This document shows positions 1-64,000 of a DNA stretch of 64,000 nucleotides, piece after piece. The translations under genes were made by a program, and so were the position numbers. This DNA comes from Microgenomates bacterium OLB22. GTDB taxonomy: Bacteria; Patescibacteriota; Microgenomatia; UBA1406; HO2-37-13b. The notes beneath the pieces were generated by a model. That model worked only from the letters and a program-made list of their open reading frames with translations. It did no database searches and was not told the DNA's origin. The DNA lies in contig LLEV01000005.1 of NCBI GenBank assembly GCA_001567515.1, forward strand, positions 54,952 through 118,951. The letters run 5' to 3'. Positions within the stretch are counted from its first letter, which is position 1. Each line of letters starts with the position of its first letter.

Positions 1-34
1 TGTATTTTTCATCGGACTCTTACCACTAGGAATA

Positions 35-514
35 GTGAGTGCATTTACCATATATATAATATGGTCACTTTGGGCTGCTATGACAACGCTCTCCTTTGTT
101 TATGAGAAAAGAAGAGGACTCGATGCACTGTGGAGGAGTAAAGAGATAGTCCAACAAAAGTTCTGGAGTGTGGTAGGTCTATTGGTTTTATCAACTGGTG
201 GATCAATCATCATCAACTCATTGTTCCAGCAATTTGATGTGCCCCTACGAGAGGTGCTCACAAATCTAATTGGGATTCTCCTCAGTGTGTTTGTCCTTTG
301 CGGATTGTACGAACTCTTTACACAAGTTCCCAAGGCAGAGAGCCCTTCTAAAAGGCCACACCTATGGGTGTTGATCGCAAAGATAGGATATGCTGTATTG
401 ATCTTGCTTATCGGCCTGGCTATCTCATTTGGTGGTGAACAGTGGAAAGAGATGCAAAATGTGTTGCAGAGAAATATCCCACGAGAAATAGATCGGACAA
501 TTGAACAGCTGTGA
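35..514 (+). CDS. hypothetical polytopic membrane protein (may be the C-terminal part of a gene starting upstream of the window)
   Basis: 159-aa ORF with several hydrophobic helices; no recognisable catalytic motif. Confidence 0.3.
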   Translation: MSAFTIYIIWSLWAAMTTLSFVYEKRRGLDALWRSKEIVQQKFWSVVGLLVLSTGGSIIINSLFQQFDVPLREVLTNLIGILLSVFVLCGLYELFTQVPKAESPSKRPHLWVLIAKIGYAVLILLIGLAISFGGEQWKEMQNVLQRNIPREIDRTIEQL

Positions 515-518
515 TTCC

Positions 519-1655
519 TCAACGATAGTGATGTCTATTCTTTTTATACGAGTCTTCCAAAGCTCGTATTCCAGGGAGAGTCCTGTGCTCAATATACTCA
601 AGTAGGGCTCCCCCTCCAGTTGAAGTATGCCACGATGGCATGATAAGTCCCTTATCCCTTAGAAATGCACCCGTATCCCCACCTCCGATGAGCACCATTT
701 TTTTTGATAAGCTCTGCGCGGTAGAGATTGTCCCCGCTTGCCCCTCTTGCTCCTCTACATATCCAAGAGGTCCTGCCCATATTACCGATTGAGCACCAGC
801 AACAAGTTGCTCTATCTGTGAAGTAGTAATGGGGCCAAGGTCTACGATCCTATCAAACCTACCGACATCATCTACAGACTTTGAACAATAGGCACCCGAT
901 GGTGTCGTTACCATAACATCCAGAGGACAGAGTAGAACCCCTCTAGATTTCTTTTGGAGAGAAAGGATTTTTCGGGCGAGTGGATAAGATACCTTATCAA
1001 CCAAGCTTGATCCTACTTCACATCCACGAGCGGCAAGCAGAGTATTTGCGACTGCTCCACCGACGATTACACTATCACATGTGTGTAGCAAAAAGGGGAG
1101 AACCAGCAACTTTTTTGATACCTTAGCCCCTCCGATTATACCTATTGATGGTCCCTCTGTACTATCTAGAAATTGATCTGCTTGCTCAATCTCCTCTTTA
1201 AAATGAAGCCCCATACTTGAAGGCAGGAACTGCGGGACTCCGATAATACTTGCCTCTTTCCTATGGCTAGTCGCAAAACAGTCATTGACATACCAATCGC
1301 CAAGATGGGCTATGTGCTTGGCAAAGCCTATGTCACCATCATATTCTTCCTGATGGTACCGCGTGTTTTCTAGAAGAATCAGTGTTGATCTTGAACGCAA
1401 ATCTGCACGAACAATTTGGTCTAATGGGGTCTCTATAAACTCCACATGCTCCCCTGGGAGTAGTGTCTGTAGATATCTACTAACAGGTCTGAGACTGTCG
1501 CTCGATCGGGCTAGGGAGGTGGGCTTACCGTGTTTTGCCAGGCAGATAACTCGATTATGGCGGGCTAATAAAAGCTTGAGCGTGGCAACGTTTGCTACAA
1601 TCCGACTATCATCGGTATATTTTTGTGTGTGCAAGGTAAGGGGCATCAAAGTCAC
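519..1655 (-). CDS. pgk: phosphoglycerate kinase
   Basis: Full-length 378 aa; LENTRYH hinge, GGAKVS and GGGDTGAF signatures typical of PGK; an 8-A run at 698-705 is in frame and encodes SKKM. Confidence 0.9.
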   Translation of the reverse strand: MTLMPLTLHTQKYTDDSRIVANVATLKLLLARHNRVICLAKHGKPTSLARSSDSLRPVSRYLQTLLPGEHVEFIETPLDQIVRADLRSRSTLILLENTRYHQEEYDGDIGFAKHIAHLGDWYVNDCFATSHRKEASIIGVPQFLPSSMGLHFKEEIEQADQFLDSTEGPSIGIIGGAKVSKKLLVLPFLLHTCDSVIVGGAVANTLLAARGCEVGSSLVDKVSYPLARKILSLQKKSRGVLLCPLDVMVTTPSGAYCSKSVDDVGRFDRIVDLGPITTSQIEQLVAGAQSVIWAGPLGYVEEQEGQAGTISTAQSLSKKMVLIGGGDTGAFLRDKGLIMPSWHTSTGGGALLEYIEHRTLPGIRALEDSYKKNRHHYR

Positions 1656-1763
1656 ATCTAACTATTACAGTTAGGTCTCTAGGGGCAAATACATCAAGAC
1701 TAGAGTAACTCATGGTAGTTTTTATAAAAAACATCCATTAATTGTCGTGTGAGGTGTCGACAT

Positions 1764-2609
1764 CTATCGAGTGATCTTTGATGCAGATTGCGTCCCAGGG
1801 CAGCCCCAGTCAATCCCCGTGCCCTGTATGCAGAAAAGGTTTGAATCATCTCTTTCTTCATTTTTTGACCCTCCAGCCAACAATACCCCAGTGTTCCCTG
1901 CTGCCGCTATTACCTCAGAGAGTTCTTCGGGGGTAGGGAGCAGTTCTTTTGGGAGCTCCAATTTGACAAAATCAGCTCCCAAAGCTGTTGCCACTCCTGC
2001 ACATCCTGCCATCAAATGAGCGTTGTTCTCACTCCTGAGGTGCGAACCTTTCGGATAAACCCAGAGGATAGCTAGTAGACCATGCCTATGCGCCTCATAC
2101 ACTACCTGGGCTGCCTCCGCTAGCATGTATTGCTCATAGCTGCTGCCTAGGTAGATCGTATATCCTACACCTACTATCGAAGCGTGAGAAGACCTCTTTA
2201 GATCAACGACATCATCTATCGTATACCACTTAGTACTCAAAGGATCTATGACACCCGGTGTGATCGCATTTGTCTTTGAATTGATCTTTACTACATATGG
2301 CGTATGAGGAGCCAGATGTCCGTAGCGTGCTATCATACCGAGTTGGGTAGCCATACAGGTACAGTGAGTCTTAGCAGCTATCATGAAGAGATGATGCGGG
2401 TCTGAATCAGCCAAAGGAATGCCGTCTCCAAAGTAGTCATCATTGAGGTGCTCAACCTTCTGATCGCCTGCTAACATAAGCATAGTATTGTTGGGAAAGG
2501 TGGCCAGCTTGAAGTGGTGCACAAATTGAGTTGACATGCTCTGGGGCACGTCCCCAGGGACAAAAATAGCATCTCGCATAGAACTCTGCATAGATTTCAT
2601 TGTAAACAA
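1764..2609 (-). CDS. class I fructose-bisphosphate aldolase, DhnA/FbaB-type (DeoC/LacD fold)
   Basis: MLAGDQKVEH, YVVKINSKT (Schiff-base lysine region), VYPKG, GADFVKLELP motifs resemble archaeal-type class I aldolases; adjacent to pgk. Confidence 0.55.
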   Translation of the reverse strand: MFTMKSMQSSMRDAIFVPGDVPQSMSTQFVHHFKLATFPNNTMLMLAGDQKVEHLNDDYFGDGIPLADSDPHHLFMIAAKTHCTCMATQLGMIARYGHLAPHTPYVVKINSKTNAITPGVIDPLSTKWYTIDDVVDLKRSSHASIVGVGYTIYLGSSYEQYMLAEAAQVVYEAHRHGLLAILWVYPKGSHLRSENNAHLMAGCAGVATALGADFVKLELPKELLPTPEELSEVIAAAGNTGVLLAGGSKNEERDDSNLFCIQGTGIDWGCPGTQSASKITR

Positions 2610-2648
2610 GCCCAGGAAGAAGTCAATGAACGATTGGGTAAATTGATC

Positions 2649-4920
2649 TCACTGAGGTGGGATGGCAGTAGGAACTGGTGTTTCCTTTACCTCTTTGAAG
2701 CGCTGTTTTATACCTTCCGTGACTATCAGTAGTGAACGAGGTTGACCATCCTGATTACAGTCCAGACATGACTTAGTCCCAAGAATATCAGTCAGTATGG
2801 TTTTTTCCTGCATCTCTACAGCAGGATTATCAGGCGTCGTCATAGCACCTGTATCTCTGTTGATAGGGACAAACTCTTTGGTCACCACCGCTTGTGTCTC
2901 TTTCCCTTCTAAAACGCCCTTTCTAAAGAACTCAAATCGCGTCTGACAAGTAGAAGGTTGATTTGGGTCAGTTTGCTGACTTGGCAGCAAACACACCTGC
3001 TTCCCAACCACTCCCTCAGGTCTACGAAGCGGCAGGTCAGGCTGATTTGCCAGAAGCGAACGCATAATGCTATTCCATATAGGGGCTGCTCCAGTAACCC
3101 CAGATACCACTCGTGACATTGAAGAGTTATCATTATTTCCCACCCACGTAGCTACTAAAAAAATTTGGGGTATAACCAATAGTCCAGTTATCTCTCAGAT
3201 CATTGGTAGTTCCTGTCTTTACCGACACTGTTTTCTTAGGGACCACCAGCGATGAAGAGCCCCCAAATGCATCTGAGCGGGCCCCATTGTCCTGTAGGAT
3301 ATGTGAGATGATGAAAGCGGTCTCCTTAGAAAGAGCTCTCTTGCCTTGGATCTTGATAGTATCAGGATACTCAAGGGGCACAGTCACATCATCCACAGTA
3401 TTTGGGTCTTTGTACTCGTACAATACTTTACCACTTTTATCCTCAATTTTTCTGATGGCTACCAGAGTCTTAGGAATGCCTTCATTAGCAAAAACCGAAA
3501 AGGCCTGCGCCATTTCTGTCATACGAACCTCACCGCCACCAAGAGTAAGTGATAGTCCGTAACGTGCTGGATCAGTAAACGTAGTAATTGTAAATGCTGA
3601 AGATGAGGCCACGAAATCTTTGACTCCATTTACCGCTAACATCTTTACTGCTGGAATGTTCAGAGAGTTCCCTAGAGAGGAACGTAGCTGTGTCGGGCCG
3701 CGATATTTCCCATCGTAGTTTACTGGACAGTAGGACTTAGGTTGTCCTGATGCTGAAAAACACGTGGGGATATCGTTGAAGATAGTAGCAGCTGTCACAA
3801 GCCCTCTTTCAATCCCCAGAGCATAGTTGAGAGGTTTGATAGAAGAACCTGGCTGACGCAGTGCAGTAGTCACGTTAAAAGTCCCTGACCCTGTCGCAAA
3901 AAAGTCAGCTGAACCCACCATGGCTAGTATCTCCCCCGTAGACGGTCGGGTTACCAAAGCTGCCCCATTGCTAACCTTAAGCCGTCTGAGTGATGTTACT
4001 TCCTTATTTACCGCTGCCTCAGCTGATGCCTGAATAGTTTCATCTAATGTAGTAAATACTTTTAGTCCACCCTTTTCTATAATATCTTTCCCAAATTGCT
4101 TTTCAAGCAGTTCTCGGACATAAAATACGAAGTGAGGCGCTTTGATAGTGTTAGCAGGAGGATGAATCTTCAGCTCTTGTTTCTCTGCAGTAATGCGTTC
4201 TTTCTCAGTAATGTAGCCCAATTCCTCCATGCGTTTTAGTACGGCCTCTTGTCCACGTTTGGCACGCTCAGGGTTGATATGAGGAGAGAAGTAGCTTGGC
4301 CGCTGTGGTAAACGGGCAAGTAAAGCTGCTTCCGCTAGGGTCAGATCTTTAGCATCTTTGTCAAAAAATGTTTTCGCGGCCTCTTGAATTCCGTATGAGA
4401 CACCACCATAGGGCACTTGATTGAGATACAACTCAAGGATCTCATCTTTGGTCATGATCTGCTCAACCCAGAGAGCCAATACGATCTCTTTTATCTTTCG
4501 CTGAATAGTCCTCTCTGGTGTCAGCAACGCTGACTTGATAAGCTGCTGGGTAATTGTCGAACCGCCCTGAGTGCCCTGATGGAGGACAAAGGTATCTTTG
4601 AGTGCTCGTAGCATGCCTCCTACTATAGATATGCCGTTGTGCTTGTAAAAGTCAGCATCTTCTATAGCTATGGTGGCATACTTAACATAGTCTGGGAGAT
4701 CTTTTATATGCACTGGGGTTCTATTTTCCTCATTGAAGATCTCGTACAATAGCTCTCCCTTGCGATCAAGTACTAGTGATGAGATAGGTATTACTTGATA
4801 ATTTTTAAGACCGCGTGGATTCGGGAGACCTCGAAATATGTATATGTATGCGATAGCAATCAACACTACAGCAGAAATACCTAGCAAGAACAATTTCTGT
4901 TGCCTGGGTGTCACAGTCAT
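2649..4920 (-). CDS. class A penicillin-binding protein (PBP1A-type transglycosylase/transpeptidase), reading frame split at an A7 run 3156-3162
   Basis: N-terminal TM anchor; GT51 motifs (EDADFYKHNGIS, GGSTITQQL); transpeptidase SSIKP, SLN, KTGTTND. ORFs 3133..4920 and 2649..3179 join as ...GYTPNFLVATWVGNNDN... if the run is 6 nt, matching the paralog at 12074..14245. Confidence 0.85.
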
Positions 4921-5000
4921 CTGCCAAGCTCCTACCTTCAGTTTTTTTTTTCGAGAATATATGAAACTGTTTGAAGACAGATTTTTTCTTGGTGTCGTTA

Positions 5001-6807
5001 TTACTTGGTTGTTGCTGTGTCATCGCCGTGAGCGTATAAACGATAGGTGGTAGCTCCGATCTTTTGGATCTTATCTACGATAATAGTACCAATTTCGCCG
5101 GTATTTGTCACGTGAGGGCCACCGCAAAGCTCTAAGGAGTAAGCCTCGGAGACATCTGTGGCCGTCCCCCCTATCGCATAGACAGTAACCTCATCAGGAT
5201 ATCTTTCGCGAAAGGATGCCCGTGCCCCCTTTTGGATAGCCTCTTCCTTGGACATTGTATGGGCATATATGGGTATTGACTCGCGAATCTTTGTGTTGAC
5301 GATCTGCACTATCCGCTCAGACAAATCAGTCACAGCAGGTTGATCTACATGAAAATCAAAGCGCAGTCTTTCTTGTGTAATATTAGAGCCTTCTTGTCTT
5401 ACTGACTCCCCCATAAGGTCGTGCAGAGCTTGATGTATGAGGTGCGTAGCGGTATGGTACTTAATCACTTGATCTGACGAGTCCGCGAGACCACCCTTAA
5501 ACATACCGGCAGATGCTGACTTTGCTGATTCACTATGTATATGAACTAACCTCTCAAAATCCTGCTCTATCCCATCAGGGATAGATAAGCCATTATGTCG
5601 TGCTTGTTCTAGTGAAATCTCTAGGGGTATACCATGGCTTTGATATAAGTTAAAGAGAAGATGTGCGGTTACCTCCCTCCCATCTAGCAACGTCTTGGTA
5701 CTATCGAGCAGCTTATTAAACTTGTGCAATTCAGCTTGAATAATATCAGTAGCTAGTACTACATCAATGTCTTCGTATACCGATTTATAGAGCTTTGTAA
5801 AACTCATTATGATAGGGGATGCATCAAAAGAGTCGAGTCGGTACTTTCTCACTGAAAGGGCAGCTCTTCGCAACAATCTGCGGAGCAGATAGCCGTGCTC
5901 TTTGTTGGCAGGAGAGATACCATCCTTAATCAAAAATAGTGAGGCACGTAAATGATCAAGAATGATTCGCGTGTCTACACTGTTTATAGAAGGTAGAAGC
6001 GAAGTAATGCTGGTAGCCGCATCCACAAAAAGTTCCGTTTGAAAAATGTCAGGATTATTGAGCTGGGCTGCCATAATACGCTCAAGCCCTCCTCCAAAAT
6101 CGATACTTTTTTGAGAAAGTTCGTCAAGTCCTCCCGCCTCACTCTTTATGTACTGGATGAACACCGAGTTACCTATCTCCATAAAACGTCCACAGTCACA
6201 GTTGGGGTGGCACTTTATTCCATAAGAAGGGTCATGATCTATTGAAGTAAACTCGTAAAATAACTCAGTGTCAGGCCCTCCTATCTCGCCTACCGGCATC
6301 TGGGAAGGGACCCCTGAACGCGACCACCAATTCTTTTCTACCCCATACCAATGGATATGATCATCAGATAAACCCAAAGTCTTCCATACATCATATGATT
6401 CTTGATCCATAGGCACACTCGCATCTCCTTCAAAGACACTAACATGAAGCCTCTCAGGCGCCAATCCAAATACTTCTGTATAGAGCTCCCACATTGCAGG
6501 GATTTGTTCAGCTTTGAAATGTATCCCTAGTGACCAGTTTCCAAGCATCTCAAAAAAAAGTAGTGTGTCTGTTGTCCCCTACTTCATCGATATCACCAGA
6601 CCGAAAGCACGGTTGTATATCGTATAGATTCCTACCGGATGGATGTTGCTGACTGCTAGATAAATATGGTACTAGTTGCTGCATCCCCGACGAAGTAAAT
6701 AGTGTGGTCGCATCATCCCTCGGTATGAGTGATGCTGGGGATATCTCATTATACCCACGCGCCTCCCAAAATGAGTTGAATGCCTGGCGAATCTTGAGAT
6801 AAGTCAT
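5001..6807 (-). CDS. alaS: alanyl-tRNA synthetase (short form, catalytic+tRNA-binding+editing domains), frame split at an 8-nt homopolymer 6552-6559
   Basis: 85-aa ORF ends ...GDNRHTTFF then TGA; 515-aa ORF begins MLGNWSLG; with a 7-nt run the product reads RHTTFFEMLGNWS, the AlaRS consensus. Editing motifs HLIHQALH and CGGPHV present. Confidence 0.9.
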
Positions 6808-6828
6808 ATAGCAATTTTAGCATACTGA

Positions 6829-6867
6829 CAGGTCAAACAAAAAGACTCCAGGACCGAAGTCCTGGAG
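6829..6867 (-). terminator. Rho-independent terminator downstream of the large surface-protein gene
   Basis: 9-bp perfect stem CTCCAGGAC/GTCCTGGAG (6846-6867) with CGAA loop, followed on the minus strand by UCUUUUUGUUUG. Confidence 0.6.
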
Positions 6868-6891
6868 AGTCCTTCTCTTCTATTCAACAGA

Positions 6892-9800
6892 TTAGTTGGT
6901 AAGTGATGTCCCCAGCCATGTTCGTGAGGCATCAACATCCATAGCATTAGTCTGACCATCAAGGTTCAGATCATACTGATCTAGTTCATAATTACCTGTC
7001 AGAGTCAGAAAATCAATAGAGTTAACTTCACCATCACCGTTGAGGTCTGCTAGTCCTGACTGTTTGGTGACAGTCACACTATCACCTGCCTTTACTAGAT
7101 AGTTGACCTCGTTATCGAGTATGCTAAAGTCTCCACACGGGTATGCTTGGCCAGCAATACTCAGGCTGCAGGCTGCATTCCCCAGAGTTGATCTCGTGAG
7201 ACCCTCAGGAACATTGACAAACACTTTACTATTTCCTGCCGGATCAAAGCTCTGGAATCCGCCATCAAAACACTGGTCAGACCCAGTCTTACACATGCCT
7301 ACAGACAAGCTTACGGCATCAACATCTGCCCCTATAGTCTCAAAGGAGATTATAGCTCCTCCATTTCGGGCTCTTGTCTTTTGGGCATGAGCAGCACTAG
7401 GGCTCATTCCTAGCAAGAATGACGAATCAGCAGTGTCATCAGTCTCATAATCAAGATCGATAGTGACATCTCTATTTGGACTACTGGCAATCTTACCAAA
7501 GAGCTCCGAATTGCCTTTGAGTGATAGTTTGCCCTTTCTACTATTATTGCTAATACCAATTACACGACATCTGTAATGGTCTACCTCACCTTCCTTCTTT
7601 GAGACTATCTTAGTAAAGCCAAAGTCAAGATCACCATCGTCATCAAGATCGATCGTAGCAGTGTCTAGCTCCTTCCTATGATTACCTGCTTCAAAAGCAC
7701 TTCCGACAAAGTACTCACACATGTAGGTTACAGAAGCTGGGTTTCCCTTATTATCCCTCTTCAAGTCCCTGAAATTGCTTACAGAGACAGTACCATCAAC
7801 TCTAAATGTAGTTACTTCTGAGGTAACAACATGTTTTGGCATGGCACAACAAGCTTGGAGACTATTAGTACATCCAGGCAAGTCAACAACCGTACCGCCA
7901 GAGCTCGTACAGTTCTTATTGTTCTGGCAGCTAAAGCTTCTACTCTCCGTTGATCCTGTACAGCTTGTTGGTAGGGTATCAGATTTTGGCTTTGAAGCGC
8001 AACACACTGTTCTGATCGAGCAGCCACCAACTCCAGATAGGCCTACTCCACCGACTTCCTCACAACTATTTGCGGATGAGCAGCCAAGCTCATAATCAGC
8101 TCCTTTGAGAGTCACTGTACCACGACAAGCTCCTGTAGTAGTGTCCTTCTTCTCGGGGACTGAACAGCATACTGTATTTAAGCGACAGCTGCCCAGTGAT
8201 GGAGTACTTGCCCCATTTGCCGCACAGTCACTCCTTGACTGGCAACTGAGATTAAATTTGACTCCTGCAGCCGTAAAGCTTCCAGAACATGTTCCGACTG
8301 GAGTGCCAGATGGACGCGTACCACCAGTAGCTGGCGGTGTCAATTGCACTGGGTCGGGTTGAGCACCCCCAAGACAGCAGAGATTATCGCCTGCGATACT
8401 GCAGTAACTAGGTCCACTCCTAAATGCGCCGCCTTGAGCTGCACATGCTGAGGCATTATTACAATAACACCCCGGACCACCGGACTGCGGTTGCTCAGTC
8501 CTGTCCTTACAACACAACGTCTCATACCCTACTCCTGTCCTTTCATTTTTCGACATACGAGCCGTCTGAGAAAACCCTGGCTTATTTGAACAGTTGCTTC
8601 CGCTGGTGGTCTCACAGGCCTTACTAGGCTTTGGCCATAACACTATCGCGGCCTCTGCTTGTGCACCACTGGAGACGTTTAGATTGCTAGCTGCATTAGC
8701 GCAGACCACATCTAGCTCGTTTGGCTTACCGGGGTCAGCATTTGGCAAGAGCTCTTTATCGAGAAACTCGACGTTATAGATACCCACCGGCAGCTGATGT
8801 AGTCCAAAGTATCCACAACCGACTCTACGATCAGCAGGTATATGGGTATCTCCTGGATTTCTTTCCATCTTGTTGGCATATGTACGTGAACCGATCAGTC
8901 TTGCACCTATACCACATTCACCCTCATATGAACGGATATCAGCAAGAAACTTGCCACTTGAGTCATTTACTCTCTTATTCAGGTTTGTTTTAAGAAAGTT
9001 CGCATCGCAAAGATTACCTGAAGGTCTCTCACCGGCAATGACTACGTAAGTACGGACATTTATAGAGCCACTACCTGACTGCGCTGAGGCAGTCGGTTCG
9101 GTACCACCCCGGCCTGTCGTCTTGATGAGCCTCCATCCATATTTGATATCAGCGCCACAGATGAGCCCTAGATCTTTTATGGTGAGTCCCCCATTGGTAG
9201 CCGTTGTCATAGTACACCCGCCAAATGCCCCACGACCATAATCGCAGAAGAATGATTGCATGCCCTGCGCAAGCGCATACCCAGCAGGTAGTTGCAGAGT
9301 TACATCAGCCCTCGTGTTATGTAGATTTGAGTTAGGCAAGCCTACCGTAGTAACCCGTGCCGCTCCTACCGAAGGAAAGTCTCCATGGTCTGGACCTATG
9401 GCAGTCCTGTTACTCCACTTTGCACCTGATACATTAGTCAACACGTTACCATTTTCGTCTTGAAGCTCAAGAACAGCTTTAAATGAGCACGCAGCAGGAG
9501 CAGTGGCTCTTGGTGTTGGTGAATTATCAACACGAAAAGGCGATGTCGGCACAGGGGTGTTCTGGGTAGTAGGCCTCCCAGGTGGGAGCGTGATAGTACT
9601 ATCTCCGCCACTACCAATGGTAAGTGGTCTTACTACCCACCCATAGTTGATCTTAGCTCCGCATTTGGGAGTAAAGTTTGCAAATGTCTTACTATTTTGA
9701 TTTTTATTCGTTGGGCAAGAAGTAGCTGAACCAGAGTCAGTACAGAATGTTGATGCGACTTCTAGATCACCAGAAAGATTACCCAGCGTCACAGTAGCAA

Positions 9801-10263
9801 AATCTCCTTCAACATATGGTGCTATGGAGGTAAGCTGACGAGTAACTGTCCCTGTTGTAAGGGTCTCGGGGCCAGCTGGTGAACGAGCATCGGTAGCCGT
9901 CACAGCTCTCCCACCATTTTGGCTACTACTTAGAAGTGTCCCATTTTGGCGATCGAGAAATACGGAGATGGTATAGTCATATGAGCAGTTCTCCGCAGCT
10001 CGACCAAAAAACTGCTGAACATTCTTTGATTGCATGACTCCAGCAGCCGACCCAAGAAGCATAAGTCCAATTGAAAGCAGAGTGAGTGTCAGTGCTATTT
10101 CTCCTCTAGTATATTTGCTTGAATGAGGTATTCTTTGGAGCTCTACATTGGGGCCAGCATGAAAAATACTGTTTACACTTTTTTTGATAATCGCAGATAA
10201 ACCTCGCATAAACATTTTTTTGCATGCTTGTTGAATTAAATAGTAATCTGATAACCTTACCAT
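6892..10263 (-). CDS. large (about 1100 aa) secreted/surface cysteine-rich protein with dockerin-like calcium-binding C-terminal repeats
   Basis: N-terminal signal anchor (LTLTLLSIGLMLLGSAAG); repeated Cys-rich modules ending in VCC/LCC/ACC (CRLNTVCCSV, CSIRTVCCAS, CTNSLQACCAM); internal repeat KINYGWVVRPLTIGSGG / DIKYGWRLIKTTGRGG; C-terminus DLNGDGEVNSIDF...DLNLDGQTNAMDVD resembles tandem dockerin-type Ca-binding loops. Confidence 0.6.
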   Translation of the reverse strand: MVRLSDYYLIQQACKKMFMRGLSAIIKKSVNSIFHAGPNVELQRIPHSSKYTRGEIALTLTLLSIGLMLLGSAAGVMQSKNVQQFFGRAAENCSYDYTISVFLDRQNGTLLSSSQNGGRAVTATDARSPAGPETLTTGTVTRQLTSIAPYVEGDFATVTLGNLSGDLEVASTFCTDSGSATSCPTNKNQNSKTFANFTPKCGAKINYGWVVRPLTIGSGGDSTITLPPGRPTTQNTPVPTSPFRVDNSPTPRATAPAACSFKAVLELQDENGNVLTNVSGAKWSNRTAIGPDHGDFPSVGAARVTTVGLPNSNLHNTRADVTLQLPAGYALAQGMQSFFCDYGRGAFGGCTMTTATNGGLTIKDLGLICGADIKYGWRLIKTTGRGGTEPTASAQSGSGSINVRTYVVIAGERPSGNLCDANFLKTNLNKRVNDSSGKFLADIRSYEGECGIGARLIGSRTYANKMERNPGDTHIPADRRVGCGYFGLHQLPVGIYNVEFLDKELLPNADPGKPNELDVVCANAASNLNVSSGAQAEAAIVLWPKPSKACETTSGSNCSNKPGFSQTARMSKNERTGVGYETLCCKDRTEQPQSGGPGCYCNNASACAAQGGAFRSGPSYCSIAGDNLCCLGGAQPDPVQLTPPATGGTRPSGTPVGTCSGSFTAAGVKFNLSCQSRSDCAANGASTPSLGSCRLNTVCCSVPEKKDTTTGACRGTVTLKGADYELGCSSANSCEEVGGVGLSGVGGCSIRTVCCASKPKSDTLPTSCTGSTESRSFSCQNNKNCTSSGGTVVDLPGCTNSLQACCAMPKHVVTSEVTTFRVDGTVSVSNFRDLKRDNKGNPASVTYMCEYFVGSAFEAGNHRKELDTATIDLDDDGDLDFGFTKIVSKKEGEVDHYRCRVIGISNNSRKGKLSLKGNSELFGKIASSPNRDVTIDLDYETDDTADSSFLLGMSPSAAHAQKTRARNGGAIISFETIGADVDAVSLSVGMCKTGSDQCFDGGFQSFDPAGNSKVFVNVPEGLTRSTLGNAACSLSIAGQAYPCGDFSILDNEVNYLVKAGDSVTVTKQSGLADLNGDGEVNSIDFLTLTGNYELDQYDLNLDGQTNAMDVDASRTWLGTSLTN

Positions 10264-10300
10264 CTAGAGTAGTAATAAAATGGTTGACTGTCAAGCTTTT

Positions 10301-10329
10301 CTTTTTTTGACAATGTATAACAGTTACTG
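10301..10329 (+). promoter_or_regulatory. sigma70-like promoter for the 10348 gene (TTGACA-17-TATCAT)
   Basis: TTGACA at 10301-10306, 17-nt spacer, TATCAT at 10324-10329, ATG at 10348; spacer contains the recurring palindrome ACTGTATAACAGT. Confidence 0.5.
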
Positions 10330-10347
10330 TATCATGTTCTTCACACT

Positions 10348-10773
10348 ATGAAGAAAGAAACGATACTTTCAGTGGCACTAGGCCTTACCGCAGGTATCGG
10401 AGGAGGGATATTGGTACTGACGACGAGCAAAAATGCTGTCCAAGAGCATCCACCTACTGATGACCAGCAAGGGGGCATCACTATAACCCCAGCAGTCACC
10501 ATCGAGAGCCCACAGACTGATAAACTGAGTATTCAGAGCCCCCTGGACAAGACAATAGTGGCGACTGATACCATAACTATTACAGGTAAAGCTCATCAAG
10601 GCTCATTGATTACCACCTTTTCGCCAGCTGGAGAGAAGTCACTGAAATCAAAAGATAAAACTTTTAGTATCGAGCATCCCCTCATCGAGGGAGAAAATAC
10701 CATTATTGTCACCTCATATGGCCCAAATGGCTCATCTGAACAGGCACAAATTATCGTTTATCTAATAAAATGA
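10348..10773 (+). CDS. hypothetical secreted/membrane-anchored protein
   Basis: N-terminal signal/anchor MKKETILSVALGLTAGIGGGILVL, Thr/Ile-rich beta-strand-like body; no known motif. Confidence 0.45.
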   Translation: MKKETILSVALGLTAGIGGGILVLTTSKNAVQEHPPTDDQQGGITITPAVTIESPQTDKLSIQSPLDKTIVATDTITITGKAHQGSLITTFSPAGEKSLKSKDKTFSIEHPLIEGENTIIVTSYGPNGSSEQAQIIVYLIK

Positions 10774-11510
10774 TTCTAATGAACCCTATTATGAGAACTA
10801 TCACACTATTATTCATCTGTTTTCTTGCTTTCTTCTCTTTGCTTACTATGCCGATTTACGCTGCTCTTACACCTACCCCAACGTCCACCCCTGCTCCTAC
10901 TTCGGAGCCAACTGCTGAACCAGGTAGCCTCAATGAGAAAGTAAAACTGCTAAAGGAAAAGATAGAGACTAAAGTAGCGGAGATAGCAAAAAATGACAAG
11001 CAGATCATCAGGGGCACCATCAAAGAAGCTAGGATAGAAGAGCTAGACGTCATACAAAGCGATCAAAAGGTAAGAAAGGTCCTTCTTGAGAGTGGTGTCA
11101 CTGTGATAAAGGACTTTGTACGCACAGAGATGAAGCCTCTTGCTATCAAAGAACTCACGAAAGATGATGTGGTCATCGTAGCAGGATTTCCACTTGAAAG
11201 CGATTTCTCGGCCAAGGTAATTTATCGTATCCCAAAGATGATATTTGTCTCGGGGCAGATCACAGACCTCAGCAAAGACTTTGTTATTACCCTCATTGGT
11301 GATGATAAAAAGGAAGTCTCCATAGATATCGAGTCATCGACCACGCAGAATCTCCTAGACAGCAAGAACATCATCTATAAGAAGACAGGATTTTCTAAAA
11401 TTAAGGTGGGAGATAGGATACAGGCAGTAGTTCTAGAAGGAGCATCGGGCAAAAATAAAAAGGCCCTACGGATTGCTATCATTCCTCAAGAATATTTTGC
11501 GAGTCAGTAA
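10770..11510 (+). CDS. hypothetical secreted protein with Pro/Thr-rich linker
   Basis: Signal peptide ...TMPIYAALTPTPTSTPAPTSEPTAEP; start overlaps previous stop (ATGA-type coupling). Confidence 0.45.
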   Translation: MILMNPIMRTITLLFICFLAFFSLLTMPIYAALTPTPTSTPAPTSEPTAEPGSLNEKVKLLKEKIETKVAEIAKNDKQIIRGTIKEARIEELDVIQSDQKVRKVLLESGVTVIKDFVRTEMKPLAIKELTKDDVVIVAGFPLESDFSAKVIYRIPKMIFVSGQITDLSKDFVITLIGDDKKEVSIDIESSTTQNLLDSKNIIYKKTGFSKIKVGDRIQAVVLEGASGKNKKALRIAIIPQEYFASQ

Positions 11511-12024
11511 TAGTAGAAAGGATTTCGTTGATAAATAGTATTTTTCTTCGATAATACTCTCTGGTACTCATACCTCCGGATGATTCCTTTAACCGCTCAT
11601 AATCAATAAGTGCACTGGGATTTTCCTTTAAATGATTCCAAAAAAGTCTATTATTAGTCCAATCCTCAGAATCTTTATTTACCAGAAGTATCTCAAGTTC
11701 AATATCCTCCCTATAGATGTTAAAGCGAGCTCTATTTTGGAGGGAAACACTTCCAGGCTCTCCATAGGAATCCTTTAGTTTTACGAGGAATGGTTCAAAG
11801 AGTCCCACTTCAACCGGGATGTAAATATCTACATCTCCTTTCCCTGAGATTTCTAGACTACTTGCACCCATGTGATAAATATCAATTGAATCCCCAAGCA
11901 ATTGCAATAAAGTCTGTTTTTCTCTTTGGAAAATCTCTTTTACAGCTGGATTATAAGGGTATATCTGGACTTGATCTACATCAGATAATTTTTCCAACCA
12001 CTCTTGTTGTTTCTTAGTTAGCAT
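11479..12024 (-). CDS. GrpB-family (UPF0157) nucleotidyltransferase-fold protein
   Basis: HMGASSLEISGKGDVDIYIPV resembles the GrpB HxGSTxxxxxxAKPxIDI motif; C-terminal NRLFWNHLKENPSALIDYERLK matches the GrpB tail. Confidence 0.5.
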   Translation of the reverse strand: MLTKKQQEWLEKLSDVDQVQIYPYNPAVKEIFQREKQTLLQLLGDSIDIYHMGASSLEISGKGDVDIYIPVEVGLFEPFLVKLKDSYGEPGSVSLQNRARFNIYREDIELEILLVNKDSEDWTNNRLFWNHLKENPSALIDYERLKESSGGMSTREYYRRKILFINEILSTITDSQNILEE

Positions 12025-12073
12025 GATAGATAGGATAACTACTTTGACCTTCCCATATTACATCAAACTATTA

Positions 12074-14245
12074 CTAATTATTTTGACCACCCTGACTCTC
12101 CTCATTATTCTGAGCATCTGGATTCACGGATGGCTCTCTTCGGATCGGATTACAGGGGACAGTCTCATGTTCACCAACATATTCCCCCGATGATCCACAA
12201 AATCGCTTTGTAAAACCACTCGGTGCGATAAATGGAGAATGAGGAGTCTGAGGATACTTGTATCGATATTCTGATTCTAGCTTATCCATAACTCGCCTCC
12301 ATATCGGCGCTGCGCCTGTAATACCCGATGTCAACTGCTGATCCATCGGAGTATTATCATTGTTCCCCACCCATACCGCTGTAAGAAAGGTATCAGTAAA
12401 ACCGATAGTCAAGTTGTCACGTTTGGCGTTAGTCGTCCCCGTCTTTACAGCCGATAGGTAGTCAGTTTTTAGTAAAGAGGCCGATCCAAAAGCTGATGAA
12501 CGAGCGATATTGTCAGATAGTATCGAGCTTATCCAAAAAGCAGTTTGCTCTGAGATCACTCGTTCGGGCTTAAATGTATCTTTCAGCAGCAACTTACCCC
12601 GGTAATCTTCGATACGCAATATAGGTCGAGCTTCTATCTTCATCCCTCTATTGGCAAAGACACCATAGGCAGACGCCAACTCAATAAGCTTGACCTCACC
12701 AGCCCCAAGTGCAATTGATAGTCCGTATCTACTCGGATCGTTCCACGTCGTAATACCCATGTCTTTTCCAAATCTCAAAAAGTCTTTTAGAGAGTATTCG
12801 TAGAGCGTCCGAACAGATGGGATGTTATAAGAGTTCCCCAGTGCAGTACGTATCGATACTCTCCCATGAAATTGGCCATCATAGTTGCGTGGACTATATA
12901 CTTGTGAGCCATTTGCAAAGGTCACTGGACTATCATCTACGATATTCCAAGGTCGTTGCCCATGTTCGAAGGCGTATGCATACACGAGCGGCTTGATAGA
13001 TGAGCCTGGCTGGCGAATACCAGTAGTTACATTGTACGCTCCATAAGGCTTAGAGTAATAATCGCGCGATCCTACCATAGCCAGAACCTCACCGGTATAG
13101 GGATCAAGTACGATGATAGCCCCGTTTGTGACCTTGAGATTTTCTAACTTTTGTAGCTCTTCCTGCAGAATATTCTCCAGTTCATTTTGCAGAGTAAGGT
13201 CAATGGTCGTATATACACGTAGTCCGCCCTCTTCAGTCATTCGTGTACCATACTTATCCTCTAACAACTGTTTTACGTAGAACACAAAGTGGGGGGCCTT
13301 CAGGTACGTCCCCGCATTATCATTAAAGTGAAGCTCCTCCTTTTGGGCAGCATCTGCTTCGGCCTCATTTATGTATCCTTGCTGCACCATCTCTTGCAAG
13401 ACGTAGTTTCTTCGGTGAATTGCTGCTTGTTCGTCAGTGAAGGGAGAATAGACTGAAGGGGCTTTAGGAAGTCCAGCCAGAAGTGCCGCTTCGCTAAGTG
13501 TGATATCACGCACAGACTTGCCAAAATAGCGCTGGGCTGCCTGCTCAATACCATATGAAGAGCCACCATAGGGGACTTGGTTGAGATACATCTCTAAAAT
13601 AGTATCCTTGGAGTAAACACGCTCAGCCCACAATGCTATCACGGCCTCTTTGACCTTGCGTGTTACAGAGCGTTCAGAGCTCAAGAGAGATGTCTTGATA
13701 AGTTGCTGAGTAATGGTAGAGCCACCCTGCAAATGACCTGTAAAGAGCGAGTCCTTAATAGCTCTGAAGATCCCGCCAAAAAGGGATATGCCATTGTGAC
13801 GAAGGAAATCTTTATCCTCTACAGCAATTGTTGCCTCGACCAGATGTTCAGGAACAACCTTTAGTGATACAGGTGTTCTATTTTGATCACCTGCTATCTC
13901 GTAAATGAGTGTACCGTCCCTATCAAATATCTGTGTAGAAACTGAGTAATTGACTGAGCCGATCAAGTGAGGGTTAGGAAGATCAGAAACAGCCTGATAC
14001 AACCAGACTATTCCTAAAAAAGTCATGCAAAATACTATCCCTAAAAAAAAGATAAGCACCTGTTTGAGACTTTCGGTACCACGGCCCGCGGGGATAGACA
14101 GAGGGGTAATCTTTTTCTTACTCACCTTCTTTTTTGAATCTGCGGCTACACGAGTAGACTCAATCAGTGAAGATGCGTAGCTACGCAAAACGGTCCATGC
14201 CTTTCCTATGCTACTTAAACCGTCTGCTCCTCTAAGTAGCTTCAC
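12074..14245 (-). CDS. class A penicillin-binding protein (second PBP1A paralog), intact
   Basis: 723 aa; TM anchor; GT51 motifs (EDKDFLRHNGIS, GGSTITQQL); transpeptidase SSIKP, SYN, KTGTTNA. Confidence 0.9.
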   Translation of the reverse strand: MKLLRGADGLSSIGKAWTVLRSYASSLIESTRVAADSKKKVSKKKITPLSIPAGRGTESLKQVLIFFLGIVFCMTFLGIVWLYQAVSDLPNPHLIGSVNYSVSTQIFDRDGTLIYEIAGDQNRTPVSLKVVPEHLVEATIAVEDKDFLRHNGISLFGGIFRAIKDSLFTGHLQGGSTITQQLIKTSLLSSERSVTRKVKEAVIALWAERVYSKDTILEMYLNQVPYGGSSYGIEQAAQRYFGKSVRDITLSEAALLAGLPKAPSVYSPFTDEQAAIHRRNYVLQEMVQQGYINEAEADAAQKEELHFNDNAGTYLKAPHFVFYVKQLLEDKYGTRMTEEGGLRVYTTIDLTLQNELENILQEELQKLENLKVTNGAIIVLDPYTGEVLAMVGSRDYYSKPYGAYNVTTGIRQPGSSIKPLVYAYAFEHGQRPWNIVDDSPVTFANGSQVYSPRNYDGQFHGRVSIRTALGNSYNIPSVRTLYEYSLKDFLRFGKDMGITTWNDPSRYGLSIALGAGEVKLIELASAYGVFANRGMKIEARPILRIEDYRGKLLLKDTFKPERVISEQTAFWISSILSDNIARSSAFGSASLLKTDYLSAVKTGTTNAKRDNLTIGFTDTFLTAVWVGNNDNTPMDQQLTSGITGAAPIWRRVMDKLESEYRYKYPQTPHSPFIAPSGFTKRFCGSSGEYVGEHETVPCNPIRREPSVNPDAQNNEESQGGQNN

Positions 14246-14476
14246 AACTTTCCCCCCCGGCCAAGACTATGTAACGTGCCATCTGTTGCGTCCAGAGGAC
14301 ATAACTGGTCAAGAGCACAAAAAGTCGGTTGAGCGCCCAGAGAGTAATAGACCCTATAGTGGTAAAAAAAATTGAAGAGGCCAATTAGTAGTGAGATGAT
14401 GAGCTGCTTCATTGAGCATGAATTCTATAAGATACTCTTGCTTTTTGCAAGTAGAGACTACCTTAGGGGAGGGAGA

Positions 14477-15325
14477 CTAATGCACATCAGGTAGCTTTAC
14501 CAGTTCAGTCGCTATCACTAGCCTGCGCAGATAAGTACCTGGCGGAGTGCATGTTATAAGATACAAATAAGGACGATCATACTGCTGTTCTAAGACCGAG
14601 ACCTGTGATGGCTCTACTTCAAATTTATCAACCACTTGGTACTCACAGGTGATGTCTCCAATAGTTAGGATGACACGATCGCCACTTGTAAGAGTCGCAA
14701 GATAGGTAAAGATACTGGTATATAACTTATCAGTAGTAAAACGTGCTAAAGCAGGATGAGTTGAGTGTCCGAAGATAGTTACCTTACCATACTCACACGG
14801 TAAGACTCGTGGTTGGAAATGAATAAGTCCCTTTAACAGATCTTCGCCATTTACCTGCACCTTCGCATCATAAATGTCCAACTTGGGGATAGAGATCGTA
14901 TACTCACTAACCGAGAAAGCTCTTTTCGCAGGCGTATCGTCTGCATACACAGTGGGGAACCAGGAAGCTGCCTTGGTATAGTCAGCAAGATTTGTTGTGT
15001 ATACTGTACTTTTTTTGTTAGTAAAACCTTCTACTACCGATGAAGATCCATTGTCTGTTGGGCTTATGATACGAGTATTTAGGATAAAGCGAGCAAATAG
15101 TTCATATTGGATGATAGGAAACAGTGACCAAAACAAGAATAGTGAACCACAGAGTATTGCCACATAAGAAAAATAGGCAACTGGCTTTTTATAACGATGG
15201 TCCTTTTTTTTTGTAGCAGTAAAGAGCCATACATCATTGGATATCAATACTGACAGAAATATTTTGATAAAAAAGTGGCAGAATTGAATTGAGGAAATAT
15301 AGGTTATTATCAAAACGAATGTCAA
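14477..15325 (-). CDS. sortase-family transpeptidase (start uncertain)
   Basis: Catalytic TLxTC motif LYLITCTPPGT and conserved His region IFGHSTH; N-terminal TM; the 5' end overlaps the upstream ORF and contains an in-frame A9 run. Confidence 0.7.
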   Translation of the reverse strand: MTFVLIITYISSIQFCHFFIKIFLSVLISNDVWLFTATKKKDHRYKKPVAYFSYVAILCGSLFLFWSLFPIIQYELFARFILNTRIISPTDNGSSSVVEGFTNKKSTVYTTNLADYTKAASWFPTVYADDTPAKRAFSVSEYTISIPKLDIYDAKVQVNGEDLLKGLIHFQPRVLPCEYGKVTIFGHSTHPALARFTTDKLYTSIFTYLATLTSGDRVILTIGDITCEYQVVDKFEVEPSQVSVLEQQYDRPYLYLITCTPPGTYLRRLVIATELVKLPDVH

Positions 15326-16481
15326 CTGAGTCTATATCATACCTACGGCTAAGAAGATCCTGGATTGTCCCCAAAGGTTTACCACGAACCTCTTTCTTGA
15401 CGTTTGCCACGTCGATAGAAGGTACTGGTTTAGCTTGTACTTCAAACACGATGATCGAGTCTTTTTCTTTCAGTTCCTTTACTGATATTTGCAAGGACCT
15501 TAAATCCGCAGTGGATTCGTCAGGAAGTTTTTCATTTATCTCCGGAAGTATCTTAACCAAAACATCCTTTCTATCTAAGAGAGCTACTTGTACCTTTTGC
15601 TTTGTCTTAAGAGTGAGCAGTGCAGCCTCTTTGCCTGGTTGGGCTGAAAGTGATTCGGTCTTTTCTGAGCTCGATTGCAATTGAGGGATCAAGATCTCAT
15701 CTGTTGTGCCCAACTGCTTGGAGAGTTCTTGTTTCACTTGTTCTCCATTGGCTTTCTGGAGCTTTTTGACATCCTCCTGAGATGGCGTCTGGATCTGTCT
15801 TTTTGAACCCCCAACAAATGCTCTTGTGACAACACCGAAAACGCTCGTTTGGGGTATCCCATTGAATGTAAGCTTCGCATCCTTAGTCATGTTATACTCT
15901 TCACCTATGTTCTTAGCAGTGGCACCTACAGCTTGCTTTGATGTGACGGTCAGGATGTTTCCCTCTGACGTAACTTGTGCCGTTGATGATGAAAGCTTAA
16001 TCTCTTTATCCAATTGGTATTCGAGTCCTGATGCTGACCTCATTACTTGTCCAGGTCCTAGAGTCACCGACTTAGTATCACCACTGTAGACGGTCACCTC
16101 ACCCTTAGACTTCTCTCCCACGGTCGCTGTCCCCGTAGTGGCCGTGGACGAGGATGTCTCGATCGCCACATCTCTCCGTTGAACTGAGAAAGATGAGACC
16201 GGGGCCTCAAGCTCTTGTTTGACAGATACTGGTTTGAGTACTAAAGTCACTTCAGCTCTATGTAGAAAATATAGAAGCCCTGATGCACCAAGGAGAAGAA
16301 GAACCGCAAATGATAGTGCTAAAGTTAACCTCTTATGAGGAAGTGTGAATGGCATAGACGGAATAGATAAAGAGAAACGTCTTATCATTGTAGCAAAGGG
16401 ATTCGACGGACTATCTTGCCCAGAGCCCTGATCGTCATACACAGACTGATCGTTTGATGAGTATGACTCCTGAGACCTCAT
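15234..16481 (-). CDS. hypothetical membrane-anchored protein with long Ser/Thr/Gln-rich extracytoplasmic region
   Basis: 415-aa ORF; single TM (LTLALSFAVLLLLGASGLLYFL); start ATG overlaps upstream stop (ATGA). Confidence 0.4.
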   Translation of the reverse strand: MRSQESYSSNDQSVYDDQGSGQDSPSNPFATMIRRFSLSIPSMPFTLPHKRLTLALSFAVLLLLGASGLLYFLHRAEVTLVLKPVSVKQELEAPVSSFSVQRRDVAIETSSSTATTGTATVGEKSKGEVTVYSGDTKSVTLGPGQVMRSASGLEYQLDKEIKLSSSTAQVTSEGNILTVTSKQAVGATAKNIGEEYNMTKDAKLTFNGIPQTSVFGVVTRAFVGGSKRQIQTPSQEDVKKLQKANGEQVKQELSKQLGTTDEILIPQLQSSSEKTESLSAQPGKEAALLTLKTKQKVQVALLDRKDVLVKILPEINEKLPDESTADLRSLQISVKELKEKDSIIVFEVQAKPVPSIDVANVKKEVRGKPLGTIQDLLSRRYDIDSVDIRFDNNLYFLNSILPLFYQNISVSIDIQ

Positions 16482-16744
16482 ATCATCAATGACAAAGCCA
16501 GCAACTTCTTGTGATGGGACGGACAGCTTCTCTTGATCAGCTTCGATGAACTCCTCACGCCCTGTGCCTGATCCGTCTTCGGGGCGCCGTCGTCTTCAGT
16601 CGATGCATCGGGGGCTGCTGCCACGACTGGGGAAGGAACTGGAGGTATCGAACCAGGAAACAATGTGGATTGGACCAATGCTATAGTTGCCTTTTCAAGC
16701 GATACAGGATCAAAGTGGGATATAGTAGGCTCGCCAGCACACAA
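16478..16744 (-). CDS. hypothetical small Pro/Ala-rich protein (doubtful; could be a mis-framed part of a neighbour)
   Basis: 88-aa low-complexity ORF in a locally GC-rich stretch, coupled by ATGA to the downstream gene. Confidence 0.2.
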   Translation of the reverse strand: MCAGEPTISHFDPVSLEKATIALVQSTLFPGSIPPVPSPVVAAAPDASTEDDGAPKTDQAQGVRSSSKLIKRSCPSHHKKLLALSLMI

Positions 16745-17367
16745 CCCCAGAATCCAATAATCCCTGATCGAACAAAGTCTACAACCCCTTCTTTAGTACT
16801 GGGAGTGTAAATGACGACCGTCTCTGAGATCGGATTTTTTTCATGAATCTTATGCAATAGCTCTATGACATCGGCACTTGGATCAAGACTTGACTCCTTC
16901 GTTTGTGAATCTATGATATGACCTGCTTTGACCAACCGAACAGTCATACTTGTCGAACATTCAACTAAGAGGTAGTCCTCCTCTGTTACTATTGTCTTGA
17001 TCACATCCAAACTATCTACAAAGCCAATAGCCTTTAGATCGAGCTCGTCAAATAGCTTTTTAAAGACTGCTTTTGAATCATTTGAGAGTACGCCTGTAGT
17101 TGGATCCATAAACATACCAGGGACTATCAATAAGGTATCTTTAGCCTTCTTTTGCACTTTAGTCTCAAGTTGATAGAGCAACTCATCAACTTCCTCAACA
17201 TAATGAGTAAAGTCTGTAAGCTCGATGGTATGGTCACTGATTGCACTAAGACTCTGAGCAGCCTCATCTTTAGCAACAAGTAGGCCCGTCAGAGAAGATT
17301 GAAAAATAAACAGAACGAAGACCATATCAACAGATGATGCCTTTGTTTCAGATAGTTCTTTTATCAT
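16681..17367 (-). CDS. hypothetical protein with C-terminal TM helix
   Basis: 228-aa ORF, no recognisable motif; C-terminal IIGFWGCVLASLLYPTLILY. Confidence 0.35.
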   Translation of the reverse strand: MIKELSETKASSVDMVFVLFIFQSSLTGLLVAKDEAAQSLSAISDHTIELTDFTHYVEEVDELLYQLETKVQKKAKDTLLIVPGMFMDPTTGVLSNDSKAVFKKLFDELDLKAIGFVDSLDVIKTIVTEEDYLLVECSTSMTVRLVKAGHIIDSQTKESSLDPSADVIELLHKIHEKNPISETVVIYTPSTKEGVVDFVRSGIIGFWGCVLASLLYPTLILYRLKRQL

Positions 17368-17368
17368 A

Positions 17369-18817
17369 CTATTGGACAGTTATTTTGTATTTCTTGATGA
17401 TTTGCTGCACCCCGCTTGCTGCCGTCTCAAATGCAGCACGATAAGATGTCCCTTTTATAGTAGCATTTACAGCATCCTTTAGATAGGCTCTTATTTCATC
17501 ATTGAGTCCATTGTCGGCTGTTCGTGATGCTAAGGGATAACTTTCAGCCTGACCCGCTTGATCTGCAAGTGGAGCAAGAAACTGATTTGATCTCACAAGG
17601 TCGGCCATATCGCGTCTAGGATAAGCTGACCCAAACATACGCATCTTTGACTGCTGTTCAAAAAGCTTTGCTTGTGTTTCTTTTTCTGATAGAAACTTCA
17701 AAAACTTCCATGCCTCCTCCTGATGACTGCTTGAACGCGAAACTCCATCTGCCCAGTATGTTGAAATAGTAGTTGATTGAGACTCTCCTGGTAAGAGCGG
17801 CAAAGTGCTTACGGCTAATTGAGCCCCGGGATTGATGGACCTTATGGTGAATATTTCCCATGTAGGGGCAAAGATGATTGCAACTTTGCCTTGAGCAAAA
17901 GCTTGAATGTCATTCGGCATACTTTCATCCCAGATCCGTAAGGGGTCTTCTGCAAAGCTGCGATAACTCTGCAGGACCTCAACTGCTTCATTTGAAGTCA
18001 AGTCATAGAGACTTGCCCCATTTTGAAGTAGCATCCAGCCTAGGATTTCACTAAAATGCTCGATATTTTCCGCAGTACCCAGAGCAACCCCTGAGGTAAC
18101 AAGGGCTCCTTCCTGCTTTTTGACAGTTACCTCTTTTGCTGTAGATAACAACTCTTCCCAAGTCTTAGGAGGACTTTCAAAGCCCAATCTACTGAGCAAT
18201 TCAGGGTTGTAGATGAGAACAAGCATATCCATACCAAAGGGCAACCCAATTATCTTCTTATCATATACAAGATCCTTTTTCATAAAGGGATAATAAAGGG
18301 TCTCAAACTGTTGTTGGTTTATGATCTTATCCGGAGCAGGGACAAGCACCTCTTGTAACATTGGAGCCCAAGTTGCATGAAAGCGAAATATGTCTGGGCC
18401 CTCACCTTTGGGTATACGGAACTGAAGTTTCTCTCGATATTGACCAGGCGACTGCTGTTCATATCTTATGGTAACCGCAGGATTTACTTTCTTATAATCA
18501 GCTATAACACTATTCATTACAGAGGTATCTTCCCACAGTCCCCAATAGGTGAGAGTTATTTCTTTTTTCTTGCCGACTCTCGTTAAGACGGTAAAAATAA
18601 GACCGACGAGACATAGAAAAACTACTCCAATTCCTAAGAAAATGAGAATTTTAGGGATACCCCCTGGCTTTTTTTCATAAGGAGCTACTATCGAATCTGG
18701 ATGTTCAGGAGAGGAAGACTCTAAAACTGTGTTAGAGTCTACAGGAGGCTCTGTTTGAGCAGGAGATGGAGGTTGGAGTCCTTGGGCAGGTTCATTCTCC
18801 ACATGTGAATCTTCCAC
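17369..18817 (-). CDS. ABC transporter extracellular solute-binding protein (family 1, sugar-type), membrane-anchored
   Basis: N-terminal Pro-rich tail then TM; ITLTYWGLWEDTS start of SBP fold, size 482 aa. Confidence 0.55.
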   Translation of the reverse strand: MEDSHVENEPAQGLQPPSPAQTEPPVDSNTVLESSSPEHPDSIVAPYEKKPGGIPKILIFLGIGVVFLCLVGLIFTVLTRVGKKKEITLTYWGLWEDTSVMNSVIADYKKVNPAVTIRYEQQSPGQYREKLQFRIPKGEGPDIFRFHATWAPMLQEVLVPAPDKIINQQQFETLYYPFMKKDLVYDKKIIGLPFGMDMLVLIYNPELLSRLGFESPPKTWEELLSTAKEVTVKKQEGALVTSGVALGTAENIEHFSEILGWMLLQNGASLYDLTSNEAVEVLQSYRSFAEDPLRIWDESMPNDIQAFAQGKVAIIFAPTWEIFTIRSINPGAQLAVSTLPLLPGESQSTTISTYWADGVSRSSSHQEEAWKFLKFLSEKETQAKLFEQQSKMRMFGSAYPRRDMADLVRSNQFLAPLADQAGQAESYPLASRTADNGLNDEIRAYLKDAVNATIKGTSYRAAFETAASGVQQIIKKYKITVQ

Positions 18818-18915
18818 AGCCGGGGGGAGGAGATGAGGCTATTGGTTGGGGCAATTCCTCATGCATATTTTCATCAGACATATCTATAATAATAGCATTA
18901 AGAAATGCTATCACA

Positions 18916-20332
18916 ATGAAAAGAGGACACTTTTACTTTTTTGCTAAACACACAATCCTTTCGCTATGTGTAGCTTTCTTGCTTTGTGCACTTACTGCAG
19001 GTATTGTTTTTGGGGCACTCTATTATGCTGCCAAAGTCACATACAAAGATCGCGTCCTCCCCTATACCTATGTAAATAGTTTGAATGTATCTGGGAAGAC
19101 ACCTGGTCAAGTTGAAGAGCTACTTACCAAAGCAACTTAATGAATTGCAGAAAAAAGAGTACCGCTTCGTATACAACGATGTAGAAGAAAAGATAATAGC
19201 CGGAGAAGATCTTTTCTTTTCTTATAACTTCGATGGGATACGACCTATCCTCACGAGAGAGAATAAATCCCTCCTGAGCAATCTATACGCAATTTTTTAT
19301 CCACGTAGTGCTTCATGAGCCAACAATAATTACCATTAAGCCCACGTATCAACCTTCGACCATAGCAGAGTATTTAGATGATCTAGATAAGAGGTATGGG
19401 AAAGAAGCAAAGGATGCTAAGTTTCAACTAGAAGGGAGAAAGGTTGTTGCTTTTCAGATTGAAGAGCAGGGGAATAAAGTAGATAGAGAAAAAACAATTG
19501 CTGATTTTGAGCGCAGCCTAGGGTCTGAGGCTAGCACTCCAACGATATCAGTGTCGAGCATATTTCAACTACCGCTAGTTCAAATCAAGGATATCAACAC
19601 CTATGGCATAGTCGAGAAAGTGGCAGAAGGTGTCTCAGATTACAGTGGATCTTCAAATGAAAGAGTACACAACCTGTTACTCGCAGCAAAGCAGTTACAT
19701 GGTGTACTGATTCCAAAGGGGGAGATATTTTCCTATAACAAGGCAGTAGGCGATATCTCTGTAAAAGACCGGATATAAACAAGCATATATTATTCAAGAC
19801 GGCAAAACTGTCTTGGGTGACGGAGGTGGGATCTGTCAGACATCTACTACCATGTTCAGAGCTGCATTAAATGCAGGCCTGCCGATCATAGAGCGACATG
19901 CTCATTCATATAGAGTACGATATTATGAAAATGACCAAAAACCTGGACTAGACGCTACTGTATTTGCTCCCCGTGTTGATTTTCGTTTTAAAAATGATAC
20001 GCCAGCAGCTTTACTTATACAGATGCATGTTGATAAGGAGAAAAGGAAGCTAACTTTTTTCTCTTTATGGTACCCGTGACGGACGAGTCACTACTATTAG
20101 TCCTATCAGGGTATCTGGGTATCGTCCAGCTCCTGAGCCCCAGTATATAGATGATCCAACACTTCCAAGAGGCACACAAAAACAAGTTGATTGGGCAGCC
20201 ACTGGGGCCACATCAAGGTTTGACTACCTCGTAAAGAGAGACGGAGAGATCTTGCAAGAGAAGACATTTGTATCCAACTACAGACCATGGCAAGCTAAAT
20301 TCCTCGTGGGAACAAGAGACTAGACTATTTAT
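18916..20332 (+). CDS. VanW/YoaR-family protein, fragmented into at least 5 frames
   Basis: GDGGGICQTSTTMFRAALNAGL and FKNDT are VanW hallmarks; pieces 18916-19140, 19085-19318, 19308-19778, 19813-20079, 20064-20332 rejoin by single-base changes at T6 19293-19298, A4 19763-19766, T6 20055-20060 and one site in 19085-19140. Confidence 0.7.
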
Positions 20333-20405
20333 TACTATTCTGCCTTTCCTTACCTGACTCGCTTTCTTTACCTATCTTGCTATTCGCTTGTCTAGCTTAA
20401 AGCCA

Positions 20406-20855
20406 TTATCTCTTTGGAGATTGTTTTTGTCGTCGAGACTTGCCTCCCGTACCGGGTTTTCTCCTCTCGCGTATTCGAGCATCTCTAGTAAGGAGTCCCT
20501 CTTTCTTAAGAGGGGCCCTCATAAGTTGATCAACAGATTGCAGTGCTCTGGCTGCCCCAAGAAGTACAGCCTCAAGCTGGCCTTCCTTTCCGCCACCAGA
20601 GGTTGTAATACTGACTGCAAACCGATCAAGCGCAGAAACTAGATCAAAGACTTTGTTATATCGTGCCTGATCATGCTTTGAAGTAAAATAATCAGCTAAA
20701 GTGATTCCATTAATCACGTGTCTTCCCTTTTTCAAAGCAAAAGAGCTTACAGAAAATTCTTGCCCATCCTGCGGGATATAGAGGCGTACTCTAGCTACGG
20801 CGGATCTGCGTCTACCGACTCCTTCGTGATATAGTTGATCTTTCTTTTTAGGCAT
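20406..20855 (-). CDS. rpsI: 30S ribosomal protein S9
   Basis: C-terminal GGGKEGQLEAVLLGAARAL ... KSRRQKQSPKR. Confidence 0.9.
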   Translation of the reverse strand: MPKKKDQLYHEGVGRRRSAVARVRLYIPQDGQEFSVSSFALKKGRHVINGITLADYFTSKHDQARYNKVFDLVSALDRFAVSITTSGGGKEGQLEAVLLGAARALQSVDQLMRAPLKKEGLLTRDARIRERRKPGTGGKSRRQKQSPKR

Positions 20856-20870
20856 AGTTGATATGAACAG

Positions 20871-21290
20871 TTAAGATTGGGTGATAGGCCCTTGGTCTTT
20901 ATGGATAAATAGACGAGTCATCATCTGTGCGCGGAGTTTGTTTTTTGGAAGCATACCATATACAGCATGACGCATAACCAGCTCAGGACGGATACTCATT
21001 AGCTCTTTAAATGTTTTCTCCCGAAGCCCTCCAGGGAAGCCTGTATAACTAGTATACAGTTTTTGCATCTCTTTCCTTCCTGTCAGACGCGCTTTTGAAG
21101 CATTGATGACTACGACTGTAACTCCCCGTTGTGTGGTGGGATCAAATGTACGGATGTCTTTACCTATTAATAGTCGGGCAATGGCACTTGCGGCTCTACC
21201 TACCACCTTATTTTCTACATCAAAAATGACTTTCTCCTTATCGGAGGTCTGTGGAAATACTACTTTGGTTTGTTTGGTATAGCGGATCAT
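20871..21290 (-). CDS. rplM: 50S ribosomal protein L13
   Basis: 139 aa, L13 fold (KEMQKLYTSYTGFPGG). Confidence 0.9.
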   Translation of the reverse strand: MIRYTKQTKVVFPQTSDKEKVIFDVENKVVGRAASAIARLLIGKDIRTFDPTTQRGVTVVVINASKARLTGRKEMQKLYTSYTGFPGGLREKTFKELMSIRPELVMRHAVYGMLPKNKLRAQMMTRLFIHKDQGPITQS

Positions 21291-21300
21291 GGTAATAATA

Positions 21301-21785
21301 TTAGGCAGCTAATTTCTTTGTTTTTTTAGACTTAGACTTGCTTTCAGGTTGCTTTCCTTCCTTACCTTTTGTTGGTACTGGGTCATCCCCTTTGGGAGTA
21401 ACTCTTTTCTTGGTTGGGAAAGGTGGCACTTCTTTACCCCAGGTGACAACGACCATATTGGCAGAATCACCCATACGGATAGGAAGTCTCTGAAGAGTGG
21501 TAAATCCTGAAATTTGATCAGAATATGCTTCCGAGACGACTGACGTAAGGTATTGTATCACATCATTATGAGGAATATGACGTAAAAGGACGTTGTGATC
21601 AGCTTGGGTATGTGTTTTTGCCTTACCCACAAGACGATCTATTAAGCTCCTGACATAACGGGATTTGGTCTTTGTGGTGACTAAAACGACCCCTTCGTAT
21701 GAAGTTATAAATCAACTTCTTCATCGTAGCATCTTTAGCATCCTGCCCCTTACGGATAACGACTTTTTTTTATCCCCTTTTTCAT
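21301..21785 (-). CDS. rplQ: 50S ribosomal protein L17, 5' region disrupted
   Basis: C-terminal 2/3 (…RYVRSLIDRLVGKAKT…GFTTLQRLPIRMGDSANMVVVTW) is clear L17. ATG at 21785 overlaps the rpoA stop (ATGA). Reaching the L17 frame needs one extra base in the 8-T run 21764-21771; that frame still carries two in-frame TGA within 12 nt. Confidence 0.75.
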
Positions 21786-22712
21786 GCTTCCTTAAATCCA
21801 ACACCTAACTTGTGTAATTCAGCCTCAATGAGGTCTAGTGATTTACGCCCTACACCCTTCAGATCAACAAGTGTTTCTTTGCCTTGCTCAATAAGATCTC
21901 CTACTGTTTCAATGCCTTCTCGAAGGAGGGCGTTAATTACTCTGGTAGGAAGATCTAGTTCATCAATAATGGTTTCATAGACTTTTTTCGTCTATTTTCA
22001 CACTCCCGGTGATACCACCAGCTGCATCATCCTCTGAAAGGAGAGCACCATTAAACATATGAGAATAGAACTGTGCAAGGATAGCCGCTGACTGTTCCAA
22101 GGCGTCTTTTGGAGATACCGAACCATTAGTCCAGATCTCAAGAATTAATTTATCAAAATTAGAAACACGTCCTACACGAGCTGGTTCAACTCTAAATGTC
22201 ACCTTAGTAACAGGGCTAAAGATAGAATCAACAGCAATCATGCCATGCTCTTTCTTCTCTTTATCTTCTGATGAAGAGAAACCCAACCCTTTTTCGACTA
22301 TGAAGGTCAAATCAAGACTACCCTTAGCATCTGTGATCTCAGCGATATGATGATCTAAATTTACGACCTCAAGACCTGTTGCCTTGATATCTTTACCAGT
22401 CACACTCTTTGCTCCCTTAAGCGAGACTGATACCTCAAGTGGTTCTTTTGAATTGAGGACAAATTGAAGTTCCTTTAGATTCATGATCACCTCTAGCGCA
22501 GTCTCTTTTATTCCTTTCAGAGGACTGAAGACGTGAGGTACCCCGTTCATCTTAACATAGGTCACAGCAGCACCTTCTATAGACGAAAGAAGCACGCGGC
22601 GAAGAGCATTACCGAGACTGTGAGCATATCCATAGGGAAGTGGGCTCAATTCGAAAACACCATAGGTAGATGTATCGGTAACTTGTTTTGTAGTAAAGCT
22701 TGGTTTTAGCAT
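21782..22712 (-). CDS. rpoA: DNA-directed RNA polymerase alpha subunit, frame split between NTD and CTD at a T6 run 21983-21988
   Basis: 245-aa NTD ORF ends IDEKSL*; the next frame encodes the alpha-CTD ETIIDELDLPTRVINALLREGIETVGDLIEQGKETLVDLKGVGRKSLDLIEAEL; one base fewer gives continuous ...KIDEKVYETIIDEL... Confidence 0.9.
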
Positions 22713-22737
22713 AGGGGAAAAAAATTTATAAAATCTC

Positions 22738-23358
22738 TTATCGAGAATAAAATTCTACAACGGGTTGTAAATTGATAGTATCATGGAACTCTTCAAGACT
22801 AGGTTGCCCTTTTATAACACCCTTTGCGTCTTTACGTTCAAGCCATGCAGGTACTGGAGTTTCCTTCTTCTCCAACAGCTCCGCAATATAAGGTATCTTT
22901 GAGGTCTTCTCCCTCTTAAAGGATATCACATCTTTCTGTGAAACTTGAAATGAAGGGATAGTTACCTTCTTTTTGTTTACCTCGATGTGTCCATGCGAGA
23001 CCAGTTGTCGAGCTGCAGCTCTCGTTGGGGCAAATCCTAACTTAAACAGCACATTATCAAGTCTTTGTTCAAGAAAAGTGATAAGTAACTCCGCGGTGTT
23101 TCCTACAGCTCTGTTTGCATGGTCAAAGTAGGTCTTCATCTGCTTCTCTGATATACCATACATTCTTTTAATCTTCTGCTTTTCACGCAGCTGCATTCCA
23201 TAGTCAGAAATCTTGCGCTTATAAGACCTACCATGCTGACCTGGCGGGATATTGAGTTTCTTTAGTAAACTGGCATGTGCCTTTGACCCTACTGTCTTTA
23301 GACTCAAGTCTGTGCCTTCTCGACGCGCTAATCTGTTTTTTGGACCTGTATATCTCAT
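22738..23358 (-). CDS. rpsD: 30S ribosomal protein S4
   Basis: MRYTGPKNRLARREG... full-length 206 aa. Confidence 0.9.
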   Translation of the reverse strand: MRYTGPKNRLARREGTDLSLKTVGSKAHASLLKKLNIPPGQHGRSYKRKISDYGMQLREKQKIKRMYGISEKQMKTYFDHANRAVGNTAELLITFLEQRLDNVLFKLGFAPTRAAARQLVSHGHIEVNKKKVTIPSFQVSQKDVISFKREKTSKIPYIAELLEKKETPVPAWLERKDAKGVIKGQPSLEEFHDTINLQPVVEFYSR

Positions 23359-23373
23359 AGAGTATGTAAAGTT

Positions 23374-23759
23374 TTAACCTCTTTTTGGCTTTGGTGGACG
23401 AACTCCATTATGTGGGATGGGAGTAATATCGATAATCTGATTGATCCCGAGTCCAGAAGCTCTGATTGCACGAAGTGATGCATCTCTCCCGGGGCCGATA
23501 CCTCTCATATAGATGCTGACAGCCGAAAGCGCATGGTCATCCATAGCTTTTTGTAGCGCATTTTGCACCGTTACAGTGGCGGCATAAGGAGTAGATTTTC
23601 GAGTACCTGAAAATCCATTTTGGCCACATGATCCAATCAAAAAGGGTGTGCCCTGTTGATCAGTCAAGGTTACAATTGTGTTGTTAAAGGTCGCATTAAT
23701 GTAAATACGGCCTGTAGTTACTGTCTTTTTCTCCTTTTGTGTCTTTTTTTAATAGCCAT
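23374..23759 (-). CDS. rpsK: 30S ribosomal protein S11, N-terminus out of frame at a T7 run 23744-23750
   Basis: 97-aa ORF lacks the first ~30 residues; from the upstream ATG at 23759, MAIKKKTQKEKKTVTTGRIYINATFNNTIVTLTDQQG is recovered only if the run is 8 nt (one base missing). Confidence 0.85.
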
Positions 23760-23768
23760 AGGATAAAG

Positions 23769-24170
23769 TTACTTTTTTGCTGCTTGCTGAGCTCGTGCCA
23801 GATCTTCTTTCTTAAATGATCCAACAGTCTTCTTCTTTCCTTTTTTGGTACGAGCATTGGACTTGGTACGTTGACCATGAACTGGTAGACCATGTGTATG
23901 ACGACCTCCACGATAACTGCCAATCTCTCGAAGACGTTTGATGTTTTGCCTTATTTCCTCACGCAGATCACCTTCGACCTTGAGTGCCTCGAGCACATCC
24001 TGAAGTTTTCTTAGCACTGTTTCATCTACATCTTTTACCTTGGTATCTAATGAGATTTTCATCTGGTCAAGAGCTACTTTGGCTCGTGCGTTACCCACAC
24101 CATAGATGAGTGTAAGGGCATATGCCATGCGGCTTTCTTCGGGTAGATTGATTCCAAATAGTCTTTTCAT
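23769..24170 (-). CDS. rpsM: 30S ribosomal protein S13
   Basis: MKRLFGINLP...GQRTKSNARTKKG. Confidence 0.9.
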   Translation of the reverse strand: MKRLFGINLPEESRMAYALTLIYGVGNARAKVALDQMKISLDTKVKDVDETVLRKLQDVLEALKVEGDLREEIRQNIKRLREIGSYRGGRHTHGLPVHGQRTKSNARTKKGKKKTVGSFKKEDLARAQQAAKK

Positions 24171-24183
24171 AATGATATGGTGA

Positions 24184-24298
24184 TTATCCTTGTCTTTGTT
24201 TGTGCTTAGGATTTTTACACATCACAAAAATAGCTCCGCGCCTTTTAACAATGATGCACTCAGCACACATTTTTTTTATCCGATGCTCGAACTTTCAT
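24184..24298 (-). CDS. rpmJ: 50S ribosomal protein L36, frameshifted at an 8-T run 24270-24277
   Basis: With a 7-nt run the minus strand encodes [37 protein letters not shown] (zinc-ribbon L36); absent from the ORF track (short and split). Confidence 0.8.
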
Positions 24299-24316
24299 AA
24301 GTTATAACAATATGTT

Positions 24317-24544
24317 TCAAAAACGATAGACAATTCTTCCTCTATTGGGATCATATCGAGTAATCTCAATACTGACTTTATCCCCAGGAAGGATTTTTAT
24401 GTAATTTTTACGCATCTTACCTGACAAGTAGCAGATAATCACCTTACCACTATACTCGGGATCAAGCTGAACGCGAAACAGGGTATTTGGGAGACTCTCC
24501 ATTATTTCCCCTTTTACACGAATCACATCATCCTTCATAAACAA
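24317..24544 (-). CDS. infA: translation initiation factor IF-1
   Basis: S1-like IF-1, 75 aa ([17 protein letters not shown]...[15 protein letters not shown]). Confidence 0.9.
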
Positions 24545-24553
24545 TATATTGTA

Positions 24554-25309
24554 TCACAAACGTGTTAAAATAAAAGGCCCTTTCGCAGTAGCAGTTACGG
24601 TATCTTCAAAGCAGGCACTTACACTCCTATCTAATGTACGCAGTGACCAATTATCGTCCTCAAGAACTATCTTATCGGATGATTTGGCATAGATTACTTC
24701 TACAGCCAATGTCATCCCTTCTTCTATAACAGGAGTCTTTTCCCGTGCTCTCGATACATATCCTGGGATACTGGGATCTTCATGGAGCTTTTTCCCTACG
24801 CCATGCCCTGTCAGCTCACGTATTATACAATAACCAGCACTACTTATCGAGTCATAAATAGCTCTAGATATGTCACCAATATGATTGCCAAGCAGCACTT
24901 GTGAGATAGCCTTATCAAGTGTTTCTGACCCTATTTGTAAAAAAGTAGCGTGTTTTGGATCGATTGCATCTCCTACGATAAACGTTCGTGCACAGTCAGT
25001 ATGAAACCCTCTATAATAAGAGCCAATATCAAGCGCCACGATATCCCCATCGTTAATAATCCTATCTGAGGGTGGGGTATGAACTACTTGTTCGTTGATT
25101 GAGATACATATAGCATCATGATAGTGTGGGACCCTATAAAAGCTTGGCGTGCAGCCGTATTTTTTCATGCTGGCTACGACTAGGTCATCTACTTGGCGTG
25201 TCTTCATACCCGGGTGAATCTGGGGGACCACTTCATTGAAAATCGTAGCTAAGAGCATCCCCCCTTCTCTCATTATCTTGAGCTCATTAGCTGTTTTCTT
25301 GTAGATCAT
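24554..25309 (-). CDS. map: methionine aminopeptidase type I
   Basis: 251 aa, pita-bread fold metal ligands (DIGSYYRGFHTD, HGVG, LAVE). Confidence 0.85.
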   Translation of the reverse strand: MIYKKTANELKIMREGGMLLATIFNEVVPQIHPGMKTRQVDDLVVASMKKYGCTPSFYRVPHYHDAICISINEQVVHTPPSDRIINDGDIVALDIGSYYRGFHTDCARTFIVGDAIDPKHATFLQIGSETLDKAISQVLLGNHIGDISRAIYDSISSAGYCIIRELTGHGVGKKLHEDPSIPGYVSRAREKTPVIEEGMTLAVEVIYAKSSDKIVLEDDNWSLRTLDRSVSACFEDTVTATAKGPFILTRL

Positions 25310-25314
25310 AGATA

Positions 25315-25860
25315 CTAGGCAGAAGTCGCCCCCAATGCTTTGAGAATGGAGGCATGAATAGACTCAATCGAAGAAGTGCCATCTATTTGAATAAGTTTGT
25401 TGGCAACTCTGAAGACCTCTATAACAGGAGTAGTGACTTCTTTGAAGAGCTTAATCCTTTCATAGACGGCCGATAAACTTGTGTCATCTCGATCTTCAAC
25501 TCTACCAGCAAGACGCCATAATGCTTCTTTTTCATCTAATTCAATGTGGATAAGGTAGTCCAAACTGTCTAAAAATTCACGTGCCTGTCCTACCGTCCGT
25601 GGAAATCCATCTATAACAAATCCATTAGCGTAGTCTGGACCGGTTAGGTGCTGCTTCACAAACCTGATGGTGAATTCATCTGAAAGCAGTTGGCCAGCAT
25701 CGATTGCCTCTTTAACTTGTTTGGCTTCAGCGGTATCGCCTTCTGCAAAAGTTCTCAGGAGCTGACCTATTGAAAGATGAGGAATGCCCAACACGTTGGA
25801 AAGTAGTTTCGCCTGTGTTGTTTTGCCAGATCCTTGTATACCGAGTAATGACAGCCTCAT
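25315..25860 (-). CDS. adk: adenylate kinase (short form)
   Basis: P-loop LLGIQGSGKTTQAKLL, GFVIDGFPRTVGQA. Confidence 0.85.
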   Translation of the reverse strand: MRLSLLGIQGSGKTTQAKLLSNVLGIPHLSIGQLLRTFAEGDTAEAKQVKEAIDAGQLLSDEFTIRFVKQHLTGPDYANGFVIDGFPRTVGQAREFLDSLDYLIHIELDEKEALWRLAGRVEDRDDTSLSAVYERIKLFKEVTTPVIEVFRVANKLIQIDGTSSIESIHASILKALGATSA

Positions 25861-25864
25861 GTAA

Positions 25865-26044
25865 TTAGTGTAGCTTTTTCATCTCCTTATGGGGAGTATG
25901 TTTTTTACAAACAGAACAATATTTTGTCAGGTCAAGCTTATCAATCGTGTTTATCTTGTTTCTCTCGGTCACGTAGTTCTGCGATTTACATACACTACAT
26001 TGCAAACCAAAGAGTACTCGCGCACCTTTTTTCTTTTTTGCCAT
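25865..26044 (-). CDS. rpmG: 50S ribosomal protein L33 (zinc-ribbon type)
   Basis: Own translation of minus strand: MAKKKKGARVLFGLQCSVCKSQNYVTERNKINTIDKLDLTKYCSVCKKHTPHKEMKKLH, CxxC..CxxC L33 pattern; missed by the ORF track (59 aa). Confidence 0.75.
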   Translation of the reverse strand: MAKKKKGARVLFGLQCSVCKSQNYVTERNKINTIDKLDLTKYCSVCKKHTPHKEMKKLH

Positions 26045-26062
26045 AACTATAACAGTAACTTA

Positions 26063-27349
26063 TTATCTCTGAAGATTATCGTAACTTTTCATTACGAGTT
26101 GTGCTTCTATCAACTTAAATGTTTCCAGGACGACCGAAACTACGATAAGGATACCAGTACCTCCCACAACTATCTGACTTACGCCAGTCATCTTTGATAC
26201 GATAAACGGTAGAATTGCTATTATACCAAGAAATAGCGCTCCTGCACTAGTAATCTTATAGACCATAGTTCGTAGATACTGAACAGTCGAGGTACCTGGT
26301 CGAATCCCAGGGATGAAACCACCTTGCTTTTGTAACTGTTCAGCAATCTTATCTGGGGCAAAGAACAATACAGTGTAAAAGAATGTAAAAGCGATCACTA
26401 AGAAAAAGTACACTATGTTGTAGATATACCCTGTCGAGTTAAATATGTTCATGAGCCCCGAACCTATAGATACAAGTAGACTGTTGGGCGATTGACGCAA
26501 CATGTTTCCGATCATTTGGGGGAAAATTACAAATGAAACGGCAAAGATTATGGGCATGACTCCAGCCTGATTCAACTTAAGTGGCAGATAGTTTGCAGCT
26601 TGCTGGTACATCCTATTACCGCGTATCCTACGTGCATACTGCACAGGAATCCGACGTACGGACTCATTGATAAAGACGACTCCTGCAATAACCGCAACGA
26701 AAAGTAATACTATGAGGGCAGATGTAAAAGTCGACTCACCAGTAGATGTGCTGAAAGATTGTGCAAAAACTACAGGTATTCGAGCCACAATTCCTACAAA
26801 TATGAGCAAAGAAATGCCGTTACCGATACCGAACTCAGATATCAGTTCTCCAAACCACATAGCTATAAATGTTCCTGCCGTGATCGTGCTGACAAATCCG
26901 AGAAACTCAAAGAAGCTCAATTGAGTAAGGATACCCTGATTTTTGAGTAAAAAATACATGGCAACTGACTGAAGGATCGTTATTGGGACCGCTAGCATTC
27001 TCGTATACTGATTTATCTTATACTTGCCGTATTCACCTTCTTTTGAGAGTTCCTCAAAAGAAGGAATAATGATAGTCAATAACTGTGTGATGATAGAGGT
27101 AGTGATATACGGTCCGAGGCCAAGTGCCATGATAGAAAAGTTGACAAGAGTGCCCCCGGAGAAAATGTCGAGCAATGCAAAAAATTGATTTGAGGCAAAA
27201 AGCTCACGCATTCTATCGGTATCGATAACAGAGACAGGGATGAAAGCAAATATCCTGAATATCCCAATTAGCAAGAACGTGATAAGGATCTTTTTACGTA
27301 TTGCTGGATCTCTCCAGGCTAATTGTAGTTTACGTAATACTTCTTTCAT
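26063..27349 (-). CDS. secY: preprotein translocase subunit SecY
   Basis: 428 aa, 10-TM SecY. Confidence 0.9.
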   Translation of the reverse strand: MKEVLRKLQLAWRDPAIRKKILITFLLIGIFRIFAFIPVSVIDTDRMRELFASNQFFALLDIFSGGTLVNFSIMALGLGPYITTSIITQLLTIIIPSFEELSKEGEYGKYKINQYTRMLAVPITILQSVAMYFLLKNQGILTQLSFFEFLGFVSTITAGTFIAMWFGELISEFGIGNGISLLIFVGIVARIPVVFAQSFSTSTGESTFTSALIVLLFVAVIAGVVFINESVRRIPVQYARRIRGNRMYQQAANYLPLKLNQAGVMPIIFAVSFVIFPQMIGNMLRQSPNSLLVSIGSGLMNIFNSTGYIYNIVYFFLVIAFTFFYTVLFFAPDKIAEQLQKQGGFIPGIRPGTSTVQYLRTMVYKITSAGALFLGIIAILPFIVSKMTGVSQIVVGGTGILIVVSVVLETFKLIEAQLVMKSYDNLQR

Positions 27350-27780
27350 GACAGTATGGTTCCACCAGCTTTAGTGATCAGCTCAGCGGCACCTTTTGTC
27401 ACACGAACTTGTATCTTAACCGCATTAGGGACTTCGCCTTGAGCATACAATTTTACTGAGAGACCTTTTCGTGCTGGCAAAAAACCTTTTGCATACAATG
27501 TCCGTACTGATACCTCTTCATCTTTATCAAAAAAACGAAGTACCCGGGTTGGAAGGGCAATAATATCTTGTACAGATTTGTTTTTCGATTTACCTCGTAG
27601 ATAAGGAAATTTCTTTACCAATCTATTTTGCCCCCCCTCAAAATGCGTAGGGATTTTTTCACGAGCTCCTTGATGTCTGCTGGTGCCGTGACCAGACTTA
27701 GATCCTTTACCACTACCGTCACCACGGCCAAGCCTCTTTTTTCTTCTGTCGATGATAGCGGGTAATGTATGTATTTGCAT
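27346..27780 (-). CDS. rplO: 50S ribosomal protein L15
   Basis: Gly/Arg-rich N-terminus GRGDGSGKGSKSGHG...; follows rpsE directly with no rpmD (L30) between. Confidence 0.9.
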   Translation of the reverse strand: MQIHTLPAIIDRRKKRLGRGDGSGKGSKSGHGTSRHQGAREKIPTHFEGGQNRLVKKFPYLRGKSKNKSVQDIIALPTRVLRFFDKDEEVSVRTLYAKGFLPARKGLSVKLYAQGEVPNAVKIQVRVTKGAAELITKAGGTILS

Positions 27781-27804
27781 AGTTCTATAAATTAGACAAT
27801 TTTA

Positions 27805-28270
27805 CTAGCTTCTATTTTTTTCCTTTAACTTCTGTAGTGCCTTTACCACAGCATAGGTGTTTGTTGTCTTATTACGCGTACCTATGATCTTGCCTGAAGC
27901 GTTAGATACTCCAGCCACTGTCAGCACAGATCTCAGAACACTTCCCACTTTCAATCCCGCGCCCTCTGGAGCTGGCTTGAGGATGAGTCGTGCTGATTTG
28001 TATTTTATCTTAATTTCATGTGAAAGTGTGGTCCCGTGACGCTCTATTGTAAATAATTTTTTTACGTGCCTGAGCTATAGATTTTTGTATAGCTTTGGGG
28101 ACTTCTTTTGCTCGTCCAAGTCCAATTCCTAGCTTTCCATTATGATCACCTACAACTACTAGGGCTGTAAAACTGATGGCGCTACCACCGGTAGTCTTTT
28201 TGGAAACTCTTCGGATGAGTAATACTTTCTCATCTAAATCTTTTTTTTCTGCTTCAATAAATTCTGCCAT
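27805..28270 (-). CDS. rpsE: 30S ribosomal protein S5, frameshifted at a T7 run 28057-28063
   Basis: ORF 28016..28354 has only the N-terminal half; with a 6-nt run the frame continues ...ILKPAPEGAGLKVGSVLRSVLTVAGVSNASGKIIGTRNKTTNTYAVVKALQKLK, the canonical S5 C-terminus, ending at TAG 27805-27807. Confidence 0.9.
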
Positions 28271-28274
28271 ATGA

Positions 28275-28625
28275 TTATAAAGAAATCTCAACACTTCTAA
28301 GACCCTCGGCAAGTGCTTTGACCCGACCACTATAACGATAATAACGCCTGTCAAAGACTACTGCTGTTAGGCCCTTTTCCCTAAGCTTTTTGGCAAGCTC
28401 CTGACCTACAGCAAATGCCCGTTCGGTTTTATTTTTTGCGTTCTTTACACTATCGTCATAAGCAGCGGCCAGGGTAATACCTTTTGAGTCATCAATGGCT
28501 TGTGCGCTAATATGTATATGTGATCGATATACAGCTACTCTAGGTCTGGTTGGTGAACCTATGACCTGAGCTCGCACTCTGCTTATGATGCGTTTTCTTC
28601 TTTTATGTAGTGATAGTGTGGACAT
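28275..28625 (-). CDS. rplR: 50S ribosomal protein L18
   Basis: 116 aa, L18 fold. Confidence 0.9.
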   Translation of the reverse strand: MSTLSLHKRRKRIISRVRAQVIGSPTRPRVAVYRSHIHISAQAIDDSKGITLAAAYDDSVKNAKNKTERAFAVGQELAKKLREKGLTAVVFDRRYYRYSGRVKALAEGLRSVEISL

Positions 28626-28642
28626 ATGCTAGTTAGTTAGTG

Positions 28643-29185
28643 TTAACCTGTCTTTGCCTTTTTACCAGGCTTCAACTTGATGTATTCTCCTTCATATCTG
28701 ATCCCCTTACCTTTATATGCATCCGGCTTGCGGATCTTGCGGATCTTGTAGGCAACTTCGCCGACAAGTTGTTTGTCAATACCTGTGACAGTGACAATTC
28801 TATTGTTATCAACGGCATAGGAAACACCGTCTACTTTTGCGAAGACTACTGGGTGCGAGTATCCAACATCAAAAACAAGATCCTGGCCCTGCATACGGGC
28901 TTTATATCCAGTGCCCACAACTTCCAAATTCTTCTTCCAATATTCTTTAACTCCTATTACTGCATTCTGGATGAGTGAACGATAAAGACCATGAAGTGCT
29001 TTGACACCTTTCTCCTCCTTTGAGCGGGCAACTGAAACAATGCCATCAGAAACAGTAACCGAAATATAACGAGGAAGGGTAAAGCTCAAGGTCCCCTGCT
29101 GCCCCACAACAGACACAGTATTATCAACCATATTAACGGATACTCCATCCCCAATCGTTATTTGTTTTTGTCCTATTTTTGACAT
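28643..29185 (-). CDS. rplF: 50S ribosomal protein L6
   Basis: 180 aa; contains an in-frame 9-nt tandem duplication (KIRKIR) at 28731-28748. Confidence 0.9.
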   Translation of the reverse strand: MSKIGQKQITIGDGVSVNMVDNTVSVVGQQGTLSFTLPRYISVTVSDGIVSVARSKEEKGVKALHGLYRSLIQNAVIGVKEYWKKNLEVVGTGYKARMQGQDLVFDVGYSHPVVFAKVDGVSYAVDNNRIVTVTGIDKQLVGEVAYKIRKIRKPDAYKGKGIRYEGEYIKLKPGKKAKTG

Positions 29186-29213
29186 AGTTGTTTTATATAG
29201 TGGGCCAATCTAA

Positions 29214-29594
29214 CTACCATATGGCAAACAGCAACTCGCCTCCGACTTTCTCTTTTCGAGCCTGCTTATCAGTCATGATCCCTCTTGAAGTGGAGATCAA
29301 TGCAATCCCAAGTCCTCCTGTCACTGGGCGAATCTCCTTTACCCCGCGATACACTCGTCTTCCTGGCTTTGAAAATAACTTCACCTCACTAATAGCCGGT
29401 TTATGACCTTTGTAAGAAAGAGTAACGCTGATAGGCTCCATGATATTTTCAGGAACATCAAACTCTTGGATATATCCATGCTTCTTCAAGAGCTCAAGCG
29501 AACGGACAGTTCTGATAGAACGTTTCACATCTACTACCTCTTTACCTGCTAGGTAGCCATTTTTTATTCTGATGATAAAATCTATAAGTGTCAT
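29214..29594 (-). CDS. rpsH: 30S ribosomal protein S8
   Basis: 126 aa S8. Confidence 0.9.
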   Translation of the reverse strand: MTLIDFIIRIKNGYLAGKEVVDVKRSIRTVRSLELLKKHGYIQEFDVPENIMEPISVTLSYKGHKPAISEVKLFSKPGRRVYRGVKEIRPVTGGLGIALISTSRGIMTDKQARKEKVGGELLFAIW

Positions 29595-29608
29595 ATGCCA
29601 AGAAATAA

Positions 29609-29893
29609 TTAGGTCTTATCCATAGTCCTCTTAGTAACCTTACCGTGTCCTCTAAATGTACGAGTCTTTGCAAACTCTCCCACCCTATGTCCGACCATAG
29701 CCTCGCTGATGTATACCTCGACAAATTTATTTCCGGTGTGCACACTCAGGCGCTGACCGACAAAATCTGGAGAGATCTGACTAGCACGAGCCCACGTCTT
29801 GATTGGGGTATTAGATCCGGTTTGTTTTTGTACAAGGACTTTTTTCAAAAGCTTTTCATCTATATAAGGTCCTTTTTTTAGTGAACGTGACAT
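29609..29893 (-). CDS. rpsS: 30S ribosomal protein S19, at a non-canonical position between rpsZ and rpsH
   Basis: [19 protein letters not shown]...[52 protein letters not shown] matches S19 end to end; start taken at the Met aligned with the canonical N-terminus. Confidence 0.85.
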
Positions 29894-29900
29894 ACTTTTT

Positions 29901-30086
29901 TTACCAAGAGATTTTTTTAACACCAGGGATCTCCCCCTTTAATGCTTTTTCTCGAAAACAAATGCGACACAGACCGAATCGTCGCATATATCCACGAGCT
30001 CTACCACATAACGAGCAACGATTTACATCGCGTGTTGTAAACTTTTGTTTTTTCTGGAATTTAACTACATCTGATAATTTAGGCAT
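29901..30086 (-). CDS. rpsZ: 30S ribosomal protein S14 type Z (zinc-binding)
   Basis: 61-aa core [16 protein letters not shown]...[38 protein letters not shown] with CxxC..CxxC. Confidence 0.85.
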
Positions 30087-30093
30087 ATTACAG

Positions 30094-30630
30094 TCAGTCA
30101 ATAAATGGCATCTTGAACGCTTCAAGAAGAGCTTTAGCAGCGCTATCGCTTTTTGCAGAAGTCACAATAGTGATCTCCAATCCTCTAACTTTGTCTATTT
30201 TATCATATTCTATCTCAGGAAAGAGGGTCTGATCGCTTAAACCGATATTTAGGTTTCCCATCCCGTCAAAAGCTTTTGAAGAAAGGCCCTTAAAATCTCT
30301 AATACGTGGGAGCACAATCGAGATGAGCTTTTCCAAAAAGTCGTATGCACGTTGTCCTCGAAGCGTCACTTTTACGCCGATAGGTAGTCCTTTTCTAATC
30401 TTAAAAGCGGATACAGATTTACGAGCCTTGCATATGAGTGGCTGTTGGCCTGTGATAATCTTGATATCTTCAACGACTGCTTGGACTGCATTTTTGTTCA
30501 TTGATGCCTCACCTACTCCAACATTTACTACGATCTTTTCGAGCTTTGGAATAAGACTCACATTCGAGAAAGCGAGATCTTTCTGCAATTGTTTACTGAT
30601 TGTGGTTTGATAGTGATTTAAGAGTGACAT
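30094..30630 (-). CDS. rplE: 50S ribosomal protein L5
   Basis: L5 fold; start taken at MSLLNHYQ, which leaves a 5-nt gap to rplX. Confidence 0.9.
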
Positions 30631-30635
30631 GGTGG

Positions 30636-30953
30636 TTATTTTTTGCGAGCTATAGGTGCTCCACATTTTTTACATACTCTAGACTTGACAGCGCCATCGA
30701 TCTCATATCCTACTCGGGTCGGCTTCTTACATTTGCCGCAGTAGAGTTGGACCTTAGATCCATGCAAAGCTCGCGGGATCTCTACGATACCACCAGTTGG
30801 AAATTGCTCCGACTTAGGAACATGCTTTTTATAGAGGTTAAGACCCGGTATAAGTACCTTGCCACTCAAGGAATACACCTTGGTGATAGCACCTTGCTTT
30901 CCTTTGTCTTTACCTACCATGATCTGCACTAGATCTCCTGTATGAAGTTTCAT
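30636..30953 (-). CDS. rplX: 50S ribosomal protein L24 with C-terminal zinc-ribbon-like CxxC..CxxC
   Basis: KOW motif GKDKGKQG; C-terminus LYCGKCKKPTRVGYEIDGAVKSRVCKKCGAPI replaces the usual L24 tail. Confidence 0.85.
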   Translation of the reverse strand: MKLHTGDLVQIMVGKDKGKQGAITKVYSLSGKVLIPGLNLYKKHVPKSEQFPTGGIVEIPRALHGSKVQLYCGKCKKPTRVGYEIDGAVKSRVCKKCGAPIARKK

Positions 30954-30955
30954 AG

Positions 30956-31330
30956 TTAATATATTTCTGCTGCCAAACTAGCAATCTTGTTATATCCGGC
31001 TGTTTTTACTTCTCGTGCTAAAGGGCCAAAAAAGCGAGACCCCTTTGGTTCTTTAGATGTTCTACTTTCAAGGAGTACACAGGCATTGTCATCAAAGCGT
31101 ACATAACTCCCGTCGTCACGCTTAGATTCTTTACGGGTCCGCACCACTACAGCATGCGCCACATCTCCTTTTTTTACCTGCCCGTTTGGGTCAGCCTTCT
31201 TCACAACTACCGTGACAACATCAGATATGCGGGCTATCTTCTTGTTCCCTTTACCTGGCACACCAATAACATGAGCTGTAATAGCCCCACTATTGTCTGC
31301 CACTTGTAATACTGATCGAAGTTGAACCAT
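30956..31330 (-). CDS. rplN: 50S ribosomal protein L14
   Basis: 124 aa L14. Confidence 0.9.
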   Translation of the reverse strand: MVQLRSVLQVADNSGAITAHVIGVPGKGNKKIARISDVVTVVVKKADPNGQVKKGDVAHAVVVRTRKESKRDDGSYVRFDDNACVLLESRTSKEPKGSRFFGPLAREVKTAGYNKIASLAAEIY

Positions 31331-31335
31331 AGTTA

Positions 31336-31572
31336 TTACTTTGTAACGTTAGCTACAACGATGAAATGTTTGTGTCGAGACAGAGGACGCGTTTCCTTGA
31401 TCTGGACGCTATCTCCTTCTTTCATCTCTACCCCATTTGATCCTGCTAGATACTTCTTGTGCCTCTTGATTGTCTTTTCATACAGCTTATGCTGAAAGGC
31501 TCTTTCGACCCTTACCACAACTGTATCCGTCATTTTCATGGAGACTACTGTACCGGTTAGTGTTTTTGCCAT
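31336..31572 (-). CDS. rpsQ: 30S ribosomal protein S17
   Basis: 78 aa S17. Confidence 0.9.
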   Translation of the reverse strand: MAKTLTGTVVSMKMTDTVVVRVERAFQHKLYEKTIKRHKKYLAGSNGVEMKEGDSVQIKETRPLSRHKHFIVVANVTK

Positions 31573-31578
31573 AATTAA

Positions 31579-31785
31579 TTAGTGTGTGCTACTAGATGAT
31601 CTCATTAGAGTCGCGATGACCGCAATTTTTCTTTTCAAGATGCCATAGGCATTTGTATCTTTTTGTGTATGCGCAAGCATACCCTTTTTTAGCTCTACAG
31701 CCTTCTGTCTTAGGGCTTCTAGTTCCTTCTGTAAACCTCCTAAATCCTTCTGTGCTTGTTCTTGCTTGTATTTACTGTGTTTCAT
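31579..31785 (-). CDS. rpmC: 50S ribosomal protein L29
   Basis: 68 aa helical L29. Confidence 0.8.
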   Translation of the reverse strand: MKHSKYKQEQAQKDLGGLQKELEALRQKAVELKKGMLAHTQKDTNAYGILKRKIAVIATLMRSSSSTH

Positions 31786-32192
31786 AGGTCCTTAGATACA
31801 AAGCGCGCCCTAACAGGGAGCTTTGATGAAATGTTCTTAAAAACTTTACGAGCATTGGGCTCATCTAGACCAGTTAACTCAAATAACATTCTTCCAGGAG
31901 TTACAGATGCGACGTAGTGCGAAACTTCACCCTTGCCTCCACCCATAGTTACCTCTGGTGGTTTCTTGGTGTAAGGTTTGTCAGGAAATATTCGAATCCA
32001 GAATTTTCCTATCTTGCGAGTTGCACGTGATAGTATAACACGACAAGCCTCAATTTGGCGATCAGTTATCCAACCAGGTTCAGTAGTTCGGATGCCATAG
32101 TCGCCAAAGGAGACTTCAACACCCTTAGTTGCTACTTTTCGCCAGGTCCCACGGAAATGGCGTCTATGTTTCATTCTCTTAGGTTGCAACAT
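31782..32192 (-). CDS. rplP: 50S ribosomal protein L16
   Basis: MLQPKRMKHRRHFRG... Confidence 0.9.
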   Translation of the reverse strand: MLQPKRMKHRRHFRGTWRKVATKGVEVSFGDYGIRTTEPGWITDRQIEACRVILSRATRKIGKFWIRIFPDKPYTKKPPEVTMGGGKGEVSHYVASVTPGRMLFELTGLDEPNARKVFKNISSKLPVRARFVSKDL

Positions 32193-32195
32193 GTC

Positions 32196-32837
32196 TTATC
32201 TGGCAATCCAAACTTTTATACCAACGTATCCTGATTTTGTGAGAGCGGGGTAACGAGCAAAGTCGATATCCTCGCGAAGGGTAGATGTGGAGACTGTTCC
32301 CTTATGCGACTTCTCAATGCGACTAATTACAGCACCACCAATACGCCCGCCCAGCTGAATTTTCACGCCTTTTGCACCTGACTCCATTACTTTATCCATA
32401 GTTAGATGCACAACTCTCCTATGTGGAAGATTGTGTACGAGCTTACCTGCAATATCTGCAGCTACATATTGAGCATTAAGAAATGGCTGTTTTACTGGCT
32501 CAATCTTAAAGTCGGTCTTGATCTTTGTATTTGTCTTGCTGGTCTTGTTAATTGTTTCATCGATGAACTTCTTTACATCCTCAAGGCCCTTTCCACCTCG
32601 ACCGATGATCATCCCCGGCTTTACGGCATGGATAATAATAGTAATCTTATTTATGGCACGCTCTATCTCAACTTGTGTGACAGCTGCAAAGTTAAACTTT
32701 TTCATGATCCCTTCTCTGATCTTTATGTCTTCAAGCAAAAAGGTCCTAAATACTTTTTTATCAGGGAAAAGCCATCGTGATTCCCACGTTTTGTTTACTC
32801 CCAGTCTATATCCATGCGGATTTACTTTTTGTCCCAT
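32196..32837 (-). CDS. rpsC: 30S ribosomal protein S3
   Basis: MGQKVNPHGYRLG..., KH domain. Confidence 0.9.
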   Translation of the reverse strand: MGQKVNPHGYRLGVNKTWESRWLFPDKKVFRTFLLEDIKIREGIMKKFNFAAVTQVEIERAINKITIIIHAVKPGMIIGRGGKGLEDVKKFIDETINKTSKTNTKIKTDFKIEPVKQPFLNAQYVAADIAGKLVHNLPHRRVVHLTMDKVMESGAKGVKIQLGGRIGGAVISRIEKSHKGTVSTSTLREDIDFARYPALTKSGYVGIKVWIAR

Positions 32838-32838
32838 A

Positions 32839-33312
32839 TTATTTGGTCTTGCTCTTGCTAATTTTTGATACTGCTTTTGCTATTTTTATTGGTTTTTCTC
32901 CGGTAACTGATTTTTCTACTTTCTGTTCAACCCTTGGTACTACTGTGATCTCAGATCCTTTAGTTTTGGCTTCTCCTTTGGAAGGAGCTACAGTCAACAT
33001 AATAGTAATATGTGATGTCTTACGAACATATCTTTTAGCTGATCCCTTACTACCAGCTCTGAAACGCTTAAATCCGGGCCCTTCATCTACACGTACTTCC
33101 TTAAAAGCTAGGGTCTGAACCTCAAGTTGCCTCTGCTTGGCACTATCCAGGGCCGCTAGGATACTCTTTCGAAAAAATTTTGCAGCACGATCTTGCATCA
33201 AAGCCAAACGCTTGGTTGCCACAACAGGATGCATACGCTTGATAGCTGCACGTAAAATACGTAGTTTCCTAGGAGCAATATGTATATACCGAGTTGATGT
33301 CTTGATTTCCAT
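32839..33312 (-). CDS. rplV: 50S ribosomal protein L22 with Lys-rich C-terminal extension
   Basis: ARYIHIAPRKLRIL core; follows rplB directly with no S19 between. Confidence 0.9.
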   Translation of the reverse strand: MEIKTSTRYIHIAPRKLRILRAAIKRMHPVVATKRLALMQDRAAKFFRKSILAALDSAKQRQLEVQTLAFKEVRVDEGPGFKRFRAGSKGSAKRYVRKTSHITIMLTVAPSKGEAKTKGSEITVVPRVEQKVEKSVTGEKPIKIAKAVSKISKSKTK

Positions 33313-33319
33313 ACCTTAT

Positions 33320-34084
33320 TTAAGATCGACCTTGTCTCTTTGTCTTGATAATAAACTTATCTGACCACTTTGGTCGTCGTGTTTTCTTACCCATTGCTGG
33401 TTTACCCCATGGGGTTTTTGGATGAGATCCAGTACCACTCCGACCCTCTCCTCCTCCATGTGGATGAGATTTTGGATTTTGGGCAACACCTCTGACGGAG
33501 GGACGGATCCCGAGCCACCTTTTTCTTCCTGCTTTACCAAGATGAGTAAGTTTATGTTGACTATTGGCGATTCTACCTATTGTAGCATAACAATCGCCCA
33601 GAACCCTTCGAATTTCACGTGAAGGCATTCTGATATCTACATAGTCACCATCTTTGGCTGAGACCACTGCTGATGAGCCAGCACTTTTGACCATCTGGCC
33701 TCCTTGACCGGAGTATAGTTCGATGTTATGTATTTCTGTCCCAAGGGGGATATTCTTGATAGGCATCGCATTCCCTGGTCTGATATCCGCTTGAGTAGAA
33801 GACATTACTACATCGCCCACGGCTAGTCCTTCGGGCACGATTATATACCTCTTCTCACCATCGGCATACTCCAGAAGAGCAATTGGAGAGGTACGATTTG
33901 GATCATATTGTATATCAATTATAGTTGCTGATATGTCTTTCTTGTCCCTTTTCCAATCTATCACTCGATAAAAGCGCTTATGTCTACCCCCTTGATGACG
34001 AATAGAAATACTACCAGAGTTATCTCTTCCGGATCTCTTCTTTAGGATTTTCTTCAAAGACTTTGGTACTACTGATGATTTCAT
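33320..34084 (-). CDS. rplB: 50S ribosomal protein L2
   Basis: C-terminal [25 protein letters not shown]... Confidence 0.9.
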
Positions 34085-34145
34085 AGGTATTACTGATTAA
34101 ATAATTCGATGGTGCCCTCCTTAAGAGTGACATAGGCAATTTTTT

Positions 34146-34403
34146 CTATCTGGCTGCTTTACAAGCAGACCTTTTCGTCCTTTTCTCTTTTTCTTTGCCT
34201 TTTCGGACGACGACTCTAACAGCACCAACCTTCACCTTATATAGCAAAGCAAGTGCTTGAGAAACATGTTGCTTTGTCGAAGAAAGAGCCACCTCAAAAG
34301 CAACCACCCTCGTATCTTTCTTAGAGACGCTCTTTTCTGTGATGATTGGTTTGATGATATAGTCGGTGAGTAGCATATTAGATTCGTTGTAATAGACTTT
34401 CAA
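34146..34403 (-). CDS. rplW: 50S ribosomal protein L23
   Basis: 85 aa, DYIIKPIITEKSV. Confidence 0.85.
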   Translation of the reverse strand: MKVYYNESNMLLTDYIIKPIITEKSVSKKDTRVVAFEVALSSTKQHVSQALALLYKVKVGAVRVVVRKGKEKEKRTKRSACKAAR

Positions 34404-35052
34404 TACTTGCCGGAGTCATGAGTAAACAAGTATGAGTGATAACATCGTAAGCATTGAGACTATCAGTATGCACAGGACTAACCCGCGCCATATTGCGAGC
34501 GGATAGACTAATAGCACTATCTTGCGAGGTACCCACTAACAACACACGACGAGGGTCAATATCTTTAACTGCAGTCATAAAGGTGGCAAAGTTCTTAGTC
34601 TTACCCTTAAAATCAATTCCCGTGTCCAGAACTCGAATTTGTTTGTCGATCACTTTTTGACTCAGTACGGCCATCATGACTTTCTTTAGCTGCTTTTTAT
34701 TGATTAATAGTTCTCTCTTGAGTGCTCTAGGACCATGAGTCACTCCACCTCCTACAAATAGCGAAGCTTTCCTGTTTCCGTGACGAGCATTTCCTGTTCC
34801 TTTTTGGCGGTAGATCTTACGGCTTGAACCAGCGACCTCTCCACGCGTCTTTGCTTCTCTACTCTGAGGATGCTGATTGCTCATATACACACGCATATAC
34901 TGAGCTATCAAGGCATCAGATGCACTCTGCGCAAAGATTCTTTCCGGAAGTTCAATCTCACGAACAACTGAGCCTGTACTATCAATAACAGGTACCATTA
35001 GCCCTGCTTTTTTTGCTTTCTTCGTAGTAGTAGTTTTTACATTTTTTTCCAT
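34378..35052 (-). CDS. rplD: 50S ribosomal protein L4
   Basis: 224 aa L4. Confidence 0.9.
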   Translation of the reverse strand: MEKNVKTTTTKKAKKAGLMVPVIDSTGSVVREIELPERIFAQSASDALIAQYMRVYMSNQHPQSREAKTRGEVAGSSRKIYRQKGTGNARHGNRKASLFVGGGVTHGPRALKRELLINKKQLKKVMMAVLSQKVIDKQIRVLDTGIDFKGKTKNFATFMTAVKDIDPRRVLLVGTSQDSAISLSARNMARVSPVHTDSLNAYDVITHTCLLMTPASIESLLQRI

Positions 35053-35124
35053 GATCTTTTCGTATATTATTATTCTTCTGAAGTTGAATCTTGCACCTCT
35101 TCAACTACCTGCTCAGCAACTGGC

Positions 35125-35841
35125 TCAGCATCTTGCTCGATCACCGCAGCAGGAGCATCTTGACGCTTGTGAGCTTGCTTTTTTTGACGAACGTATCAAA
35201 ATGACGCCTTGCTGTGGCCCTGGGATAAGTCCCTTGACAAGAACTTCGTCTTCGGTGAGACCAACAATTCGTAGATGCTTGATAGTCACAGTCTCCACAC
35301 CCATATTACCAGCCATCTTCTTCCCCTTATATACTCTACCAGGAGTTGCGGATTGGCCAATAGAACCAGGGGCACGGAGCCTATCTGACTGGCCATGTGT
35401 CTTCGGACCTCCAGCGAAGCCATGTCTTTTTACCACACCCTGAAATCCTTTACCTTTTGAAGTCGCCTGGACATCTACTAACTGCCCTTTATAAAAAAGC
35501 GTTGATGGGACCAGTCTTGCACCTATCACTAGATCGACATCACCAAGATGAAGCGATTTCCCATCTTCAGATACTTCAAAAGAGTCAATTCTGATCTCTC
35601 GGATATGACGAAGCGGCTCTTTTACATTGTAGCTCTTGAGCTGACCCTGCTGGGTCTTTCGGATCCTCTTCGCCTCATCATATGCGACTATCAAGGCATT
35701 ATACCCATCTTTCTGTGCAATTCGATAGCCAAGGAGGATACAATCATGTGCCTTTACCGAAGTTACAGGCATACGAATACCGTCCTCGTCTATATATTGT
35801 TCTGTCTTATTTTTATATCCAATTATTGTTTGCATGTTCAA
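35125..35841 (-). CDS. rplC: 50S ribosomal protein L3 (C-terminal 20 aa possibly mis-framed at a T7 run 35178-35184)
   Basis: L3 core through ...GVILIRSSKK; annotated tail ASSQASRCSCCGDRARC is odd; a 6-nt run would give an acidic tail ending at 35079. Confidence 0.85.
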   Translation of the reverse strand: MNMQTIIGYKNKTEQYIDEDGIRMPVTSVKAHDCILLGYRIAQKDGYNALIVAYDEAKRIRKTQQGQLKSYNVKEPLRHIREIRIDSFEVSEDGKSLHLGDVDLVIGARLVPSTLFYKGQLVDVQATSKGKGFQGVVKRHGFAGGPKTHGQSDRLRAPGSIGQSATPGRVYKGKKMAGNMGVETVTIKHLRIVGLTEDEVLVKGLIPGPQQGVILIRSSKKASSQASRCSCCGDRARC

Positions 35842-35948
35842 AAAAAAAAGATCCCGATAGAGATCAGTACTGATCTTACACGTCTGTATTTTGCATCGGT
35901 GATTATAAAGAGAAATGACTGTTAAGTCAATCCCGCTTCATAATAGAC

Positions 35949-36260
35949 TTAAATCATTTTTACTTCGACGCTGACACCTGCTGGAAGATCCAAATGTGTT
36001 AGGGCGTCGATCGTCTGATTAGTAGGATTTACTACGTCTAACAACCTCTTATGTATTTTCAAACCAAAATATTCACGGCTATCCTTATCTACAAAAGTAG
36101 ACTTTGTCACTACATATTTTTCAATTCTAGTAGGTAGAGGAATAGGTCCAAGGAAAGATGCCCCTGTCTTCGTGGCTGTATCAACAAGTCTTTGGCACAC
36201 ATCATCTAGTATGAGGTGATCAAAAGACTTGAGTCTTATTCGTATTTTTCCTTTTGGCAT
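35949..36260 (-). CDS. rpsJ: 30S ribosomal protein S10
   Basis: 103 aa S10. Confidence 0.9.
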
Positions 36261-36261
36261 G

Positions 36262-36300
36262 GTGCTTGATAATAATGAACCGGGCCGCCGAGGCGGCCCG
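36262..36300 (-). terminator. GC-rich hairpin (intrinsic terminator/attenuator) between tuf and rpsJ
   Basis: CGGGCCGCC / GGCGGCCCG stem at 36281-36300 followed on the minus strand by UUCAUUAUUAUC; lies immediately 5' of rpsJ. Confidence 0.5.
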
Positions 36301-36309
36301 AGTCAATTT

Positions 36310-37494
36310 TTACTTATGTATCTTGGTAACTACTCCTGCTCCGACAGTTTTACCACCTTCACGAAGAGCAAATTTTGTTCCCTCTTCAAGTGCGATTGGG
36401 TAAATGAGCTTAGCATTAACTTTAATATTGTCCCCTGGCATAACCATCTCCACACCTGCAGGTAGTTCAACTTCACCAGTCACATCAGTGGTACGGATAT
36501 AGAATTGTGGTCTGTATCCAGTAAAGAAAGGACTGTGTCTACCACCTTCTTCCTTGTTGAGGATATAGACTTCTGCTTCAAACTCGGTATGAGGAGTTAC
36601 TGAACCTGGCTTGGCAATGACTTGACCACGCTCCACATCATCCTTTTCAATACCTCGGAGAAGAAGGCCAACGTTATCACCGGCTTGGCCACTATCAAGA
36701 GTCTTACGGAACATTTCAATTCCAGTTGTTACTGTCTTAACGGTCTCCTTGGCTAGTCCTATGATCTCGACCTCATCATTTACTTTGAGGACACCTCTAT
36801 CAACTCTACCTGTTACAACAGTACCTCTACCTTTGATGGTAAAGACATCTTCAACAGGCATGAGGAATGGCTTATCGATGTCTCTCTCTGGATCAGGGAC
36901 GAATGAATCAACTGCAGCCATAAGCTCTTCAATAGCCTTTTCTGCTTCGGGATCCCCCTCTAGAGCTTTGAGTGCTGAACCCTTGATGATAGGGGTAGTA
37001 TCACCTGGATACTCATATTTATTAAGAAGATCACGTATCTCCATCTCAACAAGTTCCAAAATCTCAGGATCTGCAACCATGTCTGTCTTATTCATGAATA
37101 CGACGATAGCAGGAACACCGACTTGTCGTGAAAGAAGAATATGTTCTCGAGTCTGTGGCATAGGGCCATCAGGAGCTGAAACAACGAGGATAGCCCCGTC
37201 CATCTGCGCAGCACCAGTGATCATGTTTTTAATGTAATCCGCATGTCCTGGGGCGTCGATGTGGGCATAATGCCTTTTTTCAGTCTCATACTCTTGGTGA
37301 GAAATGTTGATGGTGACTCCACGAGCTCTTTCCTCTGGAGCACTATCAATCTGATCATAGCTTCGGGCTTTTGCCAAGCCCTTTTTTGCAAGAACGGTAG
37401 TAATTGCAGATGTAAGTGTAGTTTTACCATGGTCAACGTGACCAATAGTACCTATGTTTACGTGAGGTTTTGTACGTTGAAATGTGTCTGCCAT
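36310..37494 (-). CDS. tuf: elongation factor Tu
   Basis: 394 aa, [23 protein letters not shown]. Confidence 0.95.
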
Positions 37495-37600
37495 AACAAA
37501 TATGTAACAATAACTGTATAACAGTGGTTATTGTACCCAAACGGACTCTTTTTTGCAACAAAATACTCTTTGAGGTAATCTGTATGGAGACAGGAGCATA

Positions 37601-38545
37601 TTATTCTACTTTTTTTGCATAGCTGGAAGATATCCAGCCAAAGAGCCCTTTCTTATATTCAATCTTATACCACCCAGTTTGCTGACCAGCAATAACGTAC
37701 TTCTCCCCCGGATTTACCTTAGCAGCCTCAGATGCTGTTGTAGAAGGCTCAACTCTCACTCTCAACCAACCTGTGGGGGTATCCAATATCTCAATGGAAC
37801 TTCCACCCGTAGATGCTGAAGCTGTGGTTTGTGGCGTAGGAGTTGTTGACCTTGTGGGAGTCGGGCTTATTGACTTAGCTGATGAGGTAGCAACTTGAAG
37901 TCCGGCAGACCCAGATGCAGCAGATAGCTCGTCGATCTTCTTCACTGAAGAGTCTACTGCTAGCTTGAAATAAGCTATTACCTCATAACCCTTTTCTACA
38001 CGTACTTTCTTCTGTTTTCTGAAAAATCCGGATGATACTATCGTGATCTCATGGATGCCTTGCTCAGCTTCAACTGATTGTAATGGCGATATACCTACCT
38101 CTTCACCATCTATAAGTACTAAAGCCCCCTTAGGATCAGTATCAACACTAATGAGTCCTTTATCACGAGCGTTATCCGATTTTCTTACAGTCAGTATGAT
38201 GCCTGAAGATGAGTTAGCATCTAGACCAAGCTCTTGTTCAACCTCTGTGCGAGCATTGGAATACACATCAATGGTTCCCTCCCAAGGGATAGCGTTGGTA
38301 CTTGTATCTACAGGCTCAAGTCTCAAGGTGTATGATCCCACTGGATAGGTCTTTTCTAGTGACGTTGTCCCAAGTTCCTTACCATTTATTATGACCTTAG
38401 CTAAGGGGGAAGAAAGTACTTTCAAAACGCCATTCTGAGATCGACTCTTGAGAAAGAAAAAAGATAGTACAATGGCTGTTAAGAAACCTGCAACCAGGAT
38501 AAGTAGGAATACTATCTTTGATTTCATGGGCATATCATAATCCAA
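37601..38545 (-). CDS. membrane-anchored PEGA-domain / C-terminal SH3b-domain protein
   Basis: N-terminal TM; two PEGA-like units (LAKVIINGKELGTTS..., ALVLIDGEEVGISPL...); Thr/Pro/Ser linker; C-terminal GWLRVR...GWYKIEYKKGLFGWISSSY typical of bacterial SH3. Confidence 0.55.
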   Translation of the reverse strand: MDYDMPMKSKIVFLLILVAGFLTAIVLSFFFLKSRSQNGVLKVLSSPLAKVIINGKELGTTSLEKTYPVGSYTLRLEPVDTSTNAIPWEGTIDVYSNARTEVEQELGLDANSSSGIILTVRKSDNARDKGLISVDTDPKGALVLIDGEEVGISPLQSVEAEQGIHEITIVSSGFFRKQKKVRVEKGYEVIAYFKLAVDSSVKKIDELSAASGSAGLQVATSSAKSISPTPTRSTTPTPQTTASASTGGSSIEILDTPTGWLRVRVEPSTTASEAAKVNPGEKYVIAGQQTGWYKIEYKKGLFGWISSSYAKKVE

Positions 38546-38588
38546 TAGGACACGTCAGACAACATTACTAACCATTACTATATATATC

Positions 38589-39866
38589 ATGGCAGCGAAA
38601 AAAAGCACTTTTGTATGTGAAAACTGCGGAGAGCACCACCTCCAGTGGTACGGTAGATGTCCCAGCTGTAATGCATGGAACAGTGTGGTCGAGAATACCG
38701 ATCCCTCAAAACGATCAGGGGGTATCAAGGCTGCTCAGACTATCAAAGCCTCACAAGCTGCAACAATCTACAATAAAATGCATACCGCTATCGGCGAGTT
38801 CGATGATGTCCTCAACGGAGGCTTCGTCCCTGGACAAACAATTTTGTTGACCGGCGAGCCAGGAATAGGTAAATCCAGTCTTGTAGTCCAGGTTTGTGCC
38901 GCTTATCCAAGTTATTATATCGCTGGAGAGGAATCGGTCAATCAGATAACAGCCCGTCTTGATAGGCTAAAGCTCCAAAAAAATGCTTTTACCTTTACTG
39001 AGGAGACCAACATTGAGGCAATCAGAGAAAGTCTCGATATCCATAAGGATAGCTTTAGGCTTATCATAGTTGATTCCATTCAAACGGTATGGTCGCGAGA
39101 ATCCTCAGGTGCCGCTGGGACAGTGGGGCAGATCAATGCTTGTACACATGCTTTGATCGAATTTGCAAAAGAACACGACAAAGTGGTCATAATAGTTGGA
39201 CATGTCACAAAGTCCGGCGATATAGCAGGGCCAAAAACGCTTGAGCACTATGTTGATACTGTCGTCCATTTTGAAGGAGACAAAAATCAGGGATATCGTA
39301 TCTTGCGTTGTAAGAAAAATAGATTTGGTACAACAGATGAGATTGGTATTTTTGAGATGAGAGAAGATGGACTTCATCAACATTCTTCATCGACTCTCTT
39401 AGACGACTTTAGCCCAGCTCCTGGCAAGATCATCGCTGGGACACTCGAAGGTCGGAGAGCACTTTTTTTGGAAATACAGACTTTAGTCGTAGACACGAAG
39501 TTTACAAATCCCCGTCGCGTATGTGTAGGCTATGATACCAACAAGATTTTGATGCTATTGGCAGTACTACAAAAGCATCTCGCCATTCATCTAGAGCAAA
39601 AAGACATCTACATCTCAATCATGGGAGGAGTTGAGATAAAAAACCCACTTGTAGAGCTCGGGATCATCGCATCAGTTCTATCTTCCTACCGAAACAAACC
39701 GTTCCCTGCGACATTCTGCTTTTCGGGGGAGGTTGACCTTTTGGGAAGAATTAGGACACGGTTTAGATTAGATAATCTTGTAAAACAGGCTGCAAAATTA
39801 CCTACTCCCCAACTCATATCAGCTGAGAAAGTTTCCAATGTCCTCGAGCTTTTCAAATTGCTTTAG
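38589..39866 (+). CDS. radA: DNA repair protein RadA/Sms
   Basis: N-terminal C4 zinc finger (CENCGE...CPSCNAW), Walker A GEPGIGKSSL, KNRFG motif, Lon-like C-terminal domain. Confidence 0.9.
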   Translation: MAAKKSTFVCENCGEHHLQWYGRCPSCNAWNSVVENTDPSKRSGGIKAAQTIKASQAATIYNKMHTAIGEFDDVLNGGFVPGQTILLTGEPGIGKSSLVVQVCAAYPSYYIAGEESVNQITARLDRLKLQKNAFTFTEETNIEAIRESLDIHKDSFRLIIVDSIQTVWSRESSGAAGTVGQINACTHALIEFAKEHDKVVIIVGHVTKSGDIAGPKTLEHYVDTVVHFEGDKNQGYRILRCKKNRFGTTDEIGIFEMREDGLHQHSSSTLLDDFSPAPGKIIAGTLEGRRALFLEIQTLVVDTKFTNPRRVCVGYDTNKILMLLAVLQKHLAIHLEQKDIYISIMGGVEIKNPLVELGIIASVLSSYRNKPFPATFCFSGEVDLLGRIRTRFRLDNLVKQAAKLPTPQLISAEKVSNVLELFKLL

Positions 39867-39877
39867 GCGGGCGCAAA

Positions 39878-40942
39878 TCATGATGATTTTTGAGCGGTCT
39901 GTGATATAGTCTGGAGTATCCATATAAATAGTCCTAGCAATATAAATACAGAGAAGAATGCAAGTAGCTTTTCTCCAGTGGTCTCTAGAAAGAGGAGACT
40001 TGAGCCAAACAAAAGAGAAACGAAGAGATAGAAAAGAGATATTCGTCTTCTTCCCCATCCCGCAGCTAGGAGGCGATGATGAAAATGCCCCGCGTCTCCT
40101 TGAAGAGGGGACTTTCCGGAGAAAACCCTTCGAGTCATAACATAACATGCATCTGTAATAGGGATAGCAAGTACTACACCAAGCGTCCCTACTTTAGTAT
40201 ATGAGAGTAAGGACAAGAACCCCAGCAGATAACCCGCCAAAGTACCCCCAGCATAACCGGGCATTATCTTCTGAGGATAAAAACTCCAAAAGAAAAAGCC
40301 TGCGAATATACCTGAACACAGATACGCAAAACGAGCAACATGCACAACTGAGACTTCATAAGCACCCACTCGATGGGCAAAGTACCCCATAAAAGAAAAA
40401 TGCAACAGCGACAAATCCTGATAACTGTCCATCCAGACCTGAACTCCAACTCACGAAGTTCATGAGTGAAAGTATCCATATAATGGCGACTATATCGGCA
40501 AGTACCAATATGTTCTTCCCCCAGATATCTAACGTAAAGAGTGGTGAATCGAGACGAATTACCCCTCCAAAGGGATTAGATATGTATGGGATACCGAGTC
40601 CCGACATCACAACCGTTGATACTATAACTGCTGTAATAATAAGTCGAAGTAGGGGTTTTAGATCATATCGGTCATCCAACAATCCCAGTCCTACTATCCC
40701 ACCCGCACCTAGGAGGATTGAAAACAATTGCTTATCAACAGGAAAACGCAACAATACATAACCCATGAGGATACCCATATAAATTGCAAGACCCCCAGCA
40801 CGAGATACTATCCCCCGATGGGTAGTTGCTGGATGAAAAACGCTTATCTGGATCGTCTACCAAACCGACTCGAGGGGAAAGAGCAATTGCTAGTGGAGTG
40901 GTGATGTTAATAAGAAAAAAATGCTGTGATGAACTCTATCAT
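39878..40942 (-). CDS. polyprenyl-phosphate HexNAc-1-phosphate transferase (WecA/TagO/MraY superfamily, WecA-like), fragmented by about 3 frameshifts
   Basis: N-terminus ...SPRVGLVDDPDKR then FHPATTHRGIVSRAGGLAI (WecA DxPxxRKxH...PxxGG); LGLLDD, NFVSWSSGLDG (NxxNxxDGxDG), WSFYPQKIMPGYAGGTLAG. Pieces rejoin at A7 40915-40921, A5 40836-40840 and a site in 40385-40400. Confidence 0.7.
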
Positions 40943-40983
40943 AGGTCGTTATAGCAATCCAACTAAAAAGCCACATGTTCTTA

Positions 40984-41319
40984 TCATACAATACGTAGAA
41001 GAATCTGGATAAATAGTAATGTTGTAAAAATCATGAGTGATATGTTCATATACATAAATATGGACTGATATAGGGAATTTTCCTTGAGCAGGAACTTAAC
41101 AAGTACTTGATTTAGAACGATCGAAAGATACAGACTCAATGGGATGATGAAGATATGGAGTAAGGGAGCAATATGCTTTTCCTTCTCAATATAGCTGTAA
41201 TAGAGTGGTATCTCGGGCGGCAAGCGCAGAAAAAGAAGAAAGAATGCAGCAAACATAGTAGTACTACAGACAGTAAGAAGTAGGAATATGTTTCTTTTGG
41301 ACAAAACAGGGGTTTGCAT
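40984..41319 (-). CDS. hypothetical small integral membrane protein
   Basis: 111 aa, 3 predicted TM helices. Confidence 0.3.
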   Translation of the reverse strand: MQTPVLSKRNIFLLLTVCSTTMFAAFFLLFLRLPPEIPLYYSYIEKEKHIAPLLHIFIIPLSLYLSIVLNQVLVKFLLKENSLYQSIFMYMNISLMIFTTLLFIQILLRIV

Positions 41320-41325
41320 AGTTTA

Positions 41326-42639
41326 TTAGAAAAGCGAATTTACTTGTATGCGCTGCGCATCGATGTAGAAAGACTTGTTGGGGTATACTAACTCACTTCT
41401 TCCATATGCATCTTTTGGTATAAGGACCTTACCTACATACTGGGGGACATCTTTTTCCTGAGAGTCGATCTTTACATGAGCATCGGGTATATAATAGCGC
41501 ACGACAAAGTAGGGAGTGCTACTTTGCAGTACAAGCTCGTCCCCTTTTTTTAGCGATGTCTCTAAAATCTTCATATAGGTTTTTGCCTCGTTTCGTTGTC
41601 GAAATTGTATCATGTAATAATCGAAGTGCCCTAGTAGTAGGAGTAGTATTAGTCCCATCCCCACCTTCAATTTACTCGAGACCATCGACTCTTTTATTAG
41701 GTATATGTAAAGGAATAGTAGCCCGTAAGTAGAGAAGAGAACATAGCGGACCACAAAGATTGGTTTGACAAATGAAATGCCCGCTACTACTAGTGGTACT
41801 ACGAGCCCCCAAATCAGCAGATAGGCTTTTAATCCCTTCACAAGTCCCTTCATTTTATAAGGAAGCATTAGTAGGACAAGCAGTATACCAATTAGAGCTA
41901 CATTGGTCACGATACGATACCTATCATAGTAATTCCAGAAGCTATCGTAGCTGGTGAGAAGAGAGAAAGGCAACAAGAATAGCTGCATCCAGGTCATCTG
42001 AGGGATCCAGAAAGATGAGCTTGAGCCAAGTACCCTGGGGATAACGAAAAGTACCCAGGGCAAGAATATTAAAGATGATAGTAGATATGACTTCATTAAA
42101 TGTCGATATTCCTTATGTCTTAGTATGACCAGTCCCTGCACAAAAAAAAAAATCAATGCAAAAAAAGTAATGAGTGTACAGGCCTAAGACGGTGGAGATG
42201 AGGTATAGCCGTGGTTTTTTTTGAAAAAGAGAGCATATGTCGAGGCTACGCCGAGACTAGCCATCAGACTATACATACGTGCCTCAAAAGCAAAATAGAG
42301 TGTGCCGGGTGTTACAAGTAGGAGGAGAAATGCAAACTGACGCTCTAGTACAGAAAAATGCAAAACCTTTTTGAAAAAAAGATCACTCACATATACGGCA
42401 ACAACAAAGGCAATAAGAGATGGGGTCCTCAAGGCAATTTCACTGCTTCCCATGAAGCTTATCCAGACATGCATTAGAATGTAATATAGAGGTGGATTAA
42501 AGTCCTGAGCGGTCTTGGCAATGATCTCATGAAAGGGAAGAATTGACATGTAATAGGTGAAAGCTTCATCCCTCCATAAACTCTCAACAAAAAACCTGAG
42601 GGGTGTCCACGTGAAGATGGCGGTCGACAATTCTTGCAT
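41326..42639 (-). CDS. GT-C fold glycosyltransferase (ArnT/PMT-like, GT39/GT83 family), interrupted by an in-frame TAG at 42184-42186
   Basis: ORFs 42184..42639 and 41326..42156 are in the same frame, separated by a single TAG; N-terminal piece carries the DE loop (WRDEAFTYYMS); the downstream piece is polytopic with a large C-terminal soluble domain. Confidence 0.6.
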
Positions 42640-42678
42640 ATCCTATTATGCAATAGTTTTTTGTTTAGTTTTGTATAG

Positions 42679-42707
42679 TTGACAATACTTACAGCTCTCT
42701 CTACAAT
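42679..42707 (+). promoter_or_regulatory. sigma70-like promoter TTGACA-17-TACAAT for the SOD gene (near-leaderless)
   Basis: TTGACA 42679-42684, TACAAT 42702-42707, ATG at 42716. Confidence 0.5.
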
Positions 42708-42715
42708 GAGGCCGA

Positions 42716-43333
42716 ATGATATACACTCTGCCCAAGCTTTCATACGATTATAGTGCTTTAGAGCCTCACATTGATGCTCTCACGATGCAAATTCATCATA
42801 GTAAGCATCATGCAACCTATATAGATAATCTGAATAAGGCTCTTGAAAAAGCCCCACAGCTTTCTGAGAAATCTTTAGAAGAACTATTATTACTAGGTGA
42901 AAAGTTGCCAGCCGATGTGAAAGTGGCAATCCTAAACAACGGTGGAGGTCATATCAATCACAGTTTCTTTTGGGAAAGCATGTCGCCTACTCCTTCAAAA
43001 CCCAGCGAGCGTCTCCAAAAAAGTATAGCTGACGGTTTCGGCACATGGGATGAGTTTCAGGCTCAGTTTGCTCAGGCAGGATTGACTAGATTTGGGAGCG
43101 GGTGGGCATGGCTCGTCTGTCATAATAATAGTAAAGAATTGTCCATCATCTCAACTCCAAACCAAGAAAATCCGTTGCAGACAGGACACACCCCTATCCT
43201 GGGAGTAGATGTCTGGGAACATGCCTATTATCTACATTACCAAAATAGGAGAGCTGATTACATTGCAGCCTGGTGGAATATCGTTGACTGGGATCGCGTT
43301 GAGAATAGACTTGCAGAGGCATTAACTTCTTGA
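42716..43333 (+). CDS. sodA: Fe/Mn superoxide dismutase
   Basis: LPKLSYDYSALEPHIDALTMQIHHSKHHATY; DVWEHAYY metal-ligand motif. Confidence 0.9.
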   Translation: MIYTLPKLSYDYSALEPHIDALTMQIHHSKHHATYIDNLNKALEKAPQLSEKSLEELLLLGEKLPADVKVAILNNGGGHINHSFFWESMSPTPSKPSERLQKSIADGFGTWDEFQAQFAQAGLTRFGSGWAWLVCHNNSKELSIISTPNQENPLQTGHTPILGVDVWEHAYYLHYQNRRADYIAAWWNIVDWDRVENRLAEALTS

Positions 43334-43336
43334 CAC

Positions 43337-44005
43337 ATGGTGTTACTCTTAGGGACACTTATACAAGTTAGTGTGGTTTTTATACAGCTGATCACTCAGC
43401 AGGTTCATGCATATACTGGAAATCGTACTGCTATCGCTGCGTCTCTTCCTCTAAAGGAGCTTCCGACCCCAACAATACTGCCCACACAAACACCAAGTCC
43501 AACACCTACTCTGACACCACAACCGACAAGGATACCTCCAAAACCCACTGCGACCCCAGAATGGGGGGTCGCAAAGAAGGTCGATGACCACACATATACT
43601 ATTGCTTTCCAATATGACTCAACGATGACATCGCCCGGAGAACTATTTAGCGCACTCAATAGTTATCGCAATACCCATGGAGTGGCAACTTTGGCATGGG
43701 ATGACAAGTTAGCAGGATATGCCCAAGGGAGAGCAGCACATTTTAGTAGTATCAAAGCCACTGACGCACATGCTGGATTCAATGACTATCTAGATAATCA
43801 CAACGGCTTTGAAGAACTCGGCTATTACAAGCTGGGTGAGAACTCCTATTATGGTGGACCAGTCAGTGGGACTCATGTTATCGAATGGGTATTCGCCCAA
43901 AGTCCCGGTCACAATGCCAATCAGTTAGGTACAGCCTGGAGTCATGTGGGGATAGGTGTCAGTGACACGGGGATAAATCTCGTATTTGGAGGAGATAAGA
44001 AGTAG
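43337..44005 (+). CDS. secreted CAP/SCP/PR-1 domain protein with Pro/Thr-rich linker
   Basis: Signal anchor; PTPTILPTQTPSPTPTLTPQPT linker; CAP motifs LNSYRNTHGVATLAWDDKLA and HYTQVVW-like GTAWSHVGIGVS. Confidence 0.6.
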   Translation: MVLLLGTLIQVSVVFIQLITQQVHAYTGNRTAIAASLPLKELPTPTILPTQTPSPTPTLTPQPTRIPPKPTATPEWGVAKKVDDHTYTIAFQYDSTMTSPGELFSALNSYRNTHGVATLAWDDKLAGYAQGRAAHFSSIKATDAHAGFNDYLDNHNGFEELGYYKLGENSYYGGPVSGTHVIEWVFAQSPGHNANQLGTAWSHVGIGVSDTGINLVFGGDKK

Positions 44006-44195
44006 GGATGAATTACTTTACTCGTGCTTGAGCTCTCTCGTGCTTGCTCAATTTTGCTTTCTTAGGCTTCTTTTGTTCTTTACGATCTCTGTTTTCTCCT
44101 TTTGCCATAATATAAGTATATCAAAAAATGCGAGGCTAGTAGTACTATACCTCGCGAGTTACATCAACCTTATTATTCGTGATAATTCCAGGCTG

Positions 44196-44483
44196 ATGCA
44201 AGAGAATGCCAGTAATTGTCAGCTGTCCCGCCCTACTCTATGTGCAAGCTATATTGAACAAGCTCTTATGGGAGAAAATCCAGATTTTAATGATATTAAG
44301 GAGAAACTACGTAAGTCAATGCATGCTATGCAATTTTTTTTTGATGAAAAAAAACTATCACACCCAGAAGAAGATTTCGATGCATGCATGAAGATTGATT
44401 CGTATGACTTCGTCCTTCGAGCACAATCCTACAAACAGAATTTGTTAGAGCTTGTAAAACGTGGTGTCCCGACAAAGCATTAA
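44196..44483 (+). CDS. hypothetical small protein
   Basis: about 95 aa from MQENASNC...; the upstream part of the 165-aa ORF is probably non-coding. Confidence 0.25.
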   Translation: MQENASNCQLSRPTLCASYIEQALMGENPDFNDIKEKLRKSMHAMQFFFDEKKLSHPEEDFDACMKIDSYDFVLRAQSYKQNLLELVKRGVPTKH

Positions 44484-44490
44484 GCACAAG

Positions 44491-45499
44491 CTACGAGGTA
44501 GTTTTACTTACTAAGTCGTATTCCAGATTTTCTTTTATGATCCGTATACCATTTAGGTTCTGCATCTTATGATAGTAGGGGAGCATAAATAGACTTTTAA
44601 GAATACTATTTCTACGAAGTCTCTGGGGGAAATCGCGTGACATGGATTCTCCCGAGTATCCAGCCATTAGCCATTCAAGTGGCAGCTGTTTTCGATACAT
44701 GAAATGCCAATGAGTAAAGTCAGCAACTGGGTCCCCACCACTTGCTCCCTCGAAATCAATAAGCCCCGTTAGTTCATCTTTCTCATCCACAAAAAATGTG
44801 GTCAGGGCCGAGGTCGTTATGAAGAAGTCGAGGGGTATCTGTGTACTCATGCGTACGTTCCCTAGCAACAGTCAGGGATTCTTCAAGTAATCTCACATCA
44901 ATTTCATACTCCTTAGCTAGATCGTATAACTGCTCATTTTCTATGATAGGGTTTATAGCATCCCACTCTGTTTCATACTCTGCCCTGCCTTCGCCATCGA
45001 TTCTCCCAAAACCATGAGTCTGAATGCCATGCATAATAGCCAGGATTTCCCCCGTCTTTCTTAAGATAGATTGAAGCCTCCTGTCTGAGATTCCTTCAGA
45101 TTGCTGAATGTCTCGAATTGATCTGCCTGCTAGTTTTGTTTGAACACTAGCCCAGGATGGACTATCTGCTCCTTCGAGCGCAGCAATATAAATGACATTT
45201 GGAACAGGTATTCCAGCCTTTTCACACTGCGTCATAGCCCATTGCTCCCTTTCAAATCGCCTTCTGTCTTTGCGACTAATACGCAAGATGACTTTATGCG
45301 CACTCGTTAGTTCAACTTCATATACTTCGTTGCTTTCTCCTTTTACTATGCGCTCCTTTCTGACTAAATCAGAACCTGTTGCCAGCTTTATCAGAGGAAT
45401 CAAAATTTCATCTGGAGTATTGAAGCCCAGATGAAGACCATCTAAATAAGCCTTATGTTGTGCAGCATGATCATTGTGTGAAGAATCTGAGGAAGACAT
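44491..45499 (-). CDS. aminoglycoside/choline-kinase-type phosphotransferase (APH family), frameshifted at an A6 run 44791-44796
   Basis: 238-aa ORF ends LLHNDLGPDHIFCG*; the next frame continues FFVDEKDELTGLIDFEGASGGDP (Brenner HxDLxxxN and DFE motifs); one base fewer gives ...GPDHIFVDEKDELTGLIDFEG... Confidence 0.7.
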
Positions 45500-45501
45500 G
45501 T

Positions 45502-46964
45502 CTATTTCACTTTTGCTGTGACTTTGTATTCGATCTTCTTACCTAGAAGCAACCTGACATGTGTATCGAGTGCGGGCAGGGATGAGAAAAGGAAGGAGAT
45601 AATGGGCAAAAAATACCACTGTATAAATAGTAACGGGACCTTGGAGATATCAGTCTTGATGTTGACATAGTTGCGCAGTCGAAAATCGAAGTAGAGGATG
45701 AGGAAGAGAAGTAGGGTAGTCATCGTCAAAAGAGCTGATGAAAGTCGGGGTAATAGGTAACCGAGCACTGTCCTCTCAAATGTTGGGTGAACTAGGGTCG
45801 GGATCCAACCGCTGATAGTAAGTAGGAAAAAGGATGTCGGCCAAAGGATATGTGTCTCAGAAATATAGGACAATTTCTTTATCCGTTCGATGAGCGGAAC
45901 ATGCGTAGCGATGAGCGACTGCCGAAGAGCATAGGAGATGTCCGAGCTCCCCACGCCCACCTTTTTTCTTGCTGATAGCGAATCTGGAGGGCTTTCATGA
46001 GTTTTGGAGCATAAACACCATCACGTACAATTGGGAGATAGATAGGGATTGTCTGAACTTCTGCCCCAAGAGTATAGAATGCTTGTAGATGGATATGCCA
46101 GTCCTCTGGGATGATGTCGGTATCCCAATATCCGATCCGGTGCAACATATCAATCGAACAAGAATACGTGGAAATCTGTATGAACTTGCGCTCCTGTGGG
46201 AGAAGTGATAGTCGCAAAACAGAAGAGATGATAGTCTGTAGCCTGACGGGAAGGGCCAAAGCCCAAAAATGGTTGTACAGCAGCACAGGCGCCGCAAAAA
46301 AATGGAAATCGCGCTTAGCATCCTTGAGATATTTATAGGTGAGGCACGAGTAGTATGAGTGATGGAGCTGACTATCGGTATCCATCACAGTGACCACCAC
46401 TTTCTTAGGATCCAGGCCCTTCTTCTGTACATACTCATAGAGTTCTTTTGCTGCGAAGGCTGCGTTACTTGCCTTCCCGACTACTTCTCCAGGTAACAAG
46501 GGATGATATGTATCGATGATATCTTTAAAAACTCCTCGGTATTTTTTCTTTATAAAGTCCGCACGAGCTTTTGCTGTCTCCTCAAAACGCTTTTCTAGAG
46601 CAAGCAGAACTATAGTCTGCTTTACAGGAAATGTCTGGTTTTGAAGACACTCTACTGTGCGGTCCACTATCTCTACAGGCTCGATAGCATTTGTGATTAG
46701 TGCCACATGGATGACATCGGAGTAATCCATCTCACTCTCCTCTAGAGTACCTTGCCAATCAAGGTTGACTGAACGTTCAAATATTGCAAAAGAGATCCAG
46801 GCATAATAGATCGTCCGGATTGATTTGTACGAAAAGTAGACTATATATGCCAAGACCAAGTATGCAACTATGGCTGGATGAAAAGGGGGGAAAGCCATAT
46901 AGGTAGGGTGATTAGTGTTATGGAAGCCACTGGGACAAAGCGTTCTGAAAGCCAGATAAACCAC
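45502..46964 (-). CDS. processive family-2 glycosyltransferase (cellulose/chitin/hyaluronan-synthase-like), C-terminal TM region out of frame
   Basis: QQEKRWAWG (QxxRW) motif and DTD (VMDTDSQ); ORFs 45879..46964 and 45502..45960 overlap and must be joined by a frameshift within 45879-45960. Confidence 0.65.
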
Positions 46965-46994
46965 GAACTGTTTGCGATATTAGACATATAGTAT

Positions 46995-47343
46995 CTAGAT
47001 TGTATCATGGCGGGATTTATCTGAACGAGAGAGATGCACTACATAATAAATACAGATAAAGAGCGCTACGCCTGATATAAATCCCACGAGATTGATAAAT
47101 GAAAAGGAAAGCAGCCCAATCAAGATACTAATACTAGCTACTGCAACAAGTGAAAGCCTCCCTATAAATGCTACATGAAGAGAAGAGCCAATTATCGTTA
47201 GCAATAAAGTTGCAAGCAGCTTTGTCATAGTCACAGGCTCAAAGTAGGAGAATAGGACTCCAAGAAAAAAAAAGGATATGCTCATCATCAAGAATGGTAG
47301 GATCTTTTTGCCCTTTCTCATCATTTTCTTTACAATATAGTAC
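46995..47343 (-). CDS. hypothetical membrane protein
   Basis: Hydrophobic ORF; annotated 5' end overlaps the divergent gene, so start probably near MYYIVKK. Confidence 0.25.
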
Positions 47344-48189
47344 ATGACGCTTACCACCAAATCTCTAAATATCCTCATCATCGTTCTGGCAACAGTTCTT
47401 GGTATCATCATCATTGAAAACATCAGGATCAATGCACCACTCACAGACGAGATGAAAGTCGACAAACATGCTAGTGAGCCCACTATCACACCAGACATAC
47501 AAGAGCCAGTTAGCTGTATCCTGCCTCCTGAATTCGCATCTCTGCAAGGACATACCTACAGAATAAAAACTACCTTCACCATGGAGACGACCCCTGAGTC
47601 CATAACAGACACTCTTGTCGTGGAACCCAAATCTTCTTCAACAGCAGAGGCCTCACTAACAGACTCGTTATCACTTGTAACAAAGCGATCAAATAAGATA
47701 GTCAATGAAACCACACTTCGGTGCCACTCAGACATAGTATGGGGTTTTGGAGTACCACTCATAGTGCAGGAAGAGACGCCCAGCCAGTCACAAGAGTTTT
47801 CTATCATACAAGTCATCAACAAAGCATTCAATGAGATACCCTACATCCCATTTGTGACCCCTCCACTGTCAGAAGTCCCCCTGCAAAAAGAAGTAGTCAT
47901 CGCCAGAGACTTTAGTATTCACTACTCTTACTTTAAGAAGGATGATCTCTATCACATCACAGCCACCATACCACTAGATATTGGTATCGGACTCTCACCG
48001 CTAGAGGGATTACTCGGATCATTACCAGACATGGGAGACATACAAAACATTTTGCCGTCGCCTGGAAGGGAAAACACCTTTGTCCTTACGTATACAATAC
48101 ACACCCAGGACTATTCGATCCAGAAAGCGCAGTTACAGGGGAAGATTGATAGCGCATCCATCATCTCAGTTGTTGAACGTGAACGATAA
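47344..48189 (+). CDS. hypothetical secreted/anchored protein
   Basis: 281 aa, N-terminal signal anchor LNILIIVLATVLGIIII, no known domain. Confidence 0.4.
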   Translation: MTLTTKSLNILIIVLATVLGIIIIENIRINAPLTDEMKVDKHASEPTITPDIQEPVSCILPPEFASLQGHTYRIKTTFTMETTPESITDTLVVEPKSSSTAEASLTDSLSLVTKRSNKIVNETTLRCHSDIVWGFGVPLIVQEETPSQSQEFSIIQVINKAFNEIPYIPFVTPPLSEVPLQKEVVIARDFSIHYSYFKKDDLYHITATIPLDIGIGLSPLEGLLGSLPDMGDIQNILPSPGRENTFVLTYTIHTQDYSIQKAQLQGKIDSASIISVVERER

Positions 48190-48210
48190 AGGACACGCCA
48201 TGTTTTGTAG

Positions 48211-50313
48211 TTATACTTTCTGAGATCTGAGCCGTTCGACGACATTTGACGGGACTTCTTCGTAATGGGCTGGCTCCATATAGGGGACACCACGACCTTG
48301 AGTAAGAGATCGGATAGTGGTGACGTACCCAGACATCTCAGCTAGAGGCGCAAGAGCTTGGATGACGATAGAGTTACCTCTCTTGTCACTACCCAAGACA
48401 CGACCACGTCGACTTGAGATATCACCAATGATGGTACCCATGAATTCTTCTGGCACTGTTACTTCGACTTTCATGATGGGCTCAAGAAGAACCAAATCTG
48501 CCTTTTTTGCGGCCTCCTGCAGGGCCATAGTACCGGCTATCTTAAATGCTATATCAGATGAGTCTACGTCATGAAACGAACCATCATAAACAGCTACCTG
48601 AAGGTCAGTCATAGGACTACCCAAAAGCACACCTTTATCCATGGCTTCGATGACACCTTTCTCGATTGATGGGATGAATTCTGAAGGAATAGTGCCACCT
48701 TTGATTTCGTTGATAAACTTGAATCCTTCTCCCCGACCAAGAGGCTCAACACGAATCATACAATGTCCATATTGACCTCGACCACCTGACTGCTTGATAT
48801 ACTTCCCTTCAGCTTGTGCAGATTTCTTGATCGTTTCTCTATAAGCTACTTGAGGCTTTCCAACAGTTACATTAAGGCCCATTTCACGCTGCATACGATC
48901 TACTAAGATCTCTAGATGGAGCTCTCCCATCCCCGATATAATCGTCTGACCGGTGTCGTGATCGACCTTTGCTTGGAAAGTAGGATCTTCATCTCCTAGT
49001 CTTTGAAGCGTATATGAGAGTTTTTCTTGATCTGATTTGGTCTTAGGCTCTATTGCAAGAGAGATGACTGGATCTGGGAAAGAGATCTGTTCAAGAGTTA
49101 TCTGATCATTCTCTTCACAGAGAGTGTCACCTGTTCGAGTGCCTTTTGGCCCGACCAATGCTACTATCTCACCCGCGTATGCAGCATCGATCTCCTCTCG
49201 CTGATTCGCGTGCATGAGAAGGATACGACTGACTCGCTCTCTTTCTCGCGATTGCACGTTGTAGAGCGATGCCCCTGACTTCAGGACTCCTGAATAAACA
49301 CGAGCATACGTGATCTTACCCACGTGTGGATCGAGCTGGATTTTAAATGCAAGTACAGTAAGCTTTTCATCCTGAACCAGTTTACGTATCTTTTCCTCAC
49401 CGGTTGCTGGATCAACGCCTACGATCTCCTTAAGATCTGCTGGTGATGGAAGGAAGTCGACCACTGCATCGAGTACTGGCTGAACAGCTTTGTTACGAAG
49501 AGCAGTACCACAATAGATAGGCACGACCTTGTAACCGATAACCATTTTCCGTAGTGTTGCCTTGAGTTCCTCGACACTTAGCTCTTCACCTGCAAAAAAT
49601 TTCTCCATTAAAGCCTCATCATTTTCAGCGATTTTTTCTATAAGTGCAGCACGATACTCCTCAACCTTATCAACTAAATCAGCTGGTACTTCATCAAGTG
49701 TCTCATAGGTAAGACCAGTCTCGTCCTTATCCCAGAGCATTGTCTTGCGAGTAAGGAGATCAACTACTCCTTTGAAGGAAGATTCTTGACCAATCGGATA
49801 TACCATTGGGAGAGTATCTACGTCCAAACGAGTACGAATATCGTTTACGCAGTTTTCAAAATTGGCACCCAGCTTATCCATCTTATTGATGAAGACGATA
49901 CGCGGCACCTTATATTTGTCTGCTTGTCTCCATACAGTTTCTGACTGTGACTGGACCCCCTCCTCAGCGTCAAAAACGCTGACGGCTCCATCTAGAACAC
50001 GTAATGAGCGTTCTACTTCAGCTGTAAAGTCTACGTGTCCTGGCGTATCAATGATGTTAAAACGAACATCTTTCCAGAAAGTAGTTGTTGCTGCTGATAC
50101 GATAGTGATTCCTCGCTCTCTCTCCTGCTCCATCCAGTCCATGACGGTATTCCCGTCGTCGATATCACCGAGTTTATAGCTACTACCAGTATAAAAGAGG
50201 ATTCGCTCAGTTGTAGTCGTCTTACCAGCATCAATATGAGCGATAATACCGATGTTTCTGATGCGATCTACCGGGACGTCACGATCTTTTGTAATGATAT
50301 TTTGTTGAGCCAT
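48211..50313 (-). CDS. fusA: elongation factor G
   Basis: 700 aa, [20 protein letters not shown]. Confidence 0.95.
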
Positions 50314-50356
50314 AAGATGATGATACTGATAAGTTAGTTACAATTGATAGTAAGAT

Positions 50357-50830
50357 TTACCACTTAAAGTGAGCAAAGGCCTTATTAGATTCGGCAAGCT
50401 TTTCGATCTGTTGCTTTTTCTCAACTGCACCACCCTGCTTCTGATAAGCATCAAGTAGCTCATGGTAAAGTTTTTCTGCAAATGTGTGATATTGCTTGTT
50501 AGATCGTGCTCGAGCTGCGTTTACAATACCTTTTAATGCAAGATAGAGCTTTCGAGATGATCGTGTCTCCATAGGTACTAGATATGAGGCTCCTCCTACT
50601 CTTTTTGGTTTTACCTCCATATCGGGGGCTGCATTGAGGATAGCGGTGTTGACGACATCAATCGGATCTAGCTTTGTCTCTTTGAGCGCTTCGAGGACTG
50701 CGTAGACGATCTTTTGAGCAATCTTCTTCTTACCATCCACCATAATATAGTGGATGAGTTTAGTGATCTCATAATGATCATAGATAGGATCATTGAGAAC
50801 AGCTACTTTTTTATATGGTCTGCGTGGCAT
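50357..50830 (-). CDS. rpsG: 30S ribosomal protein S7
   Basis: 157 aa S7. Confidence 0.9.
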   Translation of the reverse strand: MPRRPYKKVAVLNDPIYDHYEITKLIHYIMVDGKKKIAQKIVYAVLEALKETKLDPIDVVNTAILNAAPDMEVKPKRVGGASYLVPMETRSSRKLYLALKGIVNAARARSNKQYHTFAEKLYHELLDAYQKQGGAVEKKQQIEKLAESNKAFAHFKW

Positions 50831-50845
50831 AGGTTGTTGTATTAT

Positions 50846-51262
50846 TTAGAACTTTTTTTCAATACGGGCGCCGTATTTAGATCGAGAAGTCTTACGATTT
50901 TCGACCCCTGTAGTATCAAATGATCCCCGGACGATATGATACTTCACGCCTGGTAGATCTTTTACTCGTCCTCCTCGTACCAGAACTACAGAGTGTTCTG
51001 CTAGCTGGTGACCAATACCTGGAATGTAGGCTGTTATCTCCATACCATTTGAGAGTTTCACACGGGCTACCTTACGTAGAGCAGAGTTAGGCTTACGTGG
51101 GGTCATAGTACGGACTACAGTACATACCCCCCTCTTCAGAGGGCTAGGATTAAGTACACGTTTACGCTTAATGCTGTTAAAAGCATACTTCAGCGCAACA
51201 GCTTTACTCCTTCGTTCCTTTGGAGTACGTGATTTTTTTATAAGTTGATTAATAGTTGGCAT
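50846..51262 (-). CDS. rpsL: 30S ribosomal protein S12
   Basis: [10 protein letters not shown]...[16 protein letters not shown]. Confidence 0.95.
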
Positions 51263-51281
51263 ACGAACAATATAATTATAG

Positions 51282-54200
51282 TTAAGCGGAAACTTCGACA
51301 GCTACTTGACCTGTTTCATCGAGGATTTCCTGGGCTAGCTCTTCTTGCGCAGCTGTCAGTTTTTCCTTCTTTTTGGTTTTGGTAGCTGATTCTTCAGATG
51401 ATTCTCCATCGGCCGGAACAGTTTCTTCACCAGACTCTCGTGCCACAGGATCACCAAAGTAGGCTTCAAGCAATTCCTCTGTCACAGGGATAAGTCTGCC
51501 TATTATAACATTCTCTTTCAAACCAAGCAAACTATCTACTTGGCCCTTGATCGAAGCCTCAGTCAGGATCTTAGTCGTGTACTGGAATGATGCTGCTGAG
51601 AGCCATGAGTCTGAGTACTGAGCAGATCGAGATACCCCAATCATGGATACGCGACCAACTGCTGGACGCCCACCTTGAGCGATGATCTTGCGATTTTCTT
51701 TCTCAAAGCGATATCGAGAAATGACTTCTCCGACAATGAATTTAGTGTCACCTTCGCTCTCGATGATCAACTTATCACTCATCTTACGAATGATAACTTC
51801 AAAGTGCTTATCATGAATGGGAATACCTTGGGACTCATAAACACTCTGTATCTCATGAAGTAGATACATCTGTGCTTCATGGAGCCCACGAACATTGAGG
51901 ATTTCTTTAATATCTAGATAACCTTCACAGAGCTGATGACCTATTCCGATAAGCTGCCCATCTTTTACCTCAAGCTTACGATATGTTGGGATGACATATT
52001 CACGCTCCTCTTTAGAGGTGTCTTGCGAGACTATCTTTATACGATAAAGCTTCTTTTCTTTATCTTCCTTTAGCTTCACTTTACCTGAGATATCAGATAT
52101 AGGAGACAAGATCTTTGGTGTACGGACTTCGAACAGCTCCTCAACTCTTGGGAGGCCTTGGGTCACATCAGCTATAACGATTCCACCGAAATGACGGACT
52201 CGCATAGTGAGCTGTGTCCCTGGTTCTCCGACGGATTGGGCTGCCAAGATTCCAACAGGGGTACCGATCTCTACAGTTTCTGAGGTGCTCCAATCAATAC
52301 CGTAACATCTCTGGCAACAGCCATACTCAGTCTTACAAAAGAGTGGAGAGCGGACTTCGACAGATGTGATTTCCTCCTTTTCGATGAGCTTTAGAGCATC
52401 CTCATCTAAAAGGTGGTTTGCTGCAATAAGAACCTTCTTGTTCTTACCGGCGACTGCTTTAGCTGTATAACGTCCCTTGATCCTATCGATAAAGGAATTT
52501 TGTCGGGCATCACTTTCATCAATGATAAGACCTTCCTCAGTACCACAGTCTTGTTCACGGATGAGCATGTCATGCGAGACATCCACTAGTCTTCTCGTAA
52601 GATATCCAGCATCGGCTGTCTTGAGCGCTGAGTCAATATAACCTTTGCGAGCACCACGCGCATTGATGACGTACTCGAAGATGGTAAGTCCTTGTCGATA
52701 ATTAGATTTAGTAGGGACTTCGATGATATTACCCATCGGATCTGATACCAGTCCTTTGATAGCAGACAACTGCTTGAGCTGTTCACGTGAAGCACGAGCT
52801 CCACCTGACTTGATGATGATCTTAGCTGGATTTTCTTCACCGATGGCGTCCCAGGTCTTATCTGCTAAGCTTTCGGTGACTTCGATCCATACTTTGTTAC
52901 AAAGGTCACGTCGTTCATTGTTACTAATGAGTCCTTGTAAATACTTTTGTTCGATTTCTTTTACTCTTTTGTCTGCATCTGCAATGATGGCATCTTTCTC
53001 TGGGATGATAGTACAGTCAAATGGTGAGACTGAAACGCCTCCACTAATGGTGGCTCCCCAAAATCCGAGCTCTTTGAGGGCATCTATAAGCTCGGCCACC
53101 TTATCATTATCAACACCGTATAGCTTGCTAGCTTTACTTACGATAGTCTTAAGATCTCCTGCTTTTACAGCTTCATTGACAAATCGCAGTTCTGGATGTA
53201 GCTTCGCATTGAAAAGCAATCTTCCAACACTGGTCTTAAGGACTTCACCCTCTACACGAACAAATATTGGTTCACGGGTCTCGATCTTACCCATTTCATA
53301 GGCAAAGAGTGCTTCATTTTCATTGGGATAATAACGAGTCTCCTCATCTTTTCTATCTAGGAACTTGGTGTCGATTGAGGTGACGTAGTAACAACCCAAA
53401 GCCATTTCCTTGTTAGGTACAACGATAGGCGATCCATCGGCTGGCTTTAAAAGATTCTTAGAAGGAAGCATGCGTGATCGGACCTCTTCGATAGACCTAT
53501 CAGAAAGAGGAACGTGGACACCCATCATGTCTCCATCAAAGTCTGCATTAAATCCACTACAGACGGTAGGATGAAGTCTGATAGCATAGTCATCAATAAG
53601 TACTGGATAAAAGCCTAGCACAGATAGCTTGTGCAGGGTAGGAGCGCGGTTGAGCAAGACAGGGTGCTCTTTAGTAATCTCTTCCAAAATGTCATAGATG
53701 ACAGGGTCTTTGGTTTCAAGGAAATTTTTGGCTGAGCGAATATTCTGAGCAAGACCTCGCACGATAACTTCGTGCAGAAGGAATGGCTTGAATAGCTCTA
53801 AGGCCATTTCTTTTGGAAGCCCACATTGATGCAATTTGAGATCAGGACCACCGATGATAACCGAACGGCCCGAATAATCGACTCGCTTACCCAGTAGATT
53901 TTGTCTAAATCTACCTTGCTTACCCTTGAGGACATCTGAGAGTGACTTGAGTTGCTTTGTGCGAACCTGACGAGTTTTCCCACCGCGAGACTTGGTAAGA
54001 TCGATGAGAGAGTCGACGGATTCCTGAAGCATCCTCTTTTCGTTTCTCAAGATAATCTCAGGAGCCCCAAGATCGATAAGGTGCTTAAGTCGGTTATTTC
54101 GATTTATGACTCTTCTATAAAAATCATTAAGATCAGATGTTGCAAATTTTCCTCCAGAAAGTTGTACGACTGGTCGTAGGTCAGGTGGTATAACAGGTAG

Positions 54201-55199
54201 AACCACCATTATCATCCAGCGCGGGCTGATATCAGATTTGATAAATGACTCAAGGAGTCGTGCCTTCTTGAGCAATTTTGTGCGTTTATCTCCTTTACCC
54301 TTGGCGAGGTCTTTGAGCACAGTCTTATACTCTTCCTTGAGATCCATTGATGAAAGAATCTCTAAAAGCACTTCTGACCCCATCCCCAGCTTAAGGAATT
54401 CATCAGCTTCTATCTCCTGAAGAAACGCATAGTCCTCTTCTTCGAGGATATCGATACGTCCGAGACTCTTGACAATCTTGTGGATACGCTCAAAGTAAAC
54501 CATTTTTTCATTTTTCTTCTCGTCATACTGCTGCTGCAGGCTAGCTAGTCTTTCACGAAATTTGAACTCTACTTCGTGGAGAGTAAGGTCAAGCTGATCT
54601 TTGCTCTTTACTTTTTTAGAAGTATCTTGCTTGGCCTTGTCTTCCTCGGCTTTGATCTCATCTTTGCGAGCTTTGTGCCAATCATCTAGCTTAGCCATCT
54701 CCTCTTTAGTCACGTCGTCGATACGCTTTAGGGCGATCGTTCGTTGCTCTTCATCAATGTCTTTTACTAGATAGAGGGCATAATAGATAATCCTCTCAAG
54801 ATTGGTAGCAGTGATATTCAGAAGAATAGAAAGCGGTGAAGATGCCCCCTTGAAATACCATATGTGAGCGACTGGGCATGCAAGCTTTATATGCCCCATA
54901 CGTTCACGTCTGACTGCACTTGCTGTGACTTCAACACCACAGCGATCACAGACTATTCCCTTGTATCTGATCCTTTTGTACTTACCGCAGTAGCACTCAT
55001 AATCCTTGGTAGGACCAAAAATGCGCTCATCAAAAAGACCGTCTTTCTCGGGTTTAAAAGTACGATAGTTTATAGTCTCCGGCTTGAGGACTTCACCATA
55101 TGACCACTCCGTTATGACTTCTGGTGAAGCCAAACGTATCATGAGTCCGGAGAAATCGAGCATCTTTATATGTTTTTCTTGTTGTTGATTTTCTTCCAT
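51282..55199 (-). CDS. rpoC: DNA-directed RNA polymerase beta' subunit
   Basis: 1305 aa, [14 protein letters not shown] catalytic motif, zinc-binding Cys cluster. Confidence 0.95.
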
Positions 55200-55223
55200 T
55201 TCGTTGGTTGATGGTTCAAATGG

Positions 55224-58200
55224 TTAATTGACAGGTCGGACATCCAGTCCGAGTGCCTTGAGTTCATTTACGAGAACATAAAATGACTCTGGAACTGTTG
55301 ACTGCGGAATATCCATACCCTTGATGATAGCCTCAAACGCTTTGCGTCTTCCATAAACATCGTCACTTTTTATCGTGAGCATCTCCTGGAGAACATGAGG
55401 GACTCGATGACTTTCAAGCGCCCAGACTTCCATTTCTCCAAAACGCTGTCCCCCCATCTGTGACTTTCCACCGAGAGGCTGTTGCGTAACTAGTGAGTAT
55501 GGACCTGTAGAACGAGCATGGAATTTATCTTCTACCATATGTCGCAGTTTCAGAATATACCCTACTCCAACAAGGACAGATTTCTCATATGGCTTACCTG
55601 TGCGACCATCGTAAAGTACGATCTTGCCATCATCAGGGAGATTTGCGTCACGTAGTTCTTTCATCAAGAGCTCTTCACTGATACTTTCAAATATGGGGAA
55701 AGCGTACTTTTTATTGAGTCGTAGGGCAGGCATACCCAACATCGTTTCATAGAGCTGTCCCAGATTCATACGAGAAAGTACCGAAAGTGGTGATAGGACA
55801 ACATCAACTGGAGTTCCATCTTCAAGATAGGGCATGTCATGTTCAGGAAGTATTCGTGTAATAACACCTTTATTTCCATGTCGACCAGCGAGCTTATCAC
55901 CTACGCGGATCTTACGTAACTGGGCAACTGTCACGATAATCCTCTTGATAATACCAGCGTCCAATTCATTTGGATCTTTCTTAGCATCTATGACTTGAAC
56001 ATTGACAACGATACCCTTCTTACCGTAGGGAATACGAAGCGATGTATCTTTTACGTCTTTAGCCTTTTCTCCAAAGATTGCTCTGAGCAATCTTTCTTCA
56101 GCGCTGAGTTCTTTTTCTCCCTTTGGAGCAACTTTCCCGACCAAAACATCTCCAGGGCCAACATCAGATCCGACTGTCACTAGCCCATGTTTATCAAGGT
56201 TCGCCAAGATCTCCTCACGGACACCTGGGATATCTCGAGTGAGCTCCTCTGGACCAAGCTTGGTATCTACCACATCAGCGATGTATTCTTCCATGATGAT
56301 CGAAGACAGGAGATGATTTTTGACTACTCGCTCGGAGACCACAAATCCATCTTCATATCCAAGGCCATCAAGAGAGGCGTAAGCTACTACTAGATTTTGG
56401 CCGACTGCGAGTTCACCATGTTCAGTTGTAGGGCCATCTACGAGGAGTCCACCTTTAGCGACTTTTTGTCCCGGACTAACTCGTGGTTTCTGGTCAAAGA
56501 CAACATCCATGTTTGTTTTGAGGAAGCGATCTAGCTCATACTCATATCTCTTTCCTGAAACACCAGCAAATTTGACTGACGCTGAGTCGACAGCCACTAC
56601 CACCCCATCTTCAGGAGCAATGACTGTTCTTCCCAGTCCGCGAGCTATAGTCTCCTCGCTCCCGGTACCAACTAATGGAGCTGTTGGCGCTACAAGTGGG
56701 ACAGCCTGACAAAACATGTTACTTCCCATCAGAGCACGGCTAGCATCATCGTGCTGGAGGAATGGGATCAGAGAAGCTGAGAGTCCTACGACTTGCCGTG
56801 GGGAGAAGTCAATGAGGTCTATCTTATCAGTAGTGATCTCTTTCACATCTCCTTTATGCCGCGCGGGCACTCGGTCATTGAGGACATAACCCTTTTCGTC
56901 AGTTTTGACATTACTATGCGTTATGTAATATTGTTCCTCATCATCTGCTTGGAGATAGACGATCTCATCGGTGATCTGGACTCGAGTCTTACTACCTTCT
57001 TTAGTTTTTTTAACTTTCTTGTAAGGGGTCTCCAGCAGACCATAGTCATTGACCTTAGCAAACATAGCCAAATATGTGACCACACCAATACTCGGACCCT
57101 CTGGAGATCGGATCGCACCAATACGTCCATACTGGGAGGCGGCAATATCACGAATAGAGAATGAAGCTCTATCCTTGGTGATACCACCTGGTCCACCCAC
57201 AGTCAAACGACGAAGATTGTCCAGCTCTGATAAAGGGTTGGTTTGATCAACGATGGTTGAAAGTTGGCTAGTTTTGTAAAAAGAGTTTATTGCAGCAGCA
57301 ATGGCCTTACTATTGACTATCTGCGATGGGACAACATCTTCTTCTACGACAGTCATACTCATGCGTGACTTGATATCTCGCTCTGCTCGCACCATTCCTA
57401 CACGGATGCCGTACATCCCTACGAGTTCACCGACCGCTCTAATCCTTCTATTGGAGAGGTGGTCGATATCGTCGAAAGATCCTTTATTGTCAGTTAGACC
57501 AACTAAATAGGATATGATAGAGACGACGTCTTCAATACCCATGGTGACATGATCTTCGTCAATTGGGGTGGATAGATTGAGCTTTTTGTTCAACTTATAT
57601 CGACCCACTGGAGCGAGTGTATATCTGCGGTTATTAAAGAACATGTTATGTAGCGTTTCATTCGCTGTTGAAAGGACTAATGGCTCACCTGGTCGAACTT
57701 TTTTGTACATCTCCAGAGTGGCTTCGTCTTTAGTCTTTGCAGAATCTTTTTCAAGTGTGGGGACTATGTATTTTTGGAGTAGTGCTTTGTCAATGTTCTT
57801 AAAAAGACCCAAAATGTCATTGTCCGTCATCTGTTGCATAGCACGAAGGAACGATGTGGCATGAAACTTTCTCTTTTTATTGATTTTGGCTTCGATGATA
57901 TTATTTTTGGAGATAGTAAAATCAAGCCAAGCCCCTATGTAGGGTCTGACTTCAGCGTTATATGTCGTTGCTCCTGAGTTCTTGTCCACTTCTGCGGTAA
58001 AGTACACACCTGGAGCTCGGACCACTTGGCTTATGACTGCTCGCTCAATACCATTGATCACAAACGTACCTCTATCTGTCATCTTTGGTAGGTTGAAGAA
58101 GTAGATATCTTGTGTCCTCTCTGTCCCTCTCTTTTTATTGTGAAGCTTTACTTTGACATACACAGGAAATTGGTAGGTGAGCTTCATCTCAAAACACTCT

Positions 58201-58448
58201 TCTAGTCCATATTGGGGTTCGCCATAAAAAACATCAATAAGCTCTAAAAGATAGTTTTTACGCGTGTAGTCCTCGATTGGGAAAAACTCTTCTAGAATAG
58301 ACTTGACGCCGCCGTCCAAGAAGGCACTCCAGGACTTTTTTTGAATTTCAATAAGATCTAAAGAGGAAAGGTTGTCTCTGCTTCCAAAATATACACGAGA
58401 TGATGAGCTAGATGAGTTTGGTAAAGTGTTTTGAGTTTTTTTTGCCAT
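55224..58448 (-). CDS. rpoB: DNA-directed RNA polymerase beta subunit
   Basis: GDKLAGRHGNKGV signature; ORF track starts at TTG 58457, but ATG 58446-58448 (MAKKTQNTL) is the likelier start. Confidence 0.95.
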   Translation of the reverse strand: MAKKTQNTLPNSSSSSSRVYFGSRDNLSSLDLIEIQKKSWSAFLDGGVKSILEEFFPIEDYTRKNYLLELIDVFYGEPQYGLEECFEMKLTYQFPVYVKVKLHNKKRGTERTQDIYFFNLPKMTDRGTFVINGIERAVISQVVRAPGVYFTAEVDKNSGATTYNAEVRPYIGAWLDFTISKNNIIEAKINKKRKFHATSFLRAMQQMTDNDILGLFKNIDKALLQKYIVPTLEKDSAKTKDEATLEMYKKVRPGEPLVLSTANETLHNMFFNNRRYTLAPVGRYKLNKKLNLSTPIDEDHVTMGIEDVVSIISYLVGLTDNKGSFDDIDHLSNRRIRAVGELVGMYGIRVGMVRAERDIKSRMSMTVVEEDVVPSQIVNSKAIAAAINSFYKTSQLSTIVDQTNPLSELDNLRRLTVGGPGGITKDRASFSIRDIAASQYGRIGAIRSPEGPSIGVVTYLAMFAKVNDYGLLETPYKKVKKTKEGSKTRVQITDEIVYLQADDEEQYYITHSNVKTDEKGYVLNDRVPARHKGDVKEITTDKIDLIDFSPRQVVGLSASLIPFLQHDDASRALMGSNMFCQAVPLVAPTAPLVGTGSEETIARGLGRTVIAPEDGVVVAVDSASVKFAGVSGKRYEYELDRFLKTNMDVVFDQKPRVSPGQKVAKGGLLVDGPTTEHGELAVGQNLVVAYASLDGLGYEDGFVVSERVVKNHLLSSIIMEEYIADVVDTKLGPEELTRDIPGVREEILANLDKHGLVTVGSDVGPGDVLVGKVAPKGEKELSAEERLLRAIFGEKAKDVKDTSLRIPYGKKGIVVNVQVIDAKKDPNELDAGIIKRIIVTVAQLRKIRVGDKLAGRHGNKGVITRILPEHDMPYLEDGTPVDVVLSPLSVLSRMNLGQLYETMLGMPALRLNKKYAFPIFESISEELLMKELRDANLPDDGKIVLYDGRTGKPYEKSVLVGVGYILKLRHMVEDKFHARSTGPYSLVTQQPLGGKSQMGGQRFGEMEVWALESHRVPHVLQEMLTIKSDDVYGRRKAFEAIIKGMDIPQSTVPESFYVLVNELKALGLDVRPVN

Positions 58449-58465
58449 TAGGCCCAAAAGAATAA

Positions 58466-58479
58466 CTTGTTATAACAAG
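58466..58479. promoter_or_regulatory. perfect 14-nt palindrome CTTGTTATAACAAG in the rpoB leader
   Basis: Lies 18-31 nt upstream of the rpoB ATG; related to the ACTGTATAACAGT palindromes at 10306 and 37513. Confidence 0.35.
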
Positions 58480-58675
58480 ATACTAATCGGTGTGCAATAG
58501 TACCATATACTAGAAAAACTAAGAGTACTCCCTTATATAAGAGGCTTTCTTAGGATATCTGCTATCGTTATGGAGTTTATTATTATGTTGCAACAGTATA
58601 TTACTATACAGCACAGCACAAGAAAAATCAACAGAAAGATATTCAGTCAGAATATCTGACCAAGACGGTAGAGTA

Positions 58676-58974
58676 CTATTTCTTTTCACTAGGTATAAGC
58701 TGCTTCAGTTTATCAATAACTTTTGACACATGCAACCCTTCTGTATCACCCTTCTTATGCTTTGTATTTTCTTCTGAAGAAGAATGAGCACCGACTCCCT
58801 GAAAAAAAGTCCGAGATGAAGTCATCGGATGACTCGATCACACCCATAAGAGATCGAACCATATCTCGGCCTTTTTTTAGTGCCAAGAAAAAAAAGAGTT
58901 CCAGCTCCTACCGCAGCACCTAGGAAGAAAGAATTGAATTGGGACTGTCCATGCTTGTAATCGGGGCTATTCAT
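58676..58974 (-). CDS. putative YtxH-like (DUF948-associated) small membrane protein, frame broken at two 7-nt runs
   Basis: Own translation: MNSPDYKHGQSQFNSFFLGAAVGAGTLFFLGTKK... (GxxxGAxxGA TM motif); ATG overlaps the upstream stop (ATGA); continues to 58676 only if runs 58872-58878 and 58802-58808 are each one base shorter. Confidence 0.3.
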
Positions 58975-59249
58975 GATTCCTTACTCGCAGAGCTCTTTTT
59001 CTTCCTATTACCAAAGAGCTCAACTATCTGAAACAACTTAGTAACCCCCATGACAAAAGCAACTACCTCAGAATACCCTCCTTGTAGGCTTACTCCAAAT
59101 TGCTCAAGCGTATTGGTTAGGTTCTCTACTCGATGTAATATCCTCTTTACATCACGAAGTATAAAAAAAAGCTGTATACCCAAGACCACGAGTATAATAG
59201 TGAGTAAGCTGACTGATACAAGGATGACTATTTGTGTTGGATCATACAT
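58971..59249 (-). CDS. DUF948-like small membrane protein
   Basis: N-terminal TM IVILVSVSLLTIILVVLGIQLFFIL followed by helical region; resembles the B. subtilis ytxG-type family. Confidence 0.45.
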   Translation of the reverse strand: MYDPTQIVILVSVSLLTIILVVLGIQLFFILRDVKRILHRVENLTNTLEQFGVSLQGGYSEVVAFVMGVTKLFQIVELFGNRKKKSSASKES

Positions 59250-59322
59250 ATTGTATATTAGGTATACTATTTACTTTGTGCATTTGCAATAATATCTTGT
59301 GTAGAAAAAATCTGAAAATTCA

Positions 59323-60357
59323 ATGAAAAAACAAAAAGCAGTAATCGTCATAGCAACTTACAACGAAAGAGAAAATATCTCCAAATTGCTACCTCTCACT
59401 TTAAAATACACTTCCGACATTCTCAACTGGAATGTGTCTATCCTTGTAGTCGATGATAATTCTCCAGATGGGACACAAGAGGTGGTCAAAGACTTTCAAA
59501 AAGAACATAAATCAGTTCATCTACTTACTGGTGAAAAGCAAGGACTCGGTGCTGCATATCGACGTGGATTTAGTTATGCTATAGATACTTTCGACCCGGA
59601 TATATTGTTTGAGATGGACGGAGACCTCCAACATGATCCAGGGCTCATCCCCAGTTTTCTGAAAAAGATAGATCAAGGAGCTGACTTTGTTATCGGATCA
59701 CGATTTATCAAAGGCGGATCAATTCCAGAAAATTGGGAACTTCATCGAAAGATATTTTCATTAGGGGCTAACTTAGGGCTTTGTTTTGGATTTATGAACT
59801 TTAAGGTACATGATTGGACCTCTGGATTTCGAGCAATAAAGGCTGATTTTATCAACAAGACGCTACATAGATATACCCCCTATGACGGTTATGTCTTTCA
59901 GATAGCGGTACTCGATACAGCAATCAAAGAAGGGTTAAAAGTTGCGGAAGTTCCACTAAATTTCAAAGATCGAAAACATGGATCTTCCAAGATCCCTGCA
60001 CTACAGTACATCATAACGATAATGCTTTATGTCATGCAGCATTCCTCTTTTTTCAAATTTGCAGTAGTAGGGGTGATCGGAGCTATCATAGATTTTGGGC
60101 TTTCTTACGTAGGTATTGAGTTGCTCAGCTGGCCCGTAGCCCTGAGTACCATAATAAGTGCAGAAGGGTCAGTCTTAAGCAATTTTTCTCTAAATAACCT
60201 GTGGAGTTTTGCGCACAAACGTATCGACAAGAGTTCTCATTTGCTTAATGCATTCCTAAAGTTTCACGTAGTGGCATTGGGCTCGGATTGGCCTACAAAC
60301 TTTTCTGATGCACTCTGCTACCGATACTTTTGGCATTACCTACTGGTATATATATAA
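59323..60357 (+). CDS. polyprenyl-phosphate glycosyltransferase (GT2, DPM1/GtrB-like) with C-terminal GtrA-like membrane domain
   Basis: VIVIATYNEREN, VVDDNSPDGT, EMDGDLQHDP (DxD), C-terminal FFKFAVVGVIGAIIDFGLSY. Confidence 0.75.
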   Translation: MKKQKAVIVIATYNERENISKLLPLTLKYTSDILNWNVSILVVDDNSPDGTQEVVKDFQKEHKSVHLLTGEKQGLGAAYRRGFSYAIDTFDPDILFEMDGDLQHDPGLIPSFLKKIDQGADFVIGSRFIKGGSIPENWELHRKIFSLGANLGLCFGFMNFKVHDWTSGFRAIKADFINKTLHRYTPYDGYVFQIAVLDTAIKEGLKVAEVPLNFKDRKHGSSKIPALQYIITIMLYVMQHSSFFKFAVVGVIGAIIDFGLSYVGIELLSWPVALSTIISAEGSVLSNFSLNNLWSFAHKRIDKSSHLLNAFLKFHVVALGSDWPTNFSDALCYRYFWHYLLVYI

Positions 60358-60509
60358 ATTCTTTATAATCCTCCTTGTGATCATCCCGTACTCATACATC
60401 TTATATAACCTCGTCATATGGAAAGATGATAAGAGAAATGAGCTTGGATGATTTTGGTAGTATAAATTTCACCAATTGCGCTTTTGATTTCCCAAGAGTA
60501 CATTAATTA

Positions 60510-61185
60510 ATGATGGCAGAGACCAAACAATTGTCCAAAACTCAAAAGATGCTCAATGTTTGGGCTGTAGTACTCATTCTATGGAGTCTCTATCGCACTG
60601 CTAACATCGCCATGCCGCTCTGGTTTGATGAATTTATTGCCAAGCCAGCAGTATTCATCCTGCCAGTGTTATGGTTCATCCATAGATATGAAGGTGCCAC
60701 TATCTGGGATGGCCTATGGCTATCAAGAAAGAATATCCGATCATCTCTCTATTACGCACTCGCAATAGGTGCTTTTTTTCGCTGTCATGGCGGTCATCGG
60801 AAACATCACGAAGTATGGCCACTTCTCTACGGATGCCACGCTATTTTCACTCTCATCGTCCACCTTGGCGATGACCATTGCCATCACTGTTGCTACAGCA
60901 ATCTCCGAGGAGATTCTATCTCGCGGCTTTGTCATAAAACGCCTCTATGAAGATTCAAAGTCGGTGTATGGGAGTGCATTCCTCGGTAGCGTACTCTTTC
61001 TCATACTCCATGTCCCTATACTTTTCGGAGACTATAAGCTATCCGGGCCATCCATCATTTTACTGCTATCTACAAATTTTATACTTAGTTTCATCAACTC
61101 CATCGTGTTTATAGATAGAAAGAGCCTCATAGCCCCCATCCTCATACATGCATTCTACAACATAGCGATCCTTCTCTATACCTAA
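60510..61185 (+). CDS. CPBP-family (CAAX/Abi) intramembrane metalloprotease, frameshifted at a T7 run 60773-60779
   Basis: Second ORF carries EEILSRGF (EExxxR), FLILH and HAFYN motifs; one base fewer joins ...YYALAIGAFFAVMAVIGN... Confidence 0.7.
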
Positions 61186-61199
61186 GCAGTGAAGGCTTG

Positions 61200-61589
61200 T
61201 TACTTAATTCTTTCTAAAACACCCCGGCGCTTGACAATATTTTTATAGTCCCATTGGATATCTCTCGCTTTTTTTAGCCAGCGATGCAGATCAGATACGT
61301 CGATTTCATCTACATGGGTGTATCGCGCCTCTGCGGCCTTGAAATTACCTTCAACGCGCAAATCAGCTTCATCAAACGATTGACCGCTCCAAAAAAGGAG
61401 ACGAACACTATCCTTTAGTTTGCTATAGCCTACAACTGGATTACCATCTAAAAACCAGACTGGATGTGCATGCCAGATCTTACTCTTTGCCTCCGTAAGA
61501 ACAGTATCAATTTCTCTATTGAGCAGTTCACAAATCTCTCTATCACTAACATTTTGAGACAGGTTGTATGACTTGATATCTGCATTCAT
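61200..61589 (-). CDS. DUF1801 (YdhG-like) domain protein
   Basis: KIWHAHPVWFLDGNPVVGYSKLKDSVRLLFWSG matches the DUF1801 core. Confidence 0.5.
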   Translation of the reverse strand: MNADIKSYNLSQNVSDREICELLNREIDTVLTEAKSKIWHAHPVWFLDGNPVVGYSKLKDSVRLLFWSGQSFDEADLRVEGNFKAAEARYTHVDEIDVSDLHRWLKKARDIQWDYKNIVKRRGVLERIK

Positions 61590-61595
61590 AGCGTC

Positions 61596-63235
61596 CTAGT
61601 TTTCCCTAAGGGTATTACTTGTAACAGGATCATACACTTCAAAGATAGACTCGGTCCCAAGTTTGATTTCTTTCGACTGTGAAAGGTTATCTGACATCTC
61701 ATCAGGATACCCAATGTAAAGAGACTCGGGATCATTTTTTGAGGCCGGAAGAGAAAAGACATACTTATCAAAAGACTTCACTTGTGAGAATCCATATTCA
61801 TCAGCTCCTGTATATGAAGCATTCTTTTGATAAGTCGCGGGATCATATTTGAGATACCAGAGATAATATATGTAGGGCTGGCCATGACGGGATGTCATAT
61901 GGACATGCTCCTTCATTTTCAGCTCCTCCCCGTAGGTTGTGAACAATTCTTTGTAGCCACACTGCCATGACCTGATGACATGCGCCTGAGCAGGGTAGTG
62001 CCAGTAGTACATACTGAAGGCAAAAACACTTTCGAGGACGATGAAACCAGCGAAAAATGTCAATAGACTTACTCCCACATAAGATTTCTTAAGATATGTT
62101 ATAGCACGGACTATACCAACCCCTCCAAAGTAGGCAAGTGGGATGATCATAAGATACTACGTCCTAGAGCGGGTTGCGTCCAAGTAAGTGCGCTGACTAC
62201 CGGAGAAGTGAGCAAAAGTATCAAGAGAAGCACTTCTGTTGGCTTGATCTTCTTAAAAGAAGCAACGATTCCACCAAGAGCAGCAATAAATGCCACATAT
62301 GAGAAGGCGTGAATGTCCTCATACCCAAAACGGACATTGTCCTCCAGACTACCATTGAGAAAAGGAAATGAAAAATGATTGACATAATGATTTATGAATT
62401 CATATACACCTACCGTCAATTTATTAAACACAATTCGGACAGGGAAGTCCTGTAGAAGGGAATTGATCTTGAGAGAGAAACCAACAGAGGAGGTCAAAAA
62501 AAGAGATTGTACACGGGCGGCACCATGTAACAATTCAATAGCAAGTAGTGCTACGCCAAGTAGTGCCATAAGTGATGTCCACATTACAACAGATCTCCCA
62601 GATACCTTCTTTGCTTTAAAGTTGGTGACAAGGAGGTAAAAAAGATATGTAGTAATAAGCACTATGATCAATCGACCAGTGTGATATGAAAAGGCAGCAA
62701 GTGCCCCACAGAGGAGAGCGCCAGCCGCTTGCCATCCTCGCAACTCCTCCCTAAATCGATCTGCAAAGTAGATCCCCCATACGGCAAAGAGCATGACTAG
62801 GACAGACTCATGAGCTTGACGTACAAGGAAAAGATACCATGGGGCACTTGCTAACAAAATTCCTACAACTATGCTAATTACATTGGATCGAGTGAGTCGG
62901 CGCGTAAGAAAAAAAAGACCAATGAGGAGTAGGGCTCCTATGAAATAGTTCGCAAGTCGGATAACATGGTCTGCCGTACCAAGAATCCAAAAAAAGGGAA
63001 CTAGTACATAGCTATACATCGGCATTTTAAAGTCATTAAATGACACCAATCGCAGGGGGAGGAAGTTGCCATGTTCGTCACTGCCCGTTTTCATGATGGA
63101 AAATGCATTATAGGCATACGCCACTTCATCGGCATTAAGGCAGGGCGGCGTAACAGTGCTACGGAACCACCATAGAAATGAGAATAGAAACATGACGACA
63201 CCTATTCCTGCAAGCACATTTGCGTACCTTTTCAT
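61596..63235 (-). CDS. GT-C fold glycosyltransferase (PMT/ArnT-like), annotated as two ORFs joined by an ATGA overlap at 62147-62150
   Basis: 362-aa N-terminal part has the DE loop (NADEVAYAYNAFSI) and about 9 TM helices; the 184-aa part supplies the last TM and a C-terminal soluble domain. Either one frameshifted gene or a split enzyme. Confidence 0.6.
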
Positions 63236-63341
63236 CTTGAAAATAATGACAGAACTTCCCTGTCAGTGCGACGTATATACTTCTTTTCAGCAGCTCTATG
63301 ATGCCCGACTAAAGGATAACGAACTATGGCGTCTAGGATAC

Positions 63342-63881
63342 TCATCCCAAGTCCGATCGGAAGGCACTCCAAAATAGCTGTGGTAAGGATATAATGTGCT
63401 GAAGACATAGACTCTTATCCGTAGTATTGCCCCACATAAAAAGCAAATGATTTCTCAGCGCAATTCGTGCCACTTGCTTTTTAGTGTAATACTTCCCAAT
63501 AGTGGACTCGTGATGATGTTCGACTACTACTTGCCCATCAAAGAGGGATTTCCACCCTCTTTTATATGCGCGGTAAGACAGATCGATATCTTCATGATAG
63601 AAGGGACTGTATAAAGGAGAAAATCCTCCTAATTTCTTATATTTCTCAGTACTGACCATACAAGACCCTGCCTCAGCCCATGCTGTCAAGCCTGTGTCAA
63701 GATCCTTAGCATACGTATTTCGAATCATCCCATGCTCAAAGTAAATACTGTTCTTGCCACCTAGTGAACCATCCTTCTCTCGTTGTTTTACTGATACAGC
63801 AAATAAGTCGCGGTCCCTTTCAAACCATTTTGTCAATGTGAAAAATTTCCTATCGAGTAGAATAACATCGGAGTTAAGCAA
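63342..63881 (-). CDS. family-2 glycosyltransferase, C-terminal portion (N-terminus toward the window end, possibly out of frame)
   Basis: FYHEDIDLSYRAYKRGWK acceptor-side ED motif typical of GT2. Confidence 0.45.
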   Translation of the reverse strand: MLNSDVILLDRKFFTLTKWFERDRDLFAVSVKQREKDGSLGGKNSIYFEHGMIRNTYAKDLDTGLTAWAEAGSCMVSTEKYKKLGGFSPLYSPFYHEDIDLSYRAYKRGWKSLFDGQVVVEHHHESTIGKYYTKKQVARIALRNHLLFMWGNTTDKSLCLQHIISLPQLFWSAFRSDLG

Positions 63882-64000
63882 AAGGATGTAAGGGGGTTTT
63901 TACTTCCATAGCAGCCTTATTTACCGGGCCCCAAACCCTACATTTACCCTATTTTTTATATACTCTCCTTGAAAGTTAACTTCCTGTAGAGCCCCTTTGA

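Follow-up and report, generated by a model that had tools for sequence, protein, structure and literature searches.

The window, by which we mean the whole 64-kb stretch of DNA analysed here, contains at least 26 one-base frameshifts, 19 through an extra base and seven through a missing base. We hold it to be very nearly certain that the broken genes are residual consensus errors of Ion Torrent PGM sequencing and represent neither gene damage nor recoding. The artefact is of a type already acknowledged in the source paper and is not a real biological feature. A homopolymer of at least four bases is found at 25 of the 26 frameshifts, the sole exception being the first break in a VanW-like gene. 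The earlier note on this DNA had claimed at least 20 single-base indels that break many genes, essential ones included, and had considered homopolymer-biased read errors the most likely cause. The breaks are borne out and are more numerous than claimed, and the favoured explanation is supported by the Ion Torrent source, by same-strain contigs and by a related species. A change of plus or minus one base was said to restore canonical protein; indeed, after each single-base edit the gene reads as a single ORF, which its Pfam profile matches contiguously and over the full length. As had been stated, A/T runs hold most of the breaks, but G/C runs are affected too. Errors do go both ways, yet unevenly, with extra bases dominating. 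Missing from the previous list were the second breaks in rplQ and PBP1A, two breaks in a hypothetical gene, one each in a solute-binding protein (SBP) gene and rpsL, and two in a GT2 gene at the right-hand end.

Thirteen intact proteins of the window, among them SecY, EF-Tu, EF-G, S7, S12 and SOD, are letter-for-letter identical to NCBI entries of Microgenomates bacterium OLB22 within KXK09041-KXK09108, whose locus tags have the form UZ21_OP11001... and which lie on a contig of 208,458 bp. The Olburgen anammox reactor study (Speth et al. 2016, PMC4821891) reported 23 binned genomes, of which two are OP11. The name OLB22, the label OP11 in its locus tags and the listing of OP11-1 as 22nd of 23 lead us to infer that OLB22 belongs to this study; the string 'OLB22' itself is absent from the text of the paper (PMC4821891). 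The Olburgen genomes, whose reads are under BioProject PRJNA274364, were sequenced on the IonTorrent PGM only, with a 400-bp kit, and assembled with CLC, and the OP11 bins make up ~0.1-0.2% of the reads (PMC4821891). The authors had to fix "persistent frameshifts, common in IonTorrent data" and used a frameshift-correction script together with manual curation (PMC4821891). For the PGM, high-frequency indels have been described in which extra bases are mainly A/T and missing bases mainly G/C (Bragg et al. 2013, PMC3623719). The same work reports over-calls also where no run is present and, at the read level, a dominance of under-calls in long homopolymers.

The most direct evidence comes from DNA of the same strain, available as three short contigs in the Logan assembly of SRR28716338. 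This comparison is independent in the sense that the run is unrelated, whatever its platform. Over 4,194 bp, two substitutions and three indels separate the window from the three contigs. Each of these indels (3/3) is a difference in homopolymer length, with the longer run in the window. Two contigs, together 2.96 kb, are identical to the window apart from a single run. In rpsE (28057-28063, minus strand), the window has A7 and contig L068 (1,280 bp) has A6, encoding an intact 154-aa S5. In rpoA (21983-21988, minus strand), the window has A6 and contig L069 (1,675 bp) has A5, continuing into the C-terminal domain. For both genes, the same-strain length puts the frame right. Thus, the two breaks of the 26 that are covered by same-strain DNA are both in frame there. 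The third contig, L067 (1,236-1,237 bp), carries the two substitutions and, as its sole indel, nine bases (T9) in an intergenic run 5' of rplC for which the window has ten (T10, 35840-35849). This intergenic run-length difference stands besides the 26 frameshifts. Exact-protein look-ups of the window EF-Tu, SecY, infA and rpsM found no contigs, and the comparison for rpsK and rpmJ is therefore one with a relative and not with same-strain DNA.

In a related species at ~80% DNA identity (L062, L064-L066, P0145-P0147 and P0265), the genes are uninterrupted at all covered breaks. Among the GTDB representatives scanned, none is closer than ~63-69% SecY identity. Proteins of 35-41 relatives align to rpsE and rpoA split over two window frames, and both genes are uninterrupted in the related species and in 35-41 more distant Patescibacteria. 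The breaks in rplQ, rpsK, rpmJ and the VanW-like gene were established against L062, a close relative with 90-95% identity at the amino-acid level. All breaks in ribosomal protein genes are on the minus strand. rplQ is broken twice, at 21764-21771 (gene-strand A8, A7 expected) and at 21683-21686 (gene-strand T4, T3 expected). rpsK carries A7 for an expected A8 at 23744-23750, in agreement with the earlier claim of a run one base short, and the missing base cuts the ATG off from the gene body. In rpmJ (24270-24279), one base is extra: the window reads GGAT-A8 and the relative GGT-A8, so that the A8 run is of the same length in both. The surplus base is probably 24279, adjoining the run, as judged from sequence comparison. 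The V variant of residue 7 scores 70.2 bits versus 64.1 bits for the D variant. At the C-terminus of rpsL (50853-50859), the window has A7 and the relative A6, which likely makes the window run one base too long; the protein ends in EKKF* in the window versus EKSSK* and no ORF is broken.

The breaks in PBP1A and alaS, again on the minus strand, are based on Pfam profile continuity and on the relatives P0145-P0147, with P0146 and P0147 serving for alaS. The first PBP1A break is an extra base in gene-strand T7 at 3157-3163, where T6 gives the conserved GYTPNFLVATWVGNND, and P0145 (88% identical) is uninterrupted across it. The second lies near the N-terminus at 4942-4951, where gene-strand A10 has one base more than the expected A9; A9 links the ATG at 5023, the true start, with the main frame. 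In alaS (6552-6559), gene-strand T8 has one extra base, and T7 yields RHTTFFEMLGNWSLG. The N-terminal break of the SBP gene (18822-18827, minus strand), identified with L062, is an extra base in gene-strand C6, and C5 connects MSDENMHEELPQP... with the main ORF. A hypothetical gene of 713 aa (17365-15237, minus strand) lacks one base at two sites, most simply in a G4 run at 16745-16748 and in or beside a C4 run at 16581-16587, the latter placement being approximate within a low-complexity stretch. Both breaks were brought out by the relative protein P0265, which covers three window ORFs.

In the VanW-like gene on the plus strand, four breaks are present. At 19115-19132, one base is extra in an interval without a run of four or more; T6 stands for an expected T5 at 19293-19298 and A4 for A3 at 19763-19766; and at 20055-20060, an extra base lies within or immediately before a T6 run. 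Since PGM over-calls occur also without a run (PMC3623719), the first of these breaks and that in rpmJ fit the same error source. The WecA-like gene (minus strand) has three breaks: T7 for an expected T8 at 40915-40921, with one base missing; T5 at 40836-40840, for which T4 yields DDPDKRFHPATTHRG; and one extra base at 40385-40400 in one of the adjacent T5, T4 and G4 runs. In the APH gene (44791-44796, minus strand), shortening T6 to T5 yields HNDLGPDHIFVDEKDEL, and in the CPBP (Rce1-like) gene (60773-60779, plus strand), T7 stands for an expected T6. A 501-aa GT2 gene (minus strand), compared with L064, is broken at 46885-46890, where a C6 run is most simply one base short and the first 41 codons are split off, and at 45946-45952, where one base is missing in a G4 or a two-base run. 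A further GT2 gene, located at the right edge of the window (63.9 kb, minus strand), carries a surplus base at 63892-63901, in a run of either C5 or A5 just before YILLLNSDV, and lacks one base in a G4 run at 63929-63932, after NVGFG.

With these assignments, the placements made in the earlier note can be refined. All nine runs that it named exist, but the PBP1A run had been placed one base off. Its four VanW-like breaks, one of them without a run, are reproduced by the comparison with L062. The rpmJ break is real, but its A8 run is as long as in the relative and the extra base probably lies beside it. The single GT2 break that it reported is confirmed by L064 but turns out to be two.

Two chimeric queries were searched for further homologues. 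The first joined corrected segments of alaS, PBP1A, rplQ, rpsK, rpsL, SBP, APH, CPBP and rpmJ; it gave no same-strain hits, its results being swamped by AlaRS and PBP homologues, and supplied the references P0145-P0147. The second matched P0265 only and found no homologues of WecA, APH or CPBP. For the breaks in these three genes, the evidence is therefore the continuity of the Pfam matches and the reading of motifs; single-base edits turn each gene into a single ORF whose domain match is contiguous and full-length. Four further frameshift calls, made from distant relatives at 23801-23813, 25153-25329, 32912-32988 and 35038-35193, were dropped as gene-boundary or low-complexity artefacts once a close relative was aligned. 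A search for tRNAs and Rfam families across the window found none, and hence no such RNA element accounts for any of the breaks.

The breaks are strongly concentrated in homopolymers. A run of at least six bases is present in 16 of the 26 break intervals, with 1.06 expected from random interval sets, and a run of at least four in 25, with 6.5 expected; neither count was reached in any of 20,000 random sets. The error rate of A/T runs rises from 0.4% for 4-mers to 1.1% for 5-mers, 5.3% for 6-mers, 15% for 7-mers, 23% for 8-mers and 33% for runs of nine or more. In G/C runs, in which seven breaks lie, the rate is 2% for 4-mers and 25% for 6-mers, and per run it is at least as high as in A/T runs. 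The direction of the error depends on the base: 17 of the 19 extra bases are in A/T runs and five of the seven missing bases in G/C runs (Fisher p = 0.006). Nine breaks crowd into 18.8-22.0 kb, which may be due to uneven coverage.

These observations can be accommodated by a simple mechanism. The PGM takes the length of a homopolymer from one analogue signal, whose accuracy drops with longer runs. At modest coverage, a run in the consensus of the assembler would then gain or lose one base, gene callers would register a frameshift, and the real genes of the organism would be intact. In a low-abundance metagenome-assembled genome from a very small, uncultivated bacterium, many such errors would have outlived the authors' script and curation. 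For rpsE and rpoA, the same-strain DNA supports this reading; for the remaining 24 breaks, the related species, family profiles and analogy suggest that the cause is shared.

There is a slim chance that a minority of these 24 breaks reflect run lengths that truly vary in the living population, with those in the VanW-like, WecA-like and GT2 genes as the likeliest candidates. Phase variation usually concerns surface and glycosyltransferase genes. The broader proposal, that the breaks mainly in the VanW-like, WecA-like, GT2 and CPBP genes are phase-variable tracts of which the assembly caught the 'off' length, appears very improbable. It draws on the several breaks per gene, of which VanW has four, WecA three and GT2 two, and on the fact that all envelope and glycan sites lie outside the coverage of the same-strain contigs. 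However, one switch per gene suffices, as against three or four, and several of the breaks have a run of just 4-5 bases or none at all, too short for replication slippage to be efficient. At the covered VanW and GT2 sites, the related species is in frame and its genes are intact. In addition, rplQ and rpoA within the same 3-kb stretch are broken alike, and the rpoA break is shown to be erroneous.

The earlier note had offered transcriptional slippage as its alternative, that is, real genomic frameshifts, with RNA polymerase slippage rescuing the proteins as in the poly(A) tracts of Buchnera and Blochmannia. We consider this highly unlikely. The presence of most breaks in A/T runs and the small genomes of Patescibacteria would agree with it, and the frequency of slippage too climbs with run length (PMC5574713), which makes the dose-response by itself compatible with slippage. 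However, same-strain DNA is in frame at rpsE and rpoA, both of the sites that could be tested, and the frameshifts are absent from the related species. Slippage would also have to act in G/C runs, whereas within-run insertions in measured transcriptomes are all A or T (PMC5574713). Nineteen of the 26 sites need a deletion in the RNA, and deletions are seldom linked to homopolymers (PMC5574713). The runs themselves are short, with eight bases or fewer at 24 of the 26 sites and with only four bases or no run at eight sites. With 43% GC, the genome is not that of an AT-rich decaying endosymbiont.

That the genes are true pseudogenes of a decaying genome or a non-viable variant in the population is scarcely conceivable: numerous genes are affected and gene loss does occur in symbiotic Patescibacteria, but simultaneous loss of rpoA, rpsE, rpsK, rpmJ, rplQ and alaS is impossible, both flanks of the ribosomal-protein and rpoA breaks are 90-97% identical in amino acids to the relative and free of in-frame stops, and neither of the covered breaks persists in the same strain, where rpsE and rpoA are intact. 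Programmed ribosomal frameshifting was rejected, as the frameshift sites are not conserved and the covered genes of relatives are uninterrupted. An alternative genetic code was set aside, the defects being frame changes and not in-frame stops, and the code was checked in the source paper (PMC4821891).

We conclude that sequencing error accounts for the broken genes. The public OLB22 genome then contains ~1 frameshift error per 2.5 kb, and the deposited proteins of many genes are split or truncated. Such errors can mislead counts of pseudogenes, estimates of completeness, work on the pangenome and on gene loss in Patescibacteria, and searches for recoding. With the single-base corrections proposed for the 26 catalogued sites, the region can be mended, and the combination of error rate versus run length with independent same-strain contigs provides a test for like artefacts elsewhere. 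If, on the other hand, replication-slippage switching or polymerase-slippage rescue were true, either would be a first for Patescibacteria.

Slippage in Buchnera and Blochmannia (Tamas et al. 2008, as recounted in PMC5574713) resembles the window in that needed genes of a small-genome bacterium are affected at A/T homopolymers. There, as far as that account describes them, the frameshifts are confirmed in DNA and lie in long poly(A) tracts of very AT-rich genomes; here, two of two testable frameshifts vanish, many runs are short or of G/C, and mostly an RNA deletion would be needed. Assemblies from 454 or early Nanopore-only data likewise show split ORFs of essential genes, and polishing with short reads removes them. 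The platform is a different one; the window evidence bears no sign of long reads, and it is the PGM that the source paper names. The closest match is with PGM errors as described previously (PMC3623719, PMC4821891), which share with the window the one-base indels, the rate rising with run length, the mainly A/T extra bases, the mainly G/C missing bases and the occasional extra base outside any run. The two differ in that the reads of Bragg et al. mostly under-call long runs whereas the window consensus mostly over-calls long A/T runs, which may be caused by later base-callers, by the assembler or by the authors' correction script. The window errors differ also in being the remainder after that script and manual curation.

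The earlier note had described breaks in many genes of the window, including essential ones, with errors in both directions. All homopolymer runs that it named are present, and the breaks are confirmed and extended to at least 26, with one surplus base in 19 and one base short in 7. Breaks were called with a purpose-written protein-versus-DNA aligner that tolerates frameshifts. Its references were proteins of a related species (~80% DNA and 90–97% protein identity to the window), located via the 90% clusters to which the window's proteins belong. In this species every gene is uninterrupted (L062, JGI 3300081872, 14.4 kb, aligning to window 17.6–32.1 kb; L064 and L065, Logan SRR32910803; L066, JGI). 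Compared with these references, one-base frame changes occur in rpsE, rpoA, rpsK and rpmJ, in the N-terminal part of the solute-binding protein, in the C-terminal part of rpsL, twice each in rplQ and the 501-aa GT2 gene, and four times in the VanW-like gene. The rpoA and rpsE breaks agree with 35 and 41 proteins, respectively, from more distant Patescibacteria. The homologues P0145–P0147 confirm the alaS break and show PBP1A with two breaks, and the 713-aa hypothetical protein P0265, which covers three window ORFs, reveals two additional ones. In the WecA-like (three breaks), APH and CPBP genes, adjacent fragments match consecutive Pfam profile positions, in agreement with motif reading, and single-base edits yield one ORF each with a contiguous full-length domain match. 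A different GT2 gene, located at the window's right edge, contains two more breaks. Nine of the 26 breaks lie within 3.2 kb (18822–21988; solute-binding protein, VanW-like gene with four, rplQ with two, rpoA), a clustering that may stem from reduced local read depth in the original assembly or from heterogeneity of the strains in it.

A run of at least four bases is found in 25 of the 26 break intervals against 6.5 expected, and a run of at least six bases in 16 against 1.06 expected; in 20,000 random interval sets, neither count was ever reached. The share of A/T runs with an error is 0.4, 1.1, 5.3, 15 and 23% for lengths 4 to 8 and 33% for length 9 or more, and for G/C runs it is 2% at length 4 and 25% at length 6, all being lower bounds since errors in non-coding runs are invisible. 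Surplus bases fall in A/T runs in 17 of 19 cases and missing bases in G/C runs in 5 of 7 (Fisher p = 0.006). Seven of the breaks are located in G/C runs.

Exact matches to the window's S10, L18 and S4 proteins led to three short same-strain contigs in the Logan assembly of SRR28716338, an unrelated run. L067 (1,236 bp) shares 99.76% identity with the window and has a single indel, in an intergenic run that counts 9 bases versus 10 in the window. L068 (1,280 bp) differs only in the rpsE run, A6 versus A7, and encodes an intact S5 of 154 aa. L069 (1,675 bp) differs only in the rpoA run, A5 versus A6, and its frame extends into the alpha C-terminal domain. Over the 4,194 bp compared, all indel differences are homopolymer lengths with the longer run always in the window, and both genic differences abolish a break. 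Four of the six longest homopolymers (42142–42152, 11 bases; 15204–15212, 44334–44342 and 47265–47273, 9 bases each) coincide with the start of a gene or belong to a poorly conserved one; they are suspect as well because both 10-base runs are wrong or unlike the same strain.

We conclude that the window frameshifts are a sequencing and assembly artefact. Homopolymer-biased read errors, favoured in the earlier note, are upheld by the same-strain contigs being in frame at rpsE and rpoA. Phase variation of envelope genes could apply at sites outside the same-strain coverage. It is unlikely, because envelope genes carry several breaks each, some breaks lie in 4-base runs or in none, and neighbouring housekeeping genes have the same defect. 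Rescue of genuinely frameshifted genes by transcriptional slippage, the alternative in the earlier note, is contradicted by in-frame DNA in both same-strain comparisons, by the breaks in G/C runs and by the shortness of many affected runs. It would also require RNA deletion at 19 of the 26 breaks. Transcriptome measurements place in-run insertions exclusively in A or T runs and link deletions to homopolymers only rarely (PMC5574713). True pseudogenes are excluded by the essential nature of the affected genes, the excellent conservation flanking each break on both sides and the intact same-strain copies. None of the breaks recurs in a relative, which excludes programmed ribosomal frameshifting.

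The window (43% GC) encodes the S10-spc-alpha ribosomal protein cluster, tuf, fusA, rpsL/G, rpoB/C and alaS, together with two class A PBPs and envelope and glycan genes. In the whole 64-kb window (1–64000), there are no tRNA genes and no Rfam families at gathering threshold. rpsS (S19; 29612–29893, minus strand) is placed between rpsN and rpsH, not between rplB and rplV. This placement is common to all 22 Roizmanbacteria-like loci with rpsS (from L002–L020, L023, L035, L038, L039, L059 and L060, compared with L021–L061), whereas the canonical L2-S19-L22 order is kept in the remaining Microgenomates loci and in the outgroups (Acidobacteria and Clostridium). The placement resembles a clade-specific relocation within an otherwise very stable S10-spc cluster. 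rpmD (L30) is absent between rpsE and rplO (27780–27805), in agreement with the absence of L30 that has been reported for candidate phyla radiation bacteria. Alanyl-tRNA synthetase (5001–6807, minus strand) comprises only 601 aa once corrected; its relatives P0146 and P0147 have 601–603 aa, and the product is a short form that ends at the second additional domain, apparently normal for the lineage. The 1,123-aa ORF at 6892–10263 (minus strand), with a weak dockerin type I match near the C-terminus as its sole Pfam match, may be a large surface protein. At 40987–42642 (minus strand), three successive ORFs (42187–42642, 41329–42183 and 40987–41322) share one frame with a single stop codon between neighbours, and none has a Pfam match; they may be separate genes or a single gene with in-frame stops. 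For the ORF at 43986–44483 (plus strand), the match to a 2-phosphosulfolactate-phosphatase-like protein (229 aa, related-species locus L064, 9248–9937) is confined to the C-terminal ~104 residues of that protein; the N-terminal portion is apparently either absent or covered by the overlapping CAP-domain gene.

SecY identity to GTDB species representatives reaches at most 63–69%, and the nearest ones are all Patescibacteria/Microgenomates, the majority labelled Roizmanbacteria. In a large protein collection, KXK09060 of Microgenomates bacterium OLB22, encoded on a 208,458-bp contig, is identical to the window SecY (100%), and 12 more intact window proteins, including EF-Tu, EF-G, S7, S12, SOD, L2, S3, L16, S10 and L22, have exact OLB22 matches with locus tags of the form UZ21_OP11001000136. 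Microgenomates bacterium OLB23 is a second genome among the matches. Speth et al. 2016 reported 23 draft genomes from the Olburgen partial-nitritation/anammox study, with two Microgenomates/OP11 bins, OP11-1 (LLEV00000000) and OP11-2 (LMZU00000000), each of ~0.9 Mb and only ~0.1–0.2% of reads (PMC4821891). We infer that OLB22, a name absent from the text of that paper, is one of these genomes because OLB corresponds to Olburgen, OP11 appears as a label in the locus tags and OP11-1 is the 22nd of 23. The artefact is already acknowledged by the genome's authors and is without biological novelty; its description has practical value for users of the OLB22 genome.

For all Olburgen DNA, sequencing used the 400-bp kit on the IonTorrent PGM, and CLC was the assembler (PMC4821891). 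PGM calling accuracy drops with homopolymer length, to ~68% at 6-mers, and A/T insertions or C/G deletions are the commonest recurrent indels (Bragg et al. 2013, PMC3623719). The window breaks resemble these errors in both length dependence and base bias. The PGM can also insert bases at positions without any run (PMC3623719), which fits two window cases: rpmJ, where the A8 run is equal in window and relative and the surplus base probably sits beside it, and VanW break 1, whose interval is free of runs.

Follow-up and report, generated by a model that had tools for sequence, protein, structure and literature searches.

The alaS gene of Microgenomates bacterium OLB22 lies on the minus strand of the 64-kb stretch of DNA analysed here over its full length (the window), and is present in the assembly as two open reading frames (ORFs) that meet at a homopolymer, a plus-strand A8 at 6552-6559 that reads as T8 on the sense strand. 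It stands between a gene for a large secreted protein and a gene for PBP1A, an order common to OLB22 and to the loci of its two nearest relatives, L161 and L162. The locus comprises the following features.

5001..6807, minus strand: alaS, short-form alanine--tRNA ligase, 601 aa after removal of one T, with matches in NF002436, Pfam and the PDB
6807..6550, minus strand: ORF-N, the N-terminal alaS fragment, 85 codons, ending ...DNRHTTFF followed by a TGA (6552..6550) that is very probably artefactual
6552..6559, minus strand: T8 homopolymer, site of the frame break, with exactly one T more than in the two nearest relatives and a probable true length of T7
6548..5001, minus strand: ORF-C, the C-terminal alaS fragment, 515 codons, starting ATG CTT GGA AAC TGG (MLGNW)
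6846..6867, minus strand: terminator-like hairpin with a T-run, which follows the 1123-aa gene upstream and delimits the alaS unit at its 5' end

Read in the sense direction, the sequence across the break is ...GAC AAC AGA CAC ACT ACT TTT TTT TGA GAT GCT TGG AAA CTG G..., with a single base between the stop codon of ORF-N and the ATG of ORF-C, which encodes the conserved Met of the FFEMLGN motif. The elements named in a preliminary description of this DNA, namely an 85-aa ORF ending in HTTFF and TGA, a 515-aa ORF beginning MLGNWS and an 8-nt run between them, are all present in the sequence. As written, the assembly does not hold HTTFFEMLGNW in one frame. The motif is recovered only after removal of one T from the run, as that description had proposed: the sequence then reads ACT TTT TTT GAG ATG CTT (TFFEML) and gives a single 601-aa ORF with HTTFFEMLGNWS. 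Insertion of two bases also restores the frame, but yields HTTFFFEMLGNW, which is present in no relative, and was rejected as a repair. The layout of TGA followed by ATG is not an independent coincidence, because any extra T in ACT TTT TTT GAG ATG sets a T before GA to form TGA and leaves the conserved Met as the next ATG.

The joined product was aligned to AlaRS profiles, a check already put forward in the preliminary description. The repaired 601-aa protein matched the NCBIfam family NF002436 without interruption, its residues 2-589 aligning with positions 2-587 of the 595-position profile (E = 5.6e-150), with a score of 500.7 bits that falls slightly short of the curated equivalog cut-off of 529, NF002436 still being the best-scoring family. 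A one-stretch alignment at this E-value lies far beyond what chance would give. Pfam placed PF01411 (tRNA-synt_2c, class IIc catalytic and tRNA-recognition regions) at residues 5-451 (E = 4.6e-81) and PF07973 (tRNA_SAD) at residues 540-591, identifying the editing domain, and the editing zinc motifs HxxxH and CxxxH are readable in the translation as HTATH and CGGPH. Catalytic (N-terminal) fragments of AlaRS in the PDB matched at E ~1e-51, in an alignment that passes unbroken through rHhTFFEMLGNfS, and the profile alignments likewise show no gap across the junction. The proposal that the two ORFs are consecutive segments of one alaS was thus borne out, the joined product matching AlaRS profiles in one stretch and the relatives carrying the gene as a single ORF.

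The C-Ala domain is absent from the repaired protein, as it is throughout the NF002436 group and usually among Patescibacteria/CPR. The repaired product covers the profile of short-form bacterial AlaRS (NF002436 / PRK01584, ~595 aa, without C-Ala) from end to end, and at 601 aa it lies within the range of the short forms of CPR relatives (585-634 aa), with catalytic, tRNA-recognition and editing parts all present. Apart from the organism's own 515-aa ORF, each of the best 119 protein matches is a single protein 585-634 aa long, and most belong to Microgenomates or other Patescibacteria. The OLB22 gene differs from this family in occupying two frames as assembled, and its repaired product in scoring just under the cut-off.

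Both nearest relatives carry alaS as a single ORF with a shorter run. The protein of L161 (P0002; 71% aa identity, 601 aa) is encoded at the site by ACG ACT TTT TTT GAG ATG CTC, a T7, and that of L162 (P0003; 68% aa identity, 603 aa) by ACA ACC TTT TTT GAA ATG CTC, a T6; in a three-way DNA alignment, both have a one-base gap opposite the OLB22 T-run. An in-frame TFFEM was found in 155 of the 162 loci fetched, some of which had been picked up through an intact FFEMLGNW pattern, and the run was T7 in 43 of them, T6 in 52, shorter in the rest and T8 in none (0/155). Since the invariant Thr-Phe-Phe is commonly coded ACT TTT TTT, T7 is a natural run length at this position.

A search with the N-terminal 192 aa gave 120 best matches, every one of which reads through the junction without a change of frame. 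The N-terminal fragment is 79% and 74% identical to P0002 and P0003, respectively, against 69% and 67% for the C-terminal part; by this sequence comparison, it is free of decay and at least as conserved as the remaining protein. Among the matches listed for the full-length protein, for the 192-aa N-terminus and for scans of genome and metagenome contigs, none other than the organism's own protein exceeded 71% identity, and none represents an independent assembly of the same species. An exact look-up of the 515-aa product in the contig index returned no match, and the 85-aa ORF is absent from the protein collection.

ORF-C is 100% identical to KXK09036.1, deposited as 'MAG: Alanine--tRNA ligase [Microgenomates bacterium OLB22]' from a contig of 208,458 bp, so the public record carries the same break. 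The OLB genomes stem from a study of the Olburgen partial-nitritation/anammox reactor and were sequenced on the IonTorrent PGM only, using a 400-bp kit (PMC4821891), which places KXK09036.1 in a genome read exclusively on a flow-based platform. The authors of these genomes themselves report persistent frameshifts in the assemblies (PMC4821891). An error study that the OLB authors cite attributes 96-97% of PGM errors to miscalled homopolymers and puts calling accuracy at ~68% for 6-mers and lower still for longer runs (PMC3623719); Bragg et al. found long homopolymers to be mostly under-called in raw PGM reads (PMC3623719).

We scanned the window for further breaks of this kind by testing every homopolymer of at least five bases for a one-base insertion or deletion that fuses two long open frames, and the fused products were scanned against Pfam. 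The same type of break recurs in several unrelated genes.

3157..3163, minus strand: PBP1A, adjoining alaS; sense T7, where deletion of one base joins 618 and 168 codons and Transpeptidase PF00905 (319-597) crosses the junction
21983..21988, minus strand: rpoA; sense A6, with RNA_pol_L and RNA_pol_A_bac before the junction and RNA_pol_A_CTD (242-300) after it, in another frame
28057..28063, minus strand: rpsE (ribosomal protein S5); sense A7, with the Ribosomal_S5 N-domain (12-76) crossing the junction at ~residue 69
40396..40400, minus strand: glycosyltransferase family 4 gene (GT4; MraY/WecA-like); T5, with PF00953 (45-217) crossing the junction at residue 152
44791..44796, minus strand: APH-family kinase gene; T6, with PF01636 (50-277) crossing the junction at ~residue 234
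19293-19298 (T6), 19763-19766 (A4) and 20055-20060 (T6), plus strand: VanW-like gene with three one-base breaks, its VanW profile split 1-35 / 37-129 over pieces in different frames

The breaks in PBP1A, rpoA, rpsE, the GT4 gene and the APH-kinase gene are each mended by deletion of one base at a run of 5-7 bases, with a Pfam domain that crosses or flanks the junction, and in L162, PBP1A is encoded by one uninterrupted ORF of 791 aa that matches residue for residue over GYTPNFLVATWVGNNDN. Altogether, at least five genes besides alaS are broken at homopolymers of 4-7 bases; with alaS, this amounts to at least nine breaks in 64 kb, or about one per 7-9 kb, and three essential genes are among those affected. 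Ten of the 11 homopolymer breaks in the window need a base deleted, that is, they are over-calls of the assembly. Recurrence in alaS, rpoA, rpsE and other genes, including PBP1A and the GT4, APH and VanW-like genes, points to residual flow-sequencing error and is not the pattern of a viable genome.

The VanW-like gene (19086-20330, plus strand) also has a peptidoglycan-binding domain, and its three frame changes fall within ~760 bases, a density higher than elsewhere that points to low coverage of the region or to a real pseudogene. Further candidate breaks were seen at 45962-45967 (minus strand; a membrane protein of 337 and 152 codons that needs an insertion and has no Pfam match), at 60773-60779 (plus strand; a CPBP/Rce1-like protease of 88 and 134 codons, with a CPBP domain confined to one side of the junction), at 14252 (upstream piece of only 55 codons), at 15269 (two parts that resemble different proteins, the second sortase-like) and at 37610 (an SH3 domain that stops at the junction). 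Several sites were rejected as natural neighbours in different frames, namely adk/map at 25329, rplV/rpsC at 32862, rplX/rplE/rpsN at 30150 and 30639, and the small gene beside adk at 25875.

We consider it very likely that the split of alaS is a sequencing artefact, the gene itself being a normal single-copy alaS that gained an extra T through an Ion Torrent homopolymer miscall. This reading is strongly supported by the Ion Torrent-only assembly, the many similar breaks nearby and the T7 and T6 runs of the closest relatives, and the break itself lies inside a homopolymer at which a one-base change restores a full-length conserved product. Judged from the sequence, the true sense strand of the organism would read ACT TTT TTT GAG ATG (T7). 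PGM reads would have miscalled the length of the run, leading the assembly to report T8, and the site would have escaped the frameshift correction of the OLB authors. The extra T would then make a TGA from T and GA(G) and leave the conserved Met as an apparent start, producing the 85-aa and 515-aa ORFs.

The alaS break resembles the flow-sequencing indel artefacts (Ion Torrent PGM, 454) by which genes in draft genomes become fragmented in its platform, its 8-base run, its one-base repair, its recurrence and the authors' own admission of frameshifts. It departs from them in direction: long runs are mostly under-called in published statistics on raw reads, whereas the breaks in the OLB22 window are almost all over-calls. 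This excess may stem from later chemistry or base-calling, from the way the consensus was made or from the correction script that the authors applied.

Were the T8 real, a complete AlaRS could still be made by recoding, either through +1 ribosomal frameshifting at U UUU UGA G or through RNA-polymerase slippage on T8 that leaves some mRNAs with 7 U, and we regard this as very unlikely. In the frameshift route, the P-site tRNA-Phe would re-pair one base downstream while UGA is slowly decoded, as in prfB. A recoded product would carry the junction peptide HTTFFEMLGNWSLGIHFK. UUU UUU UGA G does permit perfect +1 re-pairing of tRNA-Phe with a stop codon in the A site, and UUU UGA G is analogous to the prfB shift site, CUU UGA C; the two sites share a slippery P-site codon with an in-frame stop directly behind it, and the remainder of the protein is read in the +1 frame. 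The stimulator of prfB, a Shine-Dalgarno-like sequence, stands at a spacing of 3 nt, whereas none adjoins the shift codon of alaS, where the upstream sequence is ACACACUAC and the sole AGGGGA lies ~18 nt away. A regulatory logic tying UGA decoding to AlaRS is also lacking. The frameshift is conserved in none of 155 related loci, including the relatives at 71% and 68% identity, although some of these loci were found via intact FFEMLGNW.

Slippage at poly(A/T) tracts is known to rescue frameshifted genes in Buchnera and Blochmannia (PMC5009743), and it also operates on dnaX in Thermus. A/T runs are thus established slippage sites in bacteria, and alaS shares with these cases an A/T homopolymer within an essential gene and a one-base change in the transcript that restores the frame. 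Bacterial slippage has been described on runs of 9 A or T (PMC5009743), and about nine or more bases would be expected of such a site, whereas the alaS run is 8 and the site is not conserved in relatives. With a G+C content of 43%, the OLB22 genome is also not that of an extremely AT-rich endosymbiont. The other breaks in the window fall at runs of only 4-7 bases without a common recoding context, and a single technical cause covers them all. That a CPR bacterium makes its only AlaRS by recoding and tolerates many homopolymer frameshifts in essential genes (rpoA, rpsE, alaS) by expressing them at low fidelity, a mechanism put forward for some insect endosymbionts, strikes us as highly improbable. 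A real T8 would amount to a new recoding event in an essential aminoacyl-tRNA synthetase, and nothing here favours it.

A real and recent frameshift mutation, which would have turned alaS into a pseudogene either in the population assembled or in one subpopulation dominating the consensus, is likewise very improbable. Homopolymers are mutational hot spots for replication slippage, which fits such an origin. The pseudogene reading is confronted with the essential nature of alaS, for which no second copy was found within the 64-kb window, and with two fragments that are otherwise intact over 600 codons, retaining all conserved motifs and showing no extra divergence in the N-terminal part. It would also need rpoA and rpsE to be inactivated, a combination that is not viable.

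The least credible reading, to which we give next to no weight, is a genuine two-piece AlaRS, in which translation stops and restarts at UGA-G-AUG, yielding separate 85-aa and 515-aa polypeptides that together form an active enzyme. Stop and ATG one base apart would allow translational coupling, although this layout arises automatically when one T is added to the ancestral sequence. There is precedent for a split alaS in Nanoarchaeum equitans, where the gene is divided into two separately encoded halves and AlaRS is likewise apparently encoded by two ORFs. The halves in that archaeon lie far apart and are split between structural modules, whereas the OLB22 pieces abut one frame apart and the cut between them interrupts the invariant FFEMLGN strand of the class II catalytic core midway, with loss of the conserved Glu. 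A naturally split AlaRS would be expected to be divided between modules, with a start for each piece and conservation in relatives, a combination that the OLB22 gene does not show; the best matches are single ORFs, with no split at the break site. Overall, +1 frameshifting, slippage, a pseudogene and a two-piece AlaRS each lack their own defining features here.

With the homopolymer over-call as the preferred explanation, the locus is best treated as a single, complete alaS of the ordinary kind. In the public OLB22 record, AlaRS is annotated only in a truncated form of 515 aa, and there are many homopolymer frameshifts besides, including those in rpoA, rpsE and PBP1A. Such frameshifts can distort completeness estimates, pseudogene counts, gene-size statistics and scans for recoding or split genes in CPR genomes.

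Fragmented alaS calls were also seen in two other Patescibacteria assemblies. In one (L163 3001-4893, on an 829-kb contig), alaS is called in pieces of 237, 69 and 294 aa, and in the other (L164 3001-4019, on a 434-kb contig) as two adjoining pieces of 191 and 148 aa. These breaks fall at positions other than that in OLB22, both contigs look error-prone, and the fragments there are probably due to indel errors too. Fragmented alaS calls in CPR MAGs should accordingly be checked before they are read as split genes.

Several observations concern the surroundings of alaS. The 1123-aa ORF upstream (6892-10263, minus strand) has a signal-anchor-like N-terminus, repeated Cys-rich modules and a dockerin-like DxNxDG C-terminus, and large ORFs occupy the matching position in L161 (1-2917; 1175 aa) and in L162 (at least 565 aa, running to the start of the locus). 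Between this gene and alaS, the segment 6808-6845 (minus strand) holds an extended -10-like element, TGCTAAAAT, that ends 6 bases before the alaS ATG. This element is not among the sites listed by the consensus promoter scan, and no Shine-Dalgarno sequence lies between it and the ATG, an arrangement in which alaS may be transcribed as a leaderless mRNA. Downstream, the repaired PBP1A (2649-4920, minus strand) is 86% identical to that of L162 (3568-5943), whereas the adjoining AlaRS is only 67% identical, an unusual ranking of evolutionary rates for this pair of genes. ARAGORN found no tRNA or tmRNA genes anywhere in the 64 kb. Long ORFs cover about 88% of the window, mostly on the minus strand, with a ribosomal-protein cluster at ~21-35 kb.

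Follow-up and report, generated by a model that had tools for sequence, protein, structure and literature searches.

Two probable homopolymer overcalls interrupt rplQ in the draft genome of Microgenomates bacterium OLB22

Where eight or more A or T residues follow one another, RNA polymerase is able to slip, as in the poly(A) tracts of insect endosymbionts and in recoding of the IS element and dnaX type, and error-rescue expression by slippage occurs in some reduced endosymbiont genomes. Other described systems involve the genetic code itself, as TGA specifies glycine in some Patescibacteria/CPR lineages (Gracilibacteria and Absconditabacteria; table 25), and is read as sense in the Mollicutes under table 4. 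Interruptions of a technical kind are documented in a study of the Olburgen anammox reactor, which yielded two Microgenomates draft genomes from IonTorrent PGM data only, and in which persistent frameshifts, described as common in such data, had to be mended both with a script and manually (PMC4821891). The Microgenomates bins of that study drew only ~0.1-0.2% of the reads (PMC4821891). OLB22 apparently stems from the same study, judging from its name and phylum, the string 'OLB22' itself being absent from the text and supplement of the paper; given this link, the data would appear to come from a platform prone to run errors.

The rplQ gene of OLB22, which is predicted to encode ribosomal protein bL17, cannot be read through as deposited. 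Comparison with relatives, and with independent same-strain sequence of rpoA and rpsE, makes it highly probable that rplQ is intact in the organism, and that the draft carries two homopolymer-length overcalls within the gene. The features concerned are the following, with coordinates given in the window, that is, the whole 64-kb stretch of OLB22 DNA that was analysed.

21301..21785, minus strand: rplQ (bL17), readable throughout only after two one-base deletions
21782..21785, minus strand: ATGA overlap of the rplQ ATG (21785-21783) with the rpoA TGA (21784-21782)
21764..21771, minus strand: first break, coding-strand A8 where A7 is expected, between MKKGIKK and VVIRKGQDAKDAT...
21712..21723, minus strand: two TGA triplets (21723-21721 and 21714-21712), lying inside ACG-ATG-AAG-AAG-TTG-ATT (T M K K L I) in the true frame
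21683..21686, minus strand: second break, coding-strand T4 (A4 on the plus strand) with one extra base, between ...NFIRRGR and (L)VTTKTKSRYVRS...

The gene begins with an ATG at 21785-21783 and ends with a TAA at 21303-21301, and its 4-nt overlap with rpoA is also present in the relatives L002, L003/L004 and L006. An earlier sequence-only reading of this locus had described an ATG coupled in this way to the rpoA stop, opening a frame that reads MKKGIKK and then terminates, and this is what is found: uncorrected, the frame gives MKKGIKKSRYP followed by TAA, and the L17-like body of rplQ sits in a different frame. No single ORF spans the gene, the frame being broken at 21764-21771 and again at 21683-21686. 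Three frames have to be distinguished, with MKKGIKK in the frame of the ATG, VVIRKGQDAKDATMKKLIYNFIRRGR in a second, stop-free frame, and LVTTKTKSRYVRS... in a third. The sequence-only reading had restored an L17-like protein by adding one base to the eight-base run (T8 on the plus strand, A8 on the coding strand), and this operation does reproduce the string MKKGIKKKSLSVRGRMLKMLR-stop-RS-stop-FITSYEG..., with both stops being TGA. The frame entered in this way differs from the second frame that holds VVIRKGQDAKDATMKKLIYNFIRRGR. A GTG or TTG start upstream of the ATG, in the frame of the sequence-only reading, would spare the first frameshift; it was rejected because the relatives start at the ATG of the ATGA overlap with MKKGIKK, and because that frame keeps the TGAs.

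Comparison with intact genes points to removal, rather than addition, of a base. A homologue search recovered two intact L17 proteins of 160 aa in relatives (P0002 and P0003), the genes of which follow a 309-aa rpoA with a 4-nt overlap, and both proteins share the N-terminus MKKGIKKIVIRKGQDAKDATVKKLLYNFIRRGRIVTSKTRSRYVRS. Some 14 kb of the window was compared with the relatives by gapped blastn. In the nucleotide alignment the window differs in frame from the two relatives by exactly two one-base insertions, each within a homopolymer run: a single-column gap is present in both relatives at the A8 run (alignment column 68), and a second single-column gap, again in both, at column 145. The 5' half of rplQ has no further frame-changing difference from either relative. 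The equivalent of the A8 run is A7 in L002, and is interrupted (ATAAAGAAAA) in L003; removing one A from the run in OLB22 joins the flanking frames. At the second site, the five bases TTTTA stand between the codons for Arg33 and Val35, where the relatives have one residue. The earlier proposal of a single frame change repaired by insertion at the eight-base run was in the wrong direction, as the alignment with relatives requires a removal, and it passed over the one-base error at 21683-21686.

Deletion of one base from each run gives an L17 of 160 aa without an internal stop, MKKGIKKVVIRKGQDAKDATMKKLIYNFIRRGRLVTTKTKSRYVRSLIDRLVGKAK...KKLAA, which is the same length as P0002 and P0003 and has 86% and 82% local identity to them. 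Residues 1-34 of the corrected protein agree almost residue for residue with both relatives; the protein of the sequence-only reading has almost nothing in common with them over residues 8-34. In L006, a more distant relative at 40% identity, the N-terminal pattern is the same, MKKGIKKIKFSKGQD...MRKLALNFIERGHVETT, and the intact L17 of all three relatives matches the stop-free frame across 21763-21687, not the frame with the two TGAs. The lineage is very thinly represented in the genome_contigs and metagenome_contigs collections, by two close relatives (one from a Logan run, the other from a JGI metagenome) and the one relative at 40% identity, and a search of the GTDB species representatives found no relative of the lineage.

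Tests against the protein family agree with this frame. The corrected L17 reaches 55.7 bits against PF01196 (cutoff 27), covering positions 2-94 of the 97 in the profile, a score close to the 55.0 and 55.2 bits of the intact relatives; the sequence-only version has 45.1 bits, over positions 15-94. The corrected protein matches 54 PDB bL17 sequences at E<=0.01, with the best chain scoring 49.2 bits and aligning from residue 21 (chain residue 21); for the version with TGAs, the best chain scores 42.4 bits and aligns from residue 29. That version had been put forward as aligning residue for residue with the L17 N-terminus, but the Pfam and PDB L17 sequences mostly match it only from about residue 29-35, so that the TGA-bearing stretch makes hardly any contribution to the match with L17. 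The gene lies directly downstream of rpoA, which is the position of bL17 in the alpha operon, and the order S13-S11-S4-rpoA-L17, followed by L13 and S9, is shared by the window (where it runs on the minus strand), L002, L004 and L006.

Elsewhere in the ribosomal protein genes of the window, the order is unusual. S19 (rpsS, 29612-29893) lies between S14 (29904-30086) and S8 (29214-29594), and L2 (33320-34084) and L22 (32839-33312) are adjacent without S19 between them. As the same arrangement is found in L004, it is a trait of the lineage and not an assembly error. No L30 gene is present between S5 and L15, which are ~25 nt apart (27780-27808), and the same holds in L004; L30 has been reported as absent in CPR bacteria, with which its absence here is consistent.

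The two TGA triplets are also readily accounted for. In the true frame the region translates as VVIRKGQDAKDATMKKLIYNFIRRG without a stop, and the TGAs are in frame solely at offset 1. Across 13 long genes of the window, the offset-one frame carries 0.055 stops per codon, a rate at which a stretch of 25 out-of-frame codons is expected to hold ~1.4 stops; two are observed, which is about chance level. The alignment of these TGAs with an N and a G of Escherichia coli L17, as formerly proposed, is a product of 25 codons read in the wrong frame. The apparent frame change and its two in-frame TGAs are thus most likely the result of two overcalls combined with a repair made in the wrong direction.

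The proposed course of events is a simple one. Two overcalls in the first 100 bases of rplQ, giving on the coding strand A8 for A7 (21764-21771) and T4 for T3 (21683-21686), would shift the frame twice, and when read correctly from the ATG at 21785 that overlaps the rpoA stop, the gene would encode a normal 160-aa bL17. Ion Torrent reads of modest coverage leave errors of this sort. The same errors would be the reason why the public annotation calls just a truncated L17, of 109 aa with a GTG start: the ORF at 21301-21630 (109 aa) matches the NCBI entry 'MAG: 50S ribosomal protein L17 [Microgenomates bacterium OLB22]' with 99% identity.

Run errors of the same type are present in other genes of the window, and at least 11 homopolymer frameshifts remain in the window as a whole. 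The sites are listed below, together with further candidates.

21782..22712, minus strand: rpoA, 309 aa in relatives, with one break in the window
21983..21988, minus strand: rpoA break, an A6 run with one A too many, separating NTD and CTD
28057..28063, minus strand: rpsE (S5) break, an A7 run with one A too many, by comparison with L004
18916..20320, plus strand: VanW-domain gene (VanW and PG_binding_4), 467 aa in relatives, in five frame segments with four one-base insertions
19129-19131, plus strand: VanW-domain gene, break 1, about A3, by comparison with L004
19293-19298, plus strand: VanW-domain gene, break 2, T6, by comparison with L004
19763-19766, plus strand: VanW-domain gene, break 3, A4, by comparison with L004
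20055-20060, plus strand: VanW-domain gene, break 4, T6, by comparison with L004
23744-23759, minus strand: rpsK (S11) start, with A7 at 23750-23744 where A8 is needed, a one-base undercall
5001-6816, minus strand: alaS, split at T8 (6552-6559)
44491-45538, minus strand: APH-family kinase gene, split at T6 (44791-44796)
40396-40400, 15269-15274, 3157-3163, 60773-60779 and 45962-45967: candidate frameshifts, at which a one-base change merges ORFs

In the case of rpoA, Pfam places the NTD and CTD in different frames, and a tblastn comparison with RpoA of L004 recovers residues 1-243 in frame -3 and residues 242-309 in frame -1. The alaS profile continues similarly across its junction, with positions 1-86 in one frame and 85-449 in another, and deletion of one base merges the ORFs, extending the reading from 525 to 604 codons. 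For the APH-family gene the profile runs from 4-181 in one frame to 181-223 in another, and deletion of one base extends the ORF from 251 to 348 codons. The rpsK gene as given has no in-frame start, and the sequence ATG GCT ATT at 23759-23751 is in frame solely if the run is A8; S11 of a relative is 126 aa. At every break listed for these genes, the change is a single-base indel in a homopolymer run, and seven of the breaks fall within ~3 kb (18.9-22.0 kb), around rpoA, rplQ and the VanW-domain gene. The five further candidates involve a GT4-family gene, a sortase-domain gene, the tail of a PBP, a CAAX protease and a GT2-family gene; as no Pfam profile runs on across those junctions, they are no more than suggestive.

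Two of these sites can be compared with sequence of the same strain, on contigs L001 and L005 from the independent public run SRR28716338. Contig L001 (1675 nt) has A5 in the rpoA run where the window has A6, is otherwise identical, and reads through rpoA. Likewise, contig L005 has A6 in the rpsE run as against A7 in the window, shows no other difference over 1280 nt, and encodes an intact S5 of 154 aa. In the search for a same-strain copy of rplQ, the neighbouring L13, S9 and S13 were looked up as exact proteins without a match on record, and homologue searches with the sequence-only version and with the corrected L17 returned solely the 109-aa NCBI fragment and the two relatives. An exact pattern of 26 nt that the window shares with both relatives had no match in metagenome_contigs or genome_contigs, and a profile-based search for the locus gave none in genome_contigs and, in metagenome_contigs, the one relative with 40% identity. 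As no same-strain sequence over 21680-21775 was found, the rplQ indels are judged by analogy and by comparison: we infer that both are errors, from the parallel with rpoA and rpsE and from the relatives at ~80-86% protein identity.

Of the alternatives, the one that fares best, although it is very improbable, is that the frameshifts are real and that rplQ, rpoA, rpsE, alaS and others are pseudogenes, or are degenerating in the sampled population. The indels are, after all, present in the deposited sequence, and several lie close together at 18.9-22.0 kb. However, the affected genes include essential single-copy ones (rpoA, rpsE, rplQ, rpsK and alaS), and they show no decay beyond the indels, with proteins 76-98% identical to those of intact relatives. 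Every break, moreover, is in or beside a run of 3-8 bases, as is characteristic of the platform reported for the source study, and the two testable sites, in rpoA and rpsE, are intact in the independent assembly of the same strain. The sequence-only reading had left a choice between locally dense errors and a degenerate region in an essential gene. The first half of this suggestion holds, as the disturbance is most likely sequence error and is especially dense at 18.9-22.0 kb; the second does not, as the errors are homopolymer-length miscalls, not substitutions, and occur across the whole window.

Less probable still is that the breaks in rplQ are real but are bypassed during expression, either because transcription slips on the A8 run or because the ribosome undergoes a programmed frameshift. 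The first break does fall in a run long enough for polymerase slippage. The second, however, is in T4, too short for efficient slippage, and expression would need two independent corrections less than 80 nt from each other. In the relatives the gene is in frame and the run is shorter or interrupted, so that a recoding site is not conserved, and the corresponding 'frameshifts' in rpoA and rpsE vanish in the independent same-strain assembly. The broader version of this explanation, in which the run breaks at 18.9-22.0 kb are all real in the OLB22 population and the essential genes are expressed through polymerase or ribosome slippage, is equally hard to credit; if it were true, expression by error rescue would be known from an ultra-small CPR bacterium as well.

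With regard to the genetic code, the five longest open frames of the window (1314, 1124, 1082, 731 and 709 codons) are unchanged when TGA is treated as sense. Of the 21 neighbouring genes, 5 (rplE, rplO, map, infA and rpoA) stop on TGA where the proteins of relatives end, and TGA terminates rpoA in four lineages. A check of conserved genes for in-frame TGA, which the sequence-only reading had recommended for the rest of the genome and which was run within the window, found that rpoB, rpoC, secY, map and the other long genes can all be read without one. No tRNA or tmRNA genes were found in the 64-kb window. In this DNA, TGA acts as a normal stop codon, and a change of code is excluded for practical purposes, in keeping with the earlier opinion that a global shift to code 4 or 25 was unlikely. 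The notion that the frame with one base added is translated, TGA being sense through a code of the table 4 or 25 type, through readthrough at this site or through selenocysteine, is the least credible of those considered, since the longest frames gain nothing from it, TGA terminates neighbouring genes, the relatives' L17 matches another, TGA-free frame, and the weak likeness of 'RMLKMLRxRSxFITSYE' to 'HRMSMLRTMVSQLVKHE' of a plant mitochondrial L17, one of a few chains to show such a likeness, which speaks in its favour, needs a 2-residue gap and is outweighed by the close relatives.

The underlying product of rplQ is most likely an ordinary bL17, and its interruption an ordinary artefact of sequencing or assembly. 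The interruption has no biological significance but some practical value. The public record holds a truncated L17 of 109 aa, and the sequence beneath it splits rpoA and rpsE too; the run sites should be corrected before the OLB22 genome is used for ribosomal protein phylogeny, completeness estimates, claims of gene loss in the CPR, or inference of the genetic code. For scans of other genomes, the case suggests that where apparent in-frame stops lie beside a homopolymer run, the opposite direction of frame repair should be tried before recoding is invoked.

Compared with known systems, rplQ of OLB22 resembles other members of the bL17 family (PF01196) in its profile match above threshold, its match to PDB bL17 chains, and its position after rpoA with an ATGA overlap. 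It differs in a lineage-specific N-terminus, MKKGIKK..KGQD, and in a lysine-rich C-terminal tail of ~45 residues, both of which are common to P0002 and P0003. The likeness to the slippage rescue of endosymbiont poly(A) tracts is limited to a break at A8 in an essential gene; here there is a second break at T4, the run is unconserved in relatives, and equivalent breaks in the window have been shown to be errors. With the codes in which TGA is sense, the locus shares its Patescibacteria/CPR lineage and TGA triplets seemingly inside a conserved gene, but in the window TGA is a genuine terminator and the rplQ TGAs are out of frame. The closest correspondence is with run errors of the Ion Torrent/454 type, with which the window shares one-base insertions (and one deletion, at the rpsK start) in runs of 3 to 8, breaks scattered over many genes including essential ones, and indels that are absent from a same-strain assembly at the two testable sites, its sole peculiarity being their local density, with seven breaks in ~3 kb.

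Follow-up and report, generated by a model that had tools for sequence, protein, structure and literature searches.

How the gene of ribosomal protein S19 can come to lie between those of S14 and S8 is the question raised by a stretch of 64,000 nucleotides from Microgenomates bacterium OLB22, which is the whole of the DNA analysed here and is referred to below as the window. The set L2-S19-L22-S3, from which the gene is missing in this genome, belongs to the most highly conserved gene order on record and is found in Bacteria, Archaea and plastids alike. For the 14-gene S10-spc core, the gene order has been reported to be conserved in Archaea and Bacteria, one archaeal cluster being quoted as L3-L4-L23-L2-S19-L22-S3-... 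(PMC10833476). As laid out in the following, the rearrangement is real, clade-wide and single in origin, and the gene that moved is native. Very probably, the native rpsS underwent one ancient same-strand transposition within the S10-spc super-operon, which was fixed in the ancestor of a large Microgenomates clade comprising OLB22 and most of the genomes with the label Candidatus Roizmanbacteria and was never reversed.

In the window, rpsS (uS19) is encoded on the minus strand at 29609..29893 as a protein of 94 aa beginning with the ATG at 29893. The protein matches Pfam PF00203 over its full length (E = 3e-30; 104.3 bits, the cut-off being 27; profile positions 1-81 of 81), has 100% identity to S19 of Microgenomates bacterium OLB22 and is 63-80% identical to the S19 proteins of other Microgenomates, and tblastn finds just one S19 in the 64-kb window. 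The open reading frame itself starts further upstream with a GTG at 29923 and would overlap S14 from there; this is not the real start, and was rejected because the S19 proteins of the fetched relatives are 94 aa long, except for two loci with 93 aa. Directly upstream lies rpsN/rpsZ (uS14; 29901..30086, minus strand; PF00253, 86.7 bits), a 61-aa protein of the Zn-ribbon type in whose translation the CxxC...CxxC pattern can be read, and directly downstream lies rpsH (uS8; 29214..29594, minus strand; PF00410, 125.7 bits). The S14-S19 spacer (29894..29900, minus strand) is 7 nt long, AAAAAGT, and has no Shine-Dalgarno motif, and the S19-S8 spacer (29595..29608, minus strand) measures 14 nt. At the vacated site, the ancestral upstream neighbour of S19, rplB (uL2; 33320..34084, minus strand; Pfam L2_N and L2_C), with its TAA stop codon at 33322-33320, is now followed directly by rplV (uL22; 32839..33312, minus strand; PF00237, 68.0 bits), which encodes 157 aa from an ATG at 33312. 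The junction between the two (33313..33319, minus strand) consists of the 7 nt ATAAGGT without a remnant of S19 and is therefore too short to hold the gene. An earlier note on this DNA had claimed that rplB ends at 33320 and rplV starts at 33312 with no room for S19, and that a full-length S19 is encoded instead at 29609..29893 between S14 and S8; the 7-nt spacer bears out the former statement, and the coordinates together with the Pfam match agree with the latter. The arrangement is far beyond what chance would produce, and errors of gene calling do not account for it.

The gene is part of a co-oriented cluster delineated by open reading frames and Pfam matches at 23769..37494 on the minus strand, with the order tuf-S10-L3-L4-L23-L2-L22-...-S14-S19-S8-L6-L18-S5-L15-SecY-L33-adk-map-infA-S13, which begins with tuf (37494-36310) and ends with S13 (24170-23769), both likewise on the minus strand. 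The standard set of ribosomal proteins and secY is present on the same strand and tightly packed, as expected of an S10-spc-alpha cluster, and the canonical orders L2-S19-L22-S3 and S14-S8 are absent. Between the old and the new position of S19 lies the block with which it has been swapped, L22-S3-L16-L29-S17-L14-L24-L5-S14 (29901..33312, minus strand; identified from open reading frames and Pfam), which is termed the ten-gene block here. The remaining genes of the cluster are confirmed by Pfam with the exception of L29, which is assigned by position and by homology to the annotated neighbours in the loci L082 and L084: the 68-aa open reading frame in this position (31579-31785, minus strand) has no Pfam match at E <= 0.001, its positional equivalents in L082 and L084 carry PF00831, and it is a divergent L29. 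No open reading frame for L30 is found between S5, the C-terminal part of which ends near 27817, and L15, which starts at 27780; the absence of L30 is a known trait of CPR bacteria (Tsurumaki preprint). Two genes of the window are split. In rpsE (S5; 27817-28243, minus strand) the reading is distributed over two frames, with the break near 28052-28062, where seven A's follow one another (CGTAAAAAAATT); with six A's instead of seven, ARKKLFTIERHG... is restored, and the S5 proteins of relatives are intact, with 151-161 aa and both domains, so the split is probably a homopolymer indel error of this metagenome-assembled genome (MAG). In rpoA (21791-22712, minus strand) there are again two frames, with the break near 21991-22050 close to an A6 run (GACGAAAAAAGT), and in the alignment with the 307-aa RpoA of a relative, residues 1-220 fall in one frame and residues 241-307 in another, which is likely a second indel error. 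The base-level accuracy of the assembly is therefore unreliable at homopolymers. Further upstream, rpoB-rpoC-S12-S7-fusA (58457-48211, minus strand) lies ~10.7 kb away from tuf-S10; the sequence at 37601-48189 is occupied by unrelated genes on both strands, including those of a PEGA/SH3 protein, a RadA-like ATPase and a glycosyltransferase, and the str and S10 parts are therefore disconnected here.

The distribution of the arrangement was followed in the 80 closest relatives from a species-representative genome collection, 80 metagenome contigs and three contigs with the closest S19 proteins, and the gene order of each locus was determined by tblastn with the cluster proteins of the window itself. 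Among the 80 relatives from the genome collection, 36 loci have the relocated and 44 the canonical order, and the metagenome and Logan contigs contribute 30 relocated and 53 canonical loci. Over all 165 loci, the window included, S14-S19-S8 is found in 68, and L2-S19-L22 together with S14-S8 in 97; after identical sequences were collapsed, 66 relocated loci (the window and 65 others) stand against 89 canonical ones, with no ambiguous locus. In the relocated loci L2 adjoins L22 wherever both are present, and tblastn detects no second S19 in any of the 165 loci within ~20 kb around S19. The same relocated order is obtained for L082-L084 from separate gene calls with precomputed Pfam labels. Tight, clean junctions are the rule in the clade, with medians of 3.5 nt for L2-L22 (range -4 to 38) and 6 nt for S14-S19, and the S19-S8 junction, with a median of 14 nt, is slightly longer than the S14-S8 junction of canonical loci, with a median of 8 nt. 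The relocated genomes that carry a name are mostly 'Candidatus Roizmanbacteria'. Many MAG records (TPA) whose ribosomal-protein clusters are typical of Microgenomates, among them L004, L007 and L013, are titled 'uncultured Gammaproteobacteria' or 'Pseudomonadales', and L062 is titled 'Acidiferrales'; these genomes nest among Microgenomates in ribosomal-protein trees, and the labels thus look like placeholders or errors.

Phylogenetically, the loci with the relocated gene form one group. In neighbour-joining trees made from 19 concatenated proteins of the same cluster, with S19 left out, the relocated genomes are monophyletic in 100/100 bootstraps (70 taxa, 3319 columns) and in 50/50 bootstraps (126 taxa). 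Their sister group, consisting of L005/L087, L037 and L106, which are likewise labelled Roizmanbacteria, has the canonical order and is joined to the clade in 100/100 and 50/50 bootstraps, respectively, and the window represents the earliest-diverging relocated lineage in 78/100. Because every outgroup is canonical, the most parsimonious history is one relocation on the clade's stem and no reversal; the order is a derived character shared by the entire clade and not confined to a single genome. A second change in the cluster, the insertion of L33 behind SecY, has a clade distribution identical to that of the S19 move. In the window rpmG (bL33, Zn type; 25865..26044, minus strand; PF00471, 67.2 bits) is situated between secY and adk, and L33 directly follows SecY in 41/41 loci with relocated S19 (for example at 11303-11476 of the relocated-order relative L082) and in 0/34 others (0/32 canonical and 0/2 sister loci).

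With respect to the mechanism, S19 has in effect exchanged places with the L22-to-S14 block, turning the canonical order into L2/L22...S14/S19/S8. As judged from the 66 relocated and 89 canonical distinct loci, the exchange concerns adjacent blocks on the same strand and involves neither inversion nor foreign DNA. We infer that it proceeded by duplication followed by complementary loss, which offers the simplest courses, two in number: the segment from S19 to S14 might have been duplicated in tandem, after which the first S19 and the second copy of the L22-to-S14 block would have been lost, or a copy of S19 might have been inserted at the S14/S8 junction, with subsequent loss of the original. 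Among the 165 loci there is no duplicate S19, no pseudogene and no remnant at the L2/L22 junction, and the spacers are too short to carry scars; since intermediates are thus lacking, duplication and loss, though the likely route, is not separable from others. We further infer that the change was selectively near-neutral, because both the operon membership of the gene and its stoichiometric expression are preserved, and that the new order was retained because the cluster rarely rearranges.

The spacing of the genes is informative as to expression. Given spacers of 7 nt towards S14 and 14 nt towards S8, S19 most likely continues to be transcribed together with the genes that it formerly adjoined, to be produced in proportion to its partner proteins, and to be translated by coupling or re-initiation. 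A consensus scan reveals no convincing internal terminator or promoter in the cluster, the matches being at chance level (38, with 33.7 expected from shuffles). One promoter-like match of 10/12 positions extends across the S19-S8 junction (29601-29572); it was rejected, as transcription would begin within S8 and the number of matches as a whole is at chance level. The whole window has 0 Rfam matches to ribosomal-protein leaders or other RNA elements. Two structures not in Rfam are seen near the beginning of the cluster, namely a strong GC-rich hairpin of 9 bp between tuf and S10 (36280-36301, minus strand), and, in the S10-L3 spacer, which is unusually long with 107 nt, a sigma-70-like promoter match of 11/12 positions and a hairpin followed by T10 (35850-35930, minus strand). 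These could represent an attenuator or an internal promoter of the cluster.

The lack of a Shine-Dalgarno motif in front of S19 is shared by most of its neighbours. Counted over the cluster genes of the window and of the loci L002-L164, Shine-Dalgarno 4-mers are found upstream of 10% of these genes in the clade, 8% in the sister group and 5% in the window, compared with 50% in other Microgenomates; with a within-gene control of 12-15%, both clade and sister group are at or below the control. These frequencies suggest a loss of Shine-Dalgarno-dependent initiation at the level of the lineage, and given that the sister group has no such motifs either, the loss would predate the S19 move. Any tight junction should suffice for a gene that does not depend on a Shine-Dalgarno motif of its own, and a link between the loss and the move can be drawn on this basis, which is speculative.

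Several other explanations have to be weighed against a single transposition of the native gene, one of which is that a mis-join or a collapsed repeat in a single MAG has misplaced S19. The base-level errors of this MAG, in which S5 and rpoA are each frameshift-split at a poly-A run, speak for such an artefact, but an indel in a homopolymer cannot relocate a gene, the genes at both junctions meet cleanly and in frame, and window positions 31047-29599 are matched with 100% identity by a 1449-bp Logan contig that was assembled from a different sequencing run, SRR28716338. This contig extends from the end of L14 through L24, L5, S14 and S19 and ends 10 nt past S19; it thus covers the S14-S19 joint, and the S19-S8 and L2-L22 joints are supported by the relatives. 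The same order is carried by the 65 other distinct loci, which come from many projects and assemblers and include contigs of up to ~600 kb (487-604 kb among them), and the probability of an artefact is next to nil. In the earlier note the locus had been read as a local change of gene order within the S10-spc cluster, with a comparison of synteny in related genomes proposed as a check and a mis-join named as what would overturn the reading; the relatives share S14-S19-S8 with L2 and L22 adjacent, the order recurs in those 65 loci, and together with the identical contig they exclude the mis-join. Nothing was found in favour of the idea that S19 jumped to the S14/S8 junction several times independently, the junction being a hotspot; the upstream genes of the cluster recover the monophyly of the relocated genomes in just 11/30 bootstraps, compared with 27/30 for the L22-S14 block and 30/30 for the downstream genes. 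Monophyly is nevertheless obtained from the complete data set and from each of the three partitions, 0/89 distinct canonical loci outside the clade show S14-S19-S8, and the L33 insertion is distributed in exactly the same way, which makes recurrent relocation highly improbable. A further possibility is horizontal transfer, in which a foreign S19 would have settled at the S14/S8 junction before the native copy was lost from its slot between L2 and L22. The end state of such a displacement would be identical, the exchange of cluster genes for distant homologues is documented by Brandis 2021 (PMC8046335), and the S19 tree is poorly resolved because the protein has only 94 aa. In that tree, most relocated sequences nevertheless group together, adjacent to the sequences of the canonical sister group, and the divergence of S19 is as the other cluster proteins predict, the ratio of the S19 distance to that of the concatenate being 0.54 for relocated-versus-canonical and 0.52 for canonical-versus-canonical pairs; a comparison of relocated with canonical S19 proteins yields no clade-diagnostic residues. 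The S19 sequences thus track the organism tree, as expected for a native gene that moved once, in the ancestor of the clade, and a foreign origin is judged very unlikely; displacement by a donor of the same lineage would in any case be practically equivalent to duplication.

Less remote from the data, if still unlikely, is a reading in which the move was selected for the dosage, timing or regulation of S19, be it through control of the spc or S8 type or through adjacency to the 30S-head protein S14, and possibly in connection with the loss of Shine-Dalgarno motifs. Throughout a deep clade (ribosomal-protein distance ~0.53) no reversal of the order is indeed seen, it coincides with L33 after SecY, the lineage had already lost its Shine-Dalgarno motifs, S19 and S14 are both proteins of the 3'-head domain (PMC3575805), and the evolution of S19 is somewhat accelerated in the clade. 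When pairs of equal divergence in the other cluster proteins are compared, S19 distances are ~25% larger within the clade than among canonical genomes (0.222 vs 0.178, 0.278 vs 0.216 and 0.292 vs 0.231) and converge at saturation; as the pairs are not independent, the faster divergence is taken only as a hint of changed constraint, and it could hint at a move that was not entirely neutral. On the other side, a neutral change in a rarely rearranging cluster would be retained as well, the window holds no ribosomal-protein leader or Rfam element, the E. coli L4 and S8 operators are described as narrowly distributed (PMC3616713), and the sister group is devoid of Shine-Dalgarno motifs and yet has the canonical order. 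S19 is moreover an early, rate-limiting binder of the head, the pre-binding of which speeds the other proteins of the 3' domain (PMC3575805), and is now encoded after S3 and S14, so that the order is opposite to what a matching of gene order to assembly order would predict. In a related proposal, the ancestor would have undergone a burst of super-operon reorganisation, with S19 entering the spc part and L33 arriving behind SecY, enabled or favoured by the earlier loss of Shine-Dalgarno-dependent initiation. Were this improbable scenario true, L2-S19-L22 would elsewhere be held together by constraints of translation initiation and coupling, not by needs of assembly or interaction; at its new site S19 would come under other conditions of regulation or assembly, and selection would preserve them.

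Under the preferred reading, a single and near-neutral transposition of the native gene, the case is a rare genomic change within the most conserved gene cluster and constitutes no new mechanism or system. A deep, species-rich clade in which this adjacency is broken amounts to a natural experiment: it shows that the position of S19 within the operon is dispensable provided that the gene remains in the polycistron, and it counters the idea that gene order mirrors the order of 30S assembly. For systematics, S14-S19-S8 together with L33 after SecY offers a rare-genomic-change marker that delimits the Roizmanbacteria-related clade, and it cautions against relying on the canonical order of the 16 syntenic ribosomal-protein genes in binning, curation and marker-gene pipelines. 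The genomes were released some time ago, and their annotations show the arrangement; in the literature on S19/rpsS gene order, on ribosomal-protein synteny in CPR/Patescibacteria and on OLB22, no paper was found that describes the S14-S19-S8 order, and the words 'gene order' and 'operon' are absent from the Tsurumaki preprint, a detailed study of CPR ribosomal proteins.

Compared with the canonical S10-spc-alpha cluster of the E. coli / B. subtilis type, the cluster of the window is alike in gene content, in its confinement to one strand, in its tight packing and in the order of all other genes, and differs in that S19 lies between S14 and S8, L30 is absent, L33 follows SecY and Shine-Dalgarno motifs are lacking; by the operon definitions of E. 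coli, S19 has left the S10 operon and joined the spc operon. Changes of gene order by tandem duplication and random loss have been described for animal mitochondrial genomes. The present case resembles these in being a same-strand transposition of adjacent blocks without inversion or foreign DNA, and differs from them in that no duplicated intermediates or pseudogenes are seen and that it took place in a polycistronic operon of a bacterium, in which essential genes have to remain expressed at each intermediate step. In the Gammaproteobacteria and Bacilli surveyed by Brandis 2021 (PMC8046335), the changes of the cluster are deletions (rpmJ, rpsN, rplJL and secY being lost or moved out), swaps of paralogues and insertions between operons, duplication followed by deletion was proposed as the general route by which genes leave their slot in the cluster, and rpsS is absent from the main text. 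These cases and the present one have in common the alteration of an otherwise extremely stable cluster, with the difference that S19 stays in the cluster and on the same strand, at another internal junction. In relation to the universal set L2-S19-L22-S3 of Archaea, Bacteria and plastids, finally, the genes of the window are clear orthologues, and the clade breaks the adjacencies L2-S19 and S19-L22, whereas all other adjacencies survive.
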